Part shown: in pieces, positions 1 to 64,000 of the stretch
How the letters are laid out: every line of letters begins with the position of its first letter
Numbering within the stretch: position 1 is the first letter of the stretch
Assembly (NCBI GenBank): GCA_963767925.1
Contig: CAVYGB010000008.1
Coordinates: forward strand, 832,001 to 896,000
Reading direction: 5' to 3'
DNA from: an uncultured delta proteobacterium
Lineage (GTDB): Bacteria; Myxococcota_A; Polyangia; Fen-1088
Length of the DNA stretch: 64,000 bases
Notes under the pieces: generated by a model
Databases searched by the model: none
What the model was told of the DNA's origin: nothing
Seen by the model: the letters and a program-made list of their open reading frames with translations, nothing else
Program-made: the position numbers and the translations under genes

Positions 1-144
1 GCCGAGCTTGGCCCGCGGGGGGGGTGCCCCCGATCGGGCCGCGAGCTCGTCGACCACCATGAAGCCCAGGTTGTGGCGGGTTCGCTCGTATTCGCTGCCG
101 GGGTTGCCGAGCCCGACCACCAGCCACATCCGGGCACGTCCCTC

Positions 145-876
145 TTACTTGCCTTTCTTCTCTTTCTCTTCCTTGCCGCCGGCTGCTGCCGGAGCGGCCC
201 CCTTCTCCCCTTCCTTCTTGCCGCCGGCGGCCGCAGCCGCACCCTCGGCGGGAGCCGCCGCTGCGGCTTCGGCTGCCGCGGTGGCAGCGGCCTCTTCGGC
301 CTTGTCCTGGCGCGGCGCCACGACCGACGCGAGGCTGGACTTGGGGTCCAGCAAGGCGCGGATGCCGGCGGCGAGCTTGAGGTCGCTGACGTGGACGGCC
401 TGTCCGATGCTCAGCCCCGACACGTCGTATTCGATGCGCAGGGGGATGTCGCCTGGCTTGGCGGCGATGGCGATGTCGTGGGTGGCCTGGTGCAGGTTGC
501 CGCCGTTGACCACCCCGACCGGGGTGCCCTTGAGCAGCAGGGGGACCTTCACCTTGACCTCCTGGTCGAGGTTCACCCGCTGGAAGTCCACGTGGACGAT
601 CTTGCGCGACAGGGGGTGGAACTGGACCTCGCGGACCATCGCGGTGATCTCGCCCTTGGCGGCCCCATCGCCTGACAGCTTGAGGGAGAACACCGTGTTC
701 CGGCGGCGTTCCTTGTCCATCGAGCGCACGAGCGCCAGCGGATCGAGGGCCAGCGAGACGGGCTGCTCGCGCTGGCCGTAGAGCACGCCGGGGACCTTGC
801 CCCCGGCCCGGGTGCGGCGGGCGTTGCCCTTGCCAATGGTCTGACGAATCTCCACGTCGACTTTCGCAAAATCCAT
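145..876 (-). CDS. rplY: 50S ribosomal protein L25/Ctc
   Basis: GKGNARRTRAGGKVPGVLYG, VREVQFHP..HVDF, Ala/Lys tail; downstream of prs. Confidence 0.95.
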   Translation of the reverse strand: MDFAKVDVEIRQTIGKGNARRTRAGGKVPGVLYGQREQPVSLALDPLALVRSMDKERRRNTVFSLKLSGDGAAKGEITAMVREVQFHPLSRKIVHVDFQRVNLDQEVKVKVPLLLKGTPVGVVNGGNLHQATHDIAIAAKPGDIPLRIEYDVSGLSIGQAVHVSDLKLAAGIRALLDPKSSLASVVAPRQDKAEEAAATAAAEAAAAAPAEGAAAAAGGKKEGEKGAAPAAAGGKEEKEKKGK

Positions 877-907
877 TTCGGCGGTCCTTCTCCTACGGGC
901 TGGCGTT

Positions 908-1849
<942 letters not shown>

Positions 1850-1996
1850 GACGGTGAGCTTCGCGAACGGCGCCCGGGAGGTCTCGGGCGGCGCGCCGAA
1901 GGGGCGAATACTGTCATTTTGATTGTAGATTTGTCAACGCACAGGCAAATGCCGTGCCGCTTCCACAGGGCCTCGGCACCATGGTAAGAGGGCGCG

Positions 1997-2287
1997 GTGT
2001 ATGTCCTACGTTCCGCTCTCCTGCTCTGCCTGCTGGCCGGCTGCTACAAGCAGCCCGCCATCCCGCGCGACCGACCCCTCTCCTGCGCCTCCGACGATCC
2101 GGCGGAGTGCCCGGACGGGTTCGTGTGTGTCGACGACCGGATCTGTGCGCCGCAAGAGTGCGAGATGAACGAGGAATGCCCGCAAGACCTGGTCTGTGGC
2201 GGCCGCGCCGGGTGCGTCACGCCAGGCTCCCTCAGCGAGGCCGACGGCGGCAGCGACGCCGGCTCCGACCTGGGCGGTGGCTCGTGA
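1997..2287 (+). CDS. Small Cys-rich lipoprotein
   Basis: Lipobox LLAGC and repeated Cys motifs (CPDGFVC, CPQDLVC). Confidence 0.7.
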   Translation: MYVLRSALLLCLLAGCYKQPAIPRDRPLSCASDDPAECPDGFVCVDDRICAPQECEMNEECPQDLVCGGRAGCVTPGSLSEADGGSDAGSDLGGGS

Positions 2288-2700
2288 AACGGCTGGCAGC
2301 GCTTGTGACGTTGGGGGCCCTGCTCGCCGCCGGCTGCAGCAGTGCGCCGGGCGTGCGCAGCCGCTCGCTGGCCAAGGGCCTGCTGCTGGCCCTGACGGCG
2401 GCGGCGGCCGGCGGGCTGGCCGTGTCGGCCGTCAAGTCGGACAAGCTGGGGAAGGATCTCCGCGACGACGTCGCCGCCGGGACGGTGAGCGGCCGCGACT
2501 TCGCCCGGCGGGACGGGGAGGGGGCGCGCTGGAACCGGGCCGCCCGGGCCTCGGCCTTCGTGGGTGGGCTGGCCCTGGTGGGGCTGGTGATCACCTGGCA
2601 GATGGGCCTGGCCGATCGGTACCAGTTCGGCCCGGCCGAGCAGCCGAGCGTACCGCCCATCTATCCGGCTGGCAGCCCCCCGGCCGGGGCGGCCAAGTGA
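2284..2700 (+). CDS. Putative membrane lipoprotein
   Basis: GTG overlapping upstream stop (GTGA); LAAGC lipobox; two hydrophobic segments. Confidence 0.6.
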   Translation: MKRLAALVTLGALLAAGCSSAPGVRSRSLAKGLLLALTAAAAGGLAVSAVKSDKLGKDLRDDVAAGTVSGRDFARRDGEGARWNRAARASAFVGGLALVGLVITWQMGLADRYQFGPAEQPSVPPIYPAGSPPAGAAK

Positions 2701-2710
2701 GCGCCCACCT

Positions 2711-4842
2711 TCAGAGCTGAGCGAAGGCCAGATAGAACTTGTTGTTGCCGTCGTCGAGGACGCGCAGCGACCCGCGGGCGTCTGCCGGGAGCAGGCCCTC
2801 GAGGGTGGTCCAGCGGGTCTTCTCGACGATGAAGAAGACCCGCTTGCCCCGGTTGCGGCCCAGGAAGGCCTGCAGGTTCTCCTGGTTCCGGTCGCCGAGG
2901 AAGACCGTGCGGCCGTCGGGTGAGCCCGTGTAGATCTCGTTTCTCGTGTAAAAGGTCTCGCCCCGCCAGTACATCTGCCAGGCCACCAGGCGCTCCTCGG
3001 GGGAGCGGCGGAGCTGGTAGTACTTGGCGATGAGCGGCTTTTGCGACCAGTGGGCGGCGGTGGCCGGCAAGTAGCGGTCGAGCAGGAAGTAGTTGAAGGT
3101 GACGGCGGCGGCCGCCAGCCCCAGCGCCCCCACGAAGCGCGTCCGCCGGATCGCCAGCAGCGCCACCGTCAGGCCGAACAGGAGGGACCAGCCCACGATC
3201 GGCGTCCGGAAGTCGAGCTCGGCCGGCCAGGGGCGGCCCTGGGGCGCGTTCACGTAGTCGTAGGAGAACAGCCAGATGAAGAGCTGGGCGCTCTGGGGCG
3301 AGCGGACGAGGTCGTGGGTGACGAGGGCCAGCAGGGGCAGGCCGACCAGCGCGGCCGCCGCCGCCACCCGCTGGCGGCCGGGCCGGAGGACGTCGTCGAG
3401 GAAGCAGCCGACCACCAGCGCCAAACCGGGCAGCGCGGGCAAGATGTAATGGTGGAACTTGGTCATCGAGAGCGAGACAACCGCGTAGGCCGAGACGAAC
3501 CAGATCGCCCCCAGCCAGTAGACCTCCTGCCGGCGGGTGCGGGCGGCGTCCGAGCCGCCCGGGGTGGCCGGGATCCGCCGCGCCACCACCCAGACCAGCG
3601 CCGATGGGATGAGCGCGATCCAGGGCAGGGCGGCGTAGCCGATCTCGCGCAGGAAGTACTCGAAGGTGCCCCGATCGCCGTGCCGGCCCATGACCAGCCG
3701 GCGCCAGTGGTTGTCTCCGTAGAGCTCCTCCCAGAAGGGCATCCCGTGCCGGGCCAGCATCACGTGGTGCCAGGGGATGGCCACCACGGCGCAGCCCAGG
3801 AGCGCGACGAGCACCCCGTAGCCGAGCTGGGCCCTTCCGAGCCGCCGCCAGTTCCAGGTGAAGAACAGATAGGCCAGGAACACGATGACCGGCAGCCCCA
3901 GGCCGGCCAGGCCCTTGGCCAGGATGGCCAGCGCGCAGAGGACGCCGGCGATGTAGAGGTAGAGGGGCGCCTTCTTGCGGGTGCGCGCCGCCCAGTAGCC
4001 GAAGGCGATGAAGCCGGCGAAGTAGGGCAACATCAGCACGACGCCCGGGATGTTCAGGGCCCGCTGGCGCAAGAAGCGGGGCGTCCAGGTGACGGTGGCG
4101 GCGTCGACGATGAGCTGGGGCAGGGCGCAGACGACGAACAGGCCGAGCCCCAGGTAAAACAGGGGATGGTGGGGCCAGGACAGCCGGCCGCCAGCTCCGG
4201 CGAGGCAGGTCCTCGTCGTCCTCGTCGAAGAGGGCCAGGGTGCCCAGGGCCAGGGCCAGGGTCATGGGCCCGACGAAGGGCATGTCGGTCATGGCCTGGC
4301 GGGCGACCAGGCTGAACATGGGGCAGGTGCGCCAGGACGACGACCGAAAACAGCGCTGCCCGCCGGCTGACCAGCCGGGAGGCGACGAGGTAGACGCCGT
4401 AGAGGGCCAGCAGCGCCATCAGGCAAAACGGCAGCCGCAGGGCCCATTCGGCCGCCGTTCCCACCGCCATCTCCGAGGGAAGCCCGCCGCTCTCGCCCAG
4501 CCCGAACAGGTGCATCGACAGGCTCATCAGCCAGAAGGTCAGGACCGGCTTGGACCAGAAGTGTTCGCCGTCGAGCGGCGAGCCGGGCCAATACAGGCTG
4601 ACGAAGTCGTTGCGCTCGGTCATCTGGCGAGCCACCTCGCCGTAGTGGGTCTCCCAGGGATCGAACAGGCCGTAGCTGCCGGCGAAGGGCAGGTAGAGCA
4701 GCAGGCCGAACAGCAGGACCGCTGCCGTGAGCTGGCGCTCGGACAGCCGCTGCAGCCAGCAGGACGAGGAGGGTGGGGCGCTCGGAGAGGGGGGGGTGGA
4801 CATGCGGCCGCGAGCCCGAGAATCTATTTGCGACGCCACCAC
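2711..4842 (-). pseudogene. ArnT/PMT (GT39/GT83-like) membrane glycosyltransferase split by two +1 frameshifts (~4331, ~4188)
   Basis: DPWETHYGEVARQM, SKPVLTFW, KFHHYILPALP spread over three frames; may be assembly indels. Confidence 0.75.
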
Positions 4843-5102
4843 CTGTGAAGGGCGAAGGCGACGGCGCCGCAGGCCAGGGCCACCGCGAGGCCGGGGCCCC
4901 AGATGGTCCGGAGCTGGGGAATCCAGTAGCGCAGGGGCGTGATCCCCGGCTGATGCCGGCGCAAGAAATCGACCTGGGCGGCCACGTAGCTGCCGACCAG
5001 GGCGAGCACCGCCAGAGTGGCCAGCACGCGCACCGCCAGGACGGCCGTCCCGGTCTCCGGCTCGGGCTCGAGCGGACCGGGCGGCCCCGACGTCGAATCC
5101 AT
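4824..5102 (-). CDS. Small membrane protein
   Basis: Two hydrophobic helices; in operon order on the minus strand. Confidence 0.55.
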   Translation of the reverse strand: MDSTSGPPGPLEPEPETGTAVLAVRVLATLAVLALVGSYVAAQVDFLRRHQPGITPLRYWIPQLRTIWGPGLAVALACGAVAFALHRWWRRK

Positions 5103-5113
5103 GTTCGCCGGCG

Positions 5114-6076
5114 CTACTTGGGGCTGGCCGGCGCTGGCGTCGCCGGGCTGGTGGCGGCGGGTGGGGCGGGCGGGGGGCTCGCGGGGGCCTTCACCCCTTC
5201 TTTCGCGGCCGCCCGCAGCAGGGCGAGCGCGCGGGGCGCCTCGGCGTCGAAGTCCTTGGCCCGGGCCTCGACGCTGATCCCGCCCTGGTACTTGATCTTG
5301 CGGAGGTTGTCGAAGAAGCCGGAGTAGTCGTACTCCTCGGCGGACTGGGGGAACACGCGCCCGTTCGGATTGGCGATGTGGATGTGGCGCAGCTCCTTCT
5401 TCGCCTTCACCAGGATCGACGGGTCCTCCTTCTCCGAGGCCAGGTGATAAAAATCGACCATGAGCTGGAAGTTGGGGTGACCGACCGCCTGCACCCAGGC
5501 CAGCCCCTCGGCCGCGCTGTTGATGGTGTTCGTCTCCTGGCGACGCAGGGGCTCCACCGCCACGACGACCTTGCGCTTCTTGGCCTCGGGGGCGATCCGC
5601 TTGGCGAACTCGACCAGCTGCTTCCAGGCCTCGTCCTTGGAGAAGCCGTCGGGGACCTTGCGCGAGCCACCGCTGCCGAAGACGATCACCTTCAGGCCGA
5701 GCTTGGCCGCGCGATCGAAGGCCCGGCCCACGTAGGCCATCTGGGCGGCCTTGTCGATCTCCGGTCCGACCACCTTGAGGTCGCCGGGGAGAAAGAGGTT
5801 GCCGACCGGCGTCGGGATGCCTGCCGCCTTGTGCCGCTCGACCAGCTTGGCGAAGTCCTCGTCCGAGAGGTTGGCGAAGGAGCGGACCGGCAGCTCGACG
5901 TAGTCGAAGCCGGCCTTCTTGGCCTTGTCGAGGTCGTCGGTGCAGTACCCGATCGTCACCTTGTCCGCGGCGGGAGCTGGCCGCGCGGCGAAAACGATCC
6001 CGAGCCCCAAAATCAGCGGGATGACCAGCGGGACGGCGACCAGCCTGACGCCTCGAGCGAAGATGGGATTTTTCAT
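5114..6076 (-). CDS. Sugar-phosphate isomerase/epimerase (AP endonuclease 2 TIM barrel), signal peptide
   Basis: GFDYVEL, VEPL, DFYH, HIHIA, SVE metal ligands. Confidence 0.85.
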   Translation of the reverse strand: MKNPIFARGVRLVAVPLVIPLILGLGIVFAARPAPAADKVTIGYCTDDLDKAKKAGFDYVELPVRSFANLSDEDFAKLVERHKAAGIPTPVGNLFLPGDLKVVGPEIDKAAQMAYVGRAFDRAAKLGLKVIVFGSGGSRKVPDGFSKDEAWKQLVEFAKRIAPEAKKRKVVVAVEPLRRQETNTINSAAEGLAWVQAVGHPNFQLMVDFYHLASEKEDPSILVKAKKELRHIHIANPNGRVFPQSAEEYDYSGFFDNLRKIKYQGGISVEARAKDFDAEAPRALALLRAAAKEGVKAPASPPPAPPAATSPATPAPASPK

Positions 6077-6142
6077 TGCGCGGAGCGGAGTTTAACCCAG
6101 TTCTCGCCGCCCGGGGAAATCGGGTACTATCCGCGATTAGCC

Positions 6143-7573
6143 GTGAAAACCTTCCTCGACGAAGACTTTCTCCTCCCCAACGAAACCGCGATCCGGCTCT
6201 ACCACGAGCACGCCAAGGGCGAGCCGATCATCGATTATCACTGCCATCTGCCGCCCGACCAGATCGCGAACAACCACCGCTTCGGGAGCCTCACCGAGAT
6301 CTGGCTGAACGGCGACCACTACAAGTGGCGGGCGCTGCGGGCCAACGGGGTGCCCGAGCGGCTCGTCACCGGGCCGGCGTCCGACTGGGAGAAGTTCGAG
6401 GCCTGGGCCAAGACGGTGCCCTATACCCTGCGCAATCCGCTCTACCACTGGACCCACCTCGAGCTGCGGTTCCCCTTCGGGGTCAAGGGCAAGGTCCTCA
6501 ACGAGAAGACGGCCCGCGAGATCTACGATCACTGCGGAAAGCTGCTCGAGCGCGACGACTTCACCACCCAGGGGCTGCTGCGGCAGTACCGGGTGCTGGT
6601 GGTCTGTTCGACCGACGACCCCACCGACTCGCTCGAGCACCACGCCAAACACGCCAAGCAGATCAAGGCGAGCACGACCGCCTCGACCCGCCTGTACCCG
6701 ACCTGGCGGCCCGACCGCTCGCTGGCCGTGCACGACCTGCCGGTCTGGAACGAGTGGGTCAACAAGCTGGAGGCCGCGTCCGGGGTGGCGGTCAAGAGCT
6801 ACGCCACCTTGATCGAGGCGCTCGGCAAGCGGCACGATGTCTTCCACGCCCACGGCTGTCGGGCCTCCGACCACGGGCTCGAGGCGATGTACGCCACGCC
6901 CTATACCGAGCGGGAGGTGGCCGCCGCCTTCGACAAGGCCCGCGCCGGCAAGGCCCTCGGTCCCGACGAGATCGACAAGTTCCGCTCGGCGGTGCTGTAC
7001 GACACGGCGCTGATGGACCACGCCCGGGGCTGGACCCAGCAGTTTCACCTGGGGGCCATGCGCAACAACAACAGCCGCATGTTCAAGACCCTGGGCCCCG
7101 ACACCGGCTTCGATTCGATCGGTGATCTGCCCCAGGCCTCGGCGGTGGCGCGGTTCCTGGATCGGCTCGAGAGCACCGGCCAGCTCCCGAAGACGATCCT
7201 CTACAACCTCAACCCGGCGGACAACGAGGCCCTGGCTACCGTGCTGGGAAACTTCAACGACGGATCGATCCCCGGGAAGATGCAGTTCGGCAGCGCCTGG
7301 TGGTTCTTGGATCAGCTCGACGGCATGGAGAAGCAGATCAACGCCCTCTCCAACATGGGCCTGCTGTCTCGCTTCGTGGGCATGTTGACCGACTCGCGCA
7401 GCTTCCTGTCGTACTCCCGGCACGAGTACTTCCGGCGGCTGCTCTGCGCCATGATAGGGACCGACGTCGAGCGGGGGGTGCTCCCCAACGACATCTCGCT
7501 GCTGGGCGGGCTGGTCAGGGACGTCTGCTTCCGCAATGCCCGCGGCTACTTCGGGTTTGACCTCGACTCGTAA
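6143..7573 (+). CDS. uxaC: Glucuronate isomerase
   Basis: FLDEDFLL, IIDYHCHL, GDHYKWR, GSAWWFLD, GMLTDSRSFLSY. Confidence 0.95.
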   Translation: MKTFLDEDFLLPNETAIRLYHEHAKGEPIIDYHCHLPPDQIANNHRFGSLTEIWLNGDHYKWRALRANGVPERLVTGPASDWEKFEAWAKTVPYTLRNPLYHWTHLELRFPFGVKGKVLNEKTAREIYDHCGKLLERDDFTTQGLLRQYRVLVVCSTDDPTDSLEHHAKHAKQIKASTTASTRLYPTWRPDRSLAVHDLPVWNEWVNKLEAASGVAVKSYATLIEALGKRHDVFHAHGCRASDHGLEAMYATPYTEREVAAAFDKARAGKALGPDEIDKFRSAVLYDTALMDHARGWTQQFHLGAMRNNNSRMFKTLGPDTGFDSIGDLPQASAVARFLDRLESTGQLPKTILYNLNPADNEALATVLGNFNDGSIPGKMQFGSAWWFLDQLDGMEKQINALSNMGLLSRFVGMLTDSRSFLSYSRHEYFRRLLCAMIGTDVERGVLPNDISLLGGLVRDVCFRNARGYFGFDLDS

Positions 7574-8114
7574 AGGGGGCGGCAAAGGCGGCCCCCCGGC
7601 CCGGCTCACCCACCTCGACGCCCGGGGCCGGGCGCGCATGGTCGACGTCGGCGCCAAACCGGAGACCCACCGGGTGGCGGTCGCCGAGGCGCTGATCATC
7701 ATGCGCCCGGCGACCCTCGCGCTCGTGGTGGCGGGGTCGGGCAAGAAGGGGGACGCCCTCTCCACCGCCCGCATCGCCGCCCTGGCCGCCCTCAAGCGGA
7801 CGTCCGAGCTGATCCCCCTTTGCCATCCGGTCCGGGTGGTGGGCAGCGACGTGACCCTCACGCCCGATCCCCGCCTGCCGGGGGTGCGGGCGCGGGTGGA
7901 GGTCCAGGCCTTCGATCGCACGGGGGTGGAGATGGAGGCCATGGTCGGGGCCGCCGCCGCCGCCTTGACCCTCTACGACATGGTCAAGGGGGTCGAGCGC
8001 GGCGTCGTGATCGGTCCGATTCGCTTGCTGGAGAAGCGGGGCGGCCGCTCCGGCGTCTGGCGCAGCGAGGAGGACGGCGCGCGCGGCGTGGCGAAGTCCA
8101 GCCGGGTGCGCTAA
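7536..8114 (+). CDS. moaC: Cyclic pyranopterin monophosphate synthase
   Basis: LTHLD..G.ARMVDV, LIPLCHP, TGVEMEA, LTLYDM.K. Confidence 0.93.
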
Positions 8115-8139
8115 ATCCGCGGGAGGAGCACATTCGTTC

Positions 8140-9111
8140 ATGAGCAGTTCCGAGAGCGCCAAGGTCGTGATCATCGGGTCCGGTCCAGCCGGGTACACCG
8201 CGGCCGTCTATTCGGCCCGGGCCAACCTGGAGCCCATCCTGTTCGAGGGCGGCGGCGCCCTCATCGAGCCGATCACCATCCCCGGCGGTCAGCTCATGAT
8301 CACGACCGAAGTGGAGAACTATCCCGGGTTCCCGAAGGGGATCCAGGGACCGGAGCTCATGGACCTGTTCAAGGAGCAGGCGATCCGGTTCGGGACGCGG
8401 GTGCGCACCACCGACGTCACCGCGGTCGACCTGTCGGCGCGCCCCTTCCGGGTGACCGCGGGGGAGGAGCAGGTGCTGGCCGAGTCCCTCATCGTGGCCA
8501 CGGGCGCCTCGGCCAAGTGGCTCGGCATCCCCTCCGAGCAGCGGCTCCAGAACCACGGGGTCTCGGCCTGCGCCACCTGCGACGGCGCCCTGTTCAAGGG
8601 CCGCGAGCTGGTCGTGGTGGGGGGCGGCGACACCGCCATGGAAGAGGCGACCTTCCTGACCCGCTTCGCCACCAAGGTGACCATCGTGCACCGGCGCGAG
8701 GAGTTCCGGGCCTCGAAGATCATGCTCGACCGCGCCCGGCGCAACCCGCGCATCGAGTTCGTCCTCAACGCCGTGGTCGAGGAGATCATCGGTCAGGCCC
8801 CGCGCCCGGGGGTGACCGGGGTGGTGTTGAAGAGCACAAAGACCGGGGGCGAAGCGGGCAAGACCTGGACGCTCCCGGCCGGCGGGGTGTTCGTGGCCAT
8901 CGGGCACGAGCCCAACTCGCGCCTGTTCAAGGGCTTGCTCGACATGGACGACGCCGGCTACCTGCGCACGCGCCCCGGCTCCACCGCTACCAACGTCGCG
9001 GGTGTGTTCGCGTGCGGGGATGTAGCCGACAAGGTCTACCGGCAGGCGGTGACCGCCGCCGGCACCGGCTGCATGGCCGCCATCGACGCCGAGCGGTTCC
9101 TGGCCCATTAG
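8140..9111 (+). CDS. trxB: Thioredoxin reductase
   Basis: [35 protein letters not shown]. Confidence 0.96.
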
Positions 9112-9152
9112 GGGACCGCCCCAGGGCCGCATTTGTGCGGCATAATGAGCGC

Positions 9153-9734
9153 GTGAGTGACGAGTGGTTGGCTCCGACGGTCGCGGGTGCGTCCGGCGTA
9201 CCCGAGCCGGCGCCGAGCCCAGCGACTGACCAGGACGACGATCCCGACAGCCCGGACGCTCGCGTCGCGCGGGCGGACAACGTCCGCCTGCTGGCCCGGA
9301 TCAACCTGTTCTCGGGGTTACCGCCGGTCTACCTGCAGCGGATCGAGGCGCTCGGCCAGGTGGAGAGCCACCCGGGCGGAGCCCAGGTGTTCGCCGAGGG
9401 GAGCCCGGGCGACAAGGTGTACTTGATCCTGGAGGGGAAGGTCCGCATCTCGCGCAACGTGCCCGGCATCGGGGAGGAGGCGCTGGCGGTCCTCAAGGCC
9501 GGGGACTACTTCGGCGAGATGGCCCTGATCGACGATTTTCCCCGGAGCGCCGACGCCCGGGTCCACGAGCCCGCCCGGCTGTTCGTGATCTCGAAGGAGC
9601 ACCTGCAGGACCTCCTCTTCATCGATCGCGAGCTGGCCTACGAGTTGCTGTGGAACTTCGTCCGCACGCTCAGCAACCGCCTGCGCGAGACCAACGACAA
9701 GATGACCTTCCTCGCGGCTTCGAGTCGGTTCTAG
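9153..9734 (+). CDS. Cyclic nucleotide-binding domain protein
   Basis: EGSPGD..Y.I.EG.V, GDYFGEMAL..PRSA. Confidence 0.85.
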   Translation: MSDEWLAPTVAGASGVPEPAPSPATDQDDDPDSPDARVARADNVRLLARINLFSGLPPVYLQRIEALGQVESHPGGAQVFAEGSPGDKVYLILEGKVRISRNVPGIGEEALAVLKAGDYFGEMALIDDFPRSADARVHEPARLFVISKEHLQDLLFIDRELAYELLWNFVRTLSNRLRETNDKMTFLAASSRF

Positions 9735-9821
9735 CCGAGGGTGCTCCGGCCATCTCTTTCCTTGATCTGGAGCGGCTGGCGTGTTAGCGGAACCCTCGCC
9801 ATTGATCCGGAAGCTAGAAAG

Positions 9822-10058
9822 ATGTGGCTGGTCGCCGGCAGCGCGGGCGCGCTCGGGCTGGAGATCCTGCTTGCCCTCGCCGTCGGCTGGTTCGGGGGGG
9901 AGTATCTCGACCGCAAGCTCGGGACCGCGCCCTGGTTGCAGTGGTTCGGGCTGGCGGTGGGCATCGGCGCGGCGATCAACGCCATGGTCCGGGTCACCCG
10001 GGTCTACAAGAAGTCGCTGAAAGACGATGTTCCTCCTCGGCAAGACCCGAAACCTTGA
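9822..10058 (+). CDS. AtpZ/AtpI-family (ATPase gene 1) protein; start may be 9741
   Basis: G.YLDRKLGTAPW motif; precedes atpB. Confidence 0.8.
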   Translation: MWLVAGSAGALGLEILLALAVGWFGGEYLDRKLGTAPWLQWFGLAVGIGAAINAMVRVTRVYKKSLKDDVPPRQDPKP

Positions 10059-10434
10059 CCCGCTGGCGCTCGCGGCCCTGCTGGCCCCGGTCCTGGCCGG
10101 GGCGGTCGTGCTCCTGGCCACCCTCCTGTGGGGACGGCGGGGGCTGACGGCGGCCGGGCTGGGAGCGCTCGTCTCGATCGTCAACCTCTGGGTGCTCAGC
10201 CGGCTCTCTGCCCGGGCCGCCCGCCGGGCGGTGGCCGAGGGGGGGGGACAGGCGGCGGCCTCCGGGCTGCAAGCCGCCCTGAGCGCCAAGACCGCCGTCA
10301 TGCTCGGGGTGGTCGGCCTGCTGGTGGGGGGGGTGGGCGCCGGGCTCGATCCAGCGCCCTTTGCGATGGGACTTCTGGTATCGGTCTTTGCGCTGCTGCT
10401 GGCCGGTCTCTCCGGAGCGGCAGCACTACGGTAA
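10027..10434 (+). CDS. ATP synthase subunit I-like membrane protein
   Basis: Four hydrophobic helices, G..VS.VN; lies between atpZ-like gene and atpB. Confidence 0.7.
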   Translation: MFLLGKTRNLDPLALAALLAPVLAGAVVLLATLLWGRRGLTAAGLGALVSIVNLWVLSRLSARAARRAVAEGGGQAAASGLQAALSAKTAVMLGVVGLLVGGVGAGLDPAPFAMGLLVSVFALLLAGLSGAAALR

Positions 10435-10442
10435 AAAAAACG

Positions 10443-11231
10443 ATGGGACCTCACGGCACCTGGTTCGACTTCATCCCCGGTCTGGACGCCTGGAAGCTGC
10501 AGGCCAAGGAGCGGCTCGGCCGCGAGTGGACCTGGCAGGTCTTCCAGTCGACCTACTTCGAGATCACCCACGTCCTCATGGCGGCGCTGGTTGTCCTCCT
10601 GCTGGCGCTCGGCACCTTCTCCTATCGAAGGAAGGTGAACCGCCTGGGCGAGGCGGCGGTCCTGCCCGAGCGGCGCCTGAACCTGCGGGCGGTGTTCGAG
10701 GGGCTGGCCGACATGGTCTTCGGCTTGCTGCAGGGGGTGATGGGGGACAAGAACGCCAGGAAGTACCTGCCCTTTCTGGGGTCCTTCTTCATCTTCATCC
10801 TGGCCTCCAACCTGATCTCGCTGGTCCCGGGCTTCCGGGCCCCGACCGACACGCTGAAGACCAACATCGGCCTGGCGCTGCTCGTCTTTTTGGCCAGCCA
10901 CATCCTGGGGTTCAAGACCCACGGCCTGCATTACCTGGAGCAGTTCACCGGTCACCTGCCGCTCAAGGGGCCCATCGTGGTGCTGCTGCCCTTCATGTTC
11001 GTGATCGAGCTGGTGAGCCACATGATCCGCCCGGCCACCCTGGCCATCCGGCTCATGGCCAACATGTTCGCCGACCACACCGTGGTGGGTGTGTTCTTTC
11101 TCCTCTTCCCGCTTTTTCTGCCGGTGCCCTTCCTCTTGCTAGGCGTGTTCGTCTCGTTCGTGCAGGCTCTCGTCTTCACGGTCCTGTCGGCGACGTACAT
11201 CAACCTGGCTATCGCCCAGGAGGAACACTAA
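10443..11231 (+). CDS. atpB: F0 ATP synthase subunit a
   Basis: IELVSHMIRPATLAIRLMANMFADH, VQALVF. Confidence 0.95.
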   Translation: MGPHGTWFDFIPGLDAWKLQAKERLGREWTWQVFQSTYFEITHVLMAALVVLLLALGTFSYRRKVNRLGEAAVLPERRLNLRAVFEGLADMVFGLLQGVMGDKNARKYLPFLGSFFIFILASNLISLVPGFRAPTDTLKTNIGLALLVFLASHILGFKTHGLHYLEQFTGHLPLKGPIVVLLPFMFVIELVSHMIRPATLAIRLMANMFADHTVVGVFFLLFPLFLPVPFLLLGVFVSFVQALVFTVLSATYINLAIAQEEH

Positions 11232-11367
11232 GCAGAGCACCGGGAAGAATCGCCGAATCCCGACGACCGCCCGACCGACCCGATCCGAACCCGAAACGAA
11301 CCGAGACCGGACGCGAAGGCAAGACATCCAGTCCGCGAAACCGAGCTTGCAACGGAGGAATCCAGTC

Positions 11368-11706
11368 ATGTACCGAACAATCAAGGCCCTTTCAGCGATG
11401 CTCTTTGGCGCAGTGGCGCTGCTCAGCAGTGCGGTCGCTTTCGCCCAGGACGCGGCCGCGGCATCCGGCAGTGGCACCCGCGAGCTGGGGCTCGCCATCG
11501 GGGCCGGCCTCGCGGTCGGGCTGGCGGCGCTGGGTGGTGGTCTCGGTCAGGGCCGCGCGGCCGCTTCCGCGCTCGACGGCATCGCCCGCAACCCGCAGGC
11601 CTCGGGCAAGATCTTCACCCCGATGATCATCGGGCTGGCCTTGACCGAATCGCTCGTCATCCTGGCGTTCGTCATCGCCTTCAGCTTGTTCGGCAAAATC
11701 GGCTGA
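11368..11706 (+). CDS. atpE: F0 ATP synthase subunit c
   Basis: GxGxG motif, ARNP, conserved Glu in LALTES; GGAGG RBS. Confidence 0.95.
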   Translation: MYRTIKALSAMLFGAVALLSSAVAFAQDAAAASGSGTRELGLAIGAGLAVGLAALGGGLGQGRAAASALDGIARNPQASGKIFTPMIIGLALTESLVILAFVIAFSLFGKIG

Positions 11707-11769
11707 CCGGCTGACCGGCCGACCTGGTCGGCCGAGCCAGCGCGGGCTCCCAGCCAAGCACCCACCACC

Positions 11770-12873
11770 ATGGCCATCTCCTGCGGCATCGTCGGTTTGC
11801 CGAACGTCGGCAAGTCGACCTTGTTCAATGCCCTGTCCGCCGCGGGGGCCGCGGTGGCGAACTATCCGTTCTGCACCATCGAGCCCAACGTGGGCGTGGT
11901 CCCCGTCCCCGACCACCGACTCGACGCCCTGGTGGCGCTGTACAAGCCGAAGTCGGTGGTCCGGGCGACCGTCAACTTCGTCGACATCGCGGGGTTGGTG
12001 CGGGGGGCCTCGAAGGGCGAGGGGCTGGGCAACCAGTTCCTCGCCAACATCCGCGAGGTGGACGCCATCTGCCACGTCGTGCGCTGCTTCGAGGATCCCA
12101 ACGTGATCCACGTCGAAGGACGGATCGATCCGGCGGGCGACGTCGCCACCATCGACACCGAGCTCTGTCTCAAGGACCTCGACAGCGTCGACAAGCGCAT
12201 CGAGCGGGCCAAGAAGGCCCTCAAGGGCCCGGCCCCCAAGGAAGAGAAGCTGACGCTCGAGCTGTGCGAGCGCATCCGTCCGGCCCTCGACGCCGGGATC
12301 CCGGTGCGGGCCCAGGGGCTGGGCGAGGCCGACCTGGCCCTCATCCGGGACCTGTTCCTGCTCACCTCCAAGAAGGTCTTCTTCGTGGCCAACGTGGCCG
12401 AGGGCCAGATCGCCAAGGCCGACAGCGATCCCCTGGTGGGAGCGCTGCGCACCCACGCCGCCGCCCAGGGCTCCCCCGTGGTGGCCATCTGCGCGGCGGC
12501 CGAGGCGGAGATCGCCTCGCTGGAGGAGGTTGATCGGCCGGCCTTCCTCGAGAGCCTGGGGCTCAAGGAGCCAGGGCTGCACGGGGTGGCGCGCACCGCC
12601 TACCAGATCCTCGATCTCATCACCTTCCTCACCGCGGGCGAGGACGAGTGCCGGGCCTGGACGGTCAAGCGCGGAGCCCGCGCCCCCCAGGCGGCCGGTG
12701 CCATCCACACCGACTTCGAGCGCGGCTTCATCAAGGCCGAGGTGATCTGGTGGGAGGACCTGGTCCGGCTCCGCTCGGAGGCCGCCTGCCGCTCGGCCGC
12801 CAAGCTTGCCGTCGAGGGCAAGGAGTACGTCGTCCGCGACGGCGACGTCATCCACTTCAAGTTCAACGTGTAG
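11770..12873 (+). CDS. ychF: Redox-regulated ATPase YchF
   Basis: GLPNVGKST, NYPFCTIEPN, DIAGLV.GAS.GEGLGN.FL. Confidence 0.97.
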   Translation: MAISCGIVGLPNVGKSTLFNALSAAGAAVANYPFCTIEPNVGVVPVPDHRLDALVALYKPKSVVRATVNFVDIAGLVRGASKGEGLGNQFLANIREVDAICHVVRCFEDPNVIHVEGRIDPAGDVATIDTELCLKDLDSVDKRIERAKKALKGPAPKEEKLTLELCERIRPALDAGIPVRAQGLGEADLALIRDLFLLTSKKVFFVANVAEGQIAKADSDPLVGALRTHAAAQGSPVVAICAAAEAEIASLEEVDRPAFLESLGLKEPGLHGVARTAYQILDLITFLTAGEDECRAWTVKRGARAPQAAGAIHTDFERGFIKAEVIWWEDLVRLRSEAACRSAAKLAVEGKEYVVRDGDVIHFKFNV

Positions 12874-13456
12874 CGGGAGCGCCCTTGCGGGCCACCAGCC
12901 GAGCCTCGTGGCGGGCCTCCTCGCCGCCAGCCTCGAACCAGCCTTCCTGGTAGGTGACCACCTCGAGGCCCTGCAACAGGCCGGGCAGCTCGCCGTCCCG
13001 GAGCAGGAAGGGGGCCGGGGGGCGGGGGTGGCGCTGCAGGTTGGTCTCGGTCGGCTGCAGGTAGACCAGCAGACCCCCCGGGGCCAGGTGCTCCGGGAAG
13101 GCGGCGAACAGCTCCCGGCGCAAGAAGTTAAAGGAAAGGATGAGGTCGAAGGGTCCCGCCGGCAGGGGGGCCACCTCGAGGTCGGCCGCGCACAGCTCGA
13201 GGGGGACGTCCACCCGGGCGGCGTGGTCCCGGGCCAGGGTCAGGGCCTCGTCCGAGATGTCGACCAGGGTGACCGCCAGGCCCCGCCGGGCCAGCCAGAC
13301 GGCGTTGCGCCCGGCCCCGCCGGCGACGTCGAGGGCCCGGCCGGTGGTCGGTAGCCGGTCGGCGAGGGCGGTCAAGAAGGCGGCTGGTTGCTCGCGGGCG
13401 TAGGCGCTCCCCTCGCGGAAGCGGGCGTTCCACTTTTCACGATCGGCTTGCGACAT
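12863..13456 (-). CDS. Class I SAM-dependent methyltransferase (TehB-like)
   Basis: ALDVAGGAGRNA.WLA, VDIS. Confidence 0.85.
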   Translation of the reverse strand: MSQADREKWNARFREGSAYAREQPAAFLTALADRLPTTGRALDVAGGAGRNAVWLARRGLAVTLVDISDEALTLARDHAARVDVPLELCAADLEVAPLPAGPFDLILSFNFLRRELFAAFPEHLAPGGLLVYLQPTETNLQRHPRPPAPFLLRDGELPGLLQGLEVVTYQEGWFEAGGEEARHEARLVARKGAPATR

Positions 13457-14432
13457 CGGTCTTCCCGAGCTGGGTGGCGGCCTCACGCAGGGTGCAGAAA
13501 CGGGCCCCCGCCGCCTTCGCCTGGCGCAAGGTCGCATCCAGGGCGGCGAGCTTGCGGGCCAGCGGCTGCCGGAGGTCGAGCTGACGGGAGACGAGGGCGG
13601 CCGGGATGTGATCCGCGTCGGCGTCGGCCAGGTCGATGCCGTGCAGCTCGAGGTTGAAGAAGGGGGTGCTCAGGGCCGACGCCACCAGGCTGCGCCGGAG
13701 CCACTCGGGAGCCAGGACCAGGGCCGAGCCGTAAACCGGGAGGCGCAGGCCCGGGGTCACCGCCATCGGGAGCTCGAGGATGGGGAGATCGCCGCGGCGG
13801 TAGGCGGCCCCCGCGCGGGGGCGGTACGGCTCGCGCGGCGCCAGCAAGACCTGCGGGCTGTCGAGCACGCTGGCCGAGGTCCGCCCCAGCAGGCGCAGGG
13901 CGGTCATCACCGCGGCCTTCGTCAGGTAATACGGGACCGAGGGGAACGCCGACGAATCGTAGCGGTACCGCCGTTCACACAGCAGCTCGACCAGCGCCGG
14001 CGTGGTTGTGTACCCGGGGGCGCGAAAGCCGACCGGGGCCAGCCCCGCGCAGGCGGCGACCGCCTGGTGGGCCCGGTCCACCTCCTGGCCCATTGCCACC
14101 GGATCGAGGCGGACGAGATCGTAAGGATGTGTGTAGCTGTGGTTGGCCAGCTCGTGGCCCGCCCGCGCCAGCTCGCCCAGGAGGGAGCGGCCCTCGGCGT
14201 CCTGGTCCAGGTCCTGGCCCACGACGAAGAAGGTCGCCCGCACGTCGTGGCGGGCGAACAGCTCGGCGAAGCGGGGCAAGCAGCGGCGGAGGATCGCGAA
14301 GCGCGCCTGCTCGGGCGGGGGGCCGGGCAGGGAATAGATCCGGAAGTAACACTCGACCGCGTCGAGGTCGACGGACACCGAGACCAGCGGCTCCGGCGAG
14401 GTGCCCACTCCCCGGAGGGGTCGAATCGTCAC
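13437..14432 (-). CDS. Polysaccharide deacetylase family protein (start uncertain)
   Basis: SVDLD, ATFFVVG, HELANHSYTH, GFRAPG, YDSS. Confidence 0.85.
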   Translation of the reverse strand: MTIRPLRGVGTSPEPLVSVSVDLDAVECYFRIYSLPGPPPEQARFAILRRCLPRFAELFARHDVRATFFVVGQDLDQDAEGRSLLGELARAGHELANHSYTHPYDLVRLDPVAMGQEVDRAHQAVAACAGLAPVGFRAPGYTTTPALVELLCERRYRYDSSAFPSVPYYLTKAAVMTALRLLGRTSASVLDSPQVLLAPREPYRPRAGAAYRRGDLPILELPMAVTPGLRLPVYGSALVLAPEWLRRSLVASALSTPFFNLELHGIDLADADADHIPAALVSRQLDLRQPLARKLAALDATLRQAKAAGARFCTLREAATQLGKTDVASRS

Positions 14433-14482
14433 CGGGCAAATGGTAGCAGAGACCGCCGGTGATTCCGGTATTGTGGGATACA

Positions 14483-16279
14483 ATGCCGCCCTCGGACCCT
14501 GCACCTGCCGCTGCGCCCATCCGCTACCGGGTCTCTCTCTCCGACCCGGCCAGCCACGAGATCGAGGTGCGCATGGAGGTGCCCGCGCTGCCCGAGCGCA
14601 CCTTGCTCCGCTTCGGGATGCCGGCCTGGGCCCCCGGCAGCTACATGATCCGCGACTTCGCCCGCCACGTGTACGACCTGCGGGTGGTGGACGGGCGGGG
14701 GCGCGAGCTGCCGGTGGAGCGCCTCGACAAGCAGCGCTGGGAGGTGCTCTCGAGCGGCCAGCCGCTGCGGATCACCTGGCGCGTGTTCGCCTTCGAGGAG
14801 TCGGTGCGCACCTCGTTCTTCGACGACCGGCACGCCTTCTTCAACGGGACGAGCGTGTTCTTCTACCTCGAGGACGAGCTGGGCCGACCCTGTGAGGTGG
14901 AGGTGGAGCCCCGGCGCGGCTGGACCGTGTCGACCCCTCTGCCCCGACTACCCGGCCGCCGGCCGCGCTTCCAGGCGTCGTCCTACGACGAGCTGGCCGA
15001 TTCACCCTTCGAGGTCGGGACCCACGCCCTGCACACCTTCAAGGTCGGACGAACCGCCTTCGAGGTCGCCCTCTACGGTCCCACCAACGCGGTGGTGCCG
15101 CGGCTGCTGGCGAGCCTGCGCAAGATCGTCACGGCCACCGGCGCCATGTTCGGGGGTTTCCCCTTCGACCGTTACCTCTTCATCATCCATTGCCTGCCGG
15201 CGCGGGGCGGGGGCCTCGAGCACGCCTCCTCGTGCACCCTCGACATCGCCGGCTTCGGCTTCGAGGATGAGAAGGGTTATCAGCGCTTCGACGAGCTGGC
15301 CGCCCACGAGTTCTTTCACGCCTGGAACGTGAAGCGGATCCACGACCGGGTCCTGGGGCCCTTCGACTACCGGAAGGAGAGCTATACCCGCCTGCTCTGG
15401 TTCCACGAGGGCTTCACCGAATACATGGAGAGCGTCGTGCTGCTGCGGGCGGGCCTGCTCGACGCCGACACCTACCTCGACGACCTGGCCGACGACTGGC
15501 CCCGCTACCTGGCGCGCCCCGGGCGCAACGTCACCCCCCTGTCGGAGCTGTCCTTCGAGGCCTGGATCAAGCTCTACAAGCCGGCCGACAACCACCTCAA
15601 CCGGACGGTCAGCTACTACGAGAAGGGGAAGTGGGCGGCCCTGGTGCTCGAGATCCTGATGCGCGAAGCGACCCAGGGGCGCCGGGGGGTCGAGCACCTG
15701 TTCCGGCGGCTGTGGAGCCAGTTCGGGCGCCGGGGGGTGGGGCTGACCGAGGCGGACATCCAGGCGGCGGTGGCCGAGACCGCCGGCAAGTCACTGGCCA
15801 GCTATTTCTCCCGCTACATCCGGGGTACGGAGGAGCTGCCGGTGCCGGCGCTGCTGCGGCGGGCCGGCCTGCGGGTGGAGCGGGAGGCCCCCTGGCTGGA
15901 GGAGCGGGAGGGGGATCGGGTGCGCGCCCGGCGGATGCAGGTCTGGACGGGGATCGTCTGGGTGGGTGGCAATTCGAGCGCCGAACGGGCCACCGTCCGG
16001 TCGGTCGTGCCCGACTCACCCGCCTGGCGGGCGGGCCTCACCTACGGCGACGAGGTGATCGCCGTCGAGGGCCACCGGGTCACGGCCGCCACTGCTTCGC
16101 GCCGGCTGGCGGACCGACCCCCGGGGACCCAGATGACGCTGCACCTGTTTCGTCGCGAAGCGCTGCAGACGGTCCGGCTCACCCTGGGTACCTCGACCGA
16201 GCGGAAGCTGGATCTGGCCTTCGCCGAGCGCCCCGCGCAGCTCGCCCGGGCGGTCCGGCACGGCTGGCTGGGGGTCTGA
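14483..16279 (+). CDS. M61 glycyl aminopeptidase with PDZ domain
   Basis: WAPGSY, GGGLEH, HEFFHAWN, LLWFHEGFT, C-terminal PDZ. Confidence 0.9.
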   Translation: MPPSDPAPAAAPIRYRVSLSDPASHEIEVRMEVPALPERTLLRFGMPAWAPGSYMIRDFARHVYDLRVVDGRGRELPVERLDKQRWEVLSSGQPLRITWRVFAFEESVRTSFFDDRHAFFNGTSVFFYLEDELGRPCEVEVEPRRGWTVSTPLPRLPGRRPRFQASSYDELADSPFEVGTHALHTFKVGRTAFEVALYGPTNAVVPRLLASLRKIVTATGAMFGGFPFDRYLFIIHCLPARGGGLEHASSCTLDIAGFGFEDEKGYQRFDELAAHEFFHAWNVKRIHDRVLGPFDYRKESYTRLLWFHEGFTEYMESVVLLRAGLLDADTYLDDLADDWPRYLARPGRNVTPLSELSFEAWIKLYKPADNHLNRTVSYYEKGKWAALVLEILMREATQGRRGVEHLFRRLWSQFGRRGVGLTEADIQAAVAETAGKSLASYFSRYIRGTEELPVPALLRRAGLRVEREAPWLEEREGDRVRARRMQVWTGIVWVGGNSSAERATVRSVVPDSPAWRAGLTYGDEVIAVEGHRVTAATASRRLADRPPGTQMTLHLFRREALQTVRLTLGTSTERKLDLAFAERPAQLARAVRHGWLGV

Positions 16280-16343
16280 GGCAGCCTGTGCGGCCGGGGG
16301 TGAAAAACCAGAAAAAGCGGGGCAGAATCGAGTGGGGGGTCGA

Positions 16344-17207
16344 ATGAGACCGAGCGCTACTCTGCACGACCGGATACTGATCGCCGCAGAAGCGGCTGCC
16401 GAACGGCTGGACGCGGCCGGCGCCGAGGTCGCCGTCGTCCTGGGATCGGGCCTGGCGCACGCGGCCGATACCCTGGAGGACGCCCTGGCCGTGCCCTACG
16501 CCTCGCTGCCCGGCTTCCCGGAGACGACGGTGGCGGGACACCCGGGCCGCCTCATCGTGGGGCGCTGGCAGGGGCGCAAGGCGCTGGTGCTGTGTGGCAG
16601 GGTCCACGCCTACGAGGGCTACTGCGCCAGCGAGGTCGGGTTCGCCGTGCGGGTGGCGGCCACCCTGGGGGCCCAATCGGCGGTCATCACCAACGTCTCG
16701 GGCGCGGTCGACCCGGCCTTCGAGGTCGGCGAGATCGTGGCCATCTCCGACCACGTCAACCTCACGGGGAGCTCGCCCCTGACCGGTCCCAACGACGAAC
16801 GGCTGGGTCCGCGCTTCGTCGACATGGCCGAGGCTTACACCCCGTCGCTGCGCGCGCTGGCCGCCGAGGTGGCGCAGAGCCTGTTCGACAAGCCGCTGCG
16901 CGAGGGGGTCTATGCCGGCATGCCCGGCCCCTCGTACGAGACGCCGGCCGAGGTGCGGATGCTGCGGATCCTCGGTGTGGGGCTGGTCGGGATGTCGACC
17001 ATCCACGAGGTGATCAGCGCCCGCCACGCCGGGCTGGCCGTGCTGGGGCTGTCCCTGGTGGCCAACCCGGCGGCGGGGGTCAAGAAGGGCCGCCTGAGCC
17101 ACGAGGACGTGACCCGCGCCGCGGCGGCAGGGGCCGGACGGATGGGCGAGCTCCTGGCCAGCGTGGTCGGCCGCATCCCCGACGCCGGGACGGCGAGGGC
17201 CGGTTGA
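16344..17207 (+). CDS. punA: Purine-nucleoside phosphorylase
   Basis: VLGSGL, GRVHAYEG, GPSYETPAE, VGMST. Confidence 0.9.
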   Translation: MRPSATLHDRILIAAEAAAERLDAAGAEVAVVLGSGLAHAADTLEDALAVPYASLPGFPETTVAGHPGRLIVGRWQGRKALVLCGRVHAYEGYCASEVGFAVRVAATLGAQSAVITNVSGAVDPAFEVGEIVAISDHVNLTGSSPLTGPNDERLGPRFVDMAEAYTPSLRALAAEVAQSLFDKPLREGVYAGMPGPSYETPAEVRMLRILGVGLVGMSTIHEVISARHAGLAVLGLSLVANPAAGVKKGRLSHEDVTRAAAAGAGRMGELLASVVGRIPDAGTARAG

Positions 17208-17620
17208 AGCAGGGGAGCCCGCTCCCACCGGGCCGGCTGGGACCGCTCCTGCTGGCGGCCCGGAAGGTGCGGCGCAACGCTCGCGCGCCCTATTCGAAGT
17301 TCCAGGTGGGGGCGGCGGTGCTCGACGAGCGCGGTCGCATCCACGTCGGCTGCAACCTGGAGAACGCCTCTTACGGGCTCACCGTGTGCGCCGAGCGCAA
17401 CGCGGTCGCGGCGGCGGTCGCGGCCGGGGCCCGGAACATCCGGGCGGTAGCGGTGGTCACCGCGGCCCGCCCGGTGGCGACCCCCTGCGGGGCCTGCCGC
17501 CAGGTCCTGGCCGAGGTGGGCGGACCGGCGCTGTCGGTGGTGCTGGCCGGGCCGGTCGGCAAGGCCCAGAAGGTGCACGCCCTGGCCGACCTGTTGCCCG
17601 AAGCGTTCGTCCTGCGCTGA
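17204..17620 (+). CDS. cdd: Cytidine deaminase
   Basis: APYSKFQVGAA, CAERNA, PCGACRQ. Confidence 0.92.
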   Translation: MKQGSPLPPGRLGPLLLAARKVRRNARAPYSKFQVGAAVLDERGRIHVGCNLENASYGLTVCAERNAVAAAVAAGARNIRAVAVVTAARPVATPCGACRQVLAEVGGPALSVVLAGPVGKAQKVHALADLLPEAFVLR

Positions 17621-17623
17621 GGG

Positions 17624-19075
17624 TCAGCCCCCCGCCTCGTCGAAGTGGTAGCCGGCCTCGCCGTGCTCGACCTGGTCGAGGCCGAGCTCCTCGGTCTCCT
17701 TGTCGGACCGCAGGCCGAGGGTCACCTTGACCACGAGGGCGATCACCACCGTGCCCGCCACCGACCAGCCGATGGTCAGGAGGATCGCCTTGACCTGCTC
17801 GAGCCACAACGTCCGACCGACGAGGTCCTTGAGGTTGGCGGTCAGGTTGGGGTTGGCCTCCTGGGTGGCGAAGAAGCCGGTCAGCAAGGCGCCCAGGGTG
17901 CCGCCCACCCCGTGTACCCCGAAGGTGTCGAGGGCGTCGTCGTACTTGAAGATCGACTTGAGCTTGGTGCAGGCAAAGTAGGGGACCACCCCGGCGAGGA
18001 CCCCGATCAGGACGGCCCCGCTGGCGGTGACGAACCCCGCGCCCGGCGTGATCACGACCAGGCCTGCGACAACCCCCGAGCAGAAGCCCAGCACGGTCGG
18101 CTTGCCCCGGGTGACCCACTCGAGCAGGGGCCAGGTGGCGCCTGCCACCGCGGCGGCGATGGTGGTGGTCATGAAGGCGTTGGCGGCGATGGCGTCGGCG
18201 GCCACCGCGCTGCCGGCGTTGAAGCCGTACCAGCCGACCCACAACATCCCGGTGCCCACCACGGTGAGGACCATGCTGTGGGGGAGGTAGGCCCGCTGGC
18301 CGAAGCCGGTGCGCTTGCCGAGGATGAGGCAGAGGGCGAGGGCCGACCAGCCGGAGGTCATGTGCACGACGGTGCCGCCGGCGAAGTCGATGGCCTGGAT
18401 CGAGGCCTTGGCGTTCCAGACCCCGTTCATGAGGCCGTCGGGGGCCCAGGCCATGTGGGCGAAGGGGAAATAGACCAGGAACATCCAGAGCAGGACGAAG
18501 AGCATCACCGCCGAATATTTCATCCGCTCGGCGATGGCCCCCACGATGAGGGCGGGCGTGATGATGGCGAACATGAGCTGGTACATCGAGAACACGCTCT
18601 GCGAGACCCAGTAGGAGAAGTCGGTGTTGGGCGCCCCTCCCACCCCTCGCAAGAAGGCCATCGAGAAGCCGCCGATGACCGGTGAGCCGCGGGTGAAGGC
18701 CAGGCTGTATCCGACCAGCCACCACAGGATCGTCACCAGCCCGGCGCAGCCCATGCACTGGGCGAGCACCGAGAGCACGTTCTTTCGCCGCACCAGGCCG
18801 CCGTAGAACAGGGCCAGCCCGGGTAAGGTCATGAACAGCACCAGGGCGGCGGCGACCATCATGAAGCCGTTGTGGCCAGGGCCGGGGGTGTAGCCCGCCT
18901 TGGGATCGGCGTTGTTGATGTACGCCTCGACGAGGGCGACCTTGGCCGCCAGCTCGGTCAGGGAGGGGGCGGCCTCGGCCGGGGGCTGGGCCAGGGCGGG
19001 GGGGCTGGCGGCAGCGGCGGCCAGCAGGAGCATCAGCAGGGGGAGGGCCAGGACCTTCACGGTGCGCATCGGCAT
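17624..19075 (-). CDS. amtB: Ammonium transporter
   Basis: MTLPGLALFYGG, DFAGGTVVH, WYGFNAGS, DDALDTFGVHG. Confidence 0.95.
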   Translation of the reverse strand: MPMRTVKVLALPLLMLLLAAAAASPPALAQPPAEAAPSLTELAAKVALVEAYINNADPKAGYTPGPGHNGFMMVAAALVLFMTLPGLALFYGGLVRRKNVLSVLAQCMGCAGLVTILWWLVGYSLAFTRGSPVIGGFSMAFLRGVGGAPNTDFSYWVSQSVFSMYQLMFAIITPALIVGAIAERMKYSAVMLFVLLWMFLVYFPFAHMAWAPDGLMNGVWNAKASIQAIDFAGGTVVHMTSGWSALALCLILGKRTGFGQRAYLPHSMVLTVVGTGMLWVGWYGFNAGSAVAADAIAANAFMTTTIAAAVAGATWPLLEWVTRGKPTVLGFCSGVVAGLVVITPGAGFVTASGAVLIGVLAGVVPYFACTKLKSIFKYDDALDTFGVHGVGGTLGALLTGFFATQEANPNLTANLKDLVGRTLWLEQVKAILLTIGWSVAGTVVIALVVKVTLGLRSDKETEELGLDQVEHGEAGYHFDEAGG

Positions 19076-19171
19076 GCCTTTCTGGCGTTCGGCAGCCGGC
19101 GCGAGCGCCACGCGCGAGAAACGCCGTGGCCGTGAAGGGTAGAGGCTTTCGGTGAAAACTGGAAGCCGGGA

Positions 19172-20782
19172 CTACACCTGTCGGGCGGTCTCGTGCCGCC
19201 AGGGATTGGTGCCACGGAGGCCGATGACGTTGAAGACCTTCTGCTCCTGGGCCTTGTTCTTGAAGCGCATGGGGGGCATCGCCACCGCCGCCACCCGGTC
19301 GCCGATCTTGCGGTAGGTGGCCTCGGAGACGAGGATCTGCTCGGCCTTGGCGGCGCTGCACAGGCGGGCGGCCAGGTTCATGGCGTCGCCGATGGCGGTG
19401 TACTGGAGGGCGCGGGAGGACCCGATGGCGCCCGTGATGACGGCGCCGGTGTCGATGCCGATCCCGGCCCGGATCTCGTCTTGCCCCTCGGCCATGCGGG
19501 TGCGGTTGAAGTCCTTGAGGGCCCGCTGCATGGCCAGGGCACATTCGACCGCGTGCAGCTCGGCGTCGGGGATGGCCACCGGGGCTCCGAACAGGGCGAT
19601 GATCTCGTCGCCCACGAACTTGTCGAGGGTGCCGTTGTACTGGAAGATCACGTCCACCATCACCTCGAAGTACTCGTTGAGCATGCGCACGATCTCGTGC
19701 GGGGGACGGGTCTCGGTCATGGCGGTGAAGCCGCGGATGTCGGAGAACAGGGCGGTCACCTCCTGGAGGGCGCCGCCCTTCTCGAGCTGGAGCTTGCCCG
19801 CCACCACCTGGTCGACGAGGTTGGGCGACAGCAGGCGCTGGAACTGGGCCCGGGTCTTGGCCTCGTGCTCGATCTTGCGGGCCAGCAGCGTGTTGTGGAT
19901 GGCGACCGCGGCCTGGCCGCCGATGCCGGCGAAGAGCTGCAGGTCCTTGGCCCCGAAGGCGCCGGTGGTGACCATGGTGTCGAGGTGCATGACCCCCAGC
20001 AGCTCGTCGTGGTGCACCAGGGGGACGGTCATGGTCGAGCGGATCCCCTGCAAGATGATGGAGTGGGCCCCCGAGAAGCGGCTGTCCATCGAGGCGTCGG
20101 CCGAGAGGACGGCGGTCTTCTGCTGCACGACCTCCGCCAGGATCGAGCGCGACAGCACGATCTGCTCGTTGCGACCATCGCGGGTGCGGGCGATGCGCGG
20201 GCGGGGGACCCCCTCCTCCATGAGGAGGATGACCCCCCGGTCGGCGGGGATGAGCTCGAAGGCTTTGAGGAGGATCTTGGCCAGCAGGAGGTCGACGTCC
20301 ACCTCGAGGCCGATCGAGCGCGCCAGCTCGTGGGCCAGGCGCAGCTTCTCGTAGTCCCGGCGCAGCAGCTCGAGGTCGGTGATCTCTTTTTCGGGCTGGA
20401 ACTCCCGGGAGCCCGGGCCGGCCTGCAGGCGCTGCCGGATCAGGGTCTCGTTGGGGGCGGGCTCGATGCTGACCCGTTCGAGGACGGCCTCCGAGGCGCT
20501 CTGGTCGTGGAAGACGAGCTGGGTGCTCCCCAGGGTGAGCTCATCCCCCTCGCCGAGCAGGTGCTCGCTGATGCGCTCGCCGCGGAGGAACGATCCGTTG
20601 AGGCTGCCGAGGTCCCGGTAGAGGTAGGCGCCGCTGGGCTGCCGGATCACCTGGGCATGTTCCTTCGACACGATCCGGTCGAGGATCTGCACCATGTTGT
20701 CGGGGTGACGCCCGATCGTCGTCACGGCGCCGAGCTCGATCTCCCGCCGACCATCGTTGCCGAGCACCACGAGCTTGGCCAT
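19172..20782 (-). CDS. FHA-GAF-adenylate/guanylate cyclase
   Basis: FHA (IGRHPDN, SKEHA, SLNG), GAF, FSDIRGFT, DKFVGD, YTAIGDAMNLAARL. Confidence 0.92.
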   Translation of the reverse strand: MAKLVVLGNDGRREIELGAVTTIGRHPDNMVQILDRIVSKEHAQVIRQPSGAYLYRDLGSLNGSFLRGERISEHLLGEGDELTLGSTQLVFHDQSASEAVLERVSIEPAPNETLIRQRLQAGPGSREFQPEKEITDLELLRRDYEKLRLAHELARSIGLEVDVDLLLAKILLKAFELIPADRGVILLMEEGVPRPRIARTRDGRNEQIVLSRSILAEVVQQKTAVLSADASMDSRFSGAHSIILQGIRSTMTVPLVHHDELLGVMHLDTMVTTGAFGAKDLQLFAGIGGQAAVAIHNTLLARKIEHEAKTRAQFQRLLSPNLVDQVVAGKLQLEKGGALQEVTALFSDIRGFTAMTETRPPHEIVRMLNEYFEVMVDVIFQYNGTLDKFVGDEIIALFGAPVAIPDAELHAVECALAMQRALKDFNRTRMAEGQDEIRAGIGIDTGAVITGAIGSSRALQYTAIGDAMNLAARLCSAAKAEQILVSEATYRKIGDRVAAVAMPPMRFKNKAQEQKVFNVIGLRGTNPWRHETARQV

Positions 20783-20816
20783 TCCGCCTCGTTGCAGTCT
20801 AACACGCCTGGGGCGT

Positions 20817-21251
20817 CTACCAATCGACCCGGGCGGCGTCGGTCTCTACCCGGGGACTGAAGGAGAGGAGGATGGTCTTGTCGAGGAGCGGGATGGTGAA
20901 GGGGGCCTGGAAGCGGGCCTCCATGGCCACGATCTTCTTGTTCCGCTCGATGACCACTTCGAGCTTCTTGTCGGTGACCCCCACCTGGCGCAGGCGCTGG
21001 GCGACCGTTCGTTTGAGGGTGTGGATATGGCCGCGCACGCTGGGGTCGGACGACTGGAGGTTGAGCTTCCAGAGGTTGGGCAGGGCATCGCCCAGCTCGC
21101 TTTCGACGTTGGAGCGCAGCGAAAACACCGGCCAGATCGCGTAGACCAGGTAGCCGAGCACGGTGACGATCAACATGATGGAGAGCGACACGCCGTTGAG
21201 GCGGCGCGGCTCCTTGTAATTGAACTTCGAGCGCGGCTGTATGGTCTGCAT
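20817..21251 (-). CDS. Single-TM pilin-like/DUF4845-like protein
   Basis: Basic N-terminus, Gly, hydrophobic helix, soluble domain. Confidence 0.5.
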   Translation of the reverse strand: MQTIQPRSKFNYKEPRRLNGVSLSIMLIVTVLGYLVYAIWPVFSLRSNVESELGDALPNLWKLNLQSSDPSVRGHIHTLKRTVAQRLRQVGVTDKKLEVVIERNKKIVAMEARFQAPFTIPLLDKTILLSFSPRVETDAARVDW

Positions 21252-21288
21252 GGCGAGCCCCGGGACGTCGAGGGCCCCACCATTAAGA

Positions 21289-22221
21289 TCAGGATGCCGA
21301 GGGTATTTCTTTAGCTCCTGCCTTGAGGGTCTTGACGAGCTGGCTCCGGACGCAGATCAACCCCACGGCGATCTGTACGCACCAGGCGATGGCCTGGGTG
21401 CCCAGGCTGGCGGCAAAGACGGTCGCCTCACGCAGGCTGGCGTCCCCGGGGGCGTAGCGGGCAAAGAAGAAGATCATGGCGCCCTGGGTGGGCCCCACGC
21501 CCTGGACCGAGATGGGCAGGACAGCCACCAGGAGCACCACCGGGAAGCAGAGCAGGGTCTGGAGGAGAGGGACCCGGACCCCGAAGGCGTGAAGGGCGAC
21601 GTGGTTGAGCGCCAGCAAGGTGGCGACATGTGGGGCCCGCACCACCAGCGCCCTCACATGTCCGACCAGGCCGGCGTTGAGCAGGACGTCGAGGATCGGT
21701 CGGCGCAGCAGCCAGGCCGGGCGCCAGACCAGCAGCGCAACGTAGAAGGCGAGGCCGCCGTAGGCGATCCAGATGAGGTTGCGCACCTCGGGCAGGACCT
21801 CCGCGCCGAGGACCAGCCCCAGCGTCGAGAGGAAGAGGAGCAGGAGGAGGTTGATGCCCATGATGAGCACCACCGCCGCCGCCGCTCGCACCAGCGGCAC
21901 GCCGCGGGAGCGGTTCAGGAAGTAGACGAACGCGCCCTGTCCGAGGGCATAGTTGATGAGCGCCAGCAGATAGGTCGCCCCCCGCAAGGTGAGCGTCTCC
22001 CGGAAGGTGAGGGGCGCGACGAACCAGCCGAAGGTGGTCCAGATGGCCAGGCAGTCGGCCAGGTAGACCAGCAGCACGATCGAGGCGATGGTGGGGATGG
22101 TCCAGGGGGCGGCGTTGCGGGCGGCCTGGACCACCTGCTCGAACGGCAGTCGGGAAAAGAGATAGGCGAGGACCCCGGCGGTGATCAGCCAGGGTAGAAG
22201 CCTCGTCACGGTTCGGCGCAT
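21289..22221 (-). CDS. Lysylphosphatidylglycerol synthase TM/flippase-like protein
   Basis: Multi-TM, LPISVQGVG motif. Confidence 0.75.
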   Translation of the reverse strand: MRRTVTRLLPWLITAGVLAYLFSRLPFEQVVQAARNAAPWTIPTIASIVLLVYLADCLAIWTTFGWFVAPLTFRETLTLRGATYLLALINYALGQGAFVYFLNRSRGVPLVRAAAAVVLIMGINLLLLLFLSTLGLVLGAEVLPEVRNLIWIAYGGLAFYVALLVWRPAWLLRRPILDVLLNAGLVGHVRALVVRAPHVATLLALNHVALHAFGVRVPLLQTLLCFPVVLLVAVLPISVQGVGPTQGAMIFFFARYAPGDASLREATVFAASLGTQAIAWCVQIAVGLICVRSQLVKTLKAGAKEIPSAS

Positions 22222-22307
22222 TGGCCGGTGACAGTACCCTACTGGAACGCGTCCTGCCCAGGTTGCGCGGACGGCGCGGAAAGAGCGAAACTGGCGCGAG
22301 GCTGTCC

Positions 22308-23327
22308 ATGTCGCAGGCGCACCAGACTGACCCGGAGGCGAGCGCCGCGCAGCCCGCTGTCCCGGCCCCGCCGGTCGGCCGGCCCGAGACGCTCTCCGGG
22401 GTGGGTGTGTACCAGCTCCTGGCCCCGCTGCTGGTCGGGCGGACCGTGCTGGAGCTGTGGCCCCTGCTGGCCGACGGCCGGTCGCGCCTCGAGCAGGCCG
22501 GGGCGGGAGAGGTGGTCTGCTTGTCCCCGGAGGAGCCGTCGCTGCCGCTGGCCGACGCCTCGATCGACGTCGTCCTCTGTCTGGCCGGCTTCGGTCCCCG
22601 TCCCCGCAGCGAACAGGGGGCCTGGCTGACCGAGCTGCGCCGGGTGCTGCAACCGGAGGGGCTCACGGTCTTTCGGATGCAATGCGACGGCGAGGACCTC
22701 GGCCCCGAGGACCGGGTTCTCCTGGTGGGCGAGGGCGGCCCCCCGCCCCGGGTCGTGAAGGAGACCCCCTTCGTGGGCGTGTCGTTCTTCGCGCCCGACA
22801 CCGAGGACATGGCGATCGCCGGCGACCTGGGACGGCTGGCCGCCTCGCCGACCCACCATCTGCTGCTTTTGAGCCGGGCCCCCGAGCCCACCTGGAGATT
22901 GCCCGAGTCGCTGTTCATCCCGCTCGACGACCTGCGGGCCGACCTGTCGCAGCGGGCGGCCTGGGAAAAGCAGCTCCACGCCGAGCGCGACGACCTCCGG
23001 GAGACGGCCATGACCCTCCAGGACCAGCTCGACCGGCGCGAAGCCGCCCTGGCCGCCTTCCGCCGGCGGAGCGCCCGCCGCCTGGAAGAGACCTCCGACC
23101 TGCAGGCCACCCTGGAGGCCCTCACCCTGGAGCGCGATCTCCTGGAGAAGCGGGCCCAGCGAGCGGAGAAAGCCGTCACCGACCTGGAGGTGGCCACCCG
23201 CCGCCGCGACGTCACCCTGGCCGCCCAGGACGCCGAGTTGACCCGCCTGCGCGCCCGCCCCCCCGCCCGCCCCGAAAAATCCCCCCCCGACCCCCAGCCC
23301 CCTCAGAAGAACAAGCCCCCCGCTTGA
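22308..23327 (+). CDS. Degenerate methyltransferase-like domain plus coiled coil
   Basis: LPLADASIDVV, ELRRVLQPEG; heptad C-terminus. Confidence 0.6.
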   Translation: MSQAHQTDPEASAAQPAVPAPPVGRPETLSGVGVYQLLAPLLVGRTVLELWPLLADGRSRLEQAGAGEVVCLSPEEPSLPLADASIDVVLCLAGFGPRPRSEQGAWLTELRRVLQPEGLTVFRMQCDGEDLGPEDRVLLVGEGGPPPRVVKETPFVGVSFFAPDTEDMAIAGDLGRLAASPTHHLLLLSRAPEPTWRLPESLFIPLDDLRADLSQRAAWEKQLHAERDDLRETAMTLQDQLDRREAALAAFRRRSARRLEETSDLQATLEALTLERDLLEKRAQRAEKAVTDLEVATRRRDVTLAAQDAELTRLRARPPARPEKSPPDPQPPQKNKPPA

Positions 23328-23352
23328 CCTCGCCCGAGCCGTTCTTTATGTT
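23324..23352 (+). promoter_or_regulatory. Sigma70-like promoter of tRNA-Leu
   Basis: TTGACC-N17-TATGTT ending 10 nt upstream of the tRNA. Confidence 0.6.
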
Positions 23353-23362
23353 CCTCCCTCAC

Positions 23363-23446
23363 GCGGTCGTGGCGGAACTGGTAGACGCGCCAGATTCAGG
23401 TTCTGGTGATCGAAAGATTGTGGGAGTTCGATTCTCCCCGACCGCA
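23363..23446 (+). tRNA. tRNA-Leu(CAG)
   Basis: GCGGTCG/CGACCGC acceptor stem, CCAGA-TTCAGGT-TCTGG anticodon arm, long variable arm, GTTCGA T-loop. Confidence 0.95.
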
Positions 23447-23685
23447 CCCAGATCCCTCTGAAATTTAAGCTCTTCTCGATAGCCGGAGAGAGCCTCGCTC
23501 ACGCTGGTCGACTGCTGGGGACAAGTGGGGACAAACGGCGCGCGCGCGTTTCTGGCCGTTTCCCGCCGTTTCCGCGCACGCGCCAGAATGGTGTTCTGGC
23601 GCGTTTTCTGACGCGACCTCTCGGCTGGTCGCGGTTGGTCGCTCACGGCGGCGGCCCGACTTCCGGGGTTTGAGTGGCCGTTCCG

Positions 23686-23965
23686 GTGGACCCAGACGTT
23701 CTCCAGCGCGAACGGAAAATCGAGCAGCCGGGGCGCGAGGTCTTCGAACACGAGATCGAGTGAGGGCTGCGGGGCGAACCACAGAGTTTGCCATACCGGG
23801 TCCTTGCCGCCCCGTATGGTGCTTCCCGTGGCAGTGGCTTCCATCGGTGCGAGCGGCCATTCGGTACGGTACTCATGCACTTGGCGCTTCGGACCCAGGC
23901 TGGAACCGAGCAAGACAGCTGCCTTTTCGAGATCCAGCGGCGATAGGTGCGAAGCCTTGAGGAAC
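23686..23965 (-). pseudogene. Internal fragment of a gene homologous to 53588-54337
   Basis: LGPKRQVHEYRTEWPLAP..WQTLWF.PQPSL..EDLAP.LLD.PFALENVWVH matches the 53588 protein. Confidence 0.8.
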
Positions 23966-24011
23966 TGGTCGTCGCGCTCGAAAGTAGCTTTGTTGTCACC
24001 CCGAGGCCCCC

Positions 24012-24785
24012 ATGATTCGTCCGACCTCTAGCCCCGCGCGAATCCGTCGGTTCCGGCCGAGAAGCGTGCGACATGTTTCCATCGCCGGTGTGGTCCACGA
24101 AGGAGTGACGCTCTTCCACCTGCTGGGGCGGCGGGCGCTTCTCGACGACAGCGCGGACATCGTCGCCGATCGCTTCATACGGGGAATCACCCACCTGCTA
24201 CGCAGCTTTCGTCCCGACTTTTTCTACGTTGGCGGCGGCATGTCTGAAGCTGCCGCGGTCCGCGCCGCCATCGATCGATGGGCCTCCGCGCCGATCGTCC
24301 TGTCCCGGGGGGGACGGTTCGTGGGGGAAGCGGGCGGCTTCAGCATCGCAGGACCGTCAGCGGTGATCTTCGACGTGGGCCAGACCGCCATCAAGGTCAG
24401 CCGCGGTGGTTTGCGCCGGGTTCACGATCGCCCGCCCGCGGGTCGGGAGCCCGATGGCTACGACGTGGCGGGCATATCCTTCATCAAAGAGGTCATCGCG
24501 TCCGAACTGAGAGCCGCGGCGGCGGGATCGCCGGCCGTGCTGGCGGTGCCCGGCGACGTGGGCGACGGTCTCACGCCTGGAATCTCGAACTACCGCTGGC
24601 AGGGTCGCGCGGACACGATAGGTGGGTTGCTTCCGACCGATGACCGCGATCGCGAAGTCCTGGTGCTCAACGATGCCGAGCTCGCCGCGGAATCGGCGCG
24701 GCTGGAGGTGAGTCGCGCGCTGGGAAAGCGCTGCTTCGTCTTGACGCTTGGACACGCGCCCGGCGGGGCCTTGCTGTCGCTATGA
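24012..24785 (+). CDS. ROK-like (ASKHA) protein, apparently circularly permuted
   Basis: DVGQTAIK, AVPG, LNDAELAA, LTLGHAPGG in the C-half; FRPD..YVGGG and GEAGG in the N-half. Confidence 0.7.
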   Translation: MIRPTSSPARIRRFRPRSVRHVSIAGVVHEGVTLFHLLGRRALLDDSADIVADRFIRGITHLLRSFRPDFFYVGGGMSEAAAVRAAIDRWASAPIVLSRGGRFVGEAGGFSIAGPSAVIFDVGQTAIKVSRGGLRRVHDRPPAGREPDGYDVAGISFIKEVIASELRAAAAGSPAVLAVPGDVGDGLTPGISNYRWQGRADTIGGLLPTDDRDREVLVLNDAELAAESARLEVSRALGKRCFVLTLGHAPGGALLSL

Positions 24786-25720
24786 GCACCACCAGCACCC
24801 CGGCGAACGGAGCCCCCGGCGGTTCCCGGCCCCTTTGCAGCGTGAGCGTCATCGCCTTGACCTGCAATCAGCCGGACGCGCTCAGGCTACTGCTCGCGGC
24901 GCTGGGCGAGCAGGTCGATCCGCCGCCATTCGAGGTGGTGGTCACCGACGATGGATCGAGCTGCGACAACGCCCGCATCGTGGCCCTGGCGGCGGCGGAA
25001 CGCGGTCTCGAAATCCGTTACGTGTGGCAGCCCGACCTGGGATTCCGAGCGGCCCGCGCCCGCAACAACGGCATCCGAGGGGCGCGCGGGGACCTGCTGG
25101 TCTTCCTCGACGGTGACATCGTCGTGCCTCCCACCTTCCTACGATCGCACTTCGTCCGGCACGACGGCAGCAAGAAGGTCGTCTGTGGCCGTCGTCGACA
25201 CGTACCTTCAGGGGCCTGCCATCTCGGTCGATACGACCAGTACCTGCTGCGCGCCCTCGCGGACAGGAGCCAGAGTGCCGATCCCGCTCAGGCCTACTGG
25301 AGCGAGGGGCCCCATCCCTGGATGGCGCTGATCAGCTTCGCCTTCAGCGCGCCCCGGGACAACGACTTGCTGTTCGACGAGGAGATGGAGGGATGGGGAA
25401 GCGAAGATCGCGAGCTCGCCCTGCGCCTTCATCAGCGGCACGGCTATGATTTCGTTCTGCCAAACGACCTGGACCCCGTCTTTCACCTCCTCACACCCGG
25501 CTTCACCGTCCACCACGAGAAAATCGTGAGTGGAATCAAGAACAAGCTCTACCTCGTCGCCAGACACGGCTTGGAGGCCGTCGCCCCGGCCCTCGAGCCG
25601 ATGCGCGCCTGGAGGGTCGACCCGACCACAGACCGGTGGACGTCAACCGGTCGGCGACGACCCGAGCCGCTCGACCAGCTCCTGGCCGAGGCCCGTGACT
25701 GGCTGGCCCGCCACGGGTGA
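24782..25720 (+). CDS. GT2 family glycosyltransferase
   Basis: VTDDGS, ARNNG, FLDGD, GWGSED; ATGA-coupled to the upstream gene. Confidence 0.9.
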   Translation: MSTTSTPANGAPGGSRPLCSVSVIALTCNQPDALRLLLAALGEQVDPPPFEVVVTDDGSSCDNARIVALAAAERGLEIRYVWQPDLGFRAARARNNGIRGARGDLLVFLDGDIVVPPTFLRSHFVRHDGSKKVVCGRRRHVPSGACHLGRYDQYLLRALADRSQSADPAQAYWSEGPHPWMALISFAFSAPRDNDLLFDEEMEGWGSEDRELALRLHQRHGYDFVLPNDLDPVFHLLTPGFTVHHEKIVSGIKNKLYLVARHGLEAVAPALEPMRAWRVDPTTDRWTSTGRRRPEPLDQLLAEARDWLARHG

Positions 25721-26099
25721 CGCCGCGGCGACCCGCTCCCGCTCCCGCTCCCGCGCCGACGGCGCTTTGCACGCCGGCCGCGGCCACCACCGATTGCCGG
25801 TGGCGGGCGTCCAGATGGCGCGCCCGTCCTCACCAACCAGATGGAGAGCGTCCGGGTGGCGTTCGGGCTGGGGCGCGAGGGGGGGCTCCGGCGGAGCGGG
25901 ATTCTGCGGGGCTTAGCGACCTCGCCCTGCTGGCCGATTGGGGTCCGTCGCTACGGATCTGATCGTTGCGCGTGCTGGGACTACTGGTGCGCTGGTCTGC
26001 CCGACGGGCCCGCTCCGCGGCGGGGAGGCCGACCTCCGCCGCCGCTGCGCGAACTGACCCGGCTGGCAAGCCAGCGGCGCCGGGGTTATGGTCCCCGTC

Positions 26100-26867
26100 A
26101 TGCCATGGCTCACGCTGTCTCTTCGTCGCGGCCTGGTCATCGGGTTGGGACCTGGGCGCTTTCACGCCCTGGTGTGTCTCGCGCTGCTGTGCCCGGTTCA
26201 CGCGTGTGCAGGGCCGGCAGAGCTGGCGGCGCCGAAGGGGACGGAGACGTCGGCAAAGACGCCGGTGAGTCCGCCCACCACGAACCCGGGAAAGGCCCGA
26301 CAGCTGGTAGAAGCGATCATCAAGGTCAGCCAGTTACCGCGGTTGGATCGGGTGAAAGCCGCCGAGATCCTCGGTACCCGGCTGGGTGCCCAGAGGAACG
26401 CCACCGAGTACCGCATGGAATGGTCCCTCGAGCCCACGGAGCTGATCGCCGAGGGGACCGCTGTGGGAGTCCGCCGCAAAGCCTGGACGCTCCTGGAGAT
26501 CGTGCCTCACCCCTCTCTCGAGCTGGCCTTCGAGGACTTCGTGCCCTACCTCCTCGACGCGAGCTACACGTTGGACGCGCTAAGAGTCCACCTCGTCCAC
26601 GACTCGGTGGCCACGAGTATCACGCGCATCAGACACGTGTTCCGGATCGAAGGCGGCGAATTGACCATCGAAGTACCGACCACGGTGCCGCCCGAGACCC
26701 CCGACCAGGATTCGAAAGCCACAACCGAAGGCTGGGATGCAGCGAAGGGCAGAAGCTCCAGCCGGAGTCAGGTGATGACCGTCTTTTTCAACAACGAGCT
26801 CGGCAGAAGCTGGCGAAACCCGCGCACGCTCCGGCAGTTCCGTGAGCCTCGGAAGGCCCCCAACTGA
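26100..26867 (+). CDS. Exported hypothetical protein (candidate immunity partner)
   Basis: Hydrophobic leader with Cys; close homolog at 40456, distant homolog at 53588. Confidence 0.7.
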   Translation: MPWLTLSLRRGLVIGLGPGRFHALVCLALLCPVHACAGPAELAAPKGTETSAKTPVSPPTTNPGKARQLVEAIIKVSQLPRLDRVKAAEILGTRLGAQRNATEYRMEWSLEPTELIAEGTAVGVRRKAWTLLEIVPHPSLELAFEDFVPYLLDASYTLDALRVHLVHDSVATSITRIRHVFRIEGGELTIEVPTTVPPETPDQDSKATTEGWDAAKGRSSSRSQVMTVFFNNELGRSWRNPRTLRQFREPRKAPN

Positions 26868-26871
26868 CCGG

Positions 26872-27771
26872 TTACGGGTTGGAGCCGGGGTTGGCCTGGC
26901 GGTCGTCCCACTCTTTGCTGAGCTGCTGAGCAGCGAGCTGCTCCTTCGTGATGTAGGTGCCATCCGGGTTGATTCCGGCGGGCTCGCGCGACATGACCTC
27001 GGTCATCTCGGCCTTGGCCTGCTCTTCGGAGATCTCGCCACTCTTGTACCGCTCGTAGATGGCGATGTACTGGTCATCGAACGTCCCGCGGATGCCGATG
27101 TCCGGCCCGTCCTCGGTCTCGCCGTCGGTGTTCATGATCTCGTCGCGGGCGCGGGCGTTGTCGAAGGCGGCAGCACCCTCGTGCTCCATCGCCGGCTGCA
27201 CGTTCTTCGAGACGTATTCGCCCTTGGTGTCGGCGTCCACCCGCTCAGGGAAGGGCTTGGCTGCATGACCGATCTCGTGGGCCAGCAGAGAGGCGAGGTC
27301 GTGGCCGCCCTTGGCCAGGTCCTGCTCGTCGATGAAGATCCTCATCTTGTTCGGTTCGGCTTTCGATCCACTGCCGTACGGGACGACTTCGATCTCCCAG
27401 CCGTTGGCTTTTGCCTCGGCCCACTGCTGTCGCAGGGTCGGGCTGCGGTTGATGACGTCATCAATCTTTGCGCCCAGACCTGTCTTGACCGGCGGCGGCT
27501 CCGCGCTGGCCGGGGGTGCTGACGGCGGAGCTTCGACCTCCAGGGTGGTCGGCGTCTCGGGCGTGGGCTTCGCCGGCTGCGGGTTTCCACCACCACCGCC
27601 GCCGCCGAAGTAGGGTTGGTTGGTGGGGGGTGGGTCTACGCCGTCGAACGGCCAGATCGAGTCCGGGTCCGGCGCCTCGAGTGGCGCCTGCTCGATCACT
27701 TCTATGGAGACGAAGCTGCCATCTACCGGGAGTGGGGTGCCTTGACCAGTGATGGAGTTGATACCTGACAT
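26872..27771 (-). CDS. HEXXH zinc-metallopeptidase-like protein with Pro-rich N-terminus
   Basis: LAHEIGHA plus downstream EHEG; AGGAGG RBS. Confidence 0.75.
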   Translation of the reverse strand: MSGINSITGQGTPLPVDGSFVSIEVIEQAPLEAPDPDSIWPFDGVDPPPTNQPYFGGGGGGGNPQPAKPTPETPTTLEVEAPPSAPPASAEPPPVKTGLGAKIDDVINRSPTLRQQWAEAKANGWEIEVVPYGSGSKAEPNKMRIFIDEQDLAKGGHDLASLLAHEIGHAAKPFPERVDADTKGEYVSKNVQPAMEHEGAAAFDNARARDEIMNTDGETEDGPDIGIRGTFDDQYIAIYERYKSGEISEEQAKAEMTEVMSREPAGINPDGTYITKEQLAAQQLSKEWDDRQANPGSNP

Positions 27772-28764
27772 GCGAAGTCCTCCTGGATTCAACGGTCCAT
27801 TTCATGGCGAGCGAGGCCGGCTCGGCGAGAGTCAGGACATGTCCGTCGGCCACGGCTGGAGCTTGCTATGGGTTGCGCAGCAGTTTTGCAGCGCAACAAG
27901 CCACAGATACCATGGTCGGCTGCCATGGTGAAGAGAGACGCGCTCGCCTTCGTTGGAGGTTTTTCACGAGCCCCCACACGGCCGCGCGCAGGGCACGCAT
28001 CAGTTGGCTTACCTCGTGTGTCAGGCCCTGGCGAGGGTGGGCCGGTACGCCGCCTCGACCTCTATCCGGACAGCTGCGAAGCCACGGCGCCCTCGTGTTG
28101 CCGTCGAGCCCGCCAGGGCGCCGGCATCGGAGGCCTCGCCGCTGGCCGTGCACGAGGCGCAGGCGCACGTCGTGCCCGTCATCGCTGCCCGCTGGGCTGG
28201 CATCCCGGAGGTGGTTACCCACGGCGAGACCGGCTTCCTCCTCGACACGCGCGTCGCTCCGCTGCAGCCTCACGTGGCGACCACGACGTTTGGCGAGACC
28301 GACCGAACCCATTTCGATGCCACCTGCTCCGCCGCCGAGAAGGCCTGGGCCGGCCCAGCACCGTCTCGTCCGCTGGTCCACCTCGACGACGTGCTCGCGG
28401 CTCAGGCCGCCGGGACGCTGGAGCCAGGACACCGTTTGCGCATGGCTGACGAGCAGCCTCTGCCGTTGCTGACCCGAGGTTCCTACTCCGAGTCGTCCGC
28501 TCAGCTCTCCTGCGTGCTCGGTCTCTTCCAGAGCGGCGAGGTCGTCTCCGTTGTGGACGCGGCTGCCTCGGCGGCTGCCTTCGCGCGCGCCGCGACCCCT
28601 GCCTTTAGCGCCGGCCTGAAGGTGATCCACCCCGCGGCGAGATCGTGAGCCACCCGGGGTGGCGGGCGCCGTAGGGACGGCGGCGGGATCGTGATCCACC
28701 CCGGCCGAAGAGGGAGACCGGGACGGGACGCGGCAGGGAGACGGTAGTAGTGGTGGCGCCTGCG

Positions 28765-29205
28765 ATGAAGCAGGGAGCCCCGCGGAAGAGGTGCACGGAG
28801 TGCCGGCAGTGGTACACGCCGTGTGTACGGTCGGCCGATCGGCAGCGGACGTGCGGCGGGGGCGCGTGCCGGGCGCGGCGGCGACGCCGACTCGGACGGC
28901 AACGGCGGTGGCAGGACGTGCAGAGCGCGCGGGTGGCCGAGCGCGAGCGACAGCGACGGTGGCGGGCCGAGCGCCGCGCGCGAGCGATGGAGGAGAAGGA
29001 GGGGCCCCGGCCGCCATCTGAGGCCACCTGTCACGCGCCGGCTTCGGCCTCCATCAGCGGGGATTTGCGGGACAAAGTGCGCCAGTCCGTGGACATGGCG
29101 TTCGACTTGTCACGCGCCGCCTTCCTGCGCCTGGTGCCCAAAATTCTCGGGGATTTCATGCGATCCGCGGGGAAATCTGGGACAAAAAGTGGGCCGGGAG
29201 CGTGA
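28765..29205 (+). CDS. Small Cys-motif (Zn-finger-like) basic protein
   Basis: CTECRQWY...QRTCGGGAC followed by Arg-rich helix. Confidence 0.6.
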   Translation: MKQGAPRKRCTECRQWYTPCVRSADRQRTCGGGACRARRRRRLGRQRRWQDVQSARVAERERQRRWRAERRARAMEEKEGPRPPSEATCHAPASASISGDLRDKVRQSVDMAFDLSRAAFLRLVPKILGDFMRSAGKSGTKSGPGA

Positions 29206-29326
29206 CTGTCACGCGCCGGCTTTTCGTCGTATGCCCGCGGGACCATTGAGGATTCACCCGCGATCCTGGACAGGCTGTCACGCTCCGACCTTCGCCAACG
29301 CGGTCGTGACGTGGTTTGTGGAGGCC

Positions 29327-30280
29327 ATGGCAGCCGTCGTGGCCCCCGAAGAGCGCGCGGTCGCCCTCACCGCGCTCGGCGAGACCCACGGGCGCTTGCG
29401 CCTGCTGGACGCGGGGGCTGTCCGCCAGATGCGCGAGTCGCTCGAGCGCCACGGACAGCTGATGGCGGTCGCCGCGTACCGCCCCGGCGATGGCGGTGGC
29501 GGCCCCCTCGAGGTCGTGGACGGCTTCAAGCGGGTGCATGCCGCTCGTGGGCTCGGCTGGGGGGAGCTGCGGGTCCGCGTGCTGCCGGTGGACGCGGTGG
29601 AGGCGAAGGTGGCGATGGGGGTGCTCAATCACGGGCGCGGGCTGTCCGAGCTCGAGGAGGCGTGGCTGGTGCGCGCGCTGCACCGTGAGGACGCGCTGAC
29701 GCAGCCCCAGATCGGGCGGCTGCTGGGGCGGCACAAGAGCTGGGTGAGCCGGCGGTTGCTGCTGGCCGAGGGGCTGGACGAGGCGGTGCAGGCGGACGTC
29801 CGGCTGGGCCTCGTCGCCGCGAGCACGGCGACGGCGGTGGCGCGGTTGCCCCGGTGCAACCAGCTCGCGGCGGCGGAGGCGGTGATGCGCAGGGGGCTCA
29901 CCAGGCACCAGACCGAGCGCCTCATCACCGAGGTGCTGGCGCGGCCAGCGGCCGAGCGCGAGCTGGCCCTGTGCGAATCCGCCGAGCGCTTCCCCCTGCT
30001 CGGCGATGGCCCGGCGACCGGCAGACGCCACGGCAGCGAGCGGACGCCCGCGCAGTCGTTGATGGCGGACATCGGGACCCTGGCGCGGATCGCGGCCCGC
30101 GTGCAGGCGCGGCTGTGGGAGCGTCCGCTGTCGGCGCTGGGCGAGCCGGCCGCGCGCCTGGTCGCCGATGGGCTCGCGGGGCTCGATCCGGTGCTCACCG
30201 CGCTCAGCCGGACGATCGCGCGCGCCGTGACCGCAGACCCACGGGCCCAGGGACATGTGGAAGACGCGCCCCGAGCTTGA
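29327..30280 (+). CDS. ParB/Srx N-terminal domain protein with HTH
   Basis: SLERHGQL, VVDGFKRV.AA, LTQPQIGRLLGRHKSWVSRRL; GGAGG RBS. Confidence 0.85.
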   Translation: MAAVVAPEERAVALTALGETHGRLRLLDAGAVRQMRESLERHGQLMAVAAYRPGDGGGGPLEVVDGFKRVHAARGLGWGELRVRVLPVDAVEAKVAMGVLNHGRGLSELEEAWLVRALHREDALTQPQIGRLLGRHKSWVSRRLLLAEGLDEAVQADVRLGLVAASTATAVARLPRCNQLAAAEAVMRRGLTRHQTERLITEVLARPAAERELALCESAERFPLLGDGPATGRRHGSERTPAQSLMADIGTLARIAARVQARLWERPLSALGEPAARLVADGLAGLDPVLTALSRTIARAVTADPRAQGHVEDAPRA

Positions 30281-31880
30281 GCACCAGGTGGTGACCCTGG
30301 CGGGCCAAGGCCTCGCGCGGCGAGCGATCGCCCGCGCGATGGGCGTCAGCCGCAACACCGTGCGGAAGATCCTGGATGCGCACGTCGAGTCCCGGCAGGC
30401 GCCACACGCGGCGCTCACGCCTGCGCCCGCGCGGGTCCCGCGCGCGCAGAAGCTCGACGACTTTCGCGGCAAGGTCACGGATCTGCTGACCCGGTTTCCC
30501 GACATCACGGCGCAGAGGATCTTCGAAGAGCTGCGCGTGGCGGGTTACGACGGCGGCTACACGCAGATCAAGGTGCACGTCGGGCGGGTGCGGCCACTTC
30601 CGCCGCCGAAGCCGAGCCTGTCGACGCCGATCTACGGCCCGGGCGAGATGGCCGAGAGCGACTGGTCGCCGTACGTGATCGACTTCCTGAACGGGCGGCG
30701 TGCGAAGGTGCAGGCGCTGTCGTACGTGCTGGTGTGGAGCCGCCGCAAGCGCTTCCAGGTGTACGACCGCAGCGATCTGTACGCGCTGATGGACGGGCAC
30801 GTCGAGATCTTCGAGCGCCTGGACGGCGCGGCGGCGAGGTGCAAATACGACAGCCAGAAGCCGGTGGTGCTCGGGTGGGAGGGGCAGCAGCCTATCTACA
30901 ACCCGCGCTACCTCGCGTTCGCCGCGCACTACGAGTTCGCGCCGGTGGCCGTCCGCCGCAGGCACCCCAACGACAAGCCCCGGACGGAGCGGAGCCTGTG
31001 GGAGTTCGAGCAGAGCTTCCTCAACGGACGCCGCTTCCGCGACCTCGCGGACATGCGCGCCCAGCTCGCCGCCTGGAACGACGGTATCTGCGATCAACGC
31101 CGCCGATCGGCGGGCCGGCCCACGCCGCTCGAGCGCTACGCGGAGGAGCGGCCACACTTGCGGCGCTTGCCCGCGCACCCGTACGACGCGGCCAGGGTGC
31201 TCTACCGGGTCTGCAGCATCGACGGCTTCGTCTCGGTCGACGGCAATCGCTACGCCGTCCCATACGAGCACGTCACCGACATCCTGCCGGTGCGGGTGAC
31301 CCAGCACGAGCTCTTCATCTACGCCGCCGACCTCGCGCTCGTCGCACGCCACGAGCTCGCGCCCCGAGGCGCCGGCCACGACATCGTGCCCCCGGGCGTG
31401 CACAAGCCCCCGAGTCGTGGAGGCGCCGACCTCGACCAGCTCCAGATCGCCTTCACGCGGATGGGCGAGGACGCCGCGCTCTTCTTCGCTGGGCTGCACA
31501 CGGCACAGCAGCGCCAGGCCGGTTATCACGCCAGGCAGATCCTGCTGCTGCGCGAGCGATACGCCACCGCCGATCTCGCGGCGGCGCTCCGACACGCCCA
31601 CGCCTACGGCGCCTTCGAGTGCCGCGCCATCGAGCGGATCCTCGCCGCGCGCGCGGCCCCGCGCCGGCTGGCGGAGTATGTCGCCGAGGAGACGGTCCGC
31701 CGCCTCGACGAGCCCGCCGGCGACAGCTTCCTCCGCGACCTCGACGAGTACGACCGCCTCCCCGGAGCGGGGAGCCTCAAGGAGCCCCCATGCCCAAGCC
31801 CGGACGCCACAAGCCCCAGCCCACAGGCGCCGACTCCGTCATCGACCGACTCCGCCGACACCTCGAAGTCCTCGGCCTGA
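30255..31880 (+). CDS. istA: IS21-family transposase
   Basis: HTH GVSRNTVRK, PGEMAESDW, KYDSQK, KPRTER, DGNRYAVP. Confidence 0.9.
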   Translation: MWKTRPELEHQVVTLAGQGLARRAIARAMGVSRNTVRKILDAHVESRQAPHAALTPAPARVPRAQKLDDFRGKVTDLLTRFPDITAQRIFEELRVAGYDGGYTQIKVHVGRVRPLPPPKPSLSTPIYGPGEMAESDWSPYVIDFLNGRRAKVQALSYVLVWSRRKRFQVYDRSDLYALMDGHVEIFERLDGAAARCKYDSQKPVVLGWEGQQPIYNPRYLAFAAHYEFAPVAVRRRHPNDKPRTERSLWEFEQSFLNGRRFRDLADMRAQLAAWNDGICDQRRRSAGRPTPLERYAEERPHLRRLPAHPYDAARVLYRVCSIDGFVSVDGNRYAVPYEHVTDILPVRVTQHELFIYAADLALVARHELAPRGAGHDIVPPGVHKPPSRGGADLDQLQIAFTRMGEDAALFFAGLHTAQQRQAGYHARQILLLRERYATADLAAALRHAHAYGAFECRAIERILAARAAPRRLAEYVAEETVRRLDEPAGDSFLRDLDEYDRLPGAGSLKEPPCPSPDATSPSPQAPTPSSTDSADTSKSSA

Positions 31881-32650
31881 ACCACACCGCCGAAAAGCTG
31901 GACGACCACCTCGCCTGGGCCCTGCGCGACAAGCCCGGCGCCGCCGCCCTGCTCGACCGCGTCCTCGGCGCCGAGGCCGGCTTCAAGCTCGAGCGCCGGA
32001 TCGAGCGCCGGATCGGTCTGAGCGGCCTGCCCGAGCGCAAGACCCTGGAGGCATTCGAGTGGGCCTTCCAGCCCGAGCTCGACAAGTCCCTGGTGATGGA
32101 ACTCGGCGACCTTGAATTCGTCCGCCGCCACGAGGACCTGGTCGTCACAGGCAACAGCGGCACCGGAAAGAGCCACATCATCCAAGCCCTCGGACTGCGC
32201 GCCTGCCAGCAACAGCTGTCGGTGCGCTACGCCCGCTGCGTGGATCTGCTCGACGACCTCTACGCGGGGCTCGCTGATGCCACGTACCCGCAGCGCCTCA
32301 AGCGCTGGGCCGCCCCGGATCTCCTGATCGTGGACGACGTAGGGCTCGGCCAGGTCCGCAAGCGCGAGGACGAGCCGACCGCCGCCCACACCCTCTTCAA
32401 CCTGATCGATCGTCGACACGGCCGCGCCTCGACCGCCTTCACCTCCAACATCAAGCTCTCCGCCTGGGGCCGTTACCTCGGCGACGCCACGCTGGCGATG
32501 TCCATCCTCGACCGCCTCGCGATGCACGCCATCCGCCTCGACATCACGGGGCCCAGCTACCGCCAGCACGTCGCTGACCAACGGGCCAAGAAGCGCGGCG
32601 CCAAGCTCCCCGTCGACGAGCCCGAGTCCAGCGACGCCGTCGCCCCATAG
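31790..32650 (+). CDS. istB: IS21 helper ATPase
   Basis: GNSGTGKSH, LLIVDDVG, ILDRL, GPSYR. Confidence 0.92.
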   Translation: MPKPGRHKPQPTGADSVIDRLRRHLEVLGLNHTAEKLDDHLAWALRDKPGAAALLDRVLGAEAGFKLERRIERRIGLSGLPERKTLEAFEWAFQPELDKSLVMELGDLEFVRRHEDLVVTGNSGTGKSHIIQALGLRACQQQLSVRYARCVDLLDDLYAGLADATYPQRLKRWAAPDLLIVDDVGLGQVRKREDEPTAAHTLFNLIDRRHGRASTAFTSNIKLSAWGRYLGDATLAMSILDRLAMHAIRLDITGPSYRQHVADQRAKKRGAKLPVDEPESSDAVAP

Positions 32651-33293
32651 AGCGCCCCCCGCCCCGGGGCGCCCTCCCCACCTCGCAGATAGCAGCCCGA
32701 TCCGCTCCCCGGCCGCGCATCCCCAGCGCGGCTGGGCGCCGCGCATTGGGCGTGCGCGAGCCGTGGGGCCCGCCACCGCCCCCGGGCGCCGCCGCCTCAG
32801 GTGGATCACGATCCCGCCGCCCTGGCGTCGCCCCCTGCAACCGCGGGTGGATCACCCTCGCTGCCCGGAGTGGATCACATCTAACCCGCCGCTGAAGCCC
32901 CTGCCGAGTTCGGCGGCGAGACTGATCTGGCGATCTCCTCGCTCTTGCTCGTCCGCCTGCTGAACGCCGGCGTGTTGGAGCTCGATTGCGAGCCGACTTG
33001 GGCCTCTTCGCCGTGCGCGCGCCCCTTTGCTTCCTGTGGTCAGCTAGATCAGGCTGTCCCAGCTAGCCCCAGACAGCCCGCCATGTGGCGGTTCCGGCTG
33101 CCGGTCGGTGCTCGATTCGCCGCCGGCGTCCGGCCTGGCCGGTGAACCGGCCTTCCGGTGCACCGTGAGGACTCTCGACCGAGCGCTGGCAGGGCAAGTC
33201 GGTGACGGTGCGGGACATCATCTGCCGTACGCTGGTCGTGGGCCCGAATGGGCCGTTGTTCTCGTCCGAGCCAACGTAGCGGTTCGACTCGAT

Positions 33294-33695
33294 TCACCAC
33301 CGCTCGAATGTGAGGCCGGGAATCCTTGGGAAGCTCCGCATGTCGCGAGTGGCGACCTGGAACCCAATGACCAAAGCCGTGACGGCGATCTGCAGGTCGT
33401 GAACAGCTATCGTCCTGCCCACGGGGAGCAGCATCGCCCGCATCCGAGCGTATTCGCGCGCGATGGCGGCATCGAAGTTCACGACCGGCAGCCGGGTCAG
33501 GTAATTCTCGAGAAAAGCGCGGCGCTTTTCCGCGCGGGTGGGGGTGTCGGCTCGCTCGACGCCCTCGTAGAGCTCGGCGACGGTTATGGCGGCTACGCGA
33601 AGCTGCTCCTCTCCGCGCACCGACAGGGCCGCCTCCAGGTCCAGCTGCCCGCGTTCCGCCGCGATGATGATGCTGGAATCGATCAGCGTTCCCAA
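33294..33695 (-). CDS. PIN-domain (VapC-like) toxin
   Basis: LIDSS, TVAEL, DLQIA.TAL, ATRD..F. Confidence 0.88.
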   Translation of the reverse strand: MGTLIDSSIIIAAERGQLDLEAALSVRGEEQLRVAAITVAELYEGVERADTPTRAEKRRAFLENYLTRLPVVNFDAAIAREYARMRAMLLPVGRTIAVHDLQIAVTALVIGFQVATRDMRSFPRIPGLTFERW

Positions 33696-33919
33696 GGCGA
33701 GGATTCGTCGGCGATCGACGGTTGAGAACGGTAGGCTTTTTCGACGTCGTCAGCCCAGCCCGGGTCGGGGTGAGGCACGCTCTTCCACAGCGCGAGAAGG
33801 TCAGCCCCGGTGAACGAAGGCGCAGGTCTGGTAAGCTCGACGGCGAGTTCGTTCCTCTCCGCGGGCGTGAGGTCGGCGGCCTCCTCGAGGAGCTTTTGAA
33901 GGCGTGCGCTGCGGGGCAT
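33683..33919 (-). CDS. Putative antitoxin
   Basis: 78-aa ORF upstream of and overlapping the PIN gene. Confidence 0.65.
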   Translation of the reverse strand: MPRSARLQKLLEEAADLTPAERNELAVELTRPAPSFTGADLLALWKSVPHPDPGWADDVEKAYRSQPSIADESSPWER

Positions 33920-34025
33920 GCGTACCTAGGAGTGTACCGCCAATCCCAAGAAACGTCGCGTTGGACGTCACTCGGCCGGGACCGCAGGGAGTGGATAACT
34001 TGAAGATCGGCCAGGATCGAGACGG

Positions 34026-34425
34026 TCCGGTCGCTGCGACCGGAGGCCCCGGAGGTGACGAAGGAGCTGAGGCACTTCGGGAAACGCAGCCCGTATCACG
34101 GCGGGAGCTCGAGCGGGTAGGGTTTTGGGCCATGGCCGCCCGAAAGTCCGAGTACGACGCAAGGAGAACGTTGGACTCCGGGGCTTGCTGAGCCTCGCGC
34201 TGCTTGAGGTCATGCGCGCAGGCAGCGGGATCGTTTCAGCACCGGCGAGATAGGTGACGTTGCTTGATCAGCGAGCGCCGGATTGAACCTCGCGTCGCAC
34301 GTGCACAGAGCACTTGTCCCTGCCCAACCCCGCGAGATAGCAAGCGTTCTCGATGGCTGGGGACAAACTCTGTGACCGCCTCTCGCGCAACCTAAGGTAA
34401 CTACTAACGATTTCTCCACCCACGC
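34026..34425. repeat. Type A right-end segment (also 52848-53244; partial 63156-63275)
   Basis: ~400 bp closely similar segments directly upstream of att copies. Confidence 0.85.
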
Positions 34426-34483
34426 CCAGATTCAGGTTCTGGTGATCGAAAGATTGTGGGAGTTCGATTCTCCCCGACCGCAC
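34426..34483 (+). repeat. att repeat: tRNA-Leu 3' part, copy 2
   Basis: Identical to the tRNA from CCAGATTCAGG to GACCGCAC. Confidence 0.95.
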
Positions 34484-34675
34484 AGAGTGAGATCAGCTAG
34501 TCCCCTGGAAAGGTGATTTCTTGCCTATCTCGCCGGTCCTCTTCGTCCCTGGCTGCGTTGCTCGTCGGTTAAATACGCCGGGTATTCGCCCTCCTCGCGC
34601 CTTGCCAGGAACGAAGATGCCTCGCCGACATATGCAAGCCTTCACCTTTCCAGGGGACTAGTTGAGGCTGGTCTC

Positions 34676-35863
34676 TCAGCGCGCCGTGGGGGAAGGAGAG
34701 GGCGACCCCCCGCCTGATCCCCCACCAGATCCCCCACTTGGGGGTTCTGCCAGGGCCACGAGCTGCGCAATCCTCCCCACCGCCGCCAGCTTCTCCTCCC
34801 GCCCGACGTGGCTGTAGTGCTCGGTCATCGCCTCTGTCACGTGCCCGGTCATGCTGCGCGTGACGATCTCTCCGTTCAGCTGCCGGCTGAGGTTGTTGAA
34901 GGTCCTCCGGAGCCCGTGCGTGGTCACCCGCTTCCAGACCCTCGCCACCCGCAACGCCCTGGCCAGCGGAAACCGCAACACGTCCTTCGGAAGGATCCGC
35001 CCGGCCTCGTCCGTGAACACCCAGCCCGAAGCCAGCCCCGGGTGCTGGCAGGCCAGCATCCGGGCGCGGTGTTCCCGCATCACCCAGGCGAGCAGCGCCG
35101 CGAGCGGCACCGATCGCTTCGTGTCCGTCTTCGTGGTCGAGACGTTCCCCTCCCACTGCGCCCGCCTGACCCGGATGAGCCCGGCAGCCTCGTCGATGTC
35201 CTCCCACCTGAGCGCCGTCGCCTCGCCGTACCGCATGCCCGTGAAGGCAAGCGTCAGCACGAACGGGTAGAGATCCGGGATCTGATCCCGGAAGACGATC
35301 AGCACCCGCGCCAACTCCTCACCGGTGAGGAGGTTCGGCTCCTCGTCGGTGAACGCCCGCACCGGTAGCTTCTTCACCCGGGCCGCCGGGTTGTGGGGCA
35401 GCTCGTACTCGACCACCGCATCCGCCAGCACCATCCTCAGCATCACCACCGCGCCGTTCACGGTCGCCGCCTTGTGAGAAGCGGCCAGCCGGGTATGCCA
35501 CTCCCGGACCTCGGCGTGGGTGAGCTTGTCGAGGAAGAAGTCCCCGAGCACAGGGAGGACCTGCCCCCCGAGCACGTCAGCGTACGTTCTTGCCGTTGAC
35601 GGCTTGAGCCCCGCGGCCTTTGATCTCAGCCACGATTGCACGTAGTCCCGCAGCCTCGGAGCCTCCTTTGCGACCCTTTCGGCGAACCTGATCTCCTCGC
35701 GCCACTGCTCTCGCAGCTTGGCTGCTTCTTCGACGGTCGCTGTGACCGTCCGGTCTACCTCCTTCATCCGTCCTGTTCTTGGGTCGACGGCGCGGAGCCG
35801 GATCCTTTTCCGGCCGTCTGACATGGCTTCGATCCCCGGATAGCGCGTCTGCTTCCTTCTCAT
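34676..35863 (-). CDS. Tyrosine recombinase/integrase
   Basis: TGMRYGE, TK, HGLRR, TGH, EHY catalytic residues; N-terminal arm-binding region. Confidence 0.92.
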   Translation of the reverse strand: MRRKQTRYPGIEAMSDGRKRIRLRAVDPRTGRMKEVDRTVTATVEEAAKLREQWREEIRFAERVAKEAPRLRDYVQSWLRSKAAGLKPSTARTYADVLGGQVLPVLGDFFLDKLTHAEVREWHTRLAASHKAATVNGAVVMLRMVLADAVVEYELPHNPAARVKKLPVRAFTDEEPNLLTGEELARVLIVFRDQIPDLYPFVLTLAFTGMRYGEATALRWEDIDEAAGLIRVRRAQWEGNVSTTKTDTKRSVPLAALLAWVMREHRARMLACQHPGLASGWVFTDEAGRILPKDVLRFPLARALRVARVWKRVTTHGLRRTFNNLSRQLNGEIVTRSMTGHVTEAMTEHYSHVGREEKLAAVGRIAQLVALAEPPSGGSGGGSGGGSPSPSPTAR

Positions 35864-36149
35864 CGTGCACTCCATCCGAGGCCATGGGAGCGCCATGGCC
35901 GCGTATCATAGCGTCCAGGTCCTCGGGCCTGAAGAGCATCGTGCGGCCCCGGCGACCGGCGGGGCGCAGGCGGCCGGCGGCGACGTGGTTGCGGATGGCG
36001 GAGGGGGCGCGGTAGTGGAGGTACGCGGCTGCCTGCGCGGTGGTGAGGTAGGGGGACCACGCGACGTGGGTCTGGTCAGCGGTTCGATTTCCGAGCGTGG
36101 ACACGGTGATCCACCGATCGGGGTCATGGGACGAAAAGTTTCCGCTCAC
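35577..36149 (-). CDS. Excisionase-like HTH protein (3' end overlaps int)
   Basis: YLTTAQAAAYL...IRNHVAAGRL..GR..LFRPEDLD. Confidence 0.7.
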   Translation of the reverse strand: MSGNFSSHDPDRWITVSTLGNRTADQTHVAWSPYLTTAQAAAYLHYRAPSAIRNHVAAGRLRPAGRRGRTMLFRPEDLDAMIRGHGAPMASDGVHDEKEADALSGDRSHVRRPEKDPAPRRRPKNRTDEGGRPDGHSDRRRSSQAARAVARGDQVRRKGRKGGSEAAGLRAIVAEIKGRGAQAVNGKNVR

Positions 36150-36190
36150 GCGCTGGCGCTCCGGGCCGACGCGTTGACCTGAGTCCGGGC

Positions 36191-36664
36191 GTGGCGACGG
36201 AGTCGAGTCAGACTTTCGTCATGCCCAATCCGATGCTGGCCCTATCGATCTGGAACTCGCAGAAAGCGAATGACGAGGCCGAATCAAGAGTCCTGCACGT
36301 TGCCGTGCATGCCTGGTACGAAGGCCACATCCACGCGCACCTCGAGCTGGGCAAGAAGGTCGAGGTGCTGCCCTACCGTAGCGGCTTTCCTCCTCCGTTC
36401 CCGGCTCCCGACGATGAAGGTCTCTGGCAAATCGTGGACGCAACGAGAGCCAAGGCTTTCACATCACCGGACGCCGCGCTTGCTTTCGCCGCCGCCCTGG
36501 CCTGGGAAGCCGGATATCGACGGGGCTGCGACTGCGCTGGTTGCGAGGCTTTCGGCAGCCGCGATGCCGGGTACTGCGCAAGGCTCCGACAAGGCCGGGA
36601 GAGAATCACCATCGGAGCCGAGACGCTGCGTTCGAGGTTTGCGCGTGAGGGAATCAGGGGGTAA
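36191..36664 (+). CDS. Hypothetical protein
   Basis: Plausible globular ORF with His/Cys clusters. Confidence 0.5.
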   Translation: MATESSQTFVMPNPMLALSIWNSQKANDEAESRVLHVAVHAWYEGHIHAHLELGKKVEVLPYRSGFPPPFPAPDDEGLWQIVDATRAKAFTSPDAALAFAAALAWEAGYRRGCDCAGCEAFGSRDAGYCARLRQGRERITIGAETLRSRFAREGIRG

Positions 36665-36838
36665 GCGACGGCTCCAACTTGCGGCCTGTCCGCAGGGCTG
36701 GTCCGAGCGAGGAATCGCGCAGCTAGGTTGGGACCGATACCTCCGGCCTGTCACGCCGGAGGCCGCGGGTGGGCGGCGGCTGATCAGCGACAATCTTGCC
36801 CTTCCGGTACTTTTGGAGAAAGCCTCCAGGTAACCGTC

Positions 36839-37120
36839 CTAGCCTCGCGGGAGGGCCAGAAGATCGGCTCGCCTAAACCTGAGCCGGCGTCCCAGGCGTA
36901 GGCCTGGGAGGGTGCCGCGGTACGCAGCCTGCCGCACAGCGGGCGGTGTCATGTGCAGCAGGGCGGCCGCGCCGGCGACATCAAGGAGTTGCTCGCCGTC
37001 CTGACGATGCATGAGGCGAACGACGTTTTCCAGTGCGGCGACCCGCCCGCTCAGCTCACGTACGGCCGTCGGGAGATCAAGAAGTGCAATCAGTCTGTCG
37101 GCGAGTTCGTCTCTCATCAC
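36839..37120 (-). CDS. Second excisionase-like HTH protein
   Basis: LLDVAGAAALL...VRQ....G.LP..RLGRRLRFRRADL. Confidence 0.8.
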   Translation of the reverse strand: MMRDELADRLIALLDLPTAVRELSGRVAALENVVRLMHRQDGEQLLDVAGAAALLHMTPPAVRQAAYRGTLPGLRLGRRLRFRRADLLALPRG

Positions 37121-37533
37121 GACATGCTATCGACTACTCGGTCCCGACCGGGTTCGTGTCACCAGTGTGCTGGCAGTCGACCAAGCGCCCCATGAGCTCT
37201 CGGAACTCGACCGGCGAACGATGGGGCGCGCCTCCGTGGCCTGGACCTCGCGCTCATCGACGCTCGCGTCACGACTGCTTAGACGACGGCCAGGCCGATG
37301 CGAAGGGGAACTTCGTTCGGGGTCGGCAGCGCCTCGGGCGCGCGCACAAGCCGCCCGGTGGGCACAGCGCTCGGTTCCAGCATCGGCACAACGTCGTACG
37401 CCCTATCGCCCCGGCCTTCCTGAGACCAGACAGCGCCGGCCAGCGTGAAGCGCAGCCGCTCCGTTTACTAGCGCGGTGATCTGCCTGGGGCATCTGGGAT
37501 CTGGGGACTTTTCGGGGCATACTTCAAGAAGCT

Positions 37534-37806
37534 ATGACGGTTACCGTCGACCTTCCCGAGTCCGCTATCAAGGCGCTTTCGGCGAACACTGAAAAAGACG
37601 CGGTGGCGAAGTTGCGCCTGGCGGCCGCCATGAAGCTGCACGAGCTGGGGCATCTCTCTTCAGGAGCGGCCGCGGAGCTGGCCGGCGTCACGAAGATCGA
37701 GTTCCTCGAGCGCATGTCGGAATACGGCGTGCTCGCCATTCCGCAGACGCCCGGGGAGGCTGAAGAAGACCTGCGGACGCTGCGGGACCCGCGCACCCGT
37801 GGCTGA
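37534..37806 (+). CDS. UPF0175-like antitoxin
   Basis: LAAAMKLHELG.LSSG.AAELAG...EF. Confidence 0.8.
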   Translation: MTVTVDLPESAIKALSANTEKDAVAKLRLAAAMKLHELGHLSSGAAAELAGVTKIEFLERMSEYGVLAIPQTPGEAEEDLRTLRDPRTRG

Positions 37807-38278
37807 GTACGTCTCCAACACGTCACCACTGACGCATCTGCATCGCGCCGACGCTCTCGACGTCCTCCCGGCAGTCTGCGGCGTCATCCTCGTCCCGGAC
37901 GAAGTACGTAGCGAACTGCGCGCGGGAATCGCGGGCGGCAAGGACTGTCCTGACCCCGATGTCATCGCCTGGCTCCAGGTCGTGATTGCCGAGCAGCCAG
38001 CGGATATCGCGACCCTCCGCCTTGGAGCGGGCGAACGCGGGGTGCTCGCCCTCGGCCGGGCGCGCGATGCAATCGTGATCCTGGACGATGGGCCTGCGCG
38101 GGACGCCGCCAAGCGACTCGGGCTACGGGTCACTGGTACAGTCGGCGTGCTTGTTCAGGCACGCCACAAAGGACTCCTTCCGGCTCTTCGTCCGGTCTTG
38201 GACCGGCTGGAAGCTGGGAGGTTTCGTATGTCGCGTGAGCTGCGAACCTGGGCACTCGCCCAGTGCGGAGAGAGCTGA
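37799..38278 (+). CDS. DUF3368-like PIN-domain protein
   Basis: VSNTSPL, LGAGE, ILDD..AR..A...GL..TGT.GVL. Confidence 0.85.
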   Translation: MAEYVSNTSPLTHLHRADALDVLPAVCGVILVPDEVRSELRAGIAGGKDCPDPDVIAWLQVVIAEQPADIATLRLGAGERGVLALGRARDAIVILDDGPARDAAKRLGLRVTGTVGVLVQARHKGLLPALRPVLDRLEAGRFRMSRELRTWALAQCGES

Positions 38279-38395
38279 CGGCCGCCGTCACGACGCGGTT
38301 TCGGTTCGCAGGGCGGAAAGCGAGCACCGCCACGTCGTTGTGTCTAGCCCATTTGTCGTCGCGCTCGAAGAAACTTGGCTTCACCGAGGCTCCCC

Positions 38396-39169
38396 GTGAT
38401 TTGTCCGAGCTCTAGCCCAGCGCGAATCCGTCGGTTCCGGCCGCGGAGCGTGCGGCACGTGTCCATCGCCGGTGTGGTCCACGAGGGAGTGACGCTCTTT
38501 CACCTGTTAGGGCGACGGGCGCTTCTCGACGACAGCGCAGAAGTCGTCGCCGATCGCTTCATGCGCGGAATCACCCACCTGCTACGCAGCTTTCGTCCCG
38601 ACTTTTTCTACGTTGGCGGCGGCATGTCGGAGGCGGCTGCGGTCCGCGCCGCCATCGCTCGATGGGCCTCCTCGCCGATCGTCCTGTCCCGGGGGGGACG
38701 GTTCGTGGGAGAAGCGGGCGGCCTCAACATCGCGGGACCGTCAGCGGTGATCATCGACGTGGGCCAGACCGCCATCAAGGTCAGCCGCGGCGGTTTGCGC
38801 CGGGTTCACGATCGCCCGCCCGCGGATCGGGAGCCCGATGGCTACGACGCGGCGGGCGTATCCTTCATCAAAGAGGTCATCGCGTCCGAGCTGAGAGCCG
38901 CGGCGGCGGGATCGCCGGCCGTGCTGGCGGTGCCCGGCGACGTGGGCGACGGCCTCACGCCCGGAATCTCGAACTACCGCTGGCAGGGGCGCGCGGACGC
39001 GATCGTTGGGTTGCTTCCGCCCGATGACGGCGATCGCGAGGTCTTGGTGCTCAATGATGCCGAGCTCGCTGCAGAGTCGGCGCGGCTGGAGGTGAATCGC
39101 GTGCTCGGAAGGCGCTGCTTCGTCTTGACGCTTGGACACGCGCCCGGCGGAGCCTTGCTGTCGCTATGA
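38396..39169 (+). CDS. Permuted ROK-like protein, copy 2
   Basis: Highly similar to 24012-24785. Confidence 0.7.
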   Translation: MICPSSSPARIRRFRPRSVRHVSIAGVVHEGVTLFHLLGRRALLDDSAEVVADRFMRGITHLLRSFRPDFFYVGGGMSEAAAVRAAIARWASSPIVLSRGGRFVGEAGGLNIAGPSAVIIDVGQTAIKVSRGGLRRVHDRPPADREPDGYDAAGVSFIKEVIASELRAAAAGSPAVLAVPGDVGDGLTPGISNYRWQGRADAIVGLLPPDDGDREVLVLNDAELAAESARLEVNRVLGRRCFVLTLGHAPGGALLSL

Positions 39170-40104
39170 GCGCCACCAGCACCCCGGCGGGAGGAGCCCT
39201 CGGCGGCTCCCGGCCCCTTGGCAGCGTGAGCGTCATAGCCTTGACCTGCAATCAACCGGAGGCGCTCACATTACTGCTCGCGGCGCTGGGCGAGCAGGTC
39301 GATCCGCCGCCATTCGAGGTGGTGGTCACCGACGATGGATCGAGCTGCGACAACGCGCGCATCGTGACCCTGGCAGCGGCGGAGCACGGTCTCGAAATCG
39401 GTTACGTGTGGCAGCCCGACCGTGGATTCCGAGCGGCCCGCGCCCGCAACAACGGCATCCGCCGGGCGCGCGGGGACCTGCTGATCTTCCTCGACGGTGA
39501 CATCGTGGTGCCCCCCACCTTGCTGCGATCGCACTTCGTCCGGCACGACGGCAGCAAGAAGGTCGTCTGTGGCCGTCGCCGGCACGTACCTTCAGGGGCC
39601 TGCCATCTCGGTCGATACGACCAGCACCTGCTGCGCGCCCTCGCGGAAAGGAGCCAGAGTGCCGATCCCGCGCAGGCCTACTGGAGCGAGGGGCCCCATC
39701 CCTGGATGGCGCTCATCAGCTTTGCCTTCAGCGCGCCCCGGGACAGCGACTTGCTGTTCGACGAGGAGATGGAGGGATGGGGAAGCGAGGATCGCGAGCT
39801 CGCCCTGCGCCTTCATCGACGGCACGGCTATGATTTCGTTCTGCCGGCCGACCTGGACCCCGTCTTTCACCTCCTCGCACCCGGCTTCACCGTCCACCAC
39901 GAGAGAATCGTGAGTGGAATCAAGAACAAGCTCTACCTCGTCGCGAGACACGGCCTCGAGGCCGTCGCCCCGGCCCTCGAGGTGATGCGCGCATGGAGGG
40001 TCGACCCGACCACAGACCGGTGGACGTCAATCAATCAGCGACGACCCGAGCCGCTCGACCAGCTCCTGGCCGAGGCCCGCGACTGGCTGGCCCGCCACGG
40101 GTGA
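39166..40104 (+). CDS. GT2 glycosyltransferase, copy 2
   Basis: Highly similar to 24782-25720. Confidence 0.9.
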   Translation: MSATSTPAGGALGGSRPLGSVSVIALTCNQPEALTLLLAALGEQVDPPPFEVVVTDDGSSCDNARIVTLAAAEHGLEIGYVWQPDRGFRAARARNNGIRRARGDLLIFLDGDIVVPPTLLRSHFVRHDGSKKVVCGRRRHVPSGACHLGRYDQHLLRALAERSQSADPAQAYWSEGPHPWMALISFAFSAPRDSDLLFDEEMEGWGSEDRELALRLHRRHGYDFVLPADLDPVFHLLAPGFTVHHERIVSGIKNKLYLVARHGLEAVAPALEVMRAWRVDPTTDRWTSINQRRPEPLDQLLAEARDWLARHG

Positions 40105-40455
40105 CGCCGGCGACCCGCTCCCCGCTCACGCGCCGACAGCGCTTTGCACGCCGGCCGCGGCCGCCACCGATTGCCCGTGAGGGGCGTTCAGATGGCGCGC
40201 CCGTCACCGCACCAGCCAGACAGAGAGCGTCCGGGGTGGGCGTTCGGGCTGGGGCGCGAAGGGGCTCCGCGGGGCGGCATTCCACGCGCCTTTAGCGACC
40301 TCGCCTGCTGGCGATTGGGATCCGTTGCTACGGACGGACCGTTGCGCGTAATGGGACTACTGGTGCCCGCCCGCGGCCGGGAGGCCGAGCTCCGACGCCG
40401 CTACGCGAACTGACCCGGCTGGCAGGCCAGCGGCGCCGGGGTTATTGTCCCGGCC

Positions 40456-41223
40456 ATGCCATGGCTCACGCTGTCTCTTCGTCGCCGCCTGGTCACCGGG
40501 TTCGGACCTGGGCGCTTTCCCGCCTTGGTGTGTCTCGCGCTGCTGTGCCCGGTTCACGCGTGTGCAGGGCCGGCAGAGCTGGCGGCGCCGAAGGGGACGG
40601 AGACGTCGGCAAAGACGCCGGTGAGTCCGCCCACCACGAACCCGGAAAAGGCCCGACAGCTGGTAGAAGCGATCATCAAGGTCAGCCAGCTACCGCGGTT
40701 GGACCGGGCGAAAGCCGCCGAGATCCTCGGTACCCGGCTGGGTGCCCAGAGGAACGCCACCGAGTACCGCATGGAATGGTCCCTCGAGCCCACGCCGCTG
40801 ATCGCGGAGGGGACCGCCGTGGGAGGCCGCCGCACGGGCTGGACGCTCGTGGAGATCGTGCCTCACCCCTCTCTCGATCTGGCCTTCGAGGACCTCGTGC
40901 CCCACCTGCTCGACGCGAGCTACACGTTGGACGCGCGAAGAGTCCACCTCGTCCACGACTCGGTGGCCACGAGCATCACGCGCATCAGACACGTGTTCCG
41001 GATCGAAGGCGGCGAATTGACCATCGAAGTACCGACCACGGTGCCGCCCGAGACCCCCGACCAGGAATCGAAAGCCATGGGCGAAGGCTGGGATGCAGCG
41101 AAAGGCAAAAGCGCCAGCCGGAGTCAGGTGATGACCGTCTACTTCAACAACGAGCTCGGCAGAAGCTGGCGAAACCCGCGCGCGCTCCGGCAGTTTCGGG
41201 AGCCTCGGAAGGCACCCAACTGA
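40456..41223 (+). CDS. Exported hypothetical protein (candidate immunity partner), copy 2
   Basis: Highly similar to 26100-26867. Confidence 0.7.
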   Translation: MPWLTLSLRRRLVTGFGPGRFPALVCLALLCPVHACAGPAELAAPKGTETSAKTPVSPPTTNPEKARQLVEAIIKVSQLPRLDRAKAAEILGTRLGAQRNATEYRMEWSLEPTPLIAEGTAVGGRRTGWTLVEIVPHPSLDLAFEDLVPHLLDASYTLDARRVHLVHDSVATSITRIRHVFRIEGGELTIEVPTTVPPETPDQESKAMGEGWDAAKGKSASRSQVMTVYFNNELGRSWRNPRALRQFREPRKAPN

Positions 41224-41227
41224 CCGG

Positions 41228-42130
41228 TTACGGGTTGGAGCCTGAGTTGGCCTGGCGGTCGTCCCACTCTTTGCTGAGCTGCTGAGCAGCGAACTGCTGC
41301 TTGGTGATGTAGGTGCCATCCGGGTTGATTCCGGCGGGCTCGCGCGACATGACCTCGGTCATCTCGGCTTTGGCCTGCGCTTCGGAGATCTCGCCACTCT
41401 TGTACCGCTCGTAGATGGCGATGTATTCGTCGTCGAATTTCCCCCGGATGCCGACGTCCGGCCCGTCCTCGGTCGCGCCGTCGGTGTACATGATCTCGTC
41501 GCGGGCGCGGGCGTTCTCGAAGGCGGCCGCACCCTCGTGCTCCATCAGCGGCTGCACGTTCTTCGAGACGTATTCGCTCTTGGTGTCGTAGTCCACCCGC
41601 TCAGGGAAGGGCGTGGCTGCATGACCGATCTCGTGGGCCAGCAGAGAGGCGAGGTCGTGGCCGCCCTTGGCCAGGTCCTGCTCGTCGATGTAGATCTTCT
41701 TCTCGTTCGGGTCGGCTTCCGATCCGCTGCCGTACGGGACGATCTTGATCTCCCAGTTGTTGGCTTTTGCCTCGGCCCACTGCTGTCGCAGGGTCGGGCT
41801 GCGGTTGATGACGTCATCAATCTTTGCGCCCAGACCTGTCTTGACCGGCGGCGGCTCCGCGCTGGCCGGGGGTGCTGGCGGCGGAGCTTCGACCTCCGGG
41901 GTGGTCGGCGTCTGGGACGTGGGGTTCGCCGGCTGTGGGTTTCCACCACCACCGCCGCCGCCCCCGAAGTAGGGGTGGTTCGTGGCGGGTGGGTCCACGC
42001 CGTCGACGTGCCAGATCGAGTCCGGGTCCGGCGCCTCGAGTGGCGCCTGCTCGATCACTTCTATGGAGACGAAGCTGCCATCTACCGGGAGTGGGGTGCC
42101 TTGACCAGTGACGGAGTTGATACCTGACAT
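41228..42130 (-). CDS. HEXXH metallopeptidase-like protein, copy 2
   Basis: LAHEIGHA; highly similar to 26872-27771. Confidence 0.75.
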   Translation of the reverse strand: MSGINSVTGQGTPLPVDGSFVSIEVIEQAPLEAPDPDSIWHVDGVDPPATNHPYFGGGGGGGGNPQPANPTSQTPTTPEVEAPPPAPPASAEPPPVKTGLGAKIDDVINRSPTLRQQWAEAKANNWEIKIVPYGSGSEADPNEKKIYIDEQDLAKGGHDLASLLAHEIGHAATPFPERVDYDTKSEYVSKNVQPLMEHEGAAAFENARARDEIMYTDGATEDGPDVGIRGKFDDEYIAIYERYKSGEISEAQAKAEMTEVMSREPAGINPDGTYITKQQFAAQQLSKEWDDRQANSGSNP

Positions 42131-42429
42131 GCGAAGTTCTCCTGGAAATTAACCACCTGTACAGAGTTGTCGGCGCGCGTTTGCAGTGTTGCCAAAATTC
42201 GTCTCGGCTGCGTGAGCGTTCATGGTTGGATCGACGAAGGTGCGGGTTCGTCGACCGCAGCCGGGCGAGTTTCGGCGGGACGCGTCAGAGTCCGTGGGGC
42301 AACTTTCCTTCCTTCTAACGCGATGATGGCGGAACTGCACGGGTCGATGGCCGCGACGTCAGCACGCTGGGCCCCGGCGCTGTACTGGCTCCTGGCCGGC
42401 AAGCCCAGCGGCTCTCGGGCCCGCGACCC

Positions 42430-43308
42430 TCAGTTGTCGGCGCTGGCGGCGCAGCGGAAGCCGGCGTCGGACACCACGTAGGGCTTCGTGGGGTTGTTGC
42501 GGTTGTAGATGCGGGAAAAGAACTCGTCGTCGCGCCAACCGCCGCCCTTGATGACGTGGCCGCGGGCGCCGGGGCACCTCCTCTGGCCGGGGCAGGGGCC
42601 GCGTGGGTCGCGGCCAGCGCCGCCTTTCTTCGATTCCGCGGAGATATACCAGTCGCTGACCCACTCGGGGACATTGCCCGTGAGGTCGCAGAGCCCTTCG
42701 GCGGAGTTGCCCTTGGGGCGGCTGCAAACTGGGCGGGTGAAGGGCCTCGCGGCCGGCCGATCGGCGGCGCAGGGGTCGGGATTCTCATCCGTGATCGTGA
42801 CGGCCTGCTGGCAACCGGGAGTAGCGGGATTGAAGCCCCAGGGGAACACGCGGCCGTCGGCGATTGGACCAAGGGCCGCCCGCTCCCACTCTGCCTCGGT
42901 TGGAAGGCGCATCCCCACCCAGCGGCAATAGGCCTCGGCCTGCCCCCAGAGCACGCCGGTCACCGGGTGCTGGTCGCGTGCGGGGAGCCGCGAATTCACA
43001 TCGCCAGCCGGATTTGCTGCGATCTCCGTGCAGGCCCCCGCGGCCACGCATCGCTGGTAGGCCGCCACGGTAACCTCGGTGCGGTCGATGCGGAATGGAT
43101 CCAGACAGACCCGCCGGGCGGGCCCGGACAGGCCCTTCCGACAGCCGAGCTTCAACCCGCACCCCACCACGATACAGCCCCCCGGAATGGGCACCATCTC
43201 CGCCCCAGTGGGTTTCACTTCCGACGCTGGCTGCGCTGCTCGCGCGGGCGCGGTCGCGAGCTGTGCCGCAACGGCCACACCTGCCAGCCAGCCGCGGTTG
43301 CTCGGCAT
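42430..43308 (-). CDS. Exported FGE-sulfatase (SUMF1/EgtB/PvdO-like) domain protein
   Basis: Signal peptide; F.IDRTEVT, RLPTEAEWE.AA, DLTGNV.EW, GFRC. Confidence 0.88.
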   Translation of the reverse strand: MPSNRGWLAGVAVAAQLATAPARAAQPASEVKPTGAEMVPIPGGCIVVGCGLKLGCRKGLSGPARRVCLDPFRIDRTEVTVAAYQRCVAAGACTEIAANPAGDVNSRLPARDQHPVTGVLWGQAEAYCRWVGMRLPTEAEWERAALGPIADGRVFPWGFNPATPGCQQAVTITDENPDPCAADRPAARPFTRPVCSRPKGNSAEGLCDLTGNVPEWVSDWYISAESKKGGAGRDPRGPCPGQRRCPGARGHVIKGGGWRDDEFFSRIYNRNNPTKPYVVSDAGFRCAASADN

Positions 43309-44591
43309 CAGCGATATAGCTCCGGGTGGCGCAGGCGAAGGACCTCGTCGCGGCGTTGTTCCAGAGCCGGGCGAGCGGCAGCAGGCAGGTCAGGGGAGGC
43401 GAGGGCGTTCTGCAGGTCCTGGTAGTAGCGATCCAGCTGGGGATCGCGTGCGCCCGCAGCCAGCGTGCGCCGGCCGTCCTGGTATTCGGCCCAGACCCCT
43501 TGGCTGGCCCGCAGCGCGTTCTCGGCGTCGACCCACGTGACGCTCGGGAACTTCTGTTCGCCGTCGGCGACGTTCCAGGATGCCGCGTTCTTCCCAACTG
43601 GGTCCACCGCGCTGGGGTCGTCGCCGTCGGTGCGGCTGGCCCAGGTGCGCAGGTGGGCAGGGGCGCCGGACTCGGCTAGCGGGCTTGTGTGGCTGTAGGC
43701 CCAGAAGCTCTTCAAGTTGGGGAAGTCCTGCCGGAACTGGTCGAGCTCGGTGGGCTTGGCGGAGTAGCAGGACGACATCGCCAGGTGCTCGATCTTGCCG
43801 GCTCCCTCAGGAAAGATCCTGGCGATGTCCCGGATCGTCTGGTGTTCGATCCAGCCCGAGCCGCCGTCGCCGCTGACCGAGCGGCCACTGCCGTGGCCGG
43901 AGATGACCAGTCGGTTGGCCGCGAGGTCGCCGGTGCCCACCCGATGCAGCGCCAACGCGAGCTGGGCGAGCTCGTCCCGCGTGTTCACTTCGGCCCGCCC
44001 GAGTTGGTCGACCAGGGCGTCGGCGCGCGAGGCCGGGACCTTGTCGGGGCCGGCGACCAGGGCGTCACGGAAAGCCTTGCGGCCGACGTCGGTGCCGAGG
44101 TCGAAGCGGCGGCCATCGTAGTCGACCCTGCCTTCCGAGGCGTAGGCCTTGATGGCGTGCACGCCGCCGGTTCCGGCCGGCGTCTCCGACCGCAGCGCCT
44201 GCACCTCCCGATCCGACGCCGGCCGCATCCCGAGGTGGACGATCCCCTGGGACTGCGCGGCCAGGCGCCGGCTGGCCACCTCTTCCTTGAGCTTTTCGTA
44301 GGCCGCGCCGGCCATGGTGGGGGCAGCTGCCGGGGCCTCACTCTGCCTGTGAGCGAACGACTGCGACGATCCGTTCGAGTCGACCTGGTCCAGCAGGTCG
44401 AACAGGGCGCCCATCTCTCGGGCTCCTCGGATCTGCGCGTCCGGGCCGGCGACCTTCTGCAGGTCGGCCGGGTCCAGCCCGGCATCCAACAGCTTCTTTT
44501 GCAGGTCCGGCGGCAGATCGTTGATGTTGAGAGAGCCGCCGTCGGCCCCGAGCTCCCGGATGAACTGCCCGCGGTTGATGGTGTTCGACAT
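43308..44591 (-). CDS. Hypothetical protein with caspase-hemoglobinase (clan CD)-like His/Cys motifs
   Basis: LVISGHG and LAMSSCYS; TGATG coupling to the FGE gene. Confidence 0.6.
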   Translation of the reverse strand: MSNTINRGQFIRELGADGGSLNINDLPPDLQKKLLDAGLDPADLQKVAGPDAQIRGAREMGALFDLLDQVDSNGSSQSFAHRQSEAPAAAPTMAGAAYEKLKEEVASRRLAAQSQGIVHLGMRPASDREVQALRSETPAGTGGVHAIKAYASEGRVDYDGRRFDLGTDVGRKAFRDALVAGPDKVPASRADALVDQLGRAEVNTRDELAQLALALHRVGTGDLAANRLVISGHGSGRSVSGDGGSGWIEHQTIRDIARIFPEGAGKIEHLAMSSCYSAKPTELDQFRQDFPNLKSFWAYSHTSPLAESGAPAHLRTWASRTDGDDPSAVDPVGKNAASWNVADGEQKFPSVTWVDAENALRASQGVWAEYQDGRRTLAAGARDPQLDRYYQDLQNALASPDLPAAARPALEQRRDEVLRLRHPELYR

Positions 44592-44871
44592 GCCCCTAAT
44601 CCTTCCGCGATTGCCACCGCTGGTCCTTTGTCGGACCCGGACCCGCGCCGGTTGCTTGTCAGCCTATCACGCGGTGCAGGGTCCCCAGCACCCGTTCGGT
44701 TTGCGGACACGAGCGCTCCGAGGCGAGACCCCCAGTCGCGGGCGGCATGAGCGTTCGATCCCCCACTTGATCCCCCACTCGTGCGTGACGGAGCGTGACG
44801 CTCCCTGACCTCTTGTGACGGTAAGTCCCCGTCACGACACGAGTTCCTGCTGGATTTCAGGGGGCTACAAT

Positions 44872-44929
44872 AGATTCAGGTTCTGGTGATCGAAAGATTG
44901 TGGGAGTTCGATTCTCCCCGACCGCACCA
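44872..44929 (+). repeat. att repeat: tRNA-Leu 3' part, copy 3 (ends CCA)
   Basis: Identical to the tRNA from AGATTCAGG to ACCGCACC. Confidence 0.95.
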
Positions 44930-44957
44930 CAGAGATCAGCTAGTTAGAGCTGGTCTC

Positions 44958-45123
44958 TCAGCGCGCCGTGGGGGAAGGAGAGGGTGCCCCCCCGCCTGAT
45001 CCCCCACTTGGGGGGTCTGCCAGGGCCACGAGCTGCGCGATCCTCCCCACCGCCGCCAGCTTCTCCTCCCGCCCGACGTGGCTGTAGTGCTCGGTCATCG
45101 CCTCGGTCACGTGCCCGGTCATG
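44958..45123 (-). pseudogene. 3' remnant of integrase homologous to 34676-35863
   Basis: MTGHVTEAMTEHYSHVGREEKLAAVGRIAQLVALA matches the intact int. Confidence 0.9.
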
Positions 45124-45459
45124 AGATCGAAGAGGAAGGCTCTCATCGCGAGCTACGTGGCCATTTGGGGTCCGACGGAGTTCGGCGGTGGTCTCGCCCA
45201 GTGGCGTGTACCACAGGCAGCTGGACGTCTCCCAGCAGATCGCCGTACGCGAAGCGGTCAAGCAGGCGCCCATGCTCGCCAGCCGACGTCGGTGTCCGCG
45301 AAGACGGGAGTGCGGTCGGACCCGACGTCGGGCTTGCGACCCGTAAAGCCAGGCGCACCGCGGGCGGCGCACCGTTTCCGCCTCAAATTGACCGGGCCGG
45401 CGGGCTCCGTGTACCGTCCTCGGCCTGATCCAGCGCGCGTGTGCGCCCCAGGGAGAGCC

Positions 45460-46125
45460 GTGAACAGCCTGATCGCCGACGTGTTGCCCGCTGGCTGTGT
45501 GCTGGCGGTCTGCGAGCCTTCGGTCGCCGGCCTCGTGTCGGAGCTGCCGCCGGAGGAAAAGTCCTACATCGCCGGGGCGGCGTTGAAGCGCCAGAGGGAA
45601 TTTGCCGCCGGACGATTTGCTGCCCGTCGCTGCCTGGTCCAGCTGGGGCTGCCGCCGGTCTCCTTGCCGGTCGGCAAGGGCCGTGAGCCCTGCTGGCCTC
45701 CCCACGTCACAGGGAGCATTTTCCACACGACCGGATATTGCGTGGCAGTCGCCGCCCGGCTCTCGTCCATCGCGAGCATCGGAGTAGACGCCGAAGCTGA
45801 GGTCCACCTGGAGACCGCCCTCTGGGACCTGGTTCTGACGGAAAGAGAGCGGGCATGGGTCGAGTCGCTGTCGCCAGAGATCCGCGGGGTAGGGGCCAAG
45901 GTCGTCTTCTCTGCCAAGGAGAGCGTCTACAAGTGCCAGTACCCGATCACGCGGACCTTCCTCGAGTTTCGCGAAGTGGAGGTCGAATGTGAGCCGACTG
46001 CGGCCCGACTCGTCTCGGGACGCTTTGTCGCGCACCTCCCGATCGTGCCGTGCCCGCCGCTGCGCGGATTCTGGAGATCCAGCGAGCAACGGGTAGACAC
46101 CGTGACCTGGTTGCCACTTGCTTGA
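45460..46125 (+). CDS. 4'-phosphopantetheinyl transferase (EntD/Sfp-like)
   Basis: KRQREFAAGR..AR, P.WP..V.GSI.H, IGVDAE, FSAKESVYK. Confidence 0.88.
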   Translation: MNSLIADVLPAGCVLAVCEPSVAGLVSELPPEEKSYIAGAALKRQREFAAGRFAARRCLVQLGLPPVSLPVGKGREPCWPPHVTGSIFHTTGYCVAVAARLSSIASIGVDAEAEVHLETALWDLVLTERERAWVESLSPEIRGVGAKVVFSAKESVYKCQYPITRTFLEFREVEVECEPTAARLVSGRFVAHLPIVPCPPLRGFWRSSEQRVDTVTWLPLA

Positions 46126-46699
46126 CGGGTCCGAGGTCCGCGGACGGACGGGCGGCCGCGACGGCCTGGACCCTGGGATCCCCGTTCGAACGTTCCCGGC
46201 GAGCTGCCCGGGATCAAGACCCGGAACCCCTGCATGACCGCCGTCGGCCGCCCGCCTACCGCTTAAGCTGGAGCGGGGCTCAAGACCTGCAACACGCCGC
46301 CCACGCTGATGGTCTTCAAGAAGCCGGTGCGCCTGGCTTCGTAGAGCGAGCGCCTGTCGGCAACCCGACCACCGCCGGCAGGGACAGCGCCAGCACACCC
46401 GCACGAACAGCAAGGTCTGCAGCAACCGCCGCGGGGACCGCGACCGGATCATCACCGCAGCGCGAGCAGGATGGCGGCGCCGGTCGCCACGCCCATCGCC
46501 GCCATGGCATCCAGTTTCGCGCACCCGGCGACGTTCAGCAGGGTCGGCGACCCACATGCCCTGAGGAAGGAGCCCGAAGGATGACGACGACCTTTTCGCG
46601 CGCGATCATCGTGGCAGCGGCCGGGTGCCTGCTGGGCCCGGCCTGCGGAGACGGCGGCGACCCGCCCTTGGCCACTGGCAACCAGCCGCGGTCGAGGGT

Positions 46700-47352
46700 G
46701 CCGGACCTGGTCACCCGCCTGGGGCCGAGGTCGATCCGGCGCAGCGGGGAGGAGGTGGCCATCTTCCAGCGCCCGGGACGGCCGCTGGTGCTGTTCTTCC
46801 ACACCCACGGCGCCGACGCCGACCGCAGGGTCGTCGACCGGGGGGGTGCGCTTCGAGGTCGATCCGGTCCGCCAGATCGTGCTGCAGCGACGGGAGGGGA
46901 CCGACGACGAGGTGTTCGCCCCCAACCCCACCGAGGCGCTGGGACGTTTCCTCGTCGATCTGCACGTGCAGCTGCTGATCCCCGAGCCGGTGGGCCTGTA
47001 CGCGACGGGGGTGGTGGGCGTCGGGCTGCTGGTCTTGCTGGTGACCGAGGTGGTGGGTGCACCGGCGGTTCTTCCGGGAGGCTTTTCAGGTCCGCTGGCC
47101 AGCTGGCGCCGTCGGCTGCTGCGCGACCTGCACACCGTGACCGGGGTGGCTGTGCCTTACGGGGCCGTGCTGGCCTTCACCGGCGCCTTCTTCAGCTTCG
47201 GAGACGCCGTCGTGCTGCCCGCGCTGGCCTCGCTCAGGCTCACGTCCACCCGGGCCCCCGTCTCGCCCAAGTGGGCCACACCCAGAAAGCCCACCTCGGC
47301 CTCCGGCGCCCGCCGGGAAGCCGTGCGGCCAGGCAGTCTGGCAACAGGCTGA
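46700..47352 (+). pseudogene. PepSY-associated TM-helix protein fragment
   Basis: FLVDLHVQLL and RDLH..TG His-helix motifs; frame-broken. Confidence 0.55.
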
Positions 47353-47666
47353 ACGTCGGCTGCGCCGCCGCACAGTAGTACCGCGCCACGCGCATCCCCA
47401 CCGGCTCCACCGGCCCGTAGGTCAATGACGGCGGAGCCCGCAATCCGCCGTCCCGTGCACCGGGCATCGGTCGAGCCTTGCTGCTGCCAGTTCCTCCCGC
47501 TTAACGCGGACTCGAAGCGAACGTGTTCGCATGGTCACCTGCGCGGGTTGCGCGTCGGTATTTGGCAAGAATCCATGGCGTCAACAACCGGGTCAGGTAA
47601 AATTGACTCGCCGTTGAGACCCGCTGGATTCGCAACTTTCCGGGATCTCGTCGCGCCTGAGGCCGC

Positions 47667-48764
47667 ATGAACATCATCTTCGACGGTTGCTTCTGGGGCG
47701 GTCGGGAACGTGGGGTCGCGACCTCGACCCGCCGGCTGTTCGAGTCGCTGGTCGACCTCGGCTCGAGCCACCTGGTGAGAGCCCTGGTTCCACAGCGCTC
47801 CGTTGTGTCCGCCTCGGCTCACCAGGTCCTGACCATCGGCCCCGAACCTCTGGCGGGATTGAAGCGGATGTTCTGGCAGCAGCTCGTGCTCCCCGGCCTG
47901 CTCGCGCGCGAACGGGCGGATCTGCTGGTCGCGACCTGCTACACGGCCCCCGCCATCCCGGCGGTCCCCTATGTGCTTGTCGTTCACGACCTGCTGGCCC
48001 GCAACCGTCCGACGTTGTGCCGGCCACTCGCGCGTCTGAATGCGCGCGTGCTGCTCCGATGGAGCGTTCGCCGGGCGACCCTGGTGTTCGTCCCCTCGGA
48101 GGTCATCAAGGCCGAGCTGCTCGACTACACCGGCGCGCCGTCCGAAAGGGTGCAGGTTCTGCCCTGGGCGGTTGACCGCGACCTGCGGCCAGTGCCGGGC
48201 GAGGCGGCGCGGGCGCAGGTTCGCCAGCGGTTCGCGCTGGCCAACGACTTCGTCCTCTTCGTGGGCGCCATCGAGCCCAAGAAGAATCTGGAACCCCTCA
48301 TCCGGGCCTGCAATCGGATCGCGGTCCAGCTCGTGCTCGTCGGACCCACCACGCCAGAGGGACGCCACCTTGAGCCGCTGATCCGCCGCTGCCCGGTGGC
48401 GCGCCACCTCGGCTACGTGTCGGCGGACCAACTCAGCGCCCTTTATGCCAGTGCCGCCGCGGTGGTTCTGCCGTCCACGGCGGAGGGGTATGGGATGCCC
48501 GCGGTCGAGGCCATGTTTTGCGGTGCACCCGTCGTGGCCTCGGACATCCCGACGCTCAAGGAGGTCTGCGCCGGGGCAGCGCTGCATTTTGCCAGCCAGG
48601 ACGACGACGGCCTGACGAGGGCGCTCGAGCGCATCCTCGGAGATCGCCCGCTGCGCACCAGTCTGATCGCTGCCGGTCGCGCGCGAGCCCGGGCGCTGAC
48701 CTGGCCAGGGGTTGCCCGGACGTTCATGCAACACATCGAATCGGTTTCGCGACCCACGGAATGA
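47667..48764 (+). CDS. GT4 family glycosyltransferase
   Basis: VHDL, FVGAIEPKKN, EGYGMPAVEAM.CG.PVVASD. Confidence 0.9.
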   Translation: MNIIFDGCFWGGRERGVATSTRRLFESLVDLGSSHLVRALVPQRSVVSASAHQVLTIGPEPLAGLKRMFWQQLVLPGLLARERADLLVATCYTAPAIPAVPYVLVVHDLLARNRPTLCRPLARLNARVLLRWSVRRATLVFVPSEVIKAELLDYTGAPSERVQVLPWAVDRDLRPVPGEAARAQVRQRFALANDFVLFVGAIEPKKNLEPLIRACNRIAVQLVLVGPTTPEGRHLEPLIRRCPVARHLGYVSADQLSALYASAAAVVLPSTAEGYGMPAVEAMFCGAPVVASDIPTLKEVCAGAALHFASQDDDGLTRALERILGDRPLRTSLIAAGRARARALTWPGVARTFMQHIESVSRPTE

Positions 48765-48788
48765 GGCGGTCGGGGGACGCCCGGGGCG

Positions 48789-49397
48789 TCAACGGAAGGC
48801 ATAGCCGGTCGTGACGATCAGGCGGGTGAGCGAACGCGATCCCGCTGCCGTCGCCTCCGCCCGGATTCCAGCGTCCCACCTGCCGAGTGGCACATCCAGG
48901 CCGGTCGTCAGAATGGCTCGCGCCGAGCCGCCCGCCATGGGCACCGCGCCCGATGCGCCAGCCGTGAATCGCAGCGGGCCCACCGGCGGAAACGTGCTGC
49001 TGATGCCCCCGGTGATCTCGGATGAGGTCATCAGATTCACGACGGCACCCGGCGCGGATCCGTGACCTGCGTGGTGGCTCGACGGCCCGAGGGCGCGTCC
49101 ATTCCCGAGCTCGCGTCCATATCCCAGCTTCGCAGCCACACCGAGATGGCGCCAGGACATGCTGGTCCAGATACCTGCCATCAGCATGGGGTGTCCCATC
49201 CCGAGCCGCTTGCCGGCATCGCCGAGTGGCACGGACCCCGAGAGCACGATACCGCCGGATGGCGCCCCGCTTCGTCGCCCGAACGCCACGATCGCGACCG
49301 ACACGGCGGGATCACCGGGTCCGCACACTGTCGCACGCTCCGACTGCAGGTGATACGCCGGCTTCCAGCCGAATCGATTCGGAAACCGGGTCACCAT
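48789..49397 (-). pseudogene. Probable 5'-truncated outer-membrane beta-barrel-like protein
   Basis: Alternating beta-strand pattern, C-terminal GYAFR, no leader. Confidence 0.35.
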
Positions 49398-49404
49398 TCG
49401 CGGT

Positions 49405-50709
49405 GTGACGCTGCCCTGTCTGGTGAATCCAGAGCACCATCAGCTGCACGCCGCTGCCACGTATTATACGTCTCCCTTCGAATCGGCGATGATCATGGCC
49501 CTCGATCCAGGCGGGGGGCGCTTTTACCGGGGCCGAGGCCACATGATTCATCCCGTCCATGTGCCCGGTGTGCGGCTCACCGCCAACGTGGCTTACGCGT
49601 CCGTGGCTACCCGATTGTTCGGGTCCGGCATCGTCGGGGCGGGGAAGGTCATGGGACTGGCTCCTTTCGGGGGCGTTTCCCCCGGGGAGCCGGTGGACTA
49701 CAACCGGATGACCACCATCGAGGAGCTCTATGCCCTGGCGGCCCGCGAGCCGGTCATCCTGTACGAGAAGAGTCGGCCCCTGAATGCGACCTTGGCCTTC
49801 CACGTGCAGCGCGGACTGGAGATCCAGCTTACCGAGTCGTTGCAGGCTCTCTTCCGGATGTCGGCCCGCCTGGGCACCGAGCCCAGCCTGTGCTTGAGCG
49901 GCGGCACGGCCTTGAACTCCGCCGCGAACCAGGTCGCCTTCGCCGCTTCGGGATTCGAACGGCTGCACCTCTACCCAGCTTGCGGCGACGACGGAACGGC
50001 AGTGGGAGCGGCGCTCTGGTACTGGCATCACGTCACGGGGCGACCGCGCCGTGCGTTCTGCAACCGCGAGCTCATGTATTCGGTGAGGACGTATGAGGAC
50101 AGGATCGACCAGAGCCTGGCGGCGCAGGGCGACCGCCTCAACGTGGAGCGTGTGGACGACTACCTTGACAGGGCCGCGGAGTTGATCGCGCAAGGGAAGA
50201 TCATCGGCTGGTTTCAAGGTGCGAGCGAGGTTGGTCCACGGGCCCTGGGAAACCGAAGCATTCTGGCTGACCCTCGCCGGAGCGAGATGAAGGACGCCTT
50301 GAATTCCCGGGTGAAGTTCCGGGAGGGGTTCAGGCCATTCGCCCCTTCCGTGCTCAAGGAGCGTGGCCAGGAGTGGTTCGGCCTGGAGGACAGCCCCTTC
50401 ATGCTGCGGGTCGCTCCGGTGCTGAAGAGGGGAATCCCTGCCGTGACCCACGTGGACGGGACAGCCCGCGTTCAGACGGTGGACCAGCGAGACAACCCCG
50501 CCTTTTACGATTTGATAGAGAGGTTCGAAGCCAAGACCGGGGTCCCGTTGATCCTCAACACCTCTTTCAACATCCGTGGCGAGCCGATCGTCGAGACGCC
50601 CGAACACGCGATCAACGCGCTCTTGGAGAGCGACCTCGACCATCTGGTCTTCCAGCGGCGAATCGTGAGAAGGGCCGATTCGGTCTGGCCGAGTGTCGCC
50701 GCCGCATGA
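49405..50709 (+). pseudogene. NodU/CmcH carbamoyltransferase lacking its N-terminus
   Basis: Begins at EHH..HAA; GKVMGLA, LSGG.ALN, GPRALGNRS, LNTSFN. Confidence 0.8.
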
Positions 50710-50859
50710 GGAGGAGGGCTCTATCGCTCGAGGCTGGCACCGAGGTGTCGCGTCGACGCATGAAACGGCAGGAGCCGGCGTGGTGCCGAAGATCTGTCTC
50801 TTCCTGAGGCTCGGCGACCCGGCCATACCCGAGCTGCCGGGTCTGGGGGATCTGATCAG

Positions 50860-51244
50860 TCGGAACTTCGGCATGCGCCTCATCCGCCGACGCTGGCCAG
50901 ATCTCCAGAACCGCCGCCAGCATCGACTCGTCGAATCCAGCCGGCACAACGATCCGCGCACCACCAACCTCGACCTGCAGCGGCGCTGGCGTCAGCGTCG
51001 TCCGGCTGCCTGCGCCAGAGGAAGCCCGCTTCGGGACTCGTACTACGCGCAGAAGGCGCATCCGGGTTGCCGCCACCTTCTTCGGCGCACGGCTAGCCGG
51101 ACGCCGACGTGTCTTGCCAAGCCGCCACCCCCAGTGCCGAAGAAGTCCTGCAGAAAATCCCTTCCCTGCGCAGAAGTCTTCGGACTTCTGGCCGCTCGCC
51201 CGCGATGCCTCTATCCGCGCTGCCCATTCGGTTGCTGTCGCCAT
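50860..51244 (-). mobile_element. IS66 TnpA-like remnant
   Basis: W..RI...RASG....FC...G.....L..W; I.VP.GFD...L. Confidence 0.65.
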
Positions 51245-51461
51245 GGCATCCAGGATGCCGGGCACCGCTCAACTTGAGTAGAACGGGGTCCGTGCACCGG
51301 GTACCCCGCTCACGTGGCTGACTTCCTCAAGGGCGCGGGATCTTTCCAGCGGAGCCTGGCCGCGTACGAGCGATTGGCCCGCGATCGTGCGAGCCATCCA
51401 TCCACCGAGCCCCCGCCGCCCAAGCGGCGCGGGGATCCCGACGACGAAGACGGAGGAGCGC

Positions 51462-52304
51462 ATGGCTAGCGAAGAAATGGATCGCCTGTACGAGCACCTG
51501 CGCAGGATCGGGCTGCGCCACGCCGCCCAGAATCTGGACGAGCACATTCGACAGGCCGCCGCGCTCAAGCTCGGGCACCTCGCGTTCATTGCACGCATCG
51601 CCGAGGCGGAGGTGTTGGCACGCAAGGAGACGGGCACACAAAAACGGATCAGCCAGGCCGACTTCCCCGAGATTTGTCGGCTGGAAGACTACGATTTCAA
51701 GAAGCAGCCGAGCCTCGACCGCAAGCAGGTGCTCGACCTCGCCGAGCTGGGCTTTGTCGACCGCCGTCAGGCCGTTCTGTGGATCGGCCCGAGCGGCGTG
51801 GGCAAGACCCATCTGGCGGTGAGCCTCGGTGTGCGCGCGTGTCAGGCTGGCTACCGCGTGCGCTTCTGCCGCGCCTACGAGCTGTTGACCCGCCTCTACG
51901 CCTCGCTCGCCGACGACACGCTCGACCAGATCCTCGACGAGATGTGCAAGCCGGATCTATTGATTGTGGACGAGCTAGGAAACAGTCCCCGCAAGCGCGA
52001 GCACGACTTCGCCGGCGTCTTCTTCGAGCTCGTCGCCCGCCGATACCGTCGCGGATCGATCATCCTCGCCACCAACCTCGGCTTCGAGGAGTGGCCACAG
52101 GCGCTCGGCAGTCCCTCCCAGGTCACACCCGCCCTCGACCGCCTCATCGAGGGCGCGCACATCTTCACCTTCCCCAAAGACGCCAAGAGCTTCCGCGTCG
52201 ATCGAGACTCGTCCCCCGGCCCACTGCCGCCGAAGCGAGGTCGACGTCCCTCCGGCCATCGCGGCCACCGAGACGCCGACCGGAAGCGCCCGGAGCAATG
52301 GTGA
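51462..52304 (+). CDS. istB: IstB-like ATPase of a partial IS21 element (end near 52845)
   Basis: GPSGVGKTHLA, LLIVDELG, ATN, ALDRL; no istA upstream. Confidence 0.85.
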   Translation: MASEEMDRLYEHLRRIGLRHAAQNLDEHIRQAAALKLGHLAFIARIAEAEVLARKETGTQKRISQADFPEICRLEDYDFKKQPSLDRKQVLDLAELGFVDRRQAVLWIGPSGVGKTHLAVSLGVRACQAGYRVRFCRAYELLTRLYASLADDTLDQILDEMCKPDLLIVDELGNSPRKREHDFAGVFFELVARRYRRGSIILATNLGFEEWPQALGSPSQVTPALDRLIEGAHIFTFPKDAKSFRVDRDSSPGPLPPKRGRRPSGHRGHRDADRKRPEQW

Positions 52305-53244
52305 GCAGTCGTCCAGCCGCGCCTCCACCACGCATCGTCACCCTCGTGCTGCCCGCGCTCGGCCCGCGCGAGGCCGGGGCGCTCATCGACTGCCTCGAGC
52401 AGCTCCAGGGTGAGCTGTGGCAGGTCTACCGCGAGGCGATCCTCCAGCCCGAGCCCGATCCCGACGTCGCTGAGGATCCCGCCTCGAACAGCGATCCCCC
52501 GTCGTACGATCCGGACGACTCGCTCTTCTGATCGACCGCCGAGCGGGCGCCGTCTGTCTCGGGATCCGCCTCGAGCCGCGCCCCGGGAGGGGGGGCACGC
52601 CTCCCCGGCCGACCCTCCGCCATCCGCGTGCCCCCCTTGAGATCGCCCTGGCGCCCTCGCGGCCCCACTACAGGCTTTCGCCTCGCCACGGACCTACCAG
52701 GCAACTTCCGGCCCAATCAGGTCGCGCCGGGCACCCAAAGCGATTCCCTGTCGGGCCCGAAATCGGCGTCACCGCGCGATCCGCCTCTCCGTCACCCGAG
52801 GCGATTTCGGCCGCCGTGCCGGGGGAGGATTTCACTGCCACCAGCAGTCGGTCGCTGCGACCGGAGGCCCGGGAGGTGACGAAGGAGCCGAGGCACTTCG
52901 GGAAACGCAGCCCGTATGACGGCGGGAACTCGGGCGGGTGGGGTTTTGGCGCGATGGCCGCACGAAAGTTTGAGTACGGCGCAAAGGAGAACGTTGGCCT
53001 CCGGGGCTTGCTGAGCCTCGCGCTGCTTGAAGTCATGCGCAGGCAGCGGGATCGTTTCAGCACCGCCGAGATAGGTGACGTTGCTTGATCAGCGAGCGCC
53101 GGATTGAACCTCGCGTCGCACGTGCACAGAGCACTTGTCCCCGCCCAACCCCGCGAGACAGCAAGCGTTCTCGATGGCTGGGGACAAACTCTGTAACAGC
53201 CTCTCTCACAACCTAGGTAACTACTCACGATTCGCCTCACCCGC

Positions 53245-53304
53245 CCAGATTCAGGTGCTGGTGATCGAAAGATTGTGGGAGTTCGATTCTCCCCGACCGC
53301 ACCC
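53245..53304 (+). repeat. att repeat: tRNA-Leu 3' part, copy 4 (one mismatch)
   Basis: CCAGATTCAGGTGCTGG...GACCGCACCC. Confidence 0.95.
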
Positions 53305-53587
53305 AGATACCCCTGAAATTCCCAGCTCTTCTTGCGCTTCCGACGTTCTGGATCTCGTAGGGGTTCTTGGCGGGGACAAGCGGGGACAAACCGGCGCCCG
53401 CCTTTTCGGCGTTTTCCCCGGTATTTCCGCGCACGCGCCAGAATGGTGTTCTGGTGCGTTTTCTGACGCGAACTATGGGTTGGTCGCCCACGGCAGCGCC
53501 CCGACTTCCATAGTTTGTGTGGCCGTTCCGACGAGCGGGTTTCGATCTTCCCTCCGGTCGCCAGGCTTTACTTCGGCCGCACGAGGG

Positions 53588-54337
53588 TCATTTCGACCGA
53601 CGCTGGTGACGCTCCCGGTACTCTCGGAGGGTCGGTGTTTTCTGCCAATCCTGACTGAGCTCGGTGCCGACGTAGATCTTGCTGATGAGGCCGCGCGGGG
53701 CGCTCTTTCCCTTCGCCACCTCGTATGCAATCTCCGTGGCCTTGCGGTCGCGGTCCGGGGTGTCCTTCGCAAGGGTCACCGGGATCTCGATGGTTAGCTC
53801 TCCGGCGGAAACCCTGAACCGATATAGAGACCTGTGCATCTGCTTGGCCAGGCTGTCCTCGTGGACATGGACCCAGACGTTCTCCAGCGCGAACGGGAGA
53901 TCGAGCAGCTGGGGCGCCAGGTCTTCGAATGCGAGATAGAGCGAAGGCTGGGGGTCGAACCAAAGGGTTTGCCATACCTGGTCCTTGCCGGCCCGTATGG
54001 TAGCTCCCTCGGAAATGGCTTCCGTCGGCGCCAGCGGCCATTCGACGCGGTATTCGTGCACCTGGTCCTTCGGACCCAGGCCGGAACCGAGCAATGCGGC
54101 TGCCTTTTCGAAATCCAGCGGCGACAGACGCGAAACCTTCATTAGCTGTTGGATCAGCTTCTCGACCTTCGCTTCGGGCCTCGGGACGAGCGCTCCGTTC
54201 GGCTCCTTCGCCGGGGATGCTCCAGCGGCCGACGCCGCAAGGCCTGCGCAGCAACAGACGAGCAGCCCAAGCCGCTCCGCCTGGGATCGTCGGAAAGACG
54301 ATGCTCGGGATGTGGCGCCAAACACTTGGAGACTCAC
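53588..54337 (-). CDS. Exported hypothetical protein (candidate immunity partner), divergent paralog
   Basis: Signal-like leader; shares KVS.L..LD..KAA, EY..EW.L.PT, PSL.LAFED, GELTIE with the 26100 protein. Confidence 0.7.
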   Translation of the reverse strand: MSLQVFGATSRASSFRRSQAERLGLLVCCCAGLAASAAGASPAKEPNGALVPRPEAKVEKLIQQLMKVSRLSPLDFEKAAALLGSGLGPKDQVHEYRVEWPLAPTEAISEGATIRAGKDQVWQTLWFDPQPSLYLAFEDLAPQLLDLPFALENVWVHVHEDSLAKQMHRSLYRFRVSAGELTIEIPVTLAKDTPDRDRKATEIAYEVAKGKSAPRGLISKIYVGTELSQDWQKTPTLREYRERHQRRSK

Positions 54338-55248
54338 TGCTTGTGCCTTTCGTCGAAGTCCTCGCGGTGCTTCTCCAGAAAGACCTCCTCGGTGGTCTTG
54401 TAGCTCCCATCGGCATTGCGGCCTCTCGGCTCCTGACCAGCCCAGAAGGCCATCTCTGCAATGGCCTCGTCGACGGTAAGAATGTCACCGCTTTTCCATC
54501 GCTCGTAGATCTTGATGTATTCGTCGTCGAACCCTCCGCGAATCCCGATGTCCGGGCCCATGCCAGGACTTGGGGAATTCCTGATCTCGTCTCTTGCCCT
54601 GGCGTTGGTGAAGGCAGCCCCGGCTTCTCCCCAAATCTCCGTTCGGGTGGCGTTCGTTGCGTAGCCTTCGCGATCACCGATGTCTACGGGCGCGCGACCT
54701 GGCCCTCTGACGGCGTGGTCTATCTCGTGGCTGGCGAGCGAGGAGAGCTCGGCCGGAGTCAGGACATGCCCATCGACCAAGGACTTCGGATTGATATAGA
54801 TGACTTTGTCTGGCGGCCCGTGATGGGTCTCATTCGGTCCGTTCCGAAACTCGATGTGATAGCCCTTTTCCTTGGCCTTCGCCCACAGCTCGCGCATGGT
54901 GGGACTCTTGTTCAGGATCTCGTCGACCTCCTTGCCCAGGCCGGACACGATGGGGGGCGCGAGGCGCGGTTTCTCGGGCTTCGCCGGTGCGGCAACCGGA
55001 ACGGGCGGCCGTTCCGGTTGCGGACCGGACGGCCCACCTCCACCAACTATCACGGTCTCTCCGCCCAAGGGCGCCACCGCCAACCGTTGCGGGGGAGGCG
55101 GCTCCTCGATGATATCGATGCTCTGGGGTGTGCCCGGGCCGAGGGGATCAGTTGGGGCGTCGGGGTCCACGTCCGGGCCGCCGGCGGTTCCGACATCGGC
55201 TGAAGGAGTGCTCACGCCTCGACCGGTGATGCTGTTGAAGCTCGTCAT
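54334..55248 (-). CDS. HEXXH metallopeptidase-like protein, divergent paralog
   Basis: SHEIDHA, GLG..D..LN.SPT, NARARDEI, GPDIGIRG; AGGAG RBS; GTGA-coupled to partner. Confidence 0.75.
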   Translation of the reverse strand: MTSFNSITGRGVSTPSADVGTAGGPDVDPDAPTDPLGPGTPQSIDIIEEPPPPQRLAVAPLGGETVIVGGGGPSGPQPERPPVPVAAPAKPEKPRLAPPIVSGLGKEVDEILNKSPTMRELWAKAKEKGYHIEFRNGPNETHHGPPDKVIYINPKSLVDGHVLTPAELSSLASHEIDHAVRGPGRAPVDIGDREGYATNATRTEIWGEAGAAFTNARARDEIRNSPSPGMGPDIGIRGGFDDEYIKIYERWKSGDILTVDEAIAEMAFWAGQEPRGRNADGSYKTTEEVFLEKHREDFDERHKQ

Positions 55249-55361
55249 CAGGCTCTCCTGCTCAGGTCTGGTGGGACGTACGCTGTTTCGGTTGGAGCTT
55301 GCGTGAGTTGCGCGGTAGTTTTGCGGCGCAACCAGCCACAGATACCATGGTCGGCATGCCC

Positions 55362-56987
55362 ATGGTGAAGAGAGACGCGCTCGCCTTCGTGGGAGGTTTT
55401 CACAAGCCCACACCCGGCCGCGCGCAGGGCACCCATCGGTCGGCCTACCTGGTGTGTCAGGCCCTGGCGAGGGTGGGGCGGTACGGTACCTTCGACCTCT
55501 ACCGGGACCAACAGCGAAGCCACGGCGCCCTCGTGTTGCCGTCGAGCCCACCCACCCGGGTTTTCGAGAAGACGCGGTTGCACAGCACGCGTGACCGCTA
55601 CGCTGCCATCCATGTCGCCAACGGCGAGCAGATCTTCACCGCGCCACACCAGCTGCGCCCGGCGGGCGATTGGGCACCGGTGATCTGCAGCATCGGCACC
55701 GCCCACGCCAACAGCCAGTGGGCGAACCTCTTCCTGTCGCTGGCGTCGGGCACGATCCGTTCCACCGACGCGTTCATCTTCAAGTCCGAAGCGGCCCGGT
55801 CGCTGTTCCGGGGGGTCTGGGGACGGTGGTCGCAGCGGTTCGGGTTCCAGTCGCCGTTTCCGGCCATCGCGACCGTCATCCCCAACGGGGTGGATGTGCA
55901 TCAAAACTGTCGTTCCGAGACTCTGCGTTCGCAGACGCGCGATCGACTGGGCGTCCATCAGCAGGAAATCGTATATCTCTCGTTCAACCGGCTGGACCCG
56001 GGCATGAAAGGCGACCTCGAGGCGCTGGTCCTCCATTGGACACGGGTCCTGGCAAACGTGCCACGCGCGCTACTGGTCCTGGCCGGTGTGACCGCCGATC
56101 GCGACTACGTTGGACATTTGCGACAGCTCGCCCGCGCGGTTGGCGCCGCCAACCGGATCCTGGTCATCGACAACCCCCACGAGCTGTTCCCGGACGCGCG
56201 CGGCAGCTTGATGTCCGCGGCCGACGTCTTCGTTCATCCGAGCACCGGCATCGAGGAGGCCTCGCCGCTGGCCGTGCACGAGGCGCAGGCGCACGCCCTC
56301 CCGATCATCGCCGCCCGCTGGGCTGGCATCCCGGAGGTGGTCACCCACGGCGAGACCGGCTTCCTCATCGACACGCGCGTCGCTCCGCTGCGACCTCATG
56401 TGGCGACCACGATGTTTGGCGAGACCGACCGAACCCATCTGGTCCACGCGGGCCGCACCGTCTGGTGCGACTGGCGAGCCTTCGTCGACGCGGCGACCGC
56501 GCTCGCTGATGAGGACCGCCGCGCAGCCATGGGCGCCGCCGCCCGCCGCCGGGAACAATCCCGCGACATCGAGGCAGTGGCGCGCGAATACGTGACCTTC
56601 TTCGATGCGGCCAGCGCCGCCGCCGAGAAGGCCTGGGCCGGCCCGGCACCCTCTCAACCGCTGGTCCACCTCGACGACGTGCTCGCGGCTCAGGCCGCCG
56701 GGACGCTGGAGCCAGGACACCGCTTGCGCCTGGCTGACCAGCAGCCTCTGCCGCTGCTGACCCGAGGGTCCTATTCCGAATCCTCGGCTCAGCTCTCTTG
56801 TGTGCTCGAGCTCTTCAAGAGCGAGGAGGTCGTATCCGTTGCGGACGCGGCTGCCGCGGCGGCTGCCTTCGCGCGCGCCGCCGACCCTGCCGAGTTCGGC
56901 GACGAGACTGATCTGGCGATCTCCTCGCGCTTGCTCGTCCGCCTGCTGAACGCCGGCGTGCTGGAACTCGATCGCGAGCCGACTTGA
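55362..56987 (+). CDS. GT4 glycosyltransferase with C-terminal extension
   Basis: VIPNGVD, ADVFVHPS, EE.SPL.V.EA, GIPEVV..GETG. Confidence 0.85.
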   Translation: MVKRDALAFVGGFHKPTPGRAQGTHRSAYLVCQALARVGRYGTFDLYRDQQRSHGALVLPSSPPTRVFEKTRLHSTRDRYAAIHVANGEQIFTAPHQLRPAGDWAPVICSIGTAHANSQWANLFLSLASGTIRSTDAFIFKSEAARSLFRGVWGRWSQRFGFQSPFPAIATVIPNGVDVHQNCRSETLRSQTRDRLGVHQQEIVYLSFNRLDPGMKGDLEALVLHWTRVLANVPRALLVLAGVTADRDYVGHLRQLARAVGAANRILVIDNPHELFPDARGSLMSAADVFVHPSTGIEEASPLAVHEAQAHALPIIAARWAGIPEVVTHGETGFLIDTRVAPLRPHVATTMFGETDRTHLVHAGRTVWCDWRAFVDAATALADEDRRAAMGAAARRREQSRDIEAVAREYVTFFDAASAAAEKAWAGPAPSQPLVHLDDVLAAQAAGTLEPGHRLRLADQQPLPLLTRGSYSESSAQLSCVLELFKSEEVVSVADAAAAAAAFARAADPAEFGDETDLAISSRLLVRLLNAGVLELDREPT

Positions 56988-57098
56988 GCCTGCCCGCCGT
57001 GAGCGGGCCGCTTTTCGGCTCTCCTGACATCTTCGTGGGCGCACGGCTCAGAGGCGGTAGGCTGCTGGACGTCAACTACAAACACCCGCGGGCGCCAA

Positions 57099-57938
57099 TT
57101 ACATCTCCCCAGTCGCCTCCGGGGTAATTGTCGTCGCATGATCGGTAGTTGTCGTAGTTGTCGCTGGGCCTGAGTCACCTCTCTTGCGCGCGGCTTCGTC
57201 GCGGTGGCTGAAGCCGGTCATCTCGATGATGACGGCGTGGTGGATGAGACGGTCGATGGCCGCGGCAGTGGTCATGGGATCCTTGAAAATTCGGATCCAG
57301 TCGCTGAAGACCAGATTGCTGGTGATGATGACGCTCTTGCGCTCGTACCGTTCGGCCAGGAAGGTGAAGAGCACCTCCATCTCGTCCCGGCTCTGCTGGA
57401 CGTAGCCGATGTCGTCCAGGATGACTGCGTGATAGATGTCCAGCGTCCCCAGCTCACGCTCGAGGCGCAGGTCGCGCTTGGCCGCGAGCAGCCTCTGGAC
57501 GAGCGCAAAGGTCGGCGTGAACAGGACGCGATACCCGCGGCGGATGAGCTCGTGTCCGATAGCCGCGACGACGTGGGTCTTGCCCCGGCCCGGCAGCCCG
57601 AAAGCCAGGAGGTTTTCTCCCCGCTCCACGAAGCCGCCTTCGCAGAGATCCGGCAGCTGCTTCGCCACTTTCTGCGGCAGTCGGCCTCGGTTCAGGGTCG
57701 CCAGCGTCTTCTCCGACGGCAGGTCCGAGTCGCGGAGAGCGCGGTCGACGCGTCGGACTCTGCGCTCCTCGACCTCGAGTTCGGCCAGGTGGTGCAGGTA
57801 TTGGCCGAAGGTCCACCCCTCTCGCGTTGCCTTCGCGGCCACCTCCTCGGCGTACCGACCGAAGGCCGGTAACTTCAGGGCGCGCATGAGCACGAGGAGC
57901 GCATCGAGGGCGCATACCTTGCCGTCAGGCGCGGTCAT
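57099..57938 (-). CDS. istB: IS21 helper ATPase
   Basis: GLPGRGKTH, ILDDIGY, ITSN, AAIDRL. Confidence 0.9.
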   Translation of the reverse strand: MTAPDGKVCALDALLVLMRALKLPAFGRYAEEVAAKATREGWTFGQYLHHLAELEVEERRVRRVDRALRDSDLPSEKTLATLNRGRLPQKVAKQLPDLCEGGFVERGENLLAFGLPGRGKTHVVAAIGHELIRRGYRVLFTPTFALVQRLLAAKRDLRLERELGTLDIYHAVILDDIGYVQQSRDEMEVLFTFLAERYERKSVIITSNLVFSDWIRIFKDPMTTAAAIDRLIHHAVIIEMTGFSHRDEAARKRGDSGPATTTTTTDHATTITPEATGEM

Positions 57939-58211
57939 GACGCCACCTCCGCAAGGAGCGTGTCGTAGGCGGCGAGATCCACGGTCGGCCTGTCGAGCAC
58001 CGGCACCACGCACGCGGCGGTGCTTGCCGCCTGCGCGCATCTTCCCTTCACAGTATCCGCCGTCACGGCCGCCCCTTCAGACAGCAGCGACGCGATCGCT
58101 TGCTCCACGTCGGCCTCCATGGTGCTCGCGGCCAGGTGGAGGATGCGCAGGTACTCGACGTCTCCTTTGGTCCCCGACTTTGCGGCTTGGATCGCGTCGT
58201 AAGCCTGCCGG
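57935..58211 (-). pseudogene. istA 3' remnant
   Basis: EYLRILHLAA, DLAAYD.LL; ATGA-coupled to istB. Confidence 0.7.
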
Positions 58212-59479
58212 TGCACATTTCGGCGAACGTGATCACCGAGATCGGTCCATCGTGATCATGTCGGAGCGAAGCGACGCTGTCTGGTCGCGTTAGTACCTAT
58301 TTCGATAGGCCGGCCGCGCGCCACGCGATGATTCCGCAGACAAAATGAAGCATGGCGAAGTACGTGTCCTCGCGAATTTCCCACCGGATGAGAATGCGTC
58401 GGAATCTGTTCATCCAGCCGTGGGTCCTCTCGACGACCCATCGTCGTGCCTTGACGCCGGGCTTGCGCTCGAGTTCCTTCTTCTCTTCGCCCCGGCTGCG
58501 CACGTGAAGTGTGAACCCGTGGGCAGCTCCGATAGCCCGCGGCTCCTTGTAGTCGAATGCCTTGTCCAGGCAGAGGCCTTGGGGAGAAGTCTTCGTCGGC
58601 CGCGGGCGAGTCACTGGGATGCTGTCGATCGTTTCCGGCATCAATTTGTGGTCGTTCCGATTCGCCCCGTCAACCGCCAGACCGAGGGGCACGCCCGCGC
58701 CATCGACCAGGAGGCTGCGTTTGGTACCGTCCTTGGCGCGATCGGTTGGGTTTGGTCCGGTTTTTTTCCCCCCCGAGGGGCGCCTTCGTCATGGCCCCAT
58801 CCATCGACATCCAACTCCAGTCGATGCCCTTCGCCTCATCGTAGGCCAGAAGCCCCTGGCGCCAGAACTCGTGAAACACTCCCGCGTCCAGCCACTCCCG
58901 GAATCGTCGGTACGCCGACGCGCAGGAGCAGATGCCCGTCGCGTCCAGAGCGTTCCACCGGCAACCGGTTCGGAGCACGAAAAGAATCGCGGCCATGGCA
59001 TTTCGATCTGGCACCCGAGGCCGGTGGCATCCGAGCGGGTGCACGGGGCGCGGGGGAAGCAGCGGCTCCAGCTTGGCCCAGAGGTCGTCGGACAGCTTCC
59101 AACTGGGCGCCTTGGCGGTGCGTTTCATGCCCCTACAAGCGGGCCAGATCGTTGATCGCGCAATTTTTTGACCGTTTCGACAGGGCGGTCTACGTTGCCT
59201 TCACGTCCTAACGAAATAGGTTCTTAGTGGTTATTCGGTCTCGGTCTCCTTCTCGTTCTTTCGCCTCGAAGGCCCCTTTAGCACGAGCCGGTGGGCGTTG
59301 TGCAGGATGCGGTCGAGGATGGCGTCTGCGAGGGTCTGATCGGCCAGGTGGGCGTGCCAGGTTTTCGGCGGGAGTTGGCTGGTCATGATCGTGGAGCGAT
59401 TGCCGTACCGGTCTTCGAGGATTTCGAAGAAGTCACGCCTCTCCTGCTCGCCGGGCGGGGTGAGGCCCCAGTCGTCGAT
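58212..59479 (-). mobile_element. Second IS21 remnant: terminal repeats (58212-58289) and istB 3' fragment (59231-59479)
   Basis: TG end with CGTGATCA repeats; DDWG...EILEDRY...TSQLP...DAILDR. Confidence 0.7.
58293..59223 (-). mobile_element. IS5-family element with split transposase (58670-59128, 58297-58692)
   Basis: IRs GTACCTATTTCGATAGG/CCTAACGAAATAGGTTC, TTA TSD, TGC.W..L, RW.VER...W; G/A homopolymer runs at the ORF junction. Confidence 0.88.
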
Positions 59480-59622
59480 TTATGTGGAGCTCCACATAAA
59501 TCGACTCATGTTGAGCCCCTGCTTATGTGGAGCTGCGGTTGAGTTCTCCTCGGCGGTAGGCGCCCACGACTTCACATAAATCGATCGGTACGCTCCTGGC
59601 GGTCCATCCAAGGAGGCCGCCC

Positions 59623-60846
59623 ATGCTGACCGAGTTGTATCCACGATTTCATGCTCGTTTCTCGTCGCTGCCGCTACTGGGACCCCATGTAGAGAGGTTC
59701 GTCAGTTGGCTTCACGCGGAAGGGTATCCTCCTCGGCAGATTGTGCTACGCGTTCGACGGATGCCGCGGGTCGATGCCCGCCTACGACGGCGAGGTGTTG
59801 TCCGGTTCGACGAGCTCTCTCGAGGTCAGCTCTTGGAGCTGGCACCACGGAAAGCACAGGACGATACCTATCTCTCGGCACTTGTAAGATCCCCCGGGCA
59901 TTACGTCGAGGAGCAACGCTCGGTCGAGCGTCCCGCGCTGACACGAGGCCAACGGCTCGTCGAGAAGTACCGGATCTACCTGGGCAGCGTGCGTGGCCTT
60001 GCCGACGCCACGATTACTGGCCATGCGTCGACGGCATCCGAGGTGTTGGCCTTCGTGGACTACGAGAGACGTCCGGCCAGCCTGCACCGGCTTGATTCCC
60101 GCAGGATCGAGTCCTTCATCAAAGCAGTCGCAGCCCGTCTCAGCCGCGAGACCCTTCAACACATCATCGCCCGTGTCCGTTCTTTTCTTCGCTTTCTCGT
60201 CGGTCAAGGCCAGATCGCTGAGGACCTCGATACGACGATCGATACGCCTCGCGTGTACCGAGGCGAGCGCCTGCCGCGGTCGATCCCGTGGAAGGTCGTC
60301 CAGTCGTTTCTCGCCGCGATCGATCGGTCCACGCCGAAGGGTCGACGCGACTACGCCATGTTTCTGCTGATCACCACGTATGGTCTGCGCACAAGCGAGG
60401 TCGCGGCGCTGCGACTGGACGACATCGAGTGGCGCGCAGGCCGGCTCCGCGTCCCCCGACCGAAGATGCAGGCCCCAATCATGTTGCCCCTGACCAAGGA
60501 AGTGGGCGCCGCCCTTGCCGCCTACCTGCGCCGGGGGCGACCCGAGCTTTCGTGCCGACAGGTCTTCGTGCGGGTCCGATCTCCCGCTGGCCCACTCGAA
60601 CGCACGGGCGTGAGCAACGCATTTCAGTGGTGGTGCCGGCGTGCTGGCCTCCCGATTCCGCACCAGGGTCCCCATTGTCTGCGCCACTCACTCGCCGTTC
60701 ATCTGCTTCGCCAAGGCACCTCGCTCAAGGCGATCGGAGACCTGCTTGGTCATCGCAGCAGCGAGAGCACCTGCGTCTATCTCCGGCTGCATGTCGAGGA
60801 TCTCCGCGACGTCGCGCTGGATATTCCGTCGGAGGCGCGCACATGA
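59623..60846 (+). CDS. RitA-like tyrosine recombinase
   Basis: RDYAM...YGLR..E, HCLRHS.A, LLGH, T.VY; duplicated N-terminal domain. Confidence 0.85.
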   Translation: MLTELYPRFHARFSSLPLLGPHVERFVSWLHAEGYPPRQIVLRVRRMPRVDARLRRRGVVRFDELSRGQLLELAPRKAQDDTYLSALVRSPGHYVEEQRSVERPALTRGQRLVEKYRIYLGSVRGLADATITGHASTASEVLAFVDYERRPASLHRLDSRRIESFIKAVAARLSRETLQHIIARVRSFLRFLVGQGQIAEDLDTTIDTPRVYRGERLPRSIPWKVVQSFLAAIDRSTPKGRRDYAMFLLITTYGLRTSEVAALRLDDIEWRAGRLRVPRPKMQAPIMLPLTKEVGAALAAYLRRGRPELSCRQVFVRVRSPAGPLERTGVSNAFQWWCRRAGLPIPHQGPHCLRHSLAVHLLRQGTSLKAIGDLLGHRSSESTCVYLRLHVEDLRDVALDIPSEART

Positions 60847-61020
60847 GCTCGGTCCTCCGCTCCGCACTTGGCGCAAAGATCAACTCTTACCTCGAATTCA
60901 AGAAAGCTCTCGGGCGCCGCTTCGCCAACGAGACTAGGGTGCTCGTGCATCTCGATGGTTACCTCGCACAGCAGCGGCCTTCCAAGTTGAGCCCCGATTC
61001 GTTTGCTGGGTGGAGTTCGG
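60843..61020 (+). pseudogene. Truncated RitB-like recombinase N-terminus
   Basis: ATGA-coupled; YL.FKKALG..F......L..LD.YL. Confidence 0.65.
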
Positions 61021-61179
61021 TGTTGCGGCGGCCGAAGGTTCAGCTCCGCTCCGCGCCGGTGTGGAATCTGCGCCCTCGCCGATGGTCAAATGCGGCGCGG
61101 TTGCAGTCTGCTCATCATGGCCGCAGACGGCCACGACGAGCAGACCGCCCGCTTGAGACTGCTCGTCCGGTTGATCCGT

Positions 61180-61800
61180 GGAGGGGGTAGCCTTGGCCTT
61201 GCTGGTCGCCTGGGAAGCCAAGGCGGCCCGGCGCCTGTAGAAGGTCGCCGTCGACAGCCCCAGGGCGCCGCATATGGAGCCGACGCTGACGCCGGGGACA
61301 GGTTCCGCCTTCACGGTCTCGTCCATCAGGACTTTTCGCCGTCGGGCTTGGGCAGTTCCAACCCCAGCAGCGAAGCCATTTTTTTTTGGATATCCACCAG
61401 CATCTCCGCGCGCTCCGCGCGAGCAGTGAGGGCGGTGACCTCGCGGCGCAGTCGACGATTCTCAATCTCTTCCGGCGTCGGTGGCGTGACCTTGGGTCCG
61501 CGCTTTCTCGGAGCGAGACCAGCCATTCCCCGCTGCTCCATCTCGCGGCGCCAGGTCGAAAGGTGCGACGAATACAGCCCCGCCCGGCGCAGCAGTGCTC
61601 CCAACTCGCCGGGCTTCGTGCACGCCGCCGCCTGACGGAGAACCCCTCGCTTGTACTCGGCGGTGAACCTCCGCCGGGTTGCCTTCGACACGACCTCGGT
61701 ATCATGTGCTAACACGCTGCTCATCTCTACCCGTTCCTGACTCGCCCTCGACATTAAATTCGGCTTCGGCGTCGTCTCAGGTCACGTTGGCAGATAGGGG
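61180..61800 (-). mobile_element. IS3-like remnant (orfA 61326-61754, truncated orfB)
   Basis: RRRFTAEYK, LLRR.GLYSSHL..WR, DIQKK; orfB C.ALG.S.AT.YR. Confidence 0.75.
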
Positions 61801-61825
61801 CCGGGGACTCCGTCGAGCGGCTCGG

Positions 61826-62100
61826 TCAGGCGCCGGGGCGCACGGACAGGGCGTGGTGGAAGACGCTGGCCGGGTCGCAGCGCCCCTTCACCGCCCGCAG
61901 GCGAGCGCAGTTGCCCTGGTAGTAGAACTGGTGCCAGGGCACGCCGGAGCTGTTCCAGGCCGGGTCGGTGAGATCTCCATCAGGGTGGTTGATCTCGGCG
62001 CCGTCGTAGGCCGGCCCGGGGACGGGCGCGCCGCCGGTGCTGGCGAAGACGTCCCGGTAGGTGGTGCAGGCCCAGTCGATGTATTCGCGTCCTCGGCGGG
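61826..62100 (-). pseudogene. Berberine-bridge (BBE) domain C-terminal fragment of an FAD oxidoreductase
   Basis: IN.PD.DL..P.W......YY.GN..RL..VK...DP..VF. Confidence 0.65.
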
Positions 62101-62169
62101 GTCGATCCAGCCATCGACGATGCGGGGATTCTTCTCGTCGCGGGTAGCGACTGAATGGCCGAGCACCGC

Positions 62170-62685
62170 TCATTTGCGCCTCGTGGCCGCGCGCAGCCCG
62201 GCTGCGGCAGTGTCTGCAAGCAGAAAGAGCCGGTTCGGCGTCGCCGGGAACTGCACGAATCCGAACGTTCGATAGAACGCTATCGCCGCTTCGTCCTTCG
62301 CGTCGACGACAATCGCGAGAGCGGCGACGGACTCGGCCGCAGCGAGGACGCGGGTGATGGCATCGGCGATCATTAATTCGCCCAGGCCCTGGCCGCGGCC
62401 ACGCACGTGACGGGCGAGGCGGCCGATGAGCGCCGCCGGGAGGTCCTTGTACTTGGGGAGCTTGCGCGTGAGGTTGGGCGGAAGGTCGTCGAGCGCCAGA
62501 GTGAACATGCTCAGGCTGTAGAAACCGACGATCCCCTGCTCGTCCAGAGCGACGAAGACGCGGGCGATGTTGCGGCGCTCGTCCTGGCCGGCTCGGGCAC
62601 GGAACCATGTGTCCAGGGCCGGCGCGCCGCACTCGAAGGTGCTCCGGTCGTGCCTGCTGCGCAGCGGCTCGAAGCGGATATTCAC
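62170..62685 (-). CDS. GNAT toxin (TacT/AtaT-like)
   Basis: HDR..F.CG...LD, PA.LIGRLA, RGQGLG, VDAKDE.A..FY. Confidence 0.9.
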   Translation of the reverse strand: MNIRFEPLRSRHDRSTFECGAPALDTWFRARAGQDERRNIARVFVALDEQGIVGFYSLSMFTLALDDLPPNLTRKLPKYKDLPAALIGRLARHVRGRGQGLGELMIADAITRVLAAAESVAALAIVVDAKDEAAIAFYRTFGFVQFPATPNRLFLLADTAAAGLRAATRRK

Positions 62686-62697
62686 AGGACCGGCAGT

Positions 62698-62976
62698 CTA
62701 ATCGGAGAACGCGCGGTGGCGGCGCAAGGCGCGGACGAGCCGGTCGGTGGGGGGAGGGGGGTTCGCCACGGCGGCCAGGAATGTGTCGCGGTCTGCGCCA
62801 CGCAGGACCATGCGCTCGTGCTCTTCGAGGATCCGGCGGGCGCCCTCGTAAGCGAGGTCGCCCGCGCCGAGGCCCGAGATAGCGCTCGCCCGCTGGATGA
62901 CCTTCCGCACTGACGGAGCCACCCGCAGCTCCATCCGCTCCGTCTTTTGCTCGCGAGTTCGCCGTGCCGTGGCCAT
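62698..62976 (-). CDS. DUF1778 RHH antitoxin (TacA-like)
   Basis: K.ERMELR...I.RA, F.AA..NPP.P...L. Confidence 0.88.
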   Translation of the reverse strand: MATARRTREQKTERMELRVAPSVRKVIQRASAISGLGAGDLAYEGARRILEEHERMVLRGADRDTFLAAVANPPPPTDRLVRALRRHRAFSD

Positions 62977-63285
62977 GAAATAGTCCCACGCACAGTGTAC
63001 GGTGATTCTCCGTACAAGTCCAACTGCTGGCGCGCTCGACGACGTCGACAACATTACAAATTTCGTCGACACCGTCGCCTCGCTCCACTTCCACGCGGCC
63101 TCGACTCCTTTCGAAGGCCGGTGGGTTCATTAGGAACGCATGCCAGCCCGACGCAGAACACTTGTCCCCGCCCAACCCCGCGACATAGCAAGCGTTCTCG
63201 ATGGCTGGGGACGAACTCTGTAAGAGCCTCTCTTGCAACATAAGGTAACTACTCACGATTTCGCCACCCCGCCCAGGTTAAGGTC

Positions 63286-63710
63286 CTGTGGCTCACGCAG
63301 ACGAGCACGGACAAGATCGGCAGGATCACGCCCGCGGGGGACGTGACCGAGTTCGCGCTTCCGTGCACCGGCTGCGGGGCTGGTGGCCATCGCGAAAGGT
63401 CCAGACGGCAACATCTGGTTCTCGGAGCGATTCGCGAAGAAGGTCCGCCGGATCACAGTCGGCGGCACTATCCAGGAGTTCCCCCTGGCGACGGGCCGGT
63501 CCCGGTGATCTGGTCGCCGGGCCGGACGGCAAGCTCTGGCTCGCGGAGTTCAAGGCCAGCAAGATCGGTCGCATCACGCTGAGCGGCAGCATCACCGAGT
63601 ACCCGGTCCCCACGCCGGATAGCAGCCCGCTGAAAATGGTTGTGGCCCCGACAGGAGACTGTGGTTCACGCAGACCACCGCGAGGAGGATCGGCCGTTTC
63701 GCGCCATGAG
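63286..63710 (+). pseudogene. Vgb (virginiamycin B lyase)-like beta-propeller fragment, frameshifted
   Basis: LW.T....KIGRITP.G.VTEF, GPDG..W repeats in different frames. Confidence 0.75.
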
Positions 63711-63770
63711 GGGCGCACTACCGCGGGGGCCCTTCTCACAGAATCACGGGCGCCCGCCCGACCCGGTCGT

Positions 63771-64000
63771 TCATTTCAGCCACTGCCGGATGGCCTCGTG
63801 GGCTTTCTCCTTGTGACGGTCGGGGGCCCCGTCCAGCAGATAGAACCGCCGTCCGCGGCATTCGATGGACAGCCTCACGAAAACTCTCTGCCACTGATGC
63901 CACTGCGGCAGCAGGCCTACCTCCCAGGCGCGCCCGCGCTGCAGCGCCAAGCGCACGTCCCGTAGGGAGGATTCGGCGAGAGTCGTTCCGCCGGCGCCTC
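63771..64000 (-). CDS. 3' end of a hypothetical protein (runs off window)
   Basis: Open frame from the window edge to stop at 63771. Confidence 0.35.
   Translation of the reverse strand, partial: GAGGTTLAESSLRDVRLALQRGRAWEVGLLPQWHQWQRVFVRLSIECRGRRFYLLDGAPDRHKEKAHEAIRQWLK

Follow-up and report, generated by a model that had tools for sequence, protein, structure and literature searches.

We analysed a 64,000-nt stretch of DNA, hereafter the window, in which housekeeping genes for L25, PRPP synthetase, AtpB, YchF and Amt lie upstream of a tRNA-Leu(CAG) gene. This is the single tRNA-Leu(CAG) called by both ARAGORN and Rfam. A second ARAGORN call, a 90-nt "tRNA-Asp" at 36716-36805, received no support from Rfam. 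The first-pass annotation had claimed that a ~58-bp 3' part of the tRNA recurs at 34426, 44872 and 53245, and the repeat search and self-blastn agree on this. The three displaced tRNA tails are 96-98% identical, with E values of 1e-21 to 1e-23 within the 64 kb window.

23363-23448, plus strand: tRNA-Leu(CAG), intact (ARAGORN; Rfam RF00005, 54.8 bits)
34426-34483, plus strand: att copy 2 (repeat search, self-blastn); 98.4% over 63 nt with the start at 34422 or 34426, E 5e-23 (repeat family D6; self-blastn)
44872-44929, plus strand: att copy 3 (repeat search, self-blastn); 44872-44933 gives 98.4% over 62 nt, E 2e-22 (self-blastn)
53245-53302, plus strand: att copy 4 (repeat search, self-blastn), one T-to-G change in the anticodon stem; 96.8% to the copy at 44872 (self-blastn)
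63273-63289, plus strand: fifth att, truncated, ~17 nt of the anticodon stem-loop part left (self-blastn)

The att sequence corresponds to the tRNA segment 23390-23447 (~58 nt), which runs from the anticodon stem through the 3' terminus. With the anticodon at tRNA position 35, the anticodon stem begins at position 28, which is window base 23390. The repeat copies begin at the equivalent of this base, and the third copy at that of 23392, in agreement with the earlier claim that the repeats start at the anticodon stem. The copy at 63273 had been described as degenerate, but it is instead truncated, with 14 of the aligned nucleotides identical and the similarity lost beyond them. Successive att copies are spaced by 11036, 10444 and 8375 nt, and the four att-bounded cassettes that had been proposed were recovered with sizes of 11.0, 10.4, 8.4 and 10.0 kb.

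34484-44871: cassette 2 (10.4 kb), with int-xis nearest the tRNA and a Y far end typical of the family
34676-35896, minus strand: tyrosine integrase (Pfam Phage_int_SAM_3, Phage_int_M, Phage_integrase; PHROG integrase)
35577-36149, minus strand: HTH_17 (excisionase-like) ORF, overlapping the integrase start in another reading frame (Pfam, tblastn)
37534-38278, plus strand: UPF0175 (37534-37806) and DUF3368 (37799-38278) pair (Pfam), matching PADLOC candidate system PDC-S70
38355-42146: second copy of a 3.8 kb module (Pfam, NCBIfam, self-blastn, blastp), with ROK-like (38375-39169), GT2 (39166-40104), partner (40456-41223) and HEXXH (41228-42130, minus strand) genes
42430-44591, minus strand: FGE-sulfatase-domain protein (42430-43308) and 427-aa protein of an unnamed family (43308-44591) (Pfam)
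44757-44871: Y far end, with a GATCCCCCAC pair and two short palindromes

By its integrase, HTH_17 ORF and conserved far end, cassette 2 is the sole complete element of the four. The integrase 3' end lies 192 nt from att copy 2, and the database protein P0001 starts at 35863. When the window was searched with the integrase by tblastn, one full copy (34679-35863), a 36-residue remnant (45015-45122) and a weak match to an Xer-like recombinase that adjoins no att were obtained, bearing out the claim that a single att-adjacent integrase is intact.

23449-34425: cassette 1 (11.0 kb), without integrase (self-blastn; tblastn with the integrase gave no match here)
23671-23913, minus strand: partner (immunity-like) gene fragment, 77% to cassette 4 partner residues 82-162 (blastp)
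23968-27787: cassette 1 copy of the 3.8 kb module, 92.7% to the cassette 2 copy, with ROK-like (24012-24785, plus), GT2 (24782-25720, plus), partner (26088-26867, plus) and HEXXH (26872-27792, minus) genes
27853-28603, resuming at 32887-33028, plus strand: GT4 pseudogene (self-blastn; Pfam)
28603-32897, plus strand: IS21-family element, terminal inverted repeats 28603-28700 and 32897-32800 (Pfam, NCBIfam, PHROGs, self-blastn), with ParB-like (28823-30280), IstA (30255-31880) and IstB (~31862-32650) ORFs
33294-33919, minus strand: PIN-domain toxin (33294-33695; Pfam) with a putative antitoxin, a 78-aa ORF (33683-33919; ORF list) upstream of and overlapping it
34028-34425: non-coding X right end (repeat families D5, D9, D14, D20; self-blastn)
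44930-53244: cassette 3 (8.4 kb; Pfam, self-blastn, tblastn, PHROGs), with integrase remnant (45015-45122, minus), PPTase (45121-46125), PepSY_TM (46846-47352), GT4 (47667-48764), N-truncated carbamoyltransferase (49405-50709), IstB (51387-52304) and X end (52849-53244)
53303-63272: cassette 4 (10.0 kb), no att-adjacent integrase (Pfam, NCBIfam, PHROGs, self-blastn, blastp), with partner (53588-54337, minus), HEXXH (54334-55248, minus) and GT4 (55299-56987, plus) on the left
57099-58040, minus strand: IstB, followed by IS5 ORFs (58297-59128, minus), an IstB-like fragment (59231-59479, minus) and IS3 HTH fragments (60934-61754, minus)
59623-60846, plus strand: Xer-like recombinase, a different recombinase from the integrase
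62170-63272: right part of cassette 4, with GNAT toxin (62170-62685, minus), TacA (62698-63072, minus) and X end (63154-63272)

Cassettes 1 and 4 have homologous left ends, and the X end of cassette 1 is 93% identical to 52849-53244 in cassette 3, with the last ~116 nt being 88-90% identical to 63154-63269. We regard cassettes 1 and 4 as integrase-less relatives of each other, and we propose that cassette 3, in which the integrase is reduced to its final 36 codons (tblastn), lost it by deletion. The GT4 pseudogene of cassette 1 is interrupted by the IS and carries two internal deletions compared with the cassette 4 copy. A copy related to the IS21-family element is present in locus L041. Fragments of IS21, IS5 and IS3 elements and broken genes litter the array.

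A homologue search found 161 relatives of the integrase. We retrieved 79 of their loci, nearly all in Myxococcota/Polyangia MAGs, and scanned 60 for tRNA genes; the family appears almost restricted to Myxococcota MAGs. In 37 of the 60 a tRNA starts 20-170 nt beyond the integrase 3' end (tRNA-Leu in 13 of the 37), while 3 further loci left too little room to judge. Among the 58 of 60 loci with sufficient downstream sequence, direct repeats of the tRNA part of 41-54 nt bound islands of 2.6-9.6 kb, including 5.7 kb in L022, 5.9 kb in L029, 7.6 kb in L044, 5.3 kb in L011 and 2.6 kb in L039. Arrays were also detected: L066 and L014 each have three copies, and L007 has two tRNA-Leu fragments 9.6 kb apart and lacks a whole tRNA over 21 kb. 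Islands in L007 (82% identity, 172 nt) and L011 (93%, 73 nt) retain the cassette 2 Y end at their far ends. None of the 79 related loci has the left or X ends of cassettes 1 and 4, barring ~43 weakly similar nt in L007, so their reading as element termini comes from this window. The cargo families of the window were absent within 10 kb of the related integrases.

The motif GATCCCCCAC occurs five times in the window, against 0.25 expected, and is confined to the arms of cassettes 2 and 3; a motif search of the window found none in the X ends. Of the 79 related loci, 24 contain it, mostly paired at the integrase 3' end; L007 and L066 have it at their far ends as well. The codons of the pair are AGT-GGG-GGA-TCT-GGT-GGG-GGA-TCA. 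Since only two of these eight end in G or C, while the gene has a GC3 of 0.86, a constraint on the DNA itself is suggested. The GATCCCCCAC pairs on both arms of cassette 2 are candidate arm-type sites.

A comparison of the tRNA-Leu(CAG) site across relatives had been recommended. Upstream of the tRNA, the LPG-synthase-like and methyltransferase genes have counterparts in L001, L012 and L040 (49-53% and 29-34% identical, respectively), and these three MAGs differ in the contents of the site. In L001 and L012 the site is occupied by an integrase and different cargo, while the nearly empty site of L040 has a 98-residue integrase remnant only, followed by ABC-F, rpoZ and sigma-70 genes. Because an exact search with 43 nt of the att gave no match in 185,579 species genomes, a close relative was not available for comparison.

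The recurring cargo comprises three HEXXH genes, three signal-peptide partners and one partner fragment, two GT2 genes and three GT4 genes, one of them broken; each HEXXH protein is accompanied by a signal-peptide partner. The families listed initially were thus retained for HEXXH/partner, GT2 and GT4, but the toxin-antitoxin modules fall into three distinct families (PIN, UPF0175/DUF3368 and TacA/GNAT), and the ROK assignment is a weak NCBIfam match (E 1e-3). The HEXXH domain gave 461 representative matches, and in the 20 that we scanned, 13 of which were the longest and picked deliberately, it is fused to VgrG in seven, to the Gp5 trimerisation domain only in one, to Rhs in three and to PAAR or PAAR-like domains in three. 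The residues H166, E167, H170 and E199 are invariant or nearly so, and a fold search with the domain gave no significant match, the best being an M48-family peptidase at E 0.03. Based on the domain fusions of the relatives and on gene adjacency, the HEXXH proteins may be stand-alone T6SS-type zinc-peptidase-like effectors and the partners secreted immunity-like proteins. Mobile T6SS effector-immunity modules on integrase-bearing islands have reportedly been found in work on Vibrio cholerae Aux3 and on acquired immunity in Bacteroidales. The present pairs, similarly, lie on small att-bounded elements, but their roles are putative and the window has no T6SS structural gene.

Exchange of cargo between the cassettes had also been claimed. 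The 3.8 kb module is common to the otherwise unrelated cassettes 1 and 2 (self-blastn), and, compared with cassette 4, the HEXXH gene of cassette 1 is an allelic replacement. Such features show past recombination but not an active shuffling system; current mobility and ongoing exchange are suppositions.

Based on these observations, we consider it likely that the 39.8 kb downstream of tRNA-Leu(CAG) is a composite island formed by tandem accretion of small integrative elements at one att. The stacking proposed at the outset is supported by the tRNA-adjoining integrase family, the islands and arrays elsewhere, the shared Y end and the variable syntenic site. A circular incoming element would bring the ~58-nt tRNA segment in its attP, and the tyrosine integrase, with its N-terminal arm-binding region, would recombine it with the tRNA gene, rebuilding the whole tRNA and leaving the displaced copy at the far end. 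Later elements could use either the tRNA or any of its displaced copies, giving a head-to-tail stack, and homologous recombination between cassettes would have shifted at least one module (3.8 kb). Cassettes 1, 3 and 4, if still moving, would need the integrase in trans or would have to move jointly with cassette 2. The repeats, the genes of the array, the tRNA association of the integrase family and the islands and arrays elsewhere are observed, and we infer from them the sequence of events, excision today, mobilisation in trans and an effector-immunity function.

An old fixed locus that expanded for the most part through duplication in place and unequal crossing-over at the att or X-end repeats, rather than through independent integrations, with the cassette 2 integrase as a leftover, seems unlikely to us. 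The segments shared between cassettes are all 79-93% identical, as similar-age duplications would be, cassettes 1 and 4 are alike in whole architecture, and the array shows heavy IS decay and a truncated last att. Against this, cassettes 2 and 3 have just the att-proximal ~190 nt in common and differ in cargo, cassette 2 has both termini typical of the family in other genomes, the syntenic site of relatives is differently filled or almost empty, and GC3 is 0.70-0.86 in most array ORFs versus 0.90-0.92 in the three nearest upstream core genes. It is still less probable that an assembler joined strain variants with one island each at tRNA-Leu through these repeats. The source is evidently a metagenome-type assembly, the integrase of the window having one entry in the protein database, on a 3.3 Mb contig, and X end plus att form a ~460-nt repeat at 93% that could mislead; however, the 3.3 Mb contig suggests long reads, for which repeats of 58-460 nt are short, the cassettes are mosaics of one another instead of clean alternatives (self-blastn), and the independent assemblies L007, L066 and L014 contain arrays too. 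A phage satellite or tycheposon-type array, dependent on a helper phage and its own replication, is very improbable: the elements are small, tRNA-targeted and integrase-carrying, and Prim-Pol/PriCT (L045) and weak Rep_1 matches (L005, L050) lie near related integrases, but Pfam, NCBIfam and PHROGs scans turned up no primase, Rep, capsid or terminase gene in any cassette, the best identity of the cassette 2 integrase among 50,697 phage records is at most 29%, and the integrase points outward, towards the att, contrary to the tycheposon definition in bioRxiv 10.1101/2020.12.28.424599.

Tandem accretion at one att has known counterparts. Both PMC5704250 and PMC3146451 describe accretion with decayed cis-mobilizable elements, the former in a review of streptococcal ICE/IME accretion with CIMEs that cites the ICESt1 work. 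As presented in PMC5704250 and as seen here, elements of the same specificity follow one another head to tail from the 3' end of a target gene, each junction being marked by an att copy; one member has an integrase, and the others have lost theirs but retain attL and attR. Pfam, NCBIfam and PHROGs scans of the array recognised no capsid, terminase, replication, conjugation or mobilisation (relaxase, oriT) genes, as noted before, the nearest mobility-type matches being IS21 IstB ATPases and the ParB-like ORF inside an IS. The elements are thus not ICEs or IMEs; the uncultured myxobacterial host and the integrase family also differ. The ssrA islands of Dehalococcoides, according to PMC3146451, are likewise tandem islands downstream of one small-RNA gene, bounded by direct repeats of the 3' part of that gene; their integration module adjoins attL on the reverse strand, and some islands without it, as here, were proposed to be cis-mobilizable or fixed. 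They have a serine recombinase, a 20 bp tmRNA repeat and reductive dehalogenase cargo (PMC3146451), whereas a tyrosine integrase, 58 nt of tRNA-Leu and conflict/glycan genes are found here. Prochlorococcus tycheposons, as presented in bioRxiv 10.1101/2020.12.28.424599, share ~10 kb cargo elements at tRNA genes, partial tRNAs and broken integrases dispersed in islands, and newer arrivals displacing older ones outward, but their definition calls for a recombinase specific to the lineage, replication hallmark genes in common and an integrase that faces inward, all of which the array lacks. The satellite-like or tycheposon assignment made at first is not supported.

With its outer att truncated, cassette 4 is probably fixed, and the array may be largely fossil, since all cassettes but the second are devoid of an integrase and carry IS21, IS5 and IS3 fragments and broken genes. 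We propose that the cargo consists of conflict and surface genes, namely effectors with partners, glycosyltransferases and toxin-antitoxin pairs. Repeated integration at a tRNA site is itself well known, while the integrase family looks previously undescribed. The array is not a tycheposon, satellite or integron, but a case of the known phenomenon of tandem accretion in a new integrase family.

ARAGORN predicted a single tRNA-Leu(CAG) gene at 23363-23448 (+), and Rfam confirmed it and reported no second tRNA. A 90-nt tRNA-Asp(GTC) that ARAGORN also called within cassette 2 (36716-36805) is absent from Rfam at the gathering threshold and is probably a false call. Four att-bounded cassettes are stacked 3' of the tRNA-Leu gene, and the repeats of its 3' part (att copies) were located with a repeat finder and self-blastn.

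34422/34426-34483 (+), att copy 2, 98.4% over 63 nt, E 5e-23
44872-44933 (+), att copy 3, 98.4% over 62 nt
53245-53302 (+), att copy 4

The four att copies are 96-98% identical and all in direct orientation, one at each junction, with spacings of 11036, 10444 and 8375 nt, and they are joined by one truncated copy. The first-pass annotation had described this fifth repeat, at 63273, as degenerate; a copy is present there, and with only ~17 nt left it is better named truncated. The anticodon is located at tRNA position 35 and its five-base stem begins at position 28, corresponding to window base 23390, and the repeat copies start at the equivalent of this base (23392 for the third copy). An integrase class with crossover in the anticodon loop and a repeat running from the anticodon stem to the 3' end is recognised, reportedly set out by Williams in 2002. 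The region upstream of the tRNA consists entirely of housekeeping genes, among them those for ribosomal protein L25, PRPP synthetase, ATP synthase a, YchF and an ammonium transporter, and GC3 is 0.90-0.92 in the three genes nearest to the tRNA versus 0.70-0.86 in most ORFs of the array. Since housekeeping genes lie upstream and GC3 drops in the array, the tRNA marks the edge of foreign DNA. The right chromosomal border was not anchored by synteny; tblastx of 63289-64000 matched only repeat-like segments in L064 and weakly in L031, both fetched loci with integrase relatives (L numbers). A gene with Vgb_lyase-like beta-propeller repeats, below the Pfam cut-off, lies directly 3' of the truncated att (63288-63965, +); it appears broken by frame changes, and similar repeats occur in L064 only.

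The contents of the four cassettes are as follows, with GT2 and GT4 denoting glycosyltransferases, HEXXH a putative zinc-peptidase-like effector, and X and Y ends the non-coding cassette ends distal to the tRNA.

23449-34425, cassette 1, GT4 carrying two internal deletions and interrupted by an IS21-family element of 4.3 kb that has terminal inverted repeats
34484-44871, cassette 2, from the integrase end through the Y end
34676-35896 (-), cassette 2, tyrosine integrase of 406 codons, 3' end 192 nt from att copy 2
Cassette 2, after the HTH_17 ORF, an unknown ORF and then a UPF0175/DUF3368 pair (PADLOC candidate PDC-S70)
Cassette 2, 3.8 kb module, ROK-like gene (weak match), GT2, signal-peptide protein (the partner) and convergent HEXXH protein
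Cassette 2, distal part, FGE-sulfatase-domain gene, 427-aa unknown protein and ~115-nt non-coding Y end
44930-53244, cassette 3, att-proximal ~190 nt as in cassette 2, with the last 36 integrase codons left
Cassette 3, remainder, PPTase, PepSY_TM fragment, GT4, N-truncated carbamoyltransferase, IstB gene and ~400-nt non-coding X end
53303-63272, cassette 4, middle part made of IS21, IS5 and IS3 fragments and an Xer-like recombinase

When the integrase was used in tblastn, no trace of it was found in cassettes 1 and 4. Cassettes 1 and 3 (the latter with its 36-residue integrase remnant) have att at both ends and no recombination genes, as in a cis-mobilizable element (CIME), and cassette 4 is a partial match, its outer att being truncated. 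Cassettes 1 and 4 have a common layout of left end, partner/HEXXH locus, GT4, toxin-antitoxin pair and X end, and their left ends, which begin directly at att, are 79-85% identical. No convincing ORF was found in either of two copies of the X end, and the UPF0175/DUF3368 pair was the sole PADLOC match.

The IS21-family element of cassette 1 (28603-32897) carries an extra 485-aa ParB-like ORF (HTH_ParB, Noc-like) before IstA/IstB, and a related IS21 copy with a ParB-like gene is present in another Myxococcota MAG (L041:2475-5660), with 45% amino acid and 68-70% nucleotide identity. Amid the IS fragments of cassette 4, a perfect 32-nt palindrome (59474-59505) is positioned just 5' of the intact-looking Xer-like tyrosine recombinase (59623-60846, +), which scores 145 bits with the XerD model, below the cut-off, and has a 110-aa N-terminal extension. 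An IstB-like fragment near the palindrome (59229-59479) has relatives of 75-80% nucleotide identity in L059 and L014.

A search for the exact 43-nt att in species-representative genomes gave no matches, providing no close relative or empty same-species site for comparison, and we therefore used the integrase as the query. The integrase had 161 relatives in a large, mostly metagenomic protein set, the best with 80% identity, and identities to phage and plasmid records were at most 29% and 27%, respectively, matching no known element. A profile search yielded 79 loci, nearly all from Myxococcota/Polyangia MAGs, and 60 of these were scanned for tRNAs, leaving out distant Spirochaetia, Bacteroidales and similar matches and two very short contigs. 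A tRNA gene begins 20-170 nt past the integrase 3' end in 37 of the 60 scanned loci, and three more have no sequence remaining there. The 37 targets are tRNA-Gly (11), Leu-TAG (7), Leu-CAG (6), Ala, Cys and Val (3 each), Arg (2), Thr (1) and Pro (1), and the closest relatives with a readable target mostly use tRNA-Leu, with tRNA-Ala in two (L002 and L008). Islands bounded by a direct repeat of a tRNA part, and further arrays, were delimited among these loci.

L022, island of 5.7 kb, 51-nt repeat
L029, island of 5.9 kb, 44-nt repeat
L044, island of 7.6 kb, 45-nt repeat
L011, island of 5.3 kb, 48-nt repeat
L039, island of 2.6 kb, 53-nt repeat
L007, array, integrase enclosed by two tRNA-Leu fragments that lie 9.6 kb from each other, the 21 kb containing no whole tRNA
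L066, array, three copies of the tRNA part
L014, array, three copies of the tRNA part

Two loci show the Y end of cassette 2 (44757-44871) again beside their far att copy, L007 with 82% over 172 nt and L011 with 93% over 73 nt, the latter despite a different target, tRNA-Leu(TAG). Because the Y end recurs in these two loci, cassette 2 possesses both element termini typical of the family. When the array was compared with the loci by blastn, no counterpart was found for the cassette 1 and 4 left ends or for the X ends, except for ~43 weakly similar nt in L007. The stacking of att-bounded cassettes on one tRNA-Leu, proposed by the first-pass annotation, is real and well delimited, and its interpretation there is correct at the core. 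A literature search by title and abstract retrieved no myxobacterial tandem tRNA islands, which is not proof that the family is unpublished.

Other arrangements were observed in individual loci. A second integrase, only ~30% identical, is located across the same tRNA in two loci (L011:6970-7785 and L023:11437-12579), and in L011 the tRNA 5' part is repeated 7 kb away (6029-6069 and 13092-13132); one tRNA gene may thus serve two integrase families, each using a different half. Two inverted tRNA-Leu(CAG)-like sequences, each with an integrase 3' remnant, are present in L062 (4095-4448 and 6317-6676) as a 240-nt inverted repeat at 90%, suggesting an inversion between two att-bearing ends. In L024 an insertion of ~1.7 kb interrupts the family integrase (9166-9819 and 11486-12037), separating residue 219 from residue 217, a further indication that these elements are attacked by IS.

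The chromosomal site itself could be followed in distant relatives. Homologues of the LPG-synthase-like and methyltransferase genes that lie 5' of the tRNA (49-53% and 29-34% identity) stand beside tRNA-Leu(CAG) in L001, L012 and L040. At this site, L001 and L012 have an integrase of the same family with other cargo, which in L012 comprises an SNF2 helicase, a Rad52-like protein and a PD-(D/E)XK nuclease, and in L040 a remnant of 98 residues is all that is left of the integrase, with ABC-F, rpoZ and sigma-70 genes coming after it within about 1 kb. Since the contents of the three loci differ, the site is variably occupied, and this speaks against a fixed ancestral arrangement, the genomes compared being only distant relatives.

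An excisionase-like HTH_17 ORF (35577-36149, -) overlaps the integrase start by ~90 codons in a second frame, and an HTH_17 ORF in overlapping frame was matched in 22 of the 79 loci, while in L011 (4479-5957) and in the database protein P0002 HTH_17 and integrase form one in-frame fusion of ~490 aa. Five occurrences of the 10-mer GATCCCCCAC were counted in the window, where shuffles predict 0.25, at the following positions.

34716 and 34728 (34716-34737), pair 12 nt apart inside the integrase 3' end
44757 and 44769 (44757-44778), pair in the Y end
44998-45007, single copy in the cassette 3 integrase remnant

Of the 79 loci, 24 contain the 10-mer, in most cases as this pair at the integrase 3' end, and L007 and L066 also have it close to the far att copy; it is absent from the X ends. 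On the coding strand the pair reads AGT-GGG-GGA-TCT-GGT-GGG-GGA-TCA, within an SGGSGGGS run of the integrase C-terminal tail, and these eight codons are unusual for this genome, only two of them ending in G or C, compared with a GC3 of 0.86 for the gene. The unusual codons in the tail point to a constraint that would act on the DNA of the pair and not solely on the protein. We infer that the pairs are candidate arm-type integrase binding sites on both arms, and the 3' end of the integrase gene may itself double as a binding site.

Among the systems known to us, tandem accretion provides the closest likeness. Streptococcal elements stack at the same site and then decay to att-bounded, recombination-less units, described in the available text as tandem accretion and CIMEs (PMC5704250), and the same pattern is described, in the text available, for tandem ssrA islands of Dehalococcoides (PMC3146451). 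The att copy at every junction, the recombinase in one member and the recombinase-less att-bounded members of that description are all present here. The first-pass annotation had proposed a tycheposon- or satellite-like logic, and neither part stood. Tycheposons, as described in the available text of the preprint, likewise pile up at tRNAs, where partial tRNAs and broken integrases accompany them, but their definition rests on replication hallmark genes and on a lineage-specific recombinase that faces inward (bioRxiv 10.1101/2020.12.28.424599); here the cassettes have no replication gene and the integrase is transcribed outward, towards att. With respect to satellites, PHROGs detected no capsid, small terminase, packaging-redirection gene or replication module; the families matched in the array were integrase, ParB-like, IstB/DnaC-like, glycosyltransferase, carbamoyltransferase, acetyltransferase and two of unknown function, and the FGE-sulfatase-domain ORF matched a family annotated 'kinase'. 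The earlier observation that capsid and replication genes are missing was borne out, as capsid, terminase, primase and Rep genes were found in none of the four cassettes. No relaxase, oriT or conjugation module was found in the array ORFs with Pfam, NCBIfam and PHROGs, and the array is therefore not an ICE or IME. An integron can be dismissed, since the integron-integrase model gave 38 bits against a cut-off of 265 and the cassettes are 8-11 kb long and bounded by tRNA-derived att copies.

Tandem accretion at tRNA genes is a textbook phenomenon, of which the array is a new family-level example from a phylum that has been little studied. The conserved far end, the candidate arm sites in the integrase tail and the effector/immunity-like cargo are its neat features.

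The HEXXH proteins form part of this cargo. All three have an unstructured Gly/Pro-rich N-terminal part followed by a ~200-residue domain; those of cassettes 1 and 2 are 89% identical, and that of cassette 4 is 36-40% identical to the others. HEXXH and partner genes are adjacent in all three pairs, the partners being 91% and 40-42% identical, with a fourth copy as a fragment. A full HMMER search gave 461 representative HEXXH relatives, and 10 of the 150 relatives listed are 824-1550 residues long, with a C-terminal match in nine; in the tenth, the database protein P0267, the match is made up of 12 short internal stretches and is probably spurious. When 20 relatives, including the 13 longest chosen on purpose, were scanned for domains, VgrG was found in seven, only the Gp5 trimerisation domain in one, Rhs in three, PAAR or PAAR-like in three and no Pfam domain in five; sub-threshold matches to the putative metallopeptidase PF20573 occurred in four of the 20. 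LDL-receptor repeats in one of the 20 are probably a spurious match. H166, E167, H170 and E199 are invariant or nearly so across 35 sequences. The AlphaFold model of the HEXXH protein (pLDDT 82.8) is confident for residues 90-295, and Foldseek against the PDB found nothing at E <= 0.001, the best matches being zinc peptidases at E >= 0.03, and the HEXXH profile found nothing below E 0.36 among PDB sequences. The Atlas gave only leads below 0.9 for this protein (DUF6782 in 31% of one cluster; HopF2-like, 0.86). As read from sequence, the partners carry a hydrophobic stretch at the N-terminus and a Cys whose surroundings resemble a lipobox; they have only five relatives in 5.8 billion clusters. 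We read the HEXXH proteins and partners as predicted stand-alone T6SS-type effectors with secreted immunity proteins; no T6SS genes were seen within the 64-kb window.

The 427-aa protein of cassette 2 (43308-44591, -) belongs to an unnamed family of ~420-aa members with 49 relatives, of which two distant ones contain DUF4157; its nearest named clusters are from Myxococcota, and the Atlas places it in unnamed Myxococcota clusters. Its gene overlaps the FGE-sulfatase-domain gene (42430-43308, -) stop to start, and the two may be another conflict pair.

Self-blastn revealed that the 3.8 kb module is 92.7% identical between cassettes 1 and 2 and that the remainder of the two is unrelated. The right border of the module is the HEXXH start codon, and past it cassette 1 is homologous to cassette 4 again, at the HEXXH genes' own offset. 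Because homology resumes at the same offset, the HEXXH gene of cassette 1 sits where cassette 4 has its own, 36%-identical gene, and a fragment of a cassette-4-type partner gene persists at the cassette 1 left end. These borders are good evidence that the effector locus was replaced by recombination at least once, an event that, at 7% divergence, is not recent. Differences between the module copies at first, second and third codon positions number 13/9/32 in the ROK-like gene and 14/13/28 in GT2, thus mainly third positions, compared with an even spread in the partner (10/13/15) and HEXXH (20/12/18) genes, as would be expected from relaxed or diversifying selection on a toxin/immunity pair. 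The first-pass annotation had the cassettes apparently exchanging cargo; past recombination at the effector locus holds, and of a dedicated shuffling mechanism there is no sign.

It also seems unlikely that cassettes 1 and 4 are a dedicated non-autonomous family moved in trans by a cassette-2-type integrase, making the tRNA-Leu an integron-style platform on which the cells of a myxobacterial population swap glycan genes and T6SS effector/immunity alleles with one another. The points behind a non-autonomous family are the common left end of cassettes 1 and 4, starting at att, and the conserved non-coding X end, present also in cassette 3.

Among the related elements, MmeI-like and Eco57I-like restriction-modification enzymes are found in L022 and L066, Abi_C in L011 and AbiE in L014, and others carry PIN, trypsin-like peptidase, rhomboid protease and GNAT genes. 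L003 contains a dense defence cluster (1564-8838) of HamA, McrBC, AAA_5 ATPase, HEPN protein, GmrSD_N and a methylase-like ORF beside a 65% identical integrase, where the adjoining tRNA-Leu fragment is only 29 nt. Because replication-type genes lie near the integrase in some relatives (Prim-Pol in L045; in L005 and L050, Rep_1 matches that stay below the curated cut-off), the family is not uniformly 'minimal'. In a tblastn search of 25 window proteins against the 79 loci, no HEXXH, partner, ROK-like, GT2 or GT4 cargo was found near the related integrases.

Myxococcota are social and predatory bacteria, and their kin discrimination relies on polymorphic toxins; to our knowledge, almost nothing is described of how uncultured Polyangia acquire such toxins. 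The tRNA-targeting integrase family ferries restriction-modification, abortive-infection, toxin-antitoxin and effector/immunity-like genes in packets of 2.6-10 kb that pile up at tRNA genes. The compact integrase/att pair might become a genetic tool for myxobacteria, and the locus and its relatives provide a concrete, testable vehicle for the turnover of conflict genes in Myxococcota.

Follow-up and report, generated by a model that had tools for sequence, protein, structure and literature searches.

Candidate metallopeptidase effectors and exported partner proteins on islands stacked at a tRNA-Leu gene of an uncultured delta proteobacterium

Three genes for proteins with a HEXXH motif, each located next to a gene for a member of one exported-protein family, raise the question of whether this locus encodes secreted toxins together with the proteins that neutralize them. 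The window, i.e., the whole stretch of DNA that was analysed, measures 64 kb. In the original prediction, the genes were read as secretion-system effectors with cognate periplasmic immunity proteins, carried on excisable cassettes. On the evidence discussed below, we consider it reasonably probable that the HEXXH genes encode secreted antibacterial effectors, that the exported partners are their cognate immunity proteins, and that the pairs reside on islands and are exchanged as modules. The features concerned are listed in Table 1.

Table 1. Coordinates of the toxin-partner pairs and associated elements in the window
Feature	Position	Strand	Remarks and evidence
tRNA-Leu(CAG)	23363-23448	+	integration site, left border of island array; 3' 63 nt recur within array; ARAGORN
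Orphan internal fragment of partner-3-type gene	23671-23967	-	75% identity to partner 3 (P0006) residues 64-162; tblastn
3.8-kb module copy 1	23968-27787		257-aa gene, GT2, partner 1, HEXXH 1; nt identity, Pfam
257-aa gene of no assigned family, module copy 1	24012-24785	+	co-duplicated
GT2 glycosyltransferase, module copy 1	24782-25720	+	co-duplicated; Pfam
Partner 1	26100-26867	+	putative immunity protein with Sec-type signal peptide; translation, partner HMM E = 1.6e-139
HEXXH effector 1 (putative)	26872-27771	-	disordered N-terminus, C-terminal zincin toxin domain (predicted); translation, domain HMM E = 3e-94
GT1 glycosyltransferase 5' remnant	27953-28648	+	like 55299-56987; 3' end at 32899-33028; self-blastn, Pfam
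att-like copy of tRNA-Leu 3' end, 98%	34422-34483	+	adjoins integrase 34676-35896 (-)
3.8-kb module copy 2	38355-42146		holds partner 2 and HEXXH 2; nt identity to copy 1
Partner 2	40456-41223	+	exported, putative immunity protein; partner HMM
HEXXH effector 2 (putative; P0002)	41228-42130	-	reference for alignments and model
att-like copy of tRNA-Leu 3' end, 98%	44872-44933	+	integrase 3' fragment 44940-45123 next
att-like copy of tRNA-Leu 3' end, 97%	53247-53307	+	left border of pair-3 island
Partner 3	53588-54337	-	exported; GTG start overlaps HEXXH 3 stop codon (GTGA); partner HMM
HEXXH effector 3 (putative)	54334-55248	-	304 aa from ATG at 55248; divergent from GT1 55299-56987 (+)

The longest open reading frames of the HEXXH paralogs, all on the minus strand, extend over 26872-27792, 41228-42130, and 54334-55551, and the likely starts are the ATG codons at 27771, 42130, and 55248, respectively, the last one being preceded by AGGAGAG. 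Translations and an alignment confirmed what had been seen before: all three proteins start with M-x-x-x-N-S-[IV]-T-G-x-G, followed by a stretch rich in Pro and Gly, and carry a C-terminal HEXXH...E domain, in which the motif reads HEIGH or HEIDH. The N-terminus of each partner, read directly from the sequence, shows an n-region rich in Arg, then a hydrophobic core and a cleavage site of the AxA type. Searches of all six-frame open reading frames of the window with HMMs located the toxin domain in exactly three places, the three HEXXH genes, and the partner family in exactly three genes plus the orphan fragment, so that the predicted neighbourship of each paralog with a member of the exported family holds in 3/3 cases. 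The toxin gene touches the partner gene in all three of them, and the junctions are as originally described: in pairs 1 and 2, the genes converge and are 4 nt apart (TGA-CCGG-TTA), and in pair 3, they are arranged in tandem, with stop and start codons overlapping within 4 nt (GTGA). Because the genes in pairs 1 and 2 are convergent, they are not co-transcribed; this arrangement, found in two of three pairs, is unusual for effector-immunity pairs, and the partner gene in these pairs may be part of the operon of the GT2 gene upstream. None of the six proteins matched an entry in Pfam, NCBIfam, or the PDB sequences.

The three pairs are not all separate. The segments 23968-27787 and 38355-42146 constitute one 3.8-kb segmental duplication with 92.8% nucleotide identity, within which the two HEXXH proteins are 89% and the two partners 91% identical. 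Since pairs 1 and 2 lie inside this duplication, the number of independent pairs is two, not three, and the independent evidence consists of two diverged pairs and the orphan remnant. Between the two pair types, the toxin domains are 40% and the partners 42% identical, with dN values of 0.56 and 0.60 and dS values of 1.44 and 1.38, respectively; toxin and partner are thus equally diverged. Between the duplicated copies, dN/dS amounts to 0.81 (toxin) and 0.62 (partner); the two neighbours that were duplicated along with them have values of 0.37 and 0.22. Ratios of about 0.6-0.8 may just as well reflect relaxed constraint.

The pairs are located on integrase islands that are arrayed in tandem at the tRNA-Leu gene. 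The 3' end of this gene recurs three times as copies of 62-63 nt with 97-98% identity (at 34422, 44872, and 53247), and Pfam identified Phage_integrase genes at 34676-35896 and 59623-60846. Direct repeats of a tRNA 3' end thus bound segments with tyrosine integrases, which is the hallmark of tRNA-targeted integrative islands. The cassettes of the original prediction therefore have defined borders, and their excision is predicted from this arrangement. Within the array, a transposon with ParB-like and Mu-type transposase genes splits the GT1 remnant into the two pieces given in Table 1. For an IS element of the window, a search of plasmids yielded only matches of 66-75%, scattered over many genera. 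The orphan partner fragment, which had also been recognized before, is informative about the history of the locus. Its flanks (23386-23685 and 23687-23958) match 53242-53530 and 53868-54139, and the flanks of island 1 are those of island 4. Here, a toxin gene of the pair-3 type and half of the partner gene next to it gave way to the 3.8-kb module, and the orphan fragment is what was left. Orphan partner remnants are typical of polymorphic toxin loci.

As to the nature of the HEXXH proteins, the relatives of their C-terminal domain are most telling. With a profile of 20 homologs, 882 representative clusters were recovered at E ≤ 1e-3, and 640 remained at the stricter threshold of E ≤ 1e-10. The best 150 representatives of the 882 were all scanned against Pfam, and 44 of these 150 carry a delivery module, i.e., VgrG-type (12), RHS (5), PAAR (10), Tox-PAAR-like (3), XVIPCD (2), or WXG100 (12); one further XVIPCD fusion, P0025, lies outside the best 150. 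Judged by these fusions, which bear out the earlier reading of the genes as effectors, the C-terminal ~200 residues of the HEXXH proteins are a genuine polymorphic-toxin domain. The residues H166, E167, H170, and E199 (P0002 numbering) are invariant in 20/20 aligned homologs, and the same H, E, H, and downstream E are also kept in a 59-sequence alignment. In the AlphaFold2 model of P0002, pLDDT exceeds 90 at residues 90-297 and is below 50 at residues 1-89, consistent with the unstructured N-terminus that had been proposed. The gluzincin motif, i.e., HEXXH plus a downstream Glu as the third zinc ligand, is present, and the top matches of the model in the PDB are all zincins (M48, ArdC, selecase), albeit weak ones (E ≥ 0.027, TM-scores 0.2-0.5). 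PDB profile searches with alignments A1 and A3 gave HEXXH-local matches only (E ≥ 0.2), with no chain at E ≤ 0.1. The sole Pfam family that touches the superfamily, and marginally so, is DUF6782, an uncharacterised family annotated as 'Putative metallopeptidase family'. It matches 23 of the best 150 relatives, six of which reach the 27-bit cut-off, and 18/59 superfamily members at E ≤ 0.01. The three window proteins do not match it at E ≤ 1 and do not reach the 27-bit gathering cut-off, and a full-text literature search for 'DUF6782' found no paper.

As a rule, this toxin domain has an exported neighbour: among 35 loci, 29 have a gene for an exported protein of ~200 aa abutting the toxin gene, and the family of this protein differs from that of the window partner. 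In 23 of 24 Xanthomonas/Stenotrophomonas-type loci, a gene for a 199-aa lipoprotein is located directly upstream of the toxin gene, and among the remaining 11 loci, six have a gene for an exported ~170-190-aa protein that overlaps the 3' end of the toxin gene. These two neighbour families are probably related, as suggested by hhalign (81.6% probability and E = 1.1e-5 in an alignment of 121 mature-region columns). The window partner stands apart from them. Its HMM matched 0/2001 open reading frames in the 35 loci, hhalign against the two immunity-like families yielded probabilities of 2.5% and 0.04%, and the HMM of the 199-aa lipoprotein family matched none of the open reading frames of the window. 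A relationship of the window partner with a merged immunity-like profile, at 86%, was rejected: when the signal-peptide regions were cut, the value fell to 14.7% (E = 0.0018; reversed controls 0.11 and 0.24), the higher score being an artefact of aligned signal peptides. Thus, of the two expectations attached to the original prediction, fusion of homologous domains to PAAR/VgrG/RHS was found and the same partner next door was not (0/35 loci). Close homologs are similarly rare for both families (seven for the short-N-terminus toxins and five for the partner), and all are of 'jgi' source. A scan of genome contigs with alignment A1 gave 596 pattern matches and 0 confirmed relatives; a further one was run with the narrower XVIPCD-group alignment A5.

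How the window proteins would leave the cell is a separate matter. In a quick tree, they fall in a separate clade of 42 rows, in which VgrG, RHS, PAAR, XVIPCD, and WXG100 modules are all absent. Their disordered N-terminal region of ~90 residues contains the conserved short motifs NS[IV]TGxG, IExIE, and DGVDxP. Searches of Pfam and NCBIfam revealed neither a trafficking domain nor a signal peptide on them, a search with N-terminal residues 1-60 recovered the query alone, and hhalign detected no relation among short, long, and WXG100-type N-termini. No secretion-system genes are present in the 64 kb either, so that the predicted link to a secretion system found no counterpart in the proteins or the window. 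It is conceivable, though doubtful when all parts are taken together, that this clade swapped the known modules for an N-terminal signal of an export route new to polymorphic toxins, e.g., a Tad/Kil-like or atypical T3SS-like one, and that the partner family represents a new immunity fold replacing the exported immunity-like family of the T4SS and T6SS contexts.

Several known systems resemble the one proposed here. The C-terminal metallopeptidase of VgrG2b, an effector of the H2-T6SS of Pseudomonas aeruginosa with the immunity protein PA0261, is likewise a HEXXH zinc-metallopeptidase toxin; it acts in the bacterial periplasm and is neutralized by the adjacently encoded PA0261, as is presumed for the partners here. 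It also exists in several arrangements (evolved VgrG, PAAR extension, and stand-alone cargo), and its modules are reshuffled by recombination (PMC6899460). In contrast, the window proteins contain no T6SS module. The VgrG2b family is classed as DUF4157 (PMC6899460); DUF4157 (PF13699) did not match the window proteins or the scanned relatives at the thresholds used, with a sole trace in P0077 (E = 0.12), and VgrG2b is absent among the fold matches listed for the P0002 model. The effector-immunity pairs (X-Tfe/X-Tfi) of the antibacterial T4SS of Xanthomonadales, among which XAC0096 is listed as a putative HExxH metallopeptidase with XVIPCD at residues 506-646 (PMC6759196), offer another parallel: the relatives P0025, P0101, and P0105 carry a C-terminal XVIPCD secretion signal (E = 5e-29 to 9e-31), and the toxin gene that follows a lipoprotein gene in the Xanthomonas/Stenotrophomonas-type loci resembles the X-Tfe/X-Tfi arrangement (PMC6759196). 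The window proteins differ in that they lack XVIPCD and that their toxin domain is C-terminal, not N-terminal, and their partner is not detectably related to the lipoprotein. Zincin-like HExxH domains located C-terminally in polymorphic toxins of the RHS, T6SS, or T7SS type were catalogued as Tox-MPTase1-5, HopH1-like, and PVC-metallopeptidase (Zhang et al. 2012, PMC3482391). No Pfam model named Tox-MPTase was matched in any scan; as Pfam may not have a model for each of these families, the present domain may still equal Tox-MPTase1. The HExxH T6SS effector T6EC12, toxic upon expression in E. coli and yeast, was rejected as a match; its motif spacing, compared by description, differs (HELSH, D312, E341; bioRxiv 10.64898/2026.09.28.754971).

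In the mechanism that we favour, the toxin would be a C-terminal gluzincin-type zinc metallopeptidase domain of ~200 residues, belonging to the large uncharacterised superfamily that touches DUF6782. The N-terminal region with NS[IV]TGxG presumably directs its export by a system encoded outside the window. Since an exported neighbour is the rule for the domain, an envelope target is indicated, and the toxin most likely attacks a protein or peptide in the envelope or periplasm of neighbouring bacteria. There, the exported partner most likely inhibits the toxin by binding to it, thus protecting the producer and its kin, and the pairs would travel on the islands and be exchanged as modules. Because the partner family was found in 0/35 loci, its role in immunity is deduced from the adjacency in two orientations, the equal divergence, the export signal, and the orphan remnant. 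Structural modelling was of little help: for the partner, AlphaFold2 produced a model too poor to be used (mean pLDDT 34), a complex prediction with toxin residues 92-300 and partner residues 40-255 (score 0.08, mark 0.32) counts neither for nor against binding, and look-ups in the ESM Atlas were uninformative (best scores: partner 0.90, toxin 0.88), DUF6782 being a lead at 0.86.

Other explanations have to be weighed against this mechanism. The HEXXH proteins might be secreted toxins whose exported neighbour is mere island cargo, for example an envelope protein expressed along with GT2, immunity being provided elsewhere or not needed. In pairs 1 and 2, the partner gene runs towards the toxin gene and is located on the same strand as, and downstream of, the 257-aa gene and GT2. 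This would fit the idea, as does the lack of detectable relationship between the partner and the exported family that flanks the domain elsewhere. It is nevertheless unlikely: the adjacency is kept in the second, 40%-diverged pair, in opposite gene order, with a GTGA overlap and no GT2 beside it; both families occur nowhere else in the window; toxin and partner diverged to the same extent; and a toxin-partner pair was displaced at precisely the site of the orphan fragment.

Alternatively, the proteins could be effectors or exoproteases directed against prey, hosts, or extracellular substrates rather than siblings, with the partner serving as a periplasmic inhibitor or chaperone that shields the producer only during passage of the protease. 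Annexin repeats in two relatives, the resemblance of the N-terminus to the unstructured signals of injection systems, and the lack of any antibacterial delivery module in the clade of the window proteins speak for it. We regard this possibility as quite improbable, since the family is dominated by interbacterial modules (T6SS, X-T4SS, Rhs, and WXG100), each with an adjacent exported neighbour, and diverged pairs with orphan partner remnants are a signature of kin discrimination. That the proteins are not secreted at all and are intracellular regulatory metalloproteases of mobile elements, cleaving an element repressor like ImmA/IrrE, appears most improbable. Weak Peptidase_M78 (IrrE-like) matches in P0100, P0158, and P0136 and in 3/59 members of the larger alignment, the presence of IrrE among the weak PDB matches, and the location of the genes on integrase islands are compatible with such a role, but the window proteins have no M78 match even at E ≤ 1, the adjacent gene encodes an exported protein and not an HTH repressor, and relatives carry the domain in fusion with VgrG, PAAR, RHS, and XVIPCD modules.

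No current concept would be overturned by secreted effectors with cognate exported immunity proteins at this locus, as this kind of weapon-and-shield pair is already known in bacteria. If true, however, a family that numbers at least 882 representative clusters and is not properly covered by a Pfam model would receive a name and a testable function, as a metallopeptidase toxin domain employed by T6SS, X-T4SS, Rhs, and WXG100/T7SS-type systems, and a clade with its own, unassigned delivery signal would be set apart within it. The locus itself shows how one toxin-partner pair was replaced by another on islands stacked at a tRNA-Leu gene.

The three reading frames for HEXXH proteins (HEXXH 1-3) and the three for their exported neighbours (partners 1-3; pair n is HEXXH n with partner n) are present as the original prediction had described them, with agreeing translations. 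The sequence likewise confirms the TGA-CCGG-TTA junctions, the overlap GTGA and the orphan fragment of a partner gene. Translation of the HEXXH genes most likely begins at ATG 27771, ATG 42130 and ATG 55248, the last with AGGAGAG just upstream. Neither the toxin nor the partner reading frames are disrupted, and in both the third codon position is rich in G+C, as is typical of coding sequence in this DNA. HMMs of the two families match the six-frame ORFs of the window only at the three pairs and the orphan fragment. Since a single 3.8-kb duplication carries both pairs 1 and 2, these count once. Pair 3 shares 40% identity with them in the toxin domain and 42% in the partner, with a dS of ~1.4 for both genes; HEXXH 3 and HEXXH 1/2 occupy separate sub-clades of the domain tree, and pair 3 is old. 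Thus, the linkage of toxin and partner is seen twice, in two gene orders, and it is met a third time as a remnant in island 1. Between copies 1 and 2 of the duplication, dN/dS amounts to 0.81 for the toxin, 0.62 for the partner, 0.37 for GT2 and 0.22 for the 257-aa gene, values that would fit an arms race or relaxed constraint alike.

The window has a G+C content of 68%. Core genes are found at 1-23.3 kb, among them those for L25, PRPP synthase, UxaC, MoaC, the ATP synthase a subunit, YchF, an M61 peptidase, Amt and an FHA-GAF cyclase, and the stretch from tRNA-Leu to the window end is mobile DNA. Besides tyrosine integrases, this part holds IS21 IstB genes, an IS5-family element, a Mu-type transposase together with a ParB-like gene, toxin-antitoxin genes (PIN, UPF0175, TacA/GNAT) and several glycosyltransferase genes. 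As copies of the tRNA-Leu 3' end recur, the region is divided into stacked islands, and the toxin-partner pairs are located in islands 1, 2 and 4.

Positions of the pairs, of the tRNA-Leu island array and of other features in the window
Feature	Position	Strand	Remarks
HEXXH 1	26872-27771	-	
HEXXH 2	41228-42130	-	
HEXXH 3	54334-55248	-	
Partner 1	26100-26867	+	
Partner 2	40456-41223	+	
Partner 3	53588-54337	-	
tRNA-Leu	23363-23448		
Tandem array of integrative islands at tRNA-Leu	23363-63288		
Copies of tRNA-Leu 3' 62-63 nt	34422-34483; 44872-44933; 53247-53307		97-98% identity (self-blastn)
Longer common segment in array	34028-34483 = 52849-53302		partial repeat at 63154-63288
Tyrosine integrases	34676-35896; 59623-60846		
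Integrase 3' fragment	44940-45123		
Perfect 32-nt palindrome	59474-59505		just upstream of integrase gene at 59623
Imperfect self-complementary stretch (173 nt, 73%)	34493-34665		between att copy and integrase at 34676
tRNA-Asp(GTC)	36716-36805		ARAGORN; 90 nt, unusually long for tRNA-Asp; within array, just past integrase at 34676-35896
Toxin-antitoxin modules	33294-33919; 37534-37806; 62170-63072		PIN toxin and small upstream gene; UPF0175 antitoxin-like gene; TacA-like antitoxin and GNAT acetyltransferase toxin
3.8-kb duplication (module copies 1 and 2)	23968-27787; 38355-42146		92.8% identity (self-blastn); 257-aa gene without known function, GT2, partner, HEXXH
FGE-sulfatase-domain gene	42430-43308	-	directly beyond right end of module copy 2; no counterpart beside copy 1
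427-aa gene without known function	43308-44591	-	adjoins FGE-sulfatase gene; no counterpart beside copy 1
Matches of islands 1 and 4 (self-blastn)	23386-23685 = 53242-53530; 23687-23958 = 53868-54139; 27853-28111 = 55289-55549		common flanks
Intact GT1 paralog	55299-56987		parts matched by 28118-28603 and 32899-33028
Transposon-like insert	28622-32899		splits GT1 gene
ParB-like gene in insert	28823-30280		
Mu-type transposase in insert	30255-31880		
401-aa ORF without known function in insert	31604-32809	-	
80-nt inverted match (79%)	28622-28700 vs 32878-32800		may mark insert ends

The flanks of island 1 are those of island 4, and island 1 therefore formerly had the pair-3-like order att, partner, HEXXH, GT1. 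The 3.8-kb module displaced the HEXXH gene of island 1 and the 5' half of its partner gene, of which the orphan fragment is the residue, and the GT1 gene of this island was split by a transposon after the replacement. Displacement of one pair by another, with a partner remnant left behind, is usual in polymorphic toxin loci (see also PMC3482391).

The HEXXH proteins of the window gave no matches in Pfam, NCBIfam or PDB sequences, and a word-indexed search produced only 20 relatives, one of which (P0025) combines the toxin domain with an X-Tfes_XVIPCD secretion signal (E = 5e-29). When 1.84 billion representatives were searched with a profile, 882 clusters matched at E <= 1e-3, of which 640 reached E <= 1e-10 and 157 reached E <= 1e-30. 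The best 150 of the 882, i.e., the top matches to a profile made from the window's own clade, were scanned with Pfam. Among them, the domain is accompanied by VgrG-type modules in 12 (8 with Phage_GPD and 4 apparent fragments), RHS in 5, PAAR_motif in 10, Tox-PAAR-like in 3, XVIPCD in 2, WXG100 in 12 and annexin in 2. Fusion of homologous domains to VgrG, PAAR or RHS, which the original prediction had itself named as a test, is thus a fact, and these delivery-module fusions identify the HEXXH domain as a toxin module common to T6SS, X-T4SS, Rhs and T7SS-type systems. The annexin-repeat fusions (P0149 and P0152), unusual in bacteria, hint at membrane- or eukaryote-directed versions of the toxin. 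Five further relatives (P0055, P0056, P0064, P0072 and P0077) start with a Flp-prepilin-like 'GLSTVEY' hydrophobic segment, with sub-threshold matches to Flp_Fap and DUF4244 (E = 0.0014-0.17); four of the five group together in the domain tree. A Tad-type pilus pathway may serve for export or processing of these putative toxins.

H166, E167, H170 and E199 are invariant in the alignments and correspond to the HEXXH...E pattern known from gluzincins. Residues 90-297 were predicted by AlphaFold2 with pLDDT > 90, and residues 1-89 as disordered. Foldseek found no match in the PDB at E <= 1e-3, and its top matches, all weak, are zincins: M48, ArdC, selecase, lethal factor, ZMPSTE24 and IrrE. The only Pfam family within reach of the domain is DUF6782 ('Putative metallopeptidase family'), matched by 23 of the best 150 relatives, of which 6 reach the cut-off, and, in a set of 59 members, by 18; the window's own proteins did not match it, and a full-text literature search for 'DUF6782' found no paper.

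In a maximum-likelihood tree from a quick search, made with 159 domain sequences no shorter than 150 residues (SH-aLRT support, midpoint root), the window's three proteins fall within a clade of 42 rows (support 100, stem length 0.68), which includes 15 labelled 'short N-terminus', 17 labelled 'long N-terminus' and 7 unlabelled. All 50 rows with a VgrG, RHS, PAAR, XVIPCD, WXG100 or Flp label lie outside it, with the caveats that the best 150 were ranked by a profile made from this very clade and that three long-N proteins are also placed outside. The N-terminal regions in the clade have only short motifs in common, i.e., NS[IV]TGxG (residues 5-11), an IExIE-like patch, EAPDPDSxW and DGVDxP, and hhalign found no relation between them and WXG100-type N-termini. 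No secretion machine genes are encoded in the window.

Members of the partner family are very rare: five relatives were found, each of 'jgi' source. As read from the alignment, they carry Sec-type signal peptides made up of an n-region rich in Arg, a hydrophobic core and a cleavage site of the form ACA/ASA|x. The expectation that the same partner would neighbour homologous domains elsewhere did not hold for distant homologs: the partner HMM gave no match, even at E <= 10, among the 2001 ORFs of 35 genome loci with the toxin domain, from Xanthomonas, Stenotrophomonas, Erwinia, Winslowiella, Sphingomonas, Rhizobacter, Rhizobium, Nocardia and also Burkholderiaceae. At 23 of these loci, the gene for a 199-aa lipoprotein ends ~30 nt upstream of the toxin gene, and at six an exported protein of ~170-190 aa overlaps the toxin 3' end; the remaining six, with neither, are L018 (upstream region off contig), four Nocardia loci and L034. 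The two exported families are probably related to each other (hhalign, 81.6%, E = 1.1e-5 over 121 mature-sequence columns), and together look like a conserved, unnamed immunity family of ~170-200 aa (L001-L029, L033), situated upstream as a lipoprotein in X-T4SS contexts (23) and downstream in VgrG/other contexts (6). With such neighbours at 29 of 35 loci, this toxin domain is as a rule accompanied by an exported protein of ~200 residues encoded next to it, which argues for an envelope target of the toxin.

The window's partner fits this rule in size, location and position. In hhalign, it scored 2.5% and 0.04% against the two exported families. A score of 86% against their merged profile included signal-peptide regions and fell to 14.7% (E = 0.0018, 42 columns) after their removal. 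Reversed controls gave E = 0.11 and 0.24, and the residual likeness, in the first ~45 mature residues, is at most a lead. The main rival explanation is that the partner is unrelated cargo and not an immunity protein, a reading suited by the convergent orientation of pairs 1 and 2 and by the other neighbour family found beside the toxin domain elsewhere, but opposed by the second pair, which is re-oriented and still linked, and by the orphan partner remnant. We consider it reasonably likely that the partner is an immunity protein, and the HEXXH proteins are very probably effectors.

The closest functional analogue of the pairs is the C-terminal domain of VgrG2b with PA0261, a periplasm-acting HEXXH toxin of the DUF4157 family that occurs in VgrG, PAAR or cargo forms and has an adjacent immunity gene (PMC6899460). 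The window's toxins did not match this domain in sequence searches, and it is absent from the fold matches listed. By actual relationship, they are nearest to proteins of Xanthomonas and Stenotrophomonas that bear an XVIPCD and look like X-Tfe effectors with upstream X-Tfi-like lipoproteins (PMC6759196). No match to the Tox-MPTase families (Zhang et al. 2012) was found via Pfam, a comparison made through the Pfam model library only, in which Tox-MPTase1 perhaps has no model.

Overall, the observation behind the original prediction is real and was correctly described, and its interpretation as effectors with cognate periplasmic immunity proteins on excisable cassettes is right in kind and borne out in part of its detail. 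The data speak directly for a modular toxin domain with an intact zinc site and a confident predicted fold, for an exported neighbour, for linkage in two orientations and for the replacement of one pair by another on integrase islands. Both the delivery signal and the window's partner family are uncharacterised. The toxin would be exported via its N-terminal region by a machine encoded outside the window and would cleave an envelope target in neighbouring cells, whilst the partner may bind the toxin in the periplasm and so shield kin.
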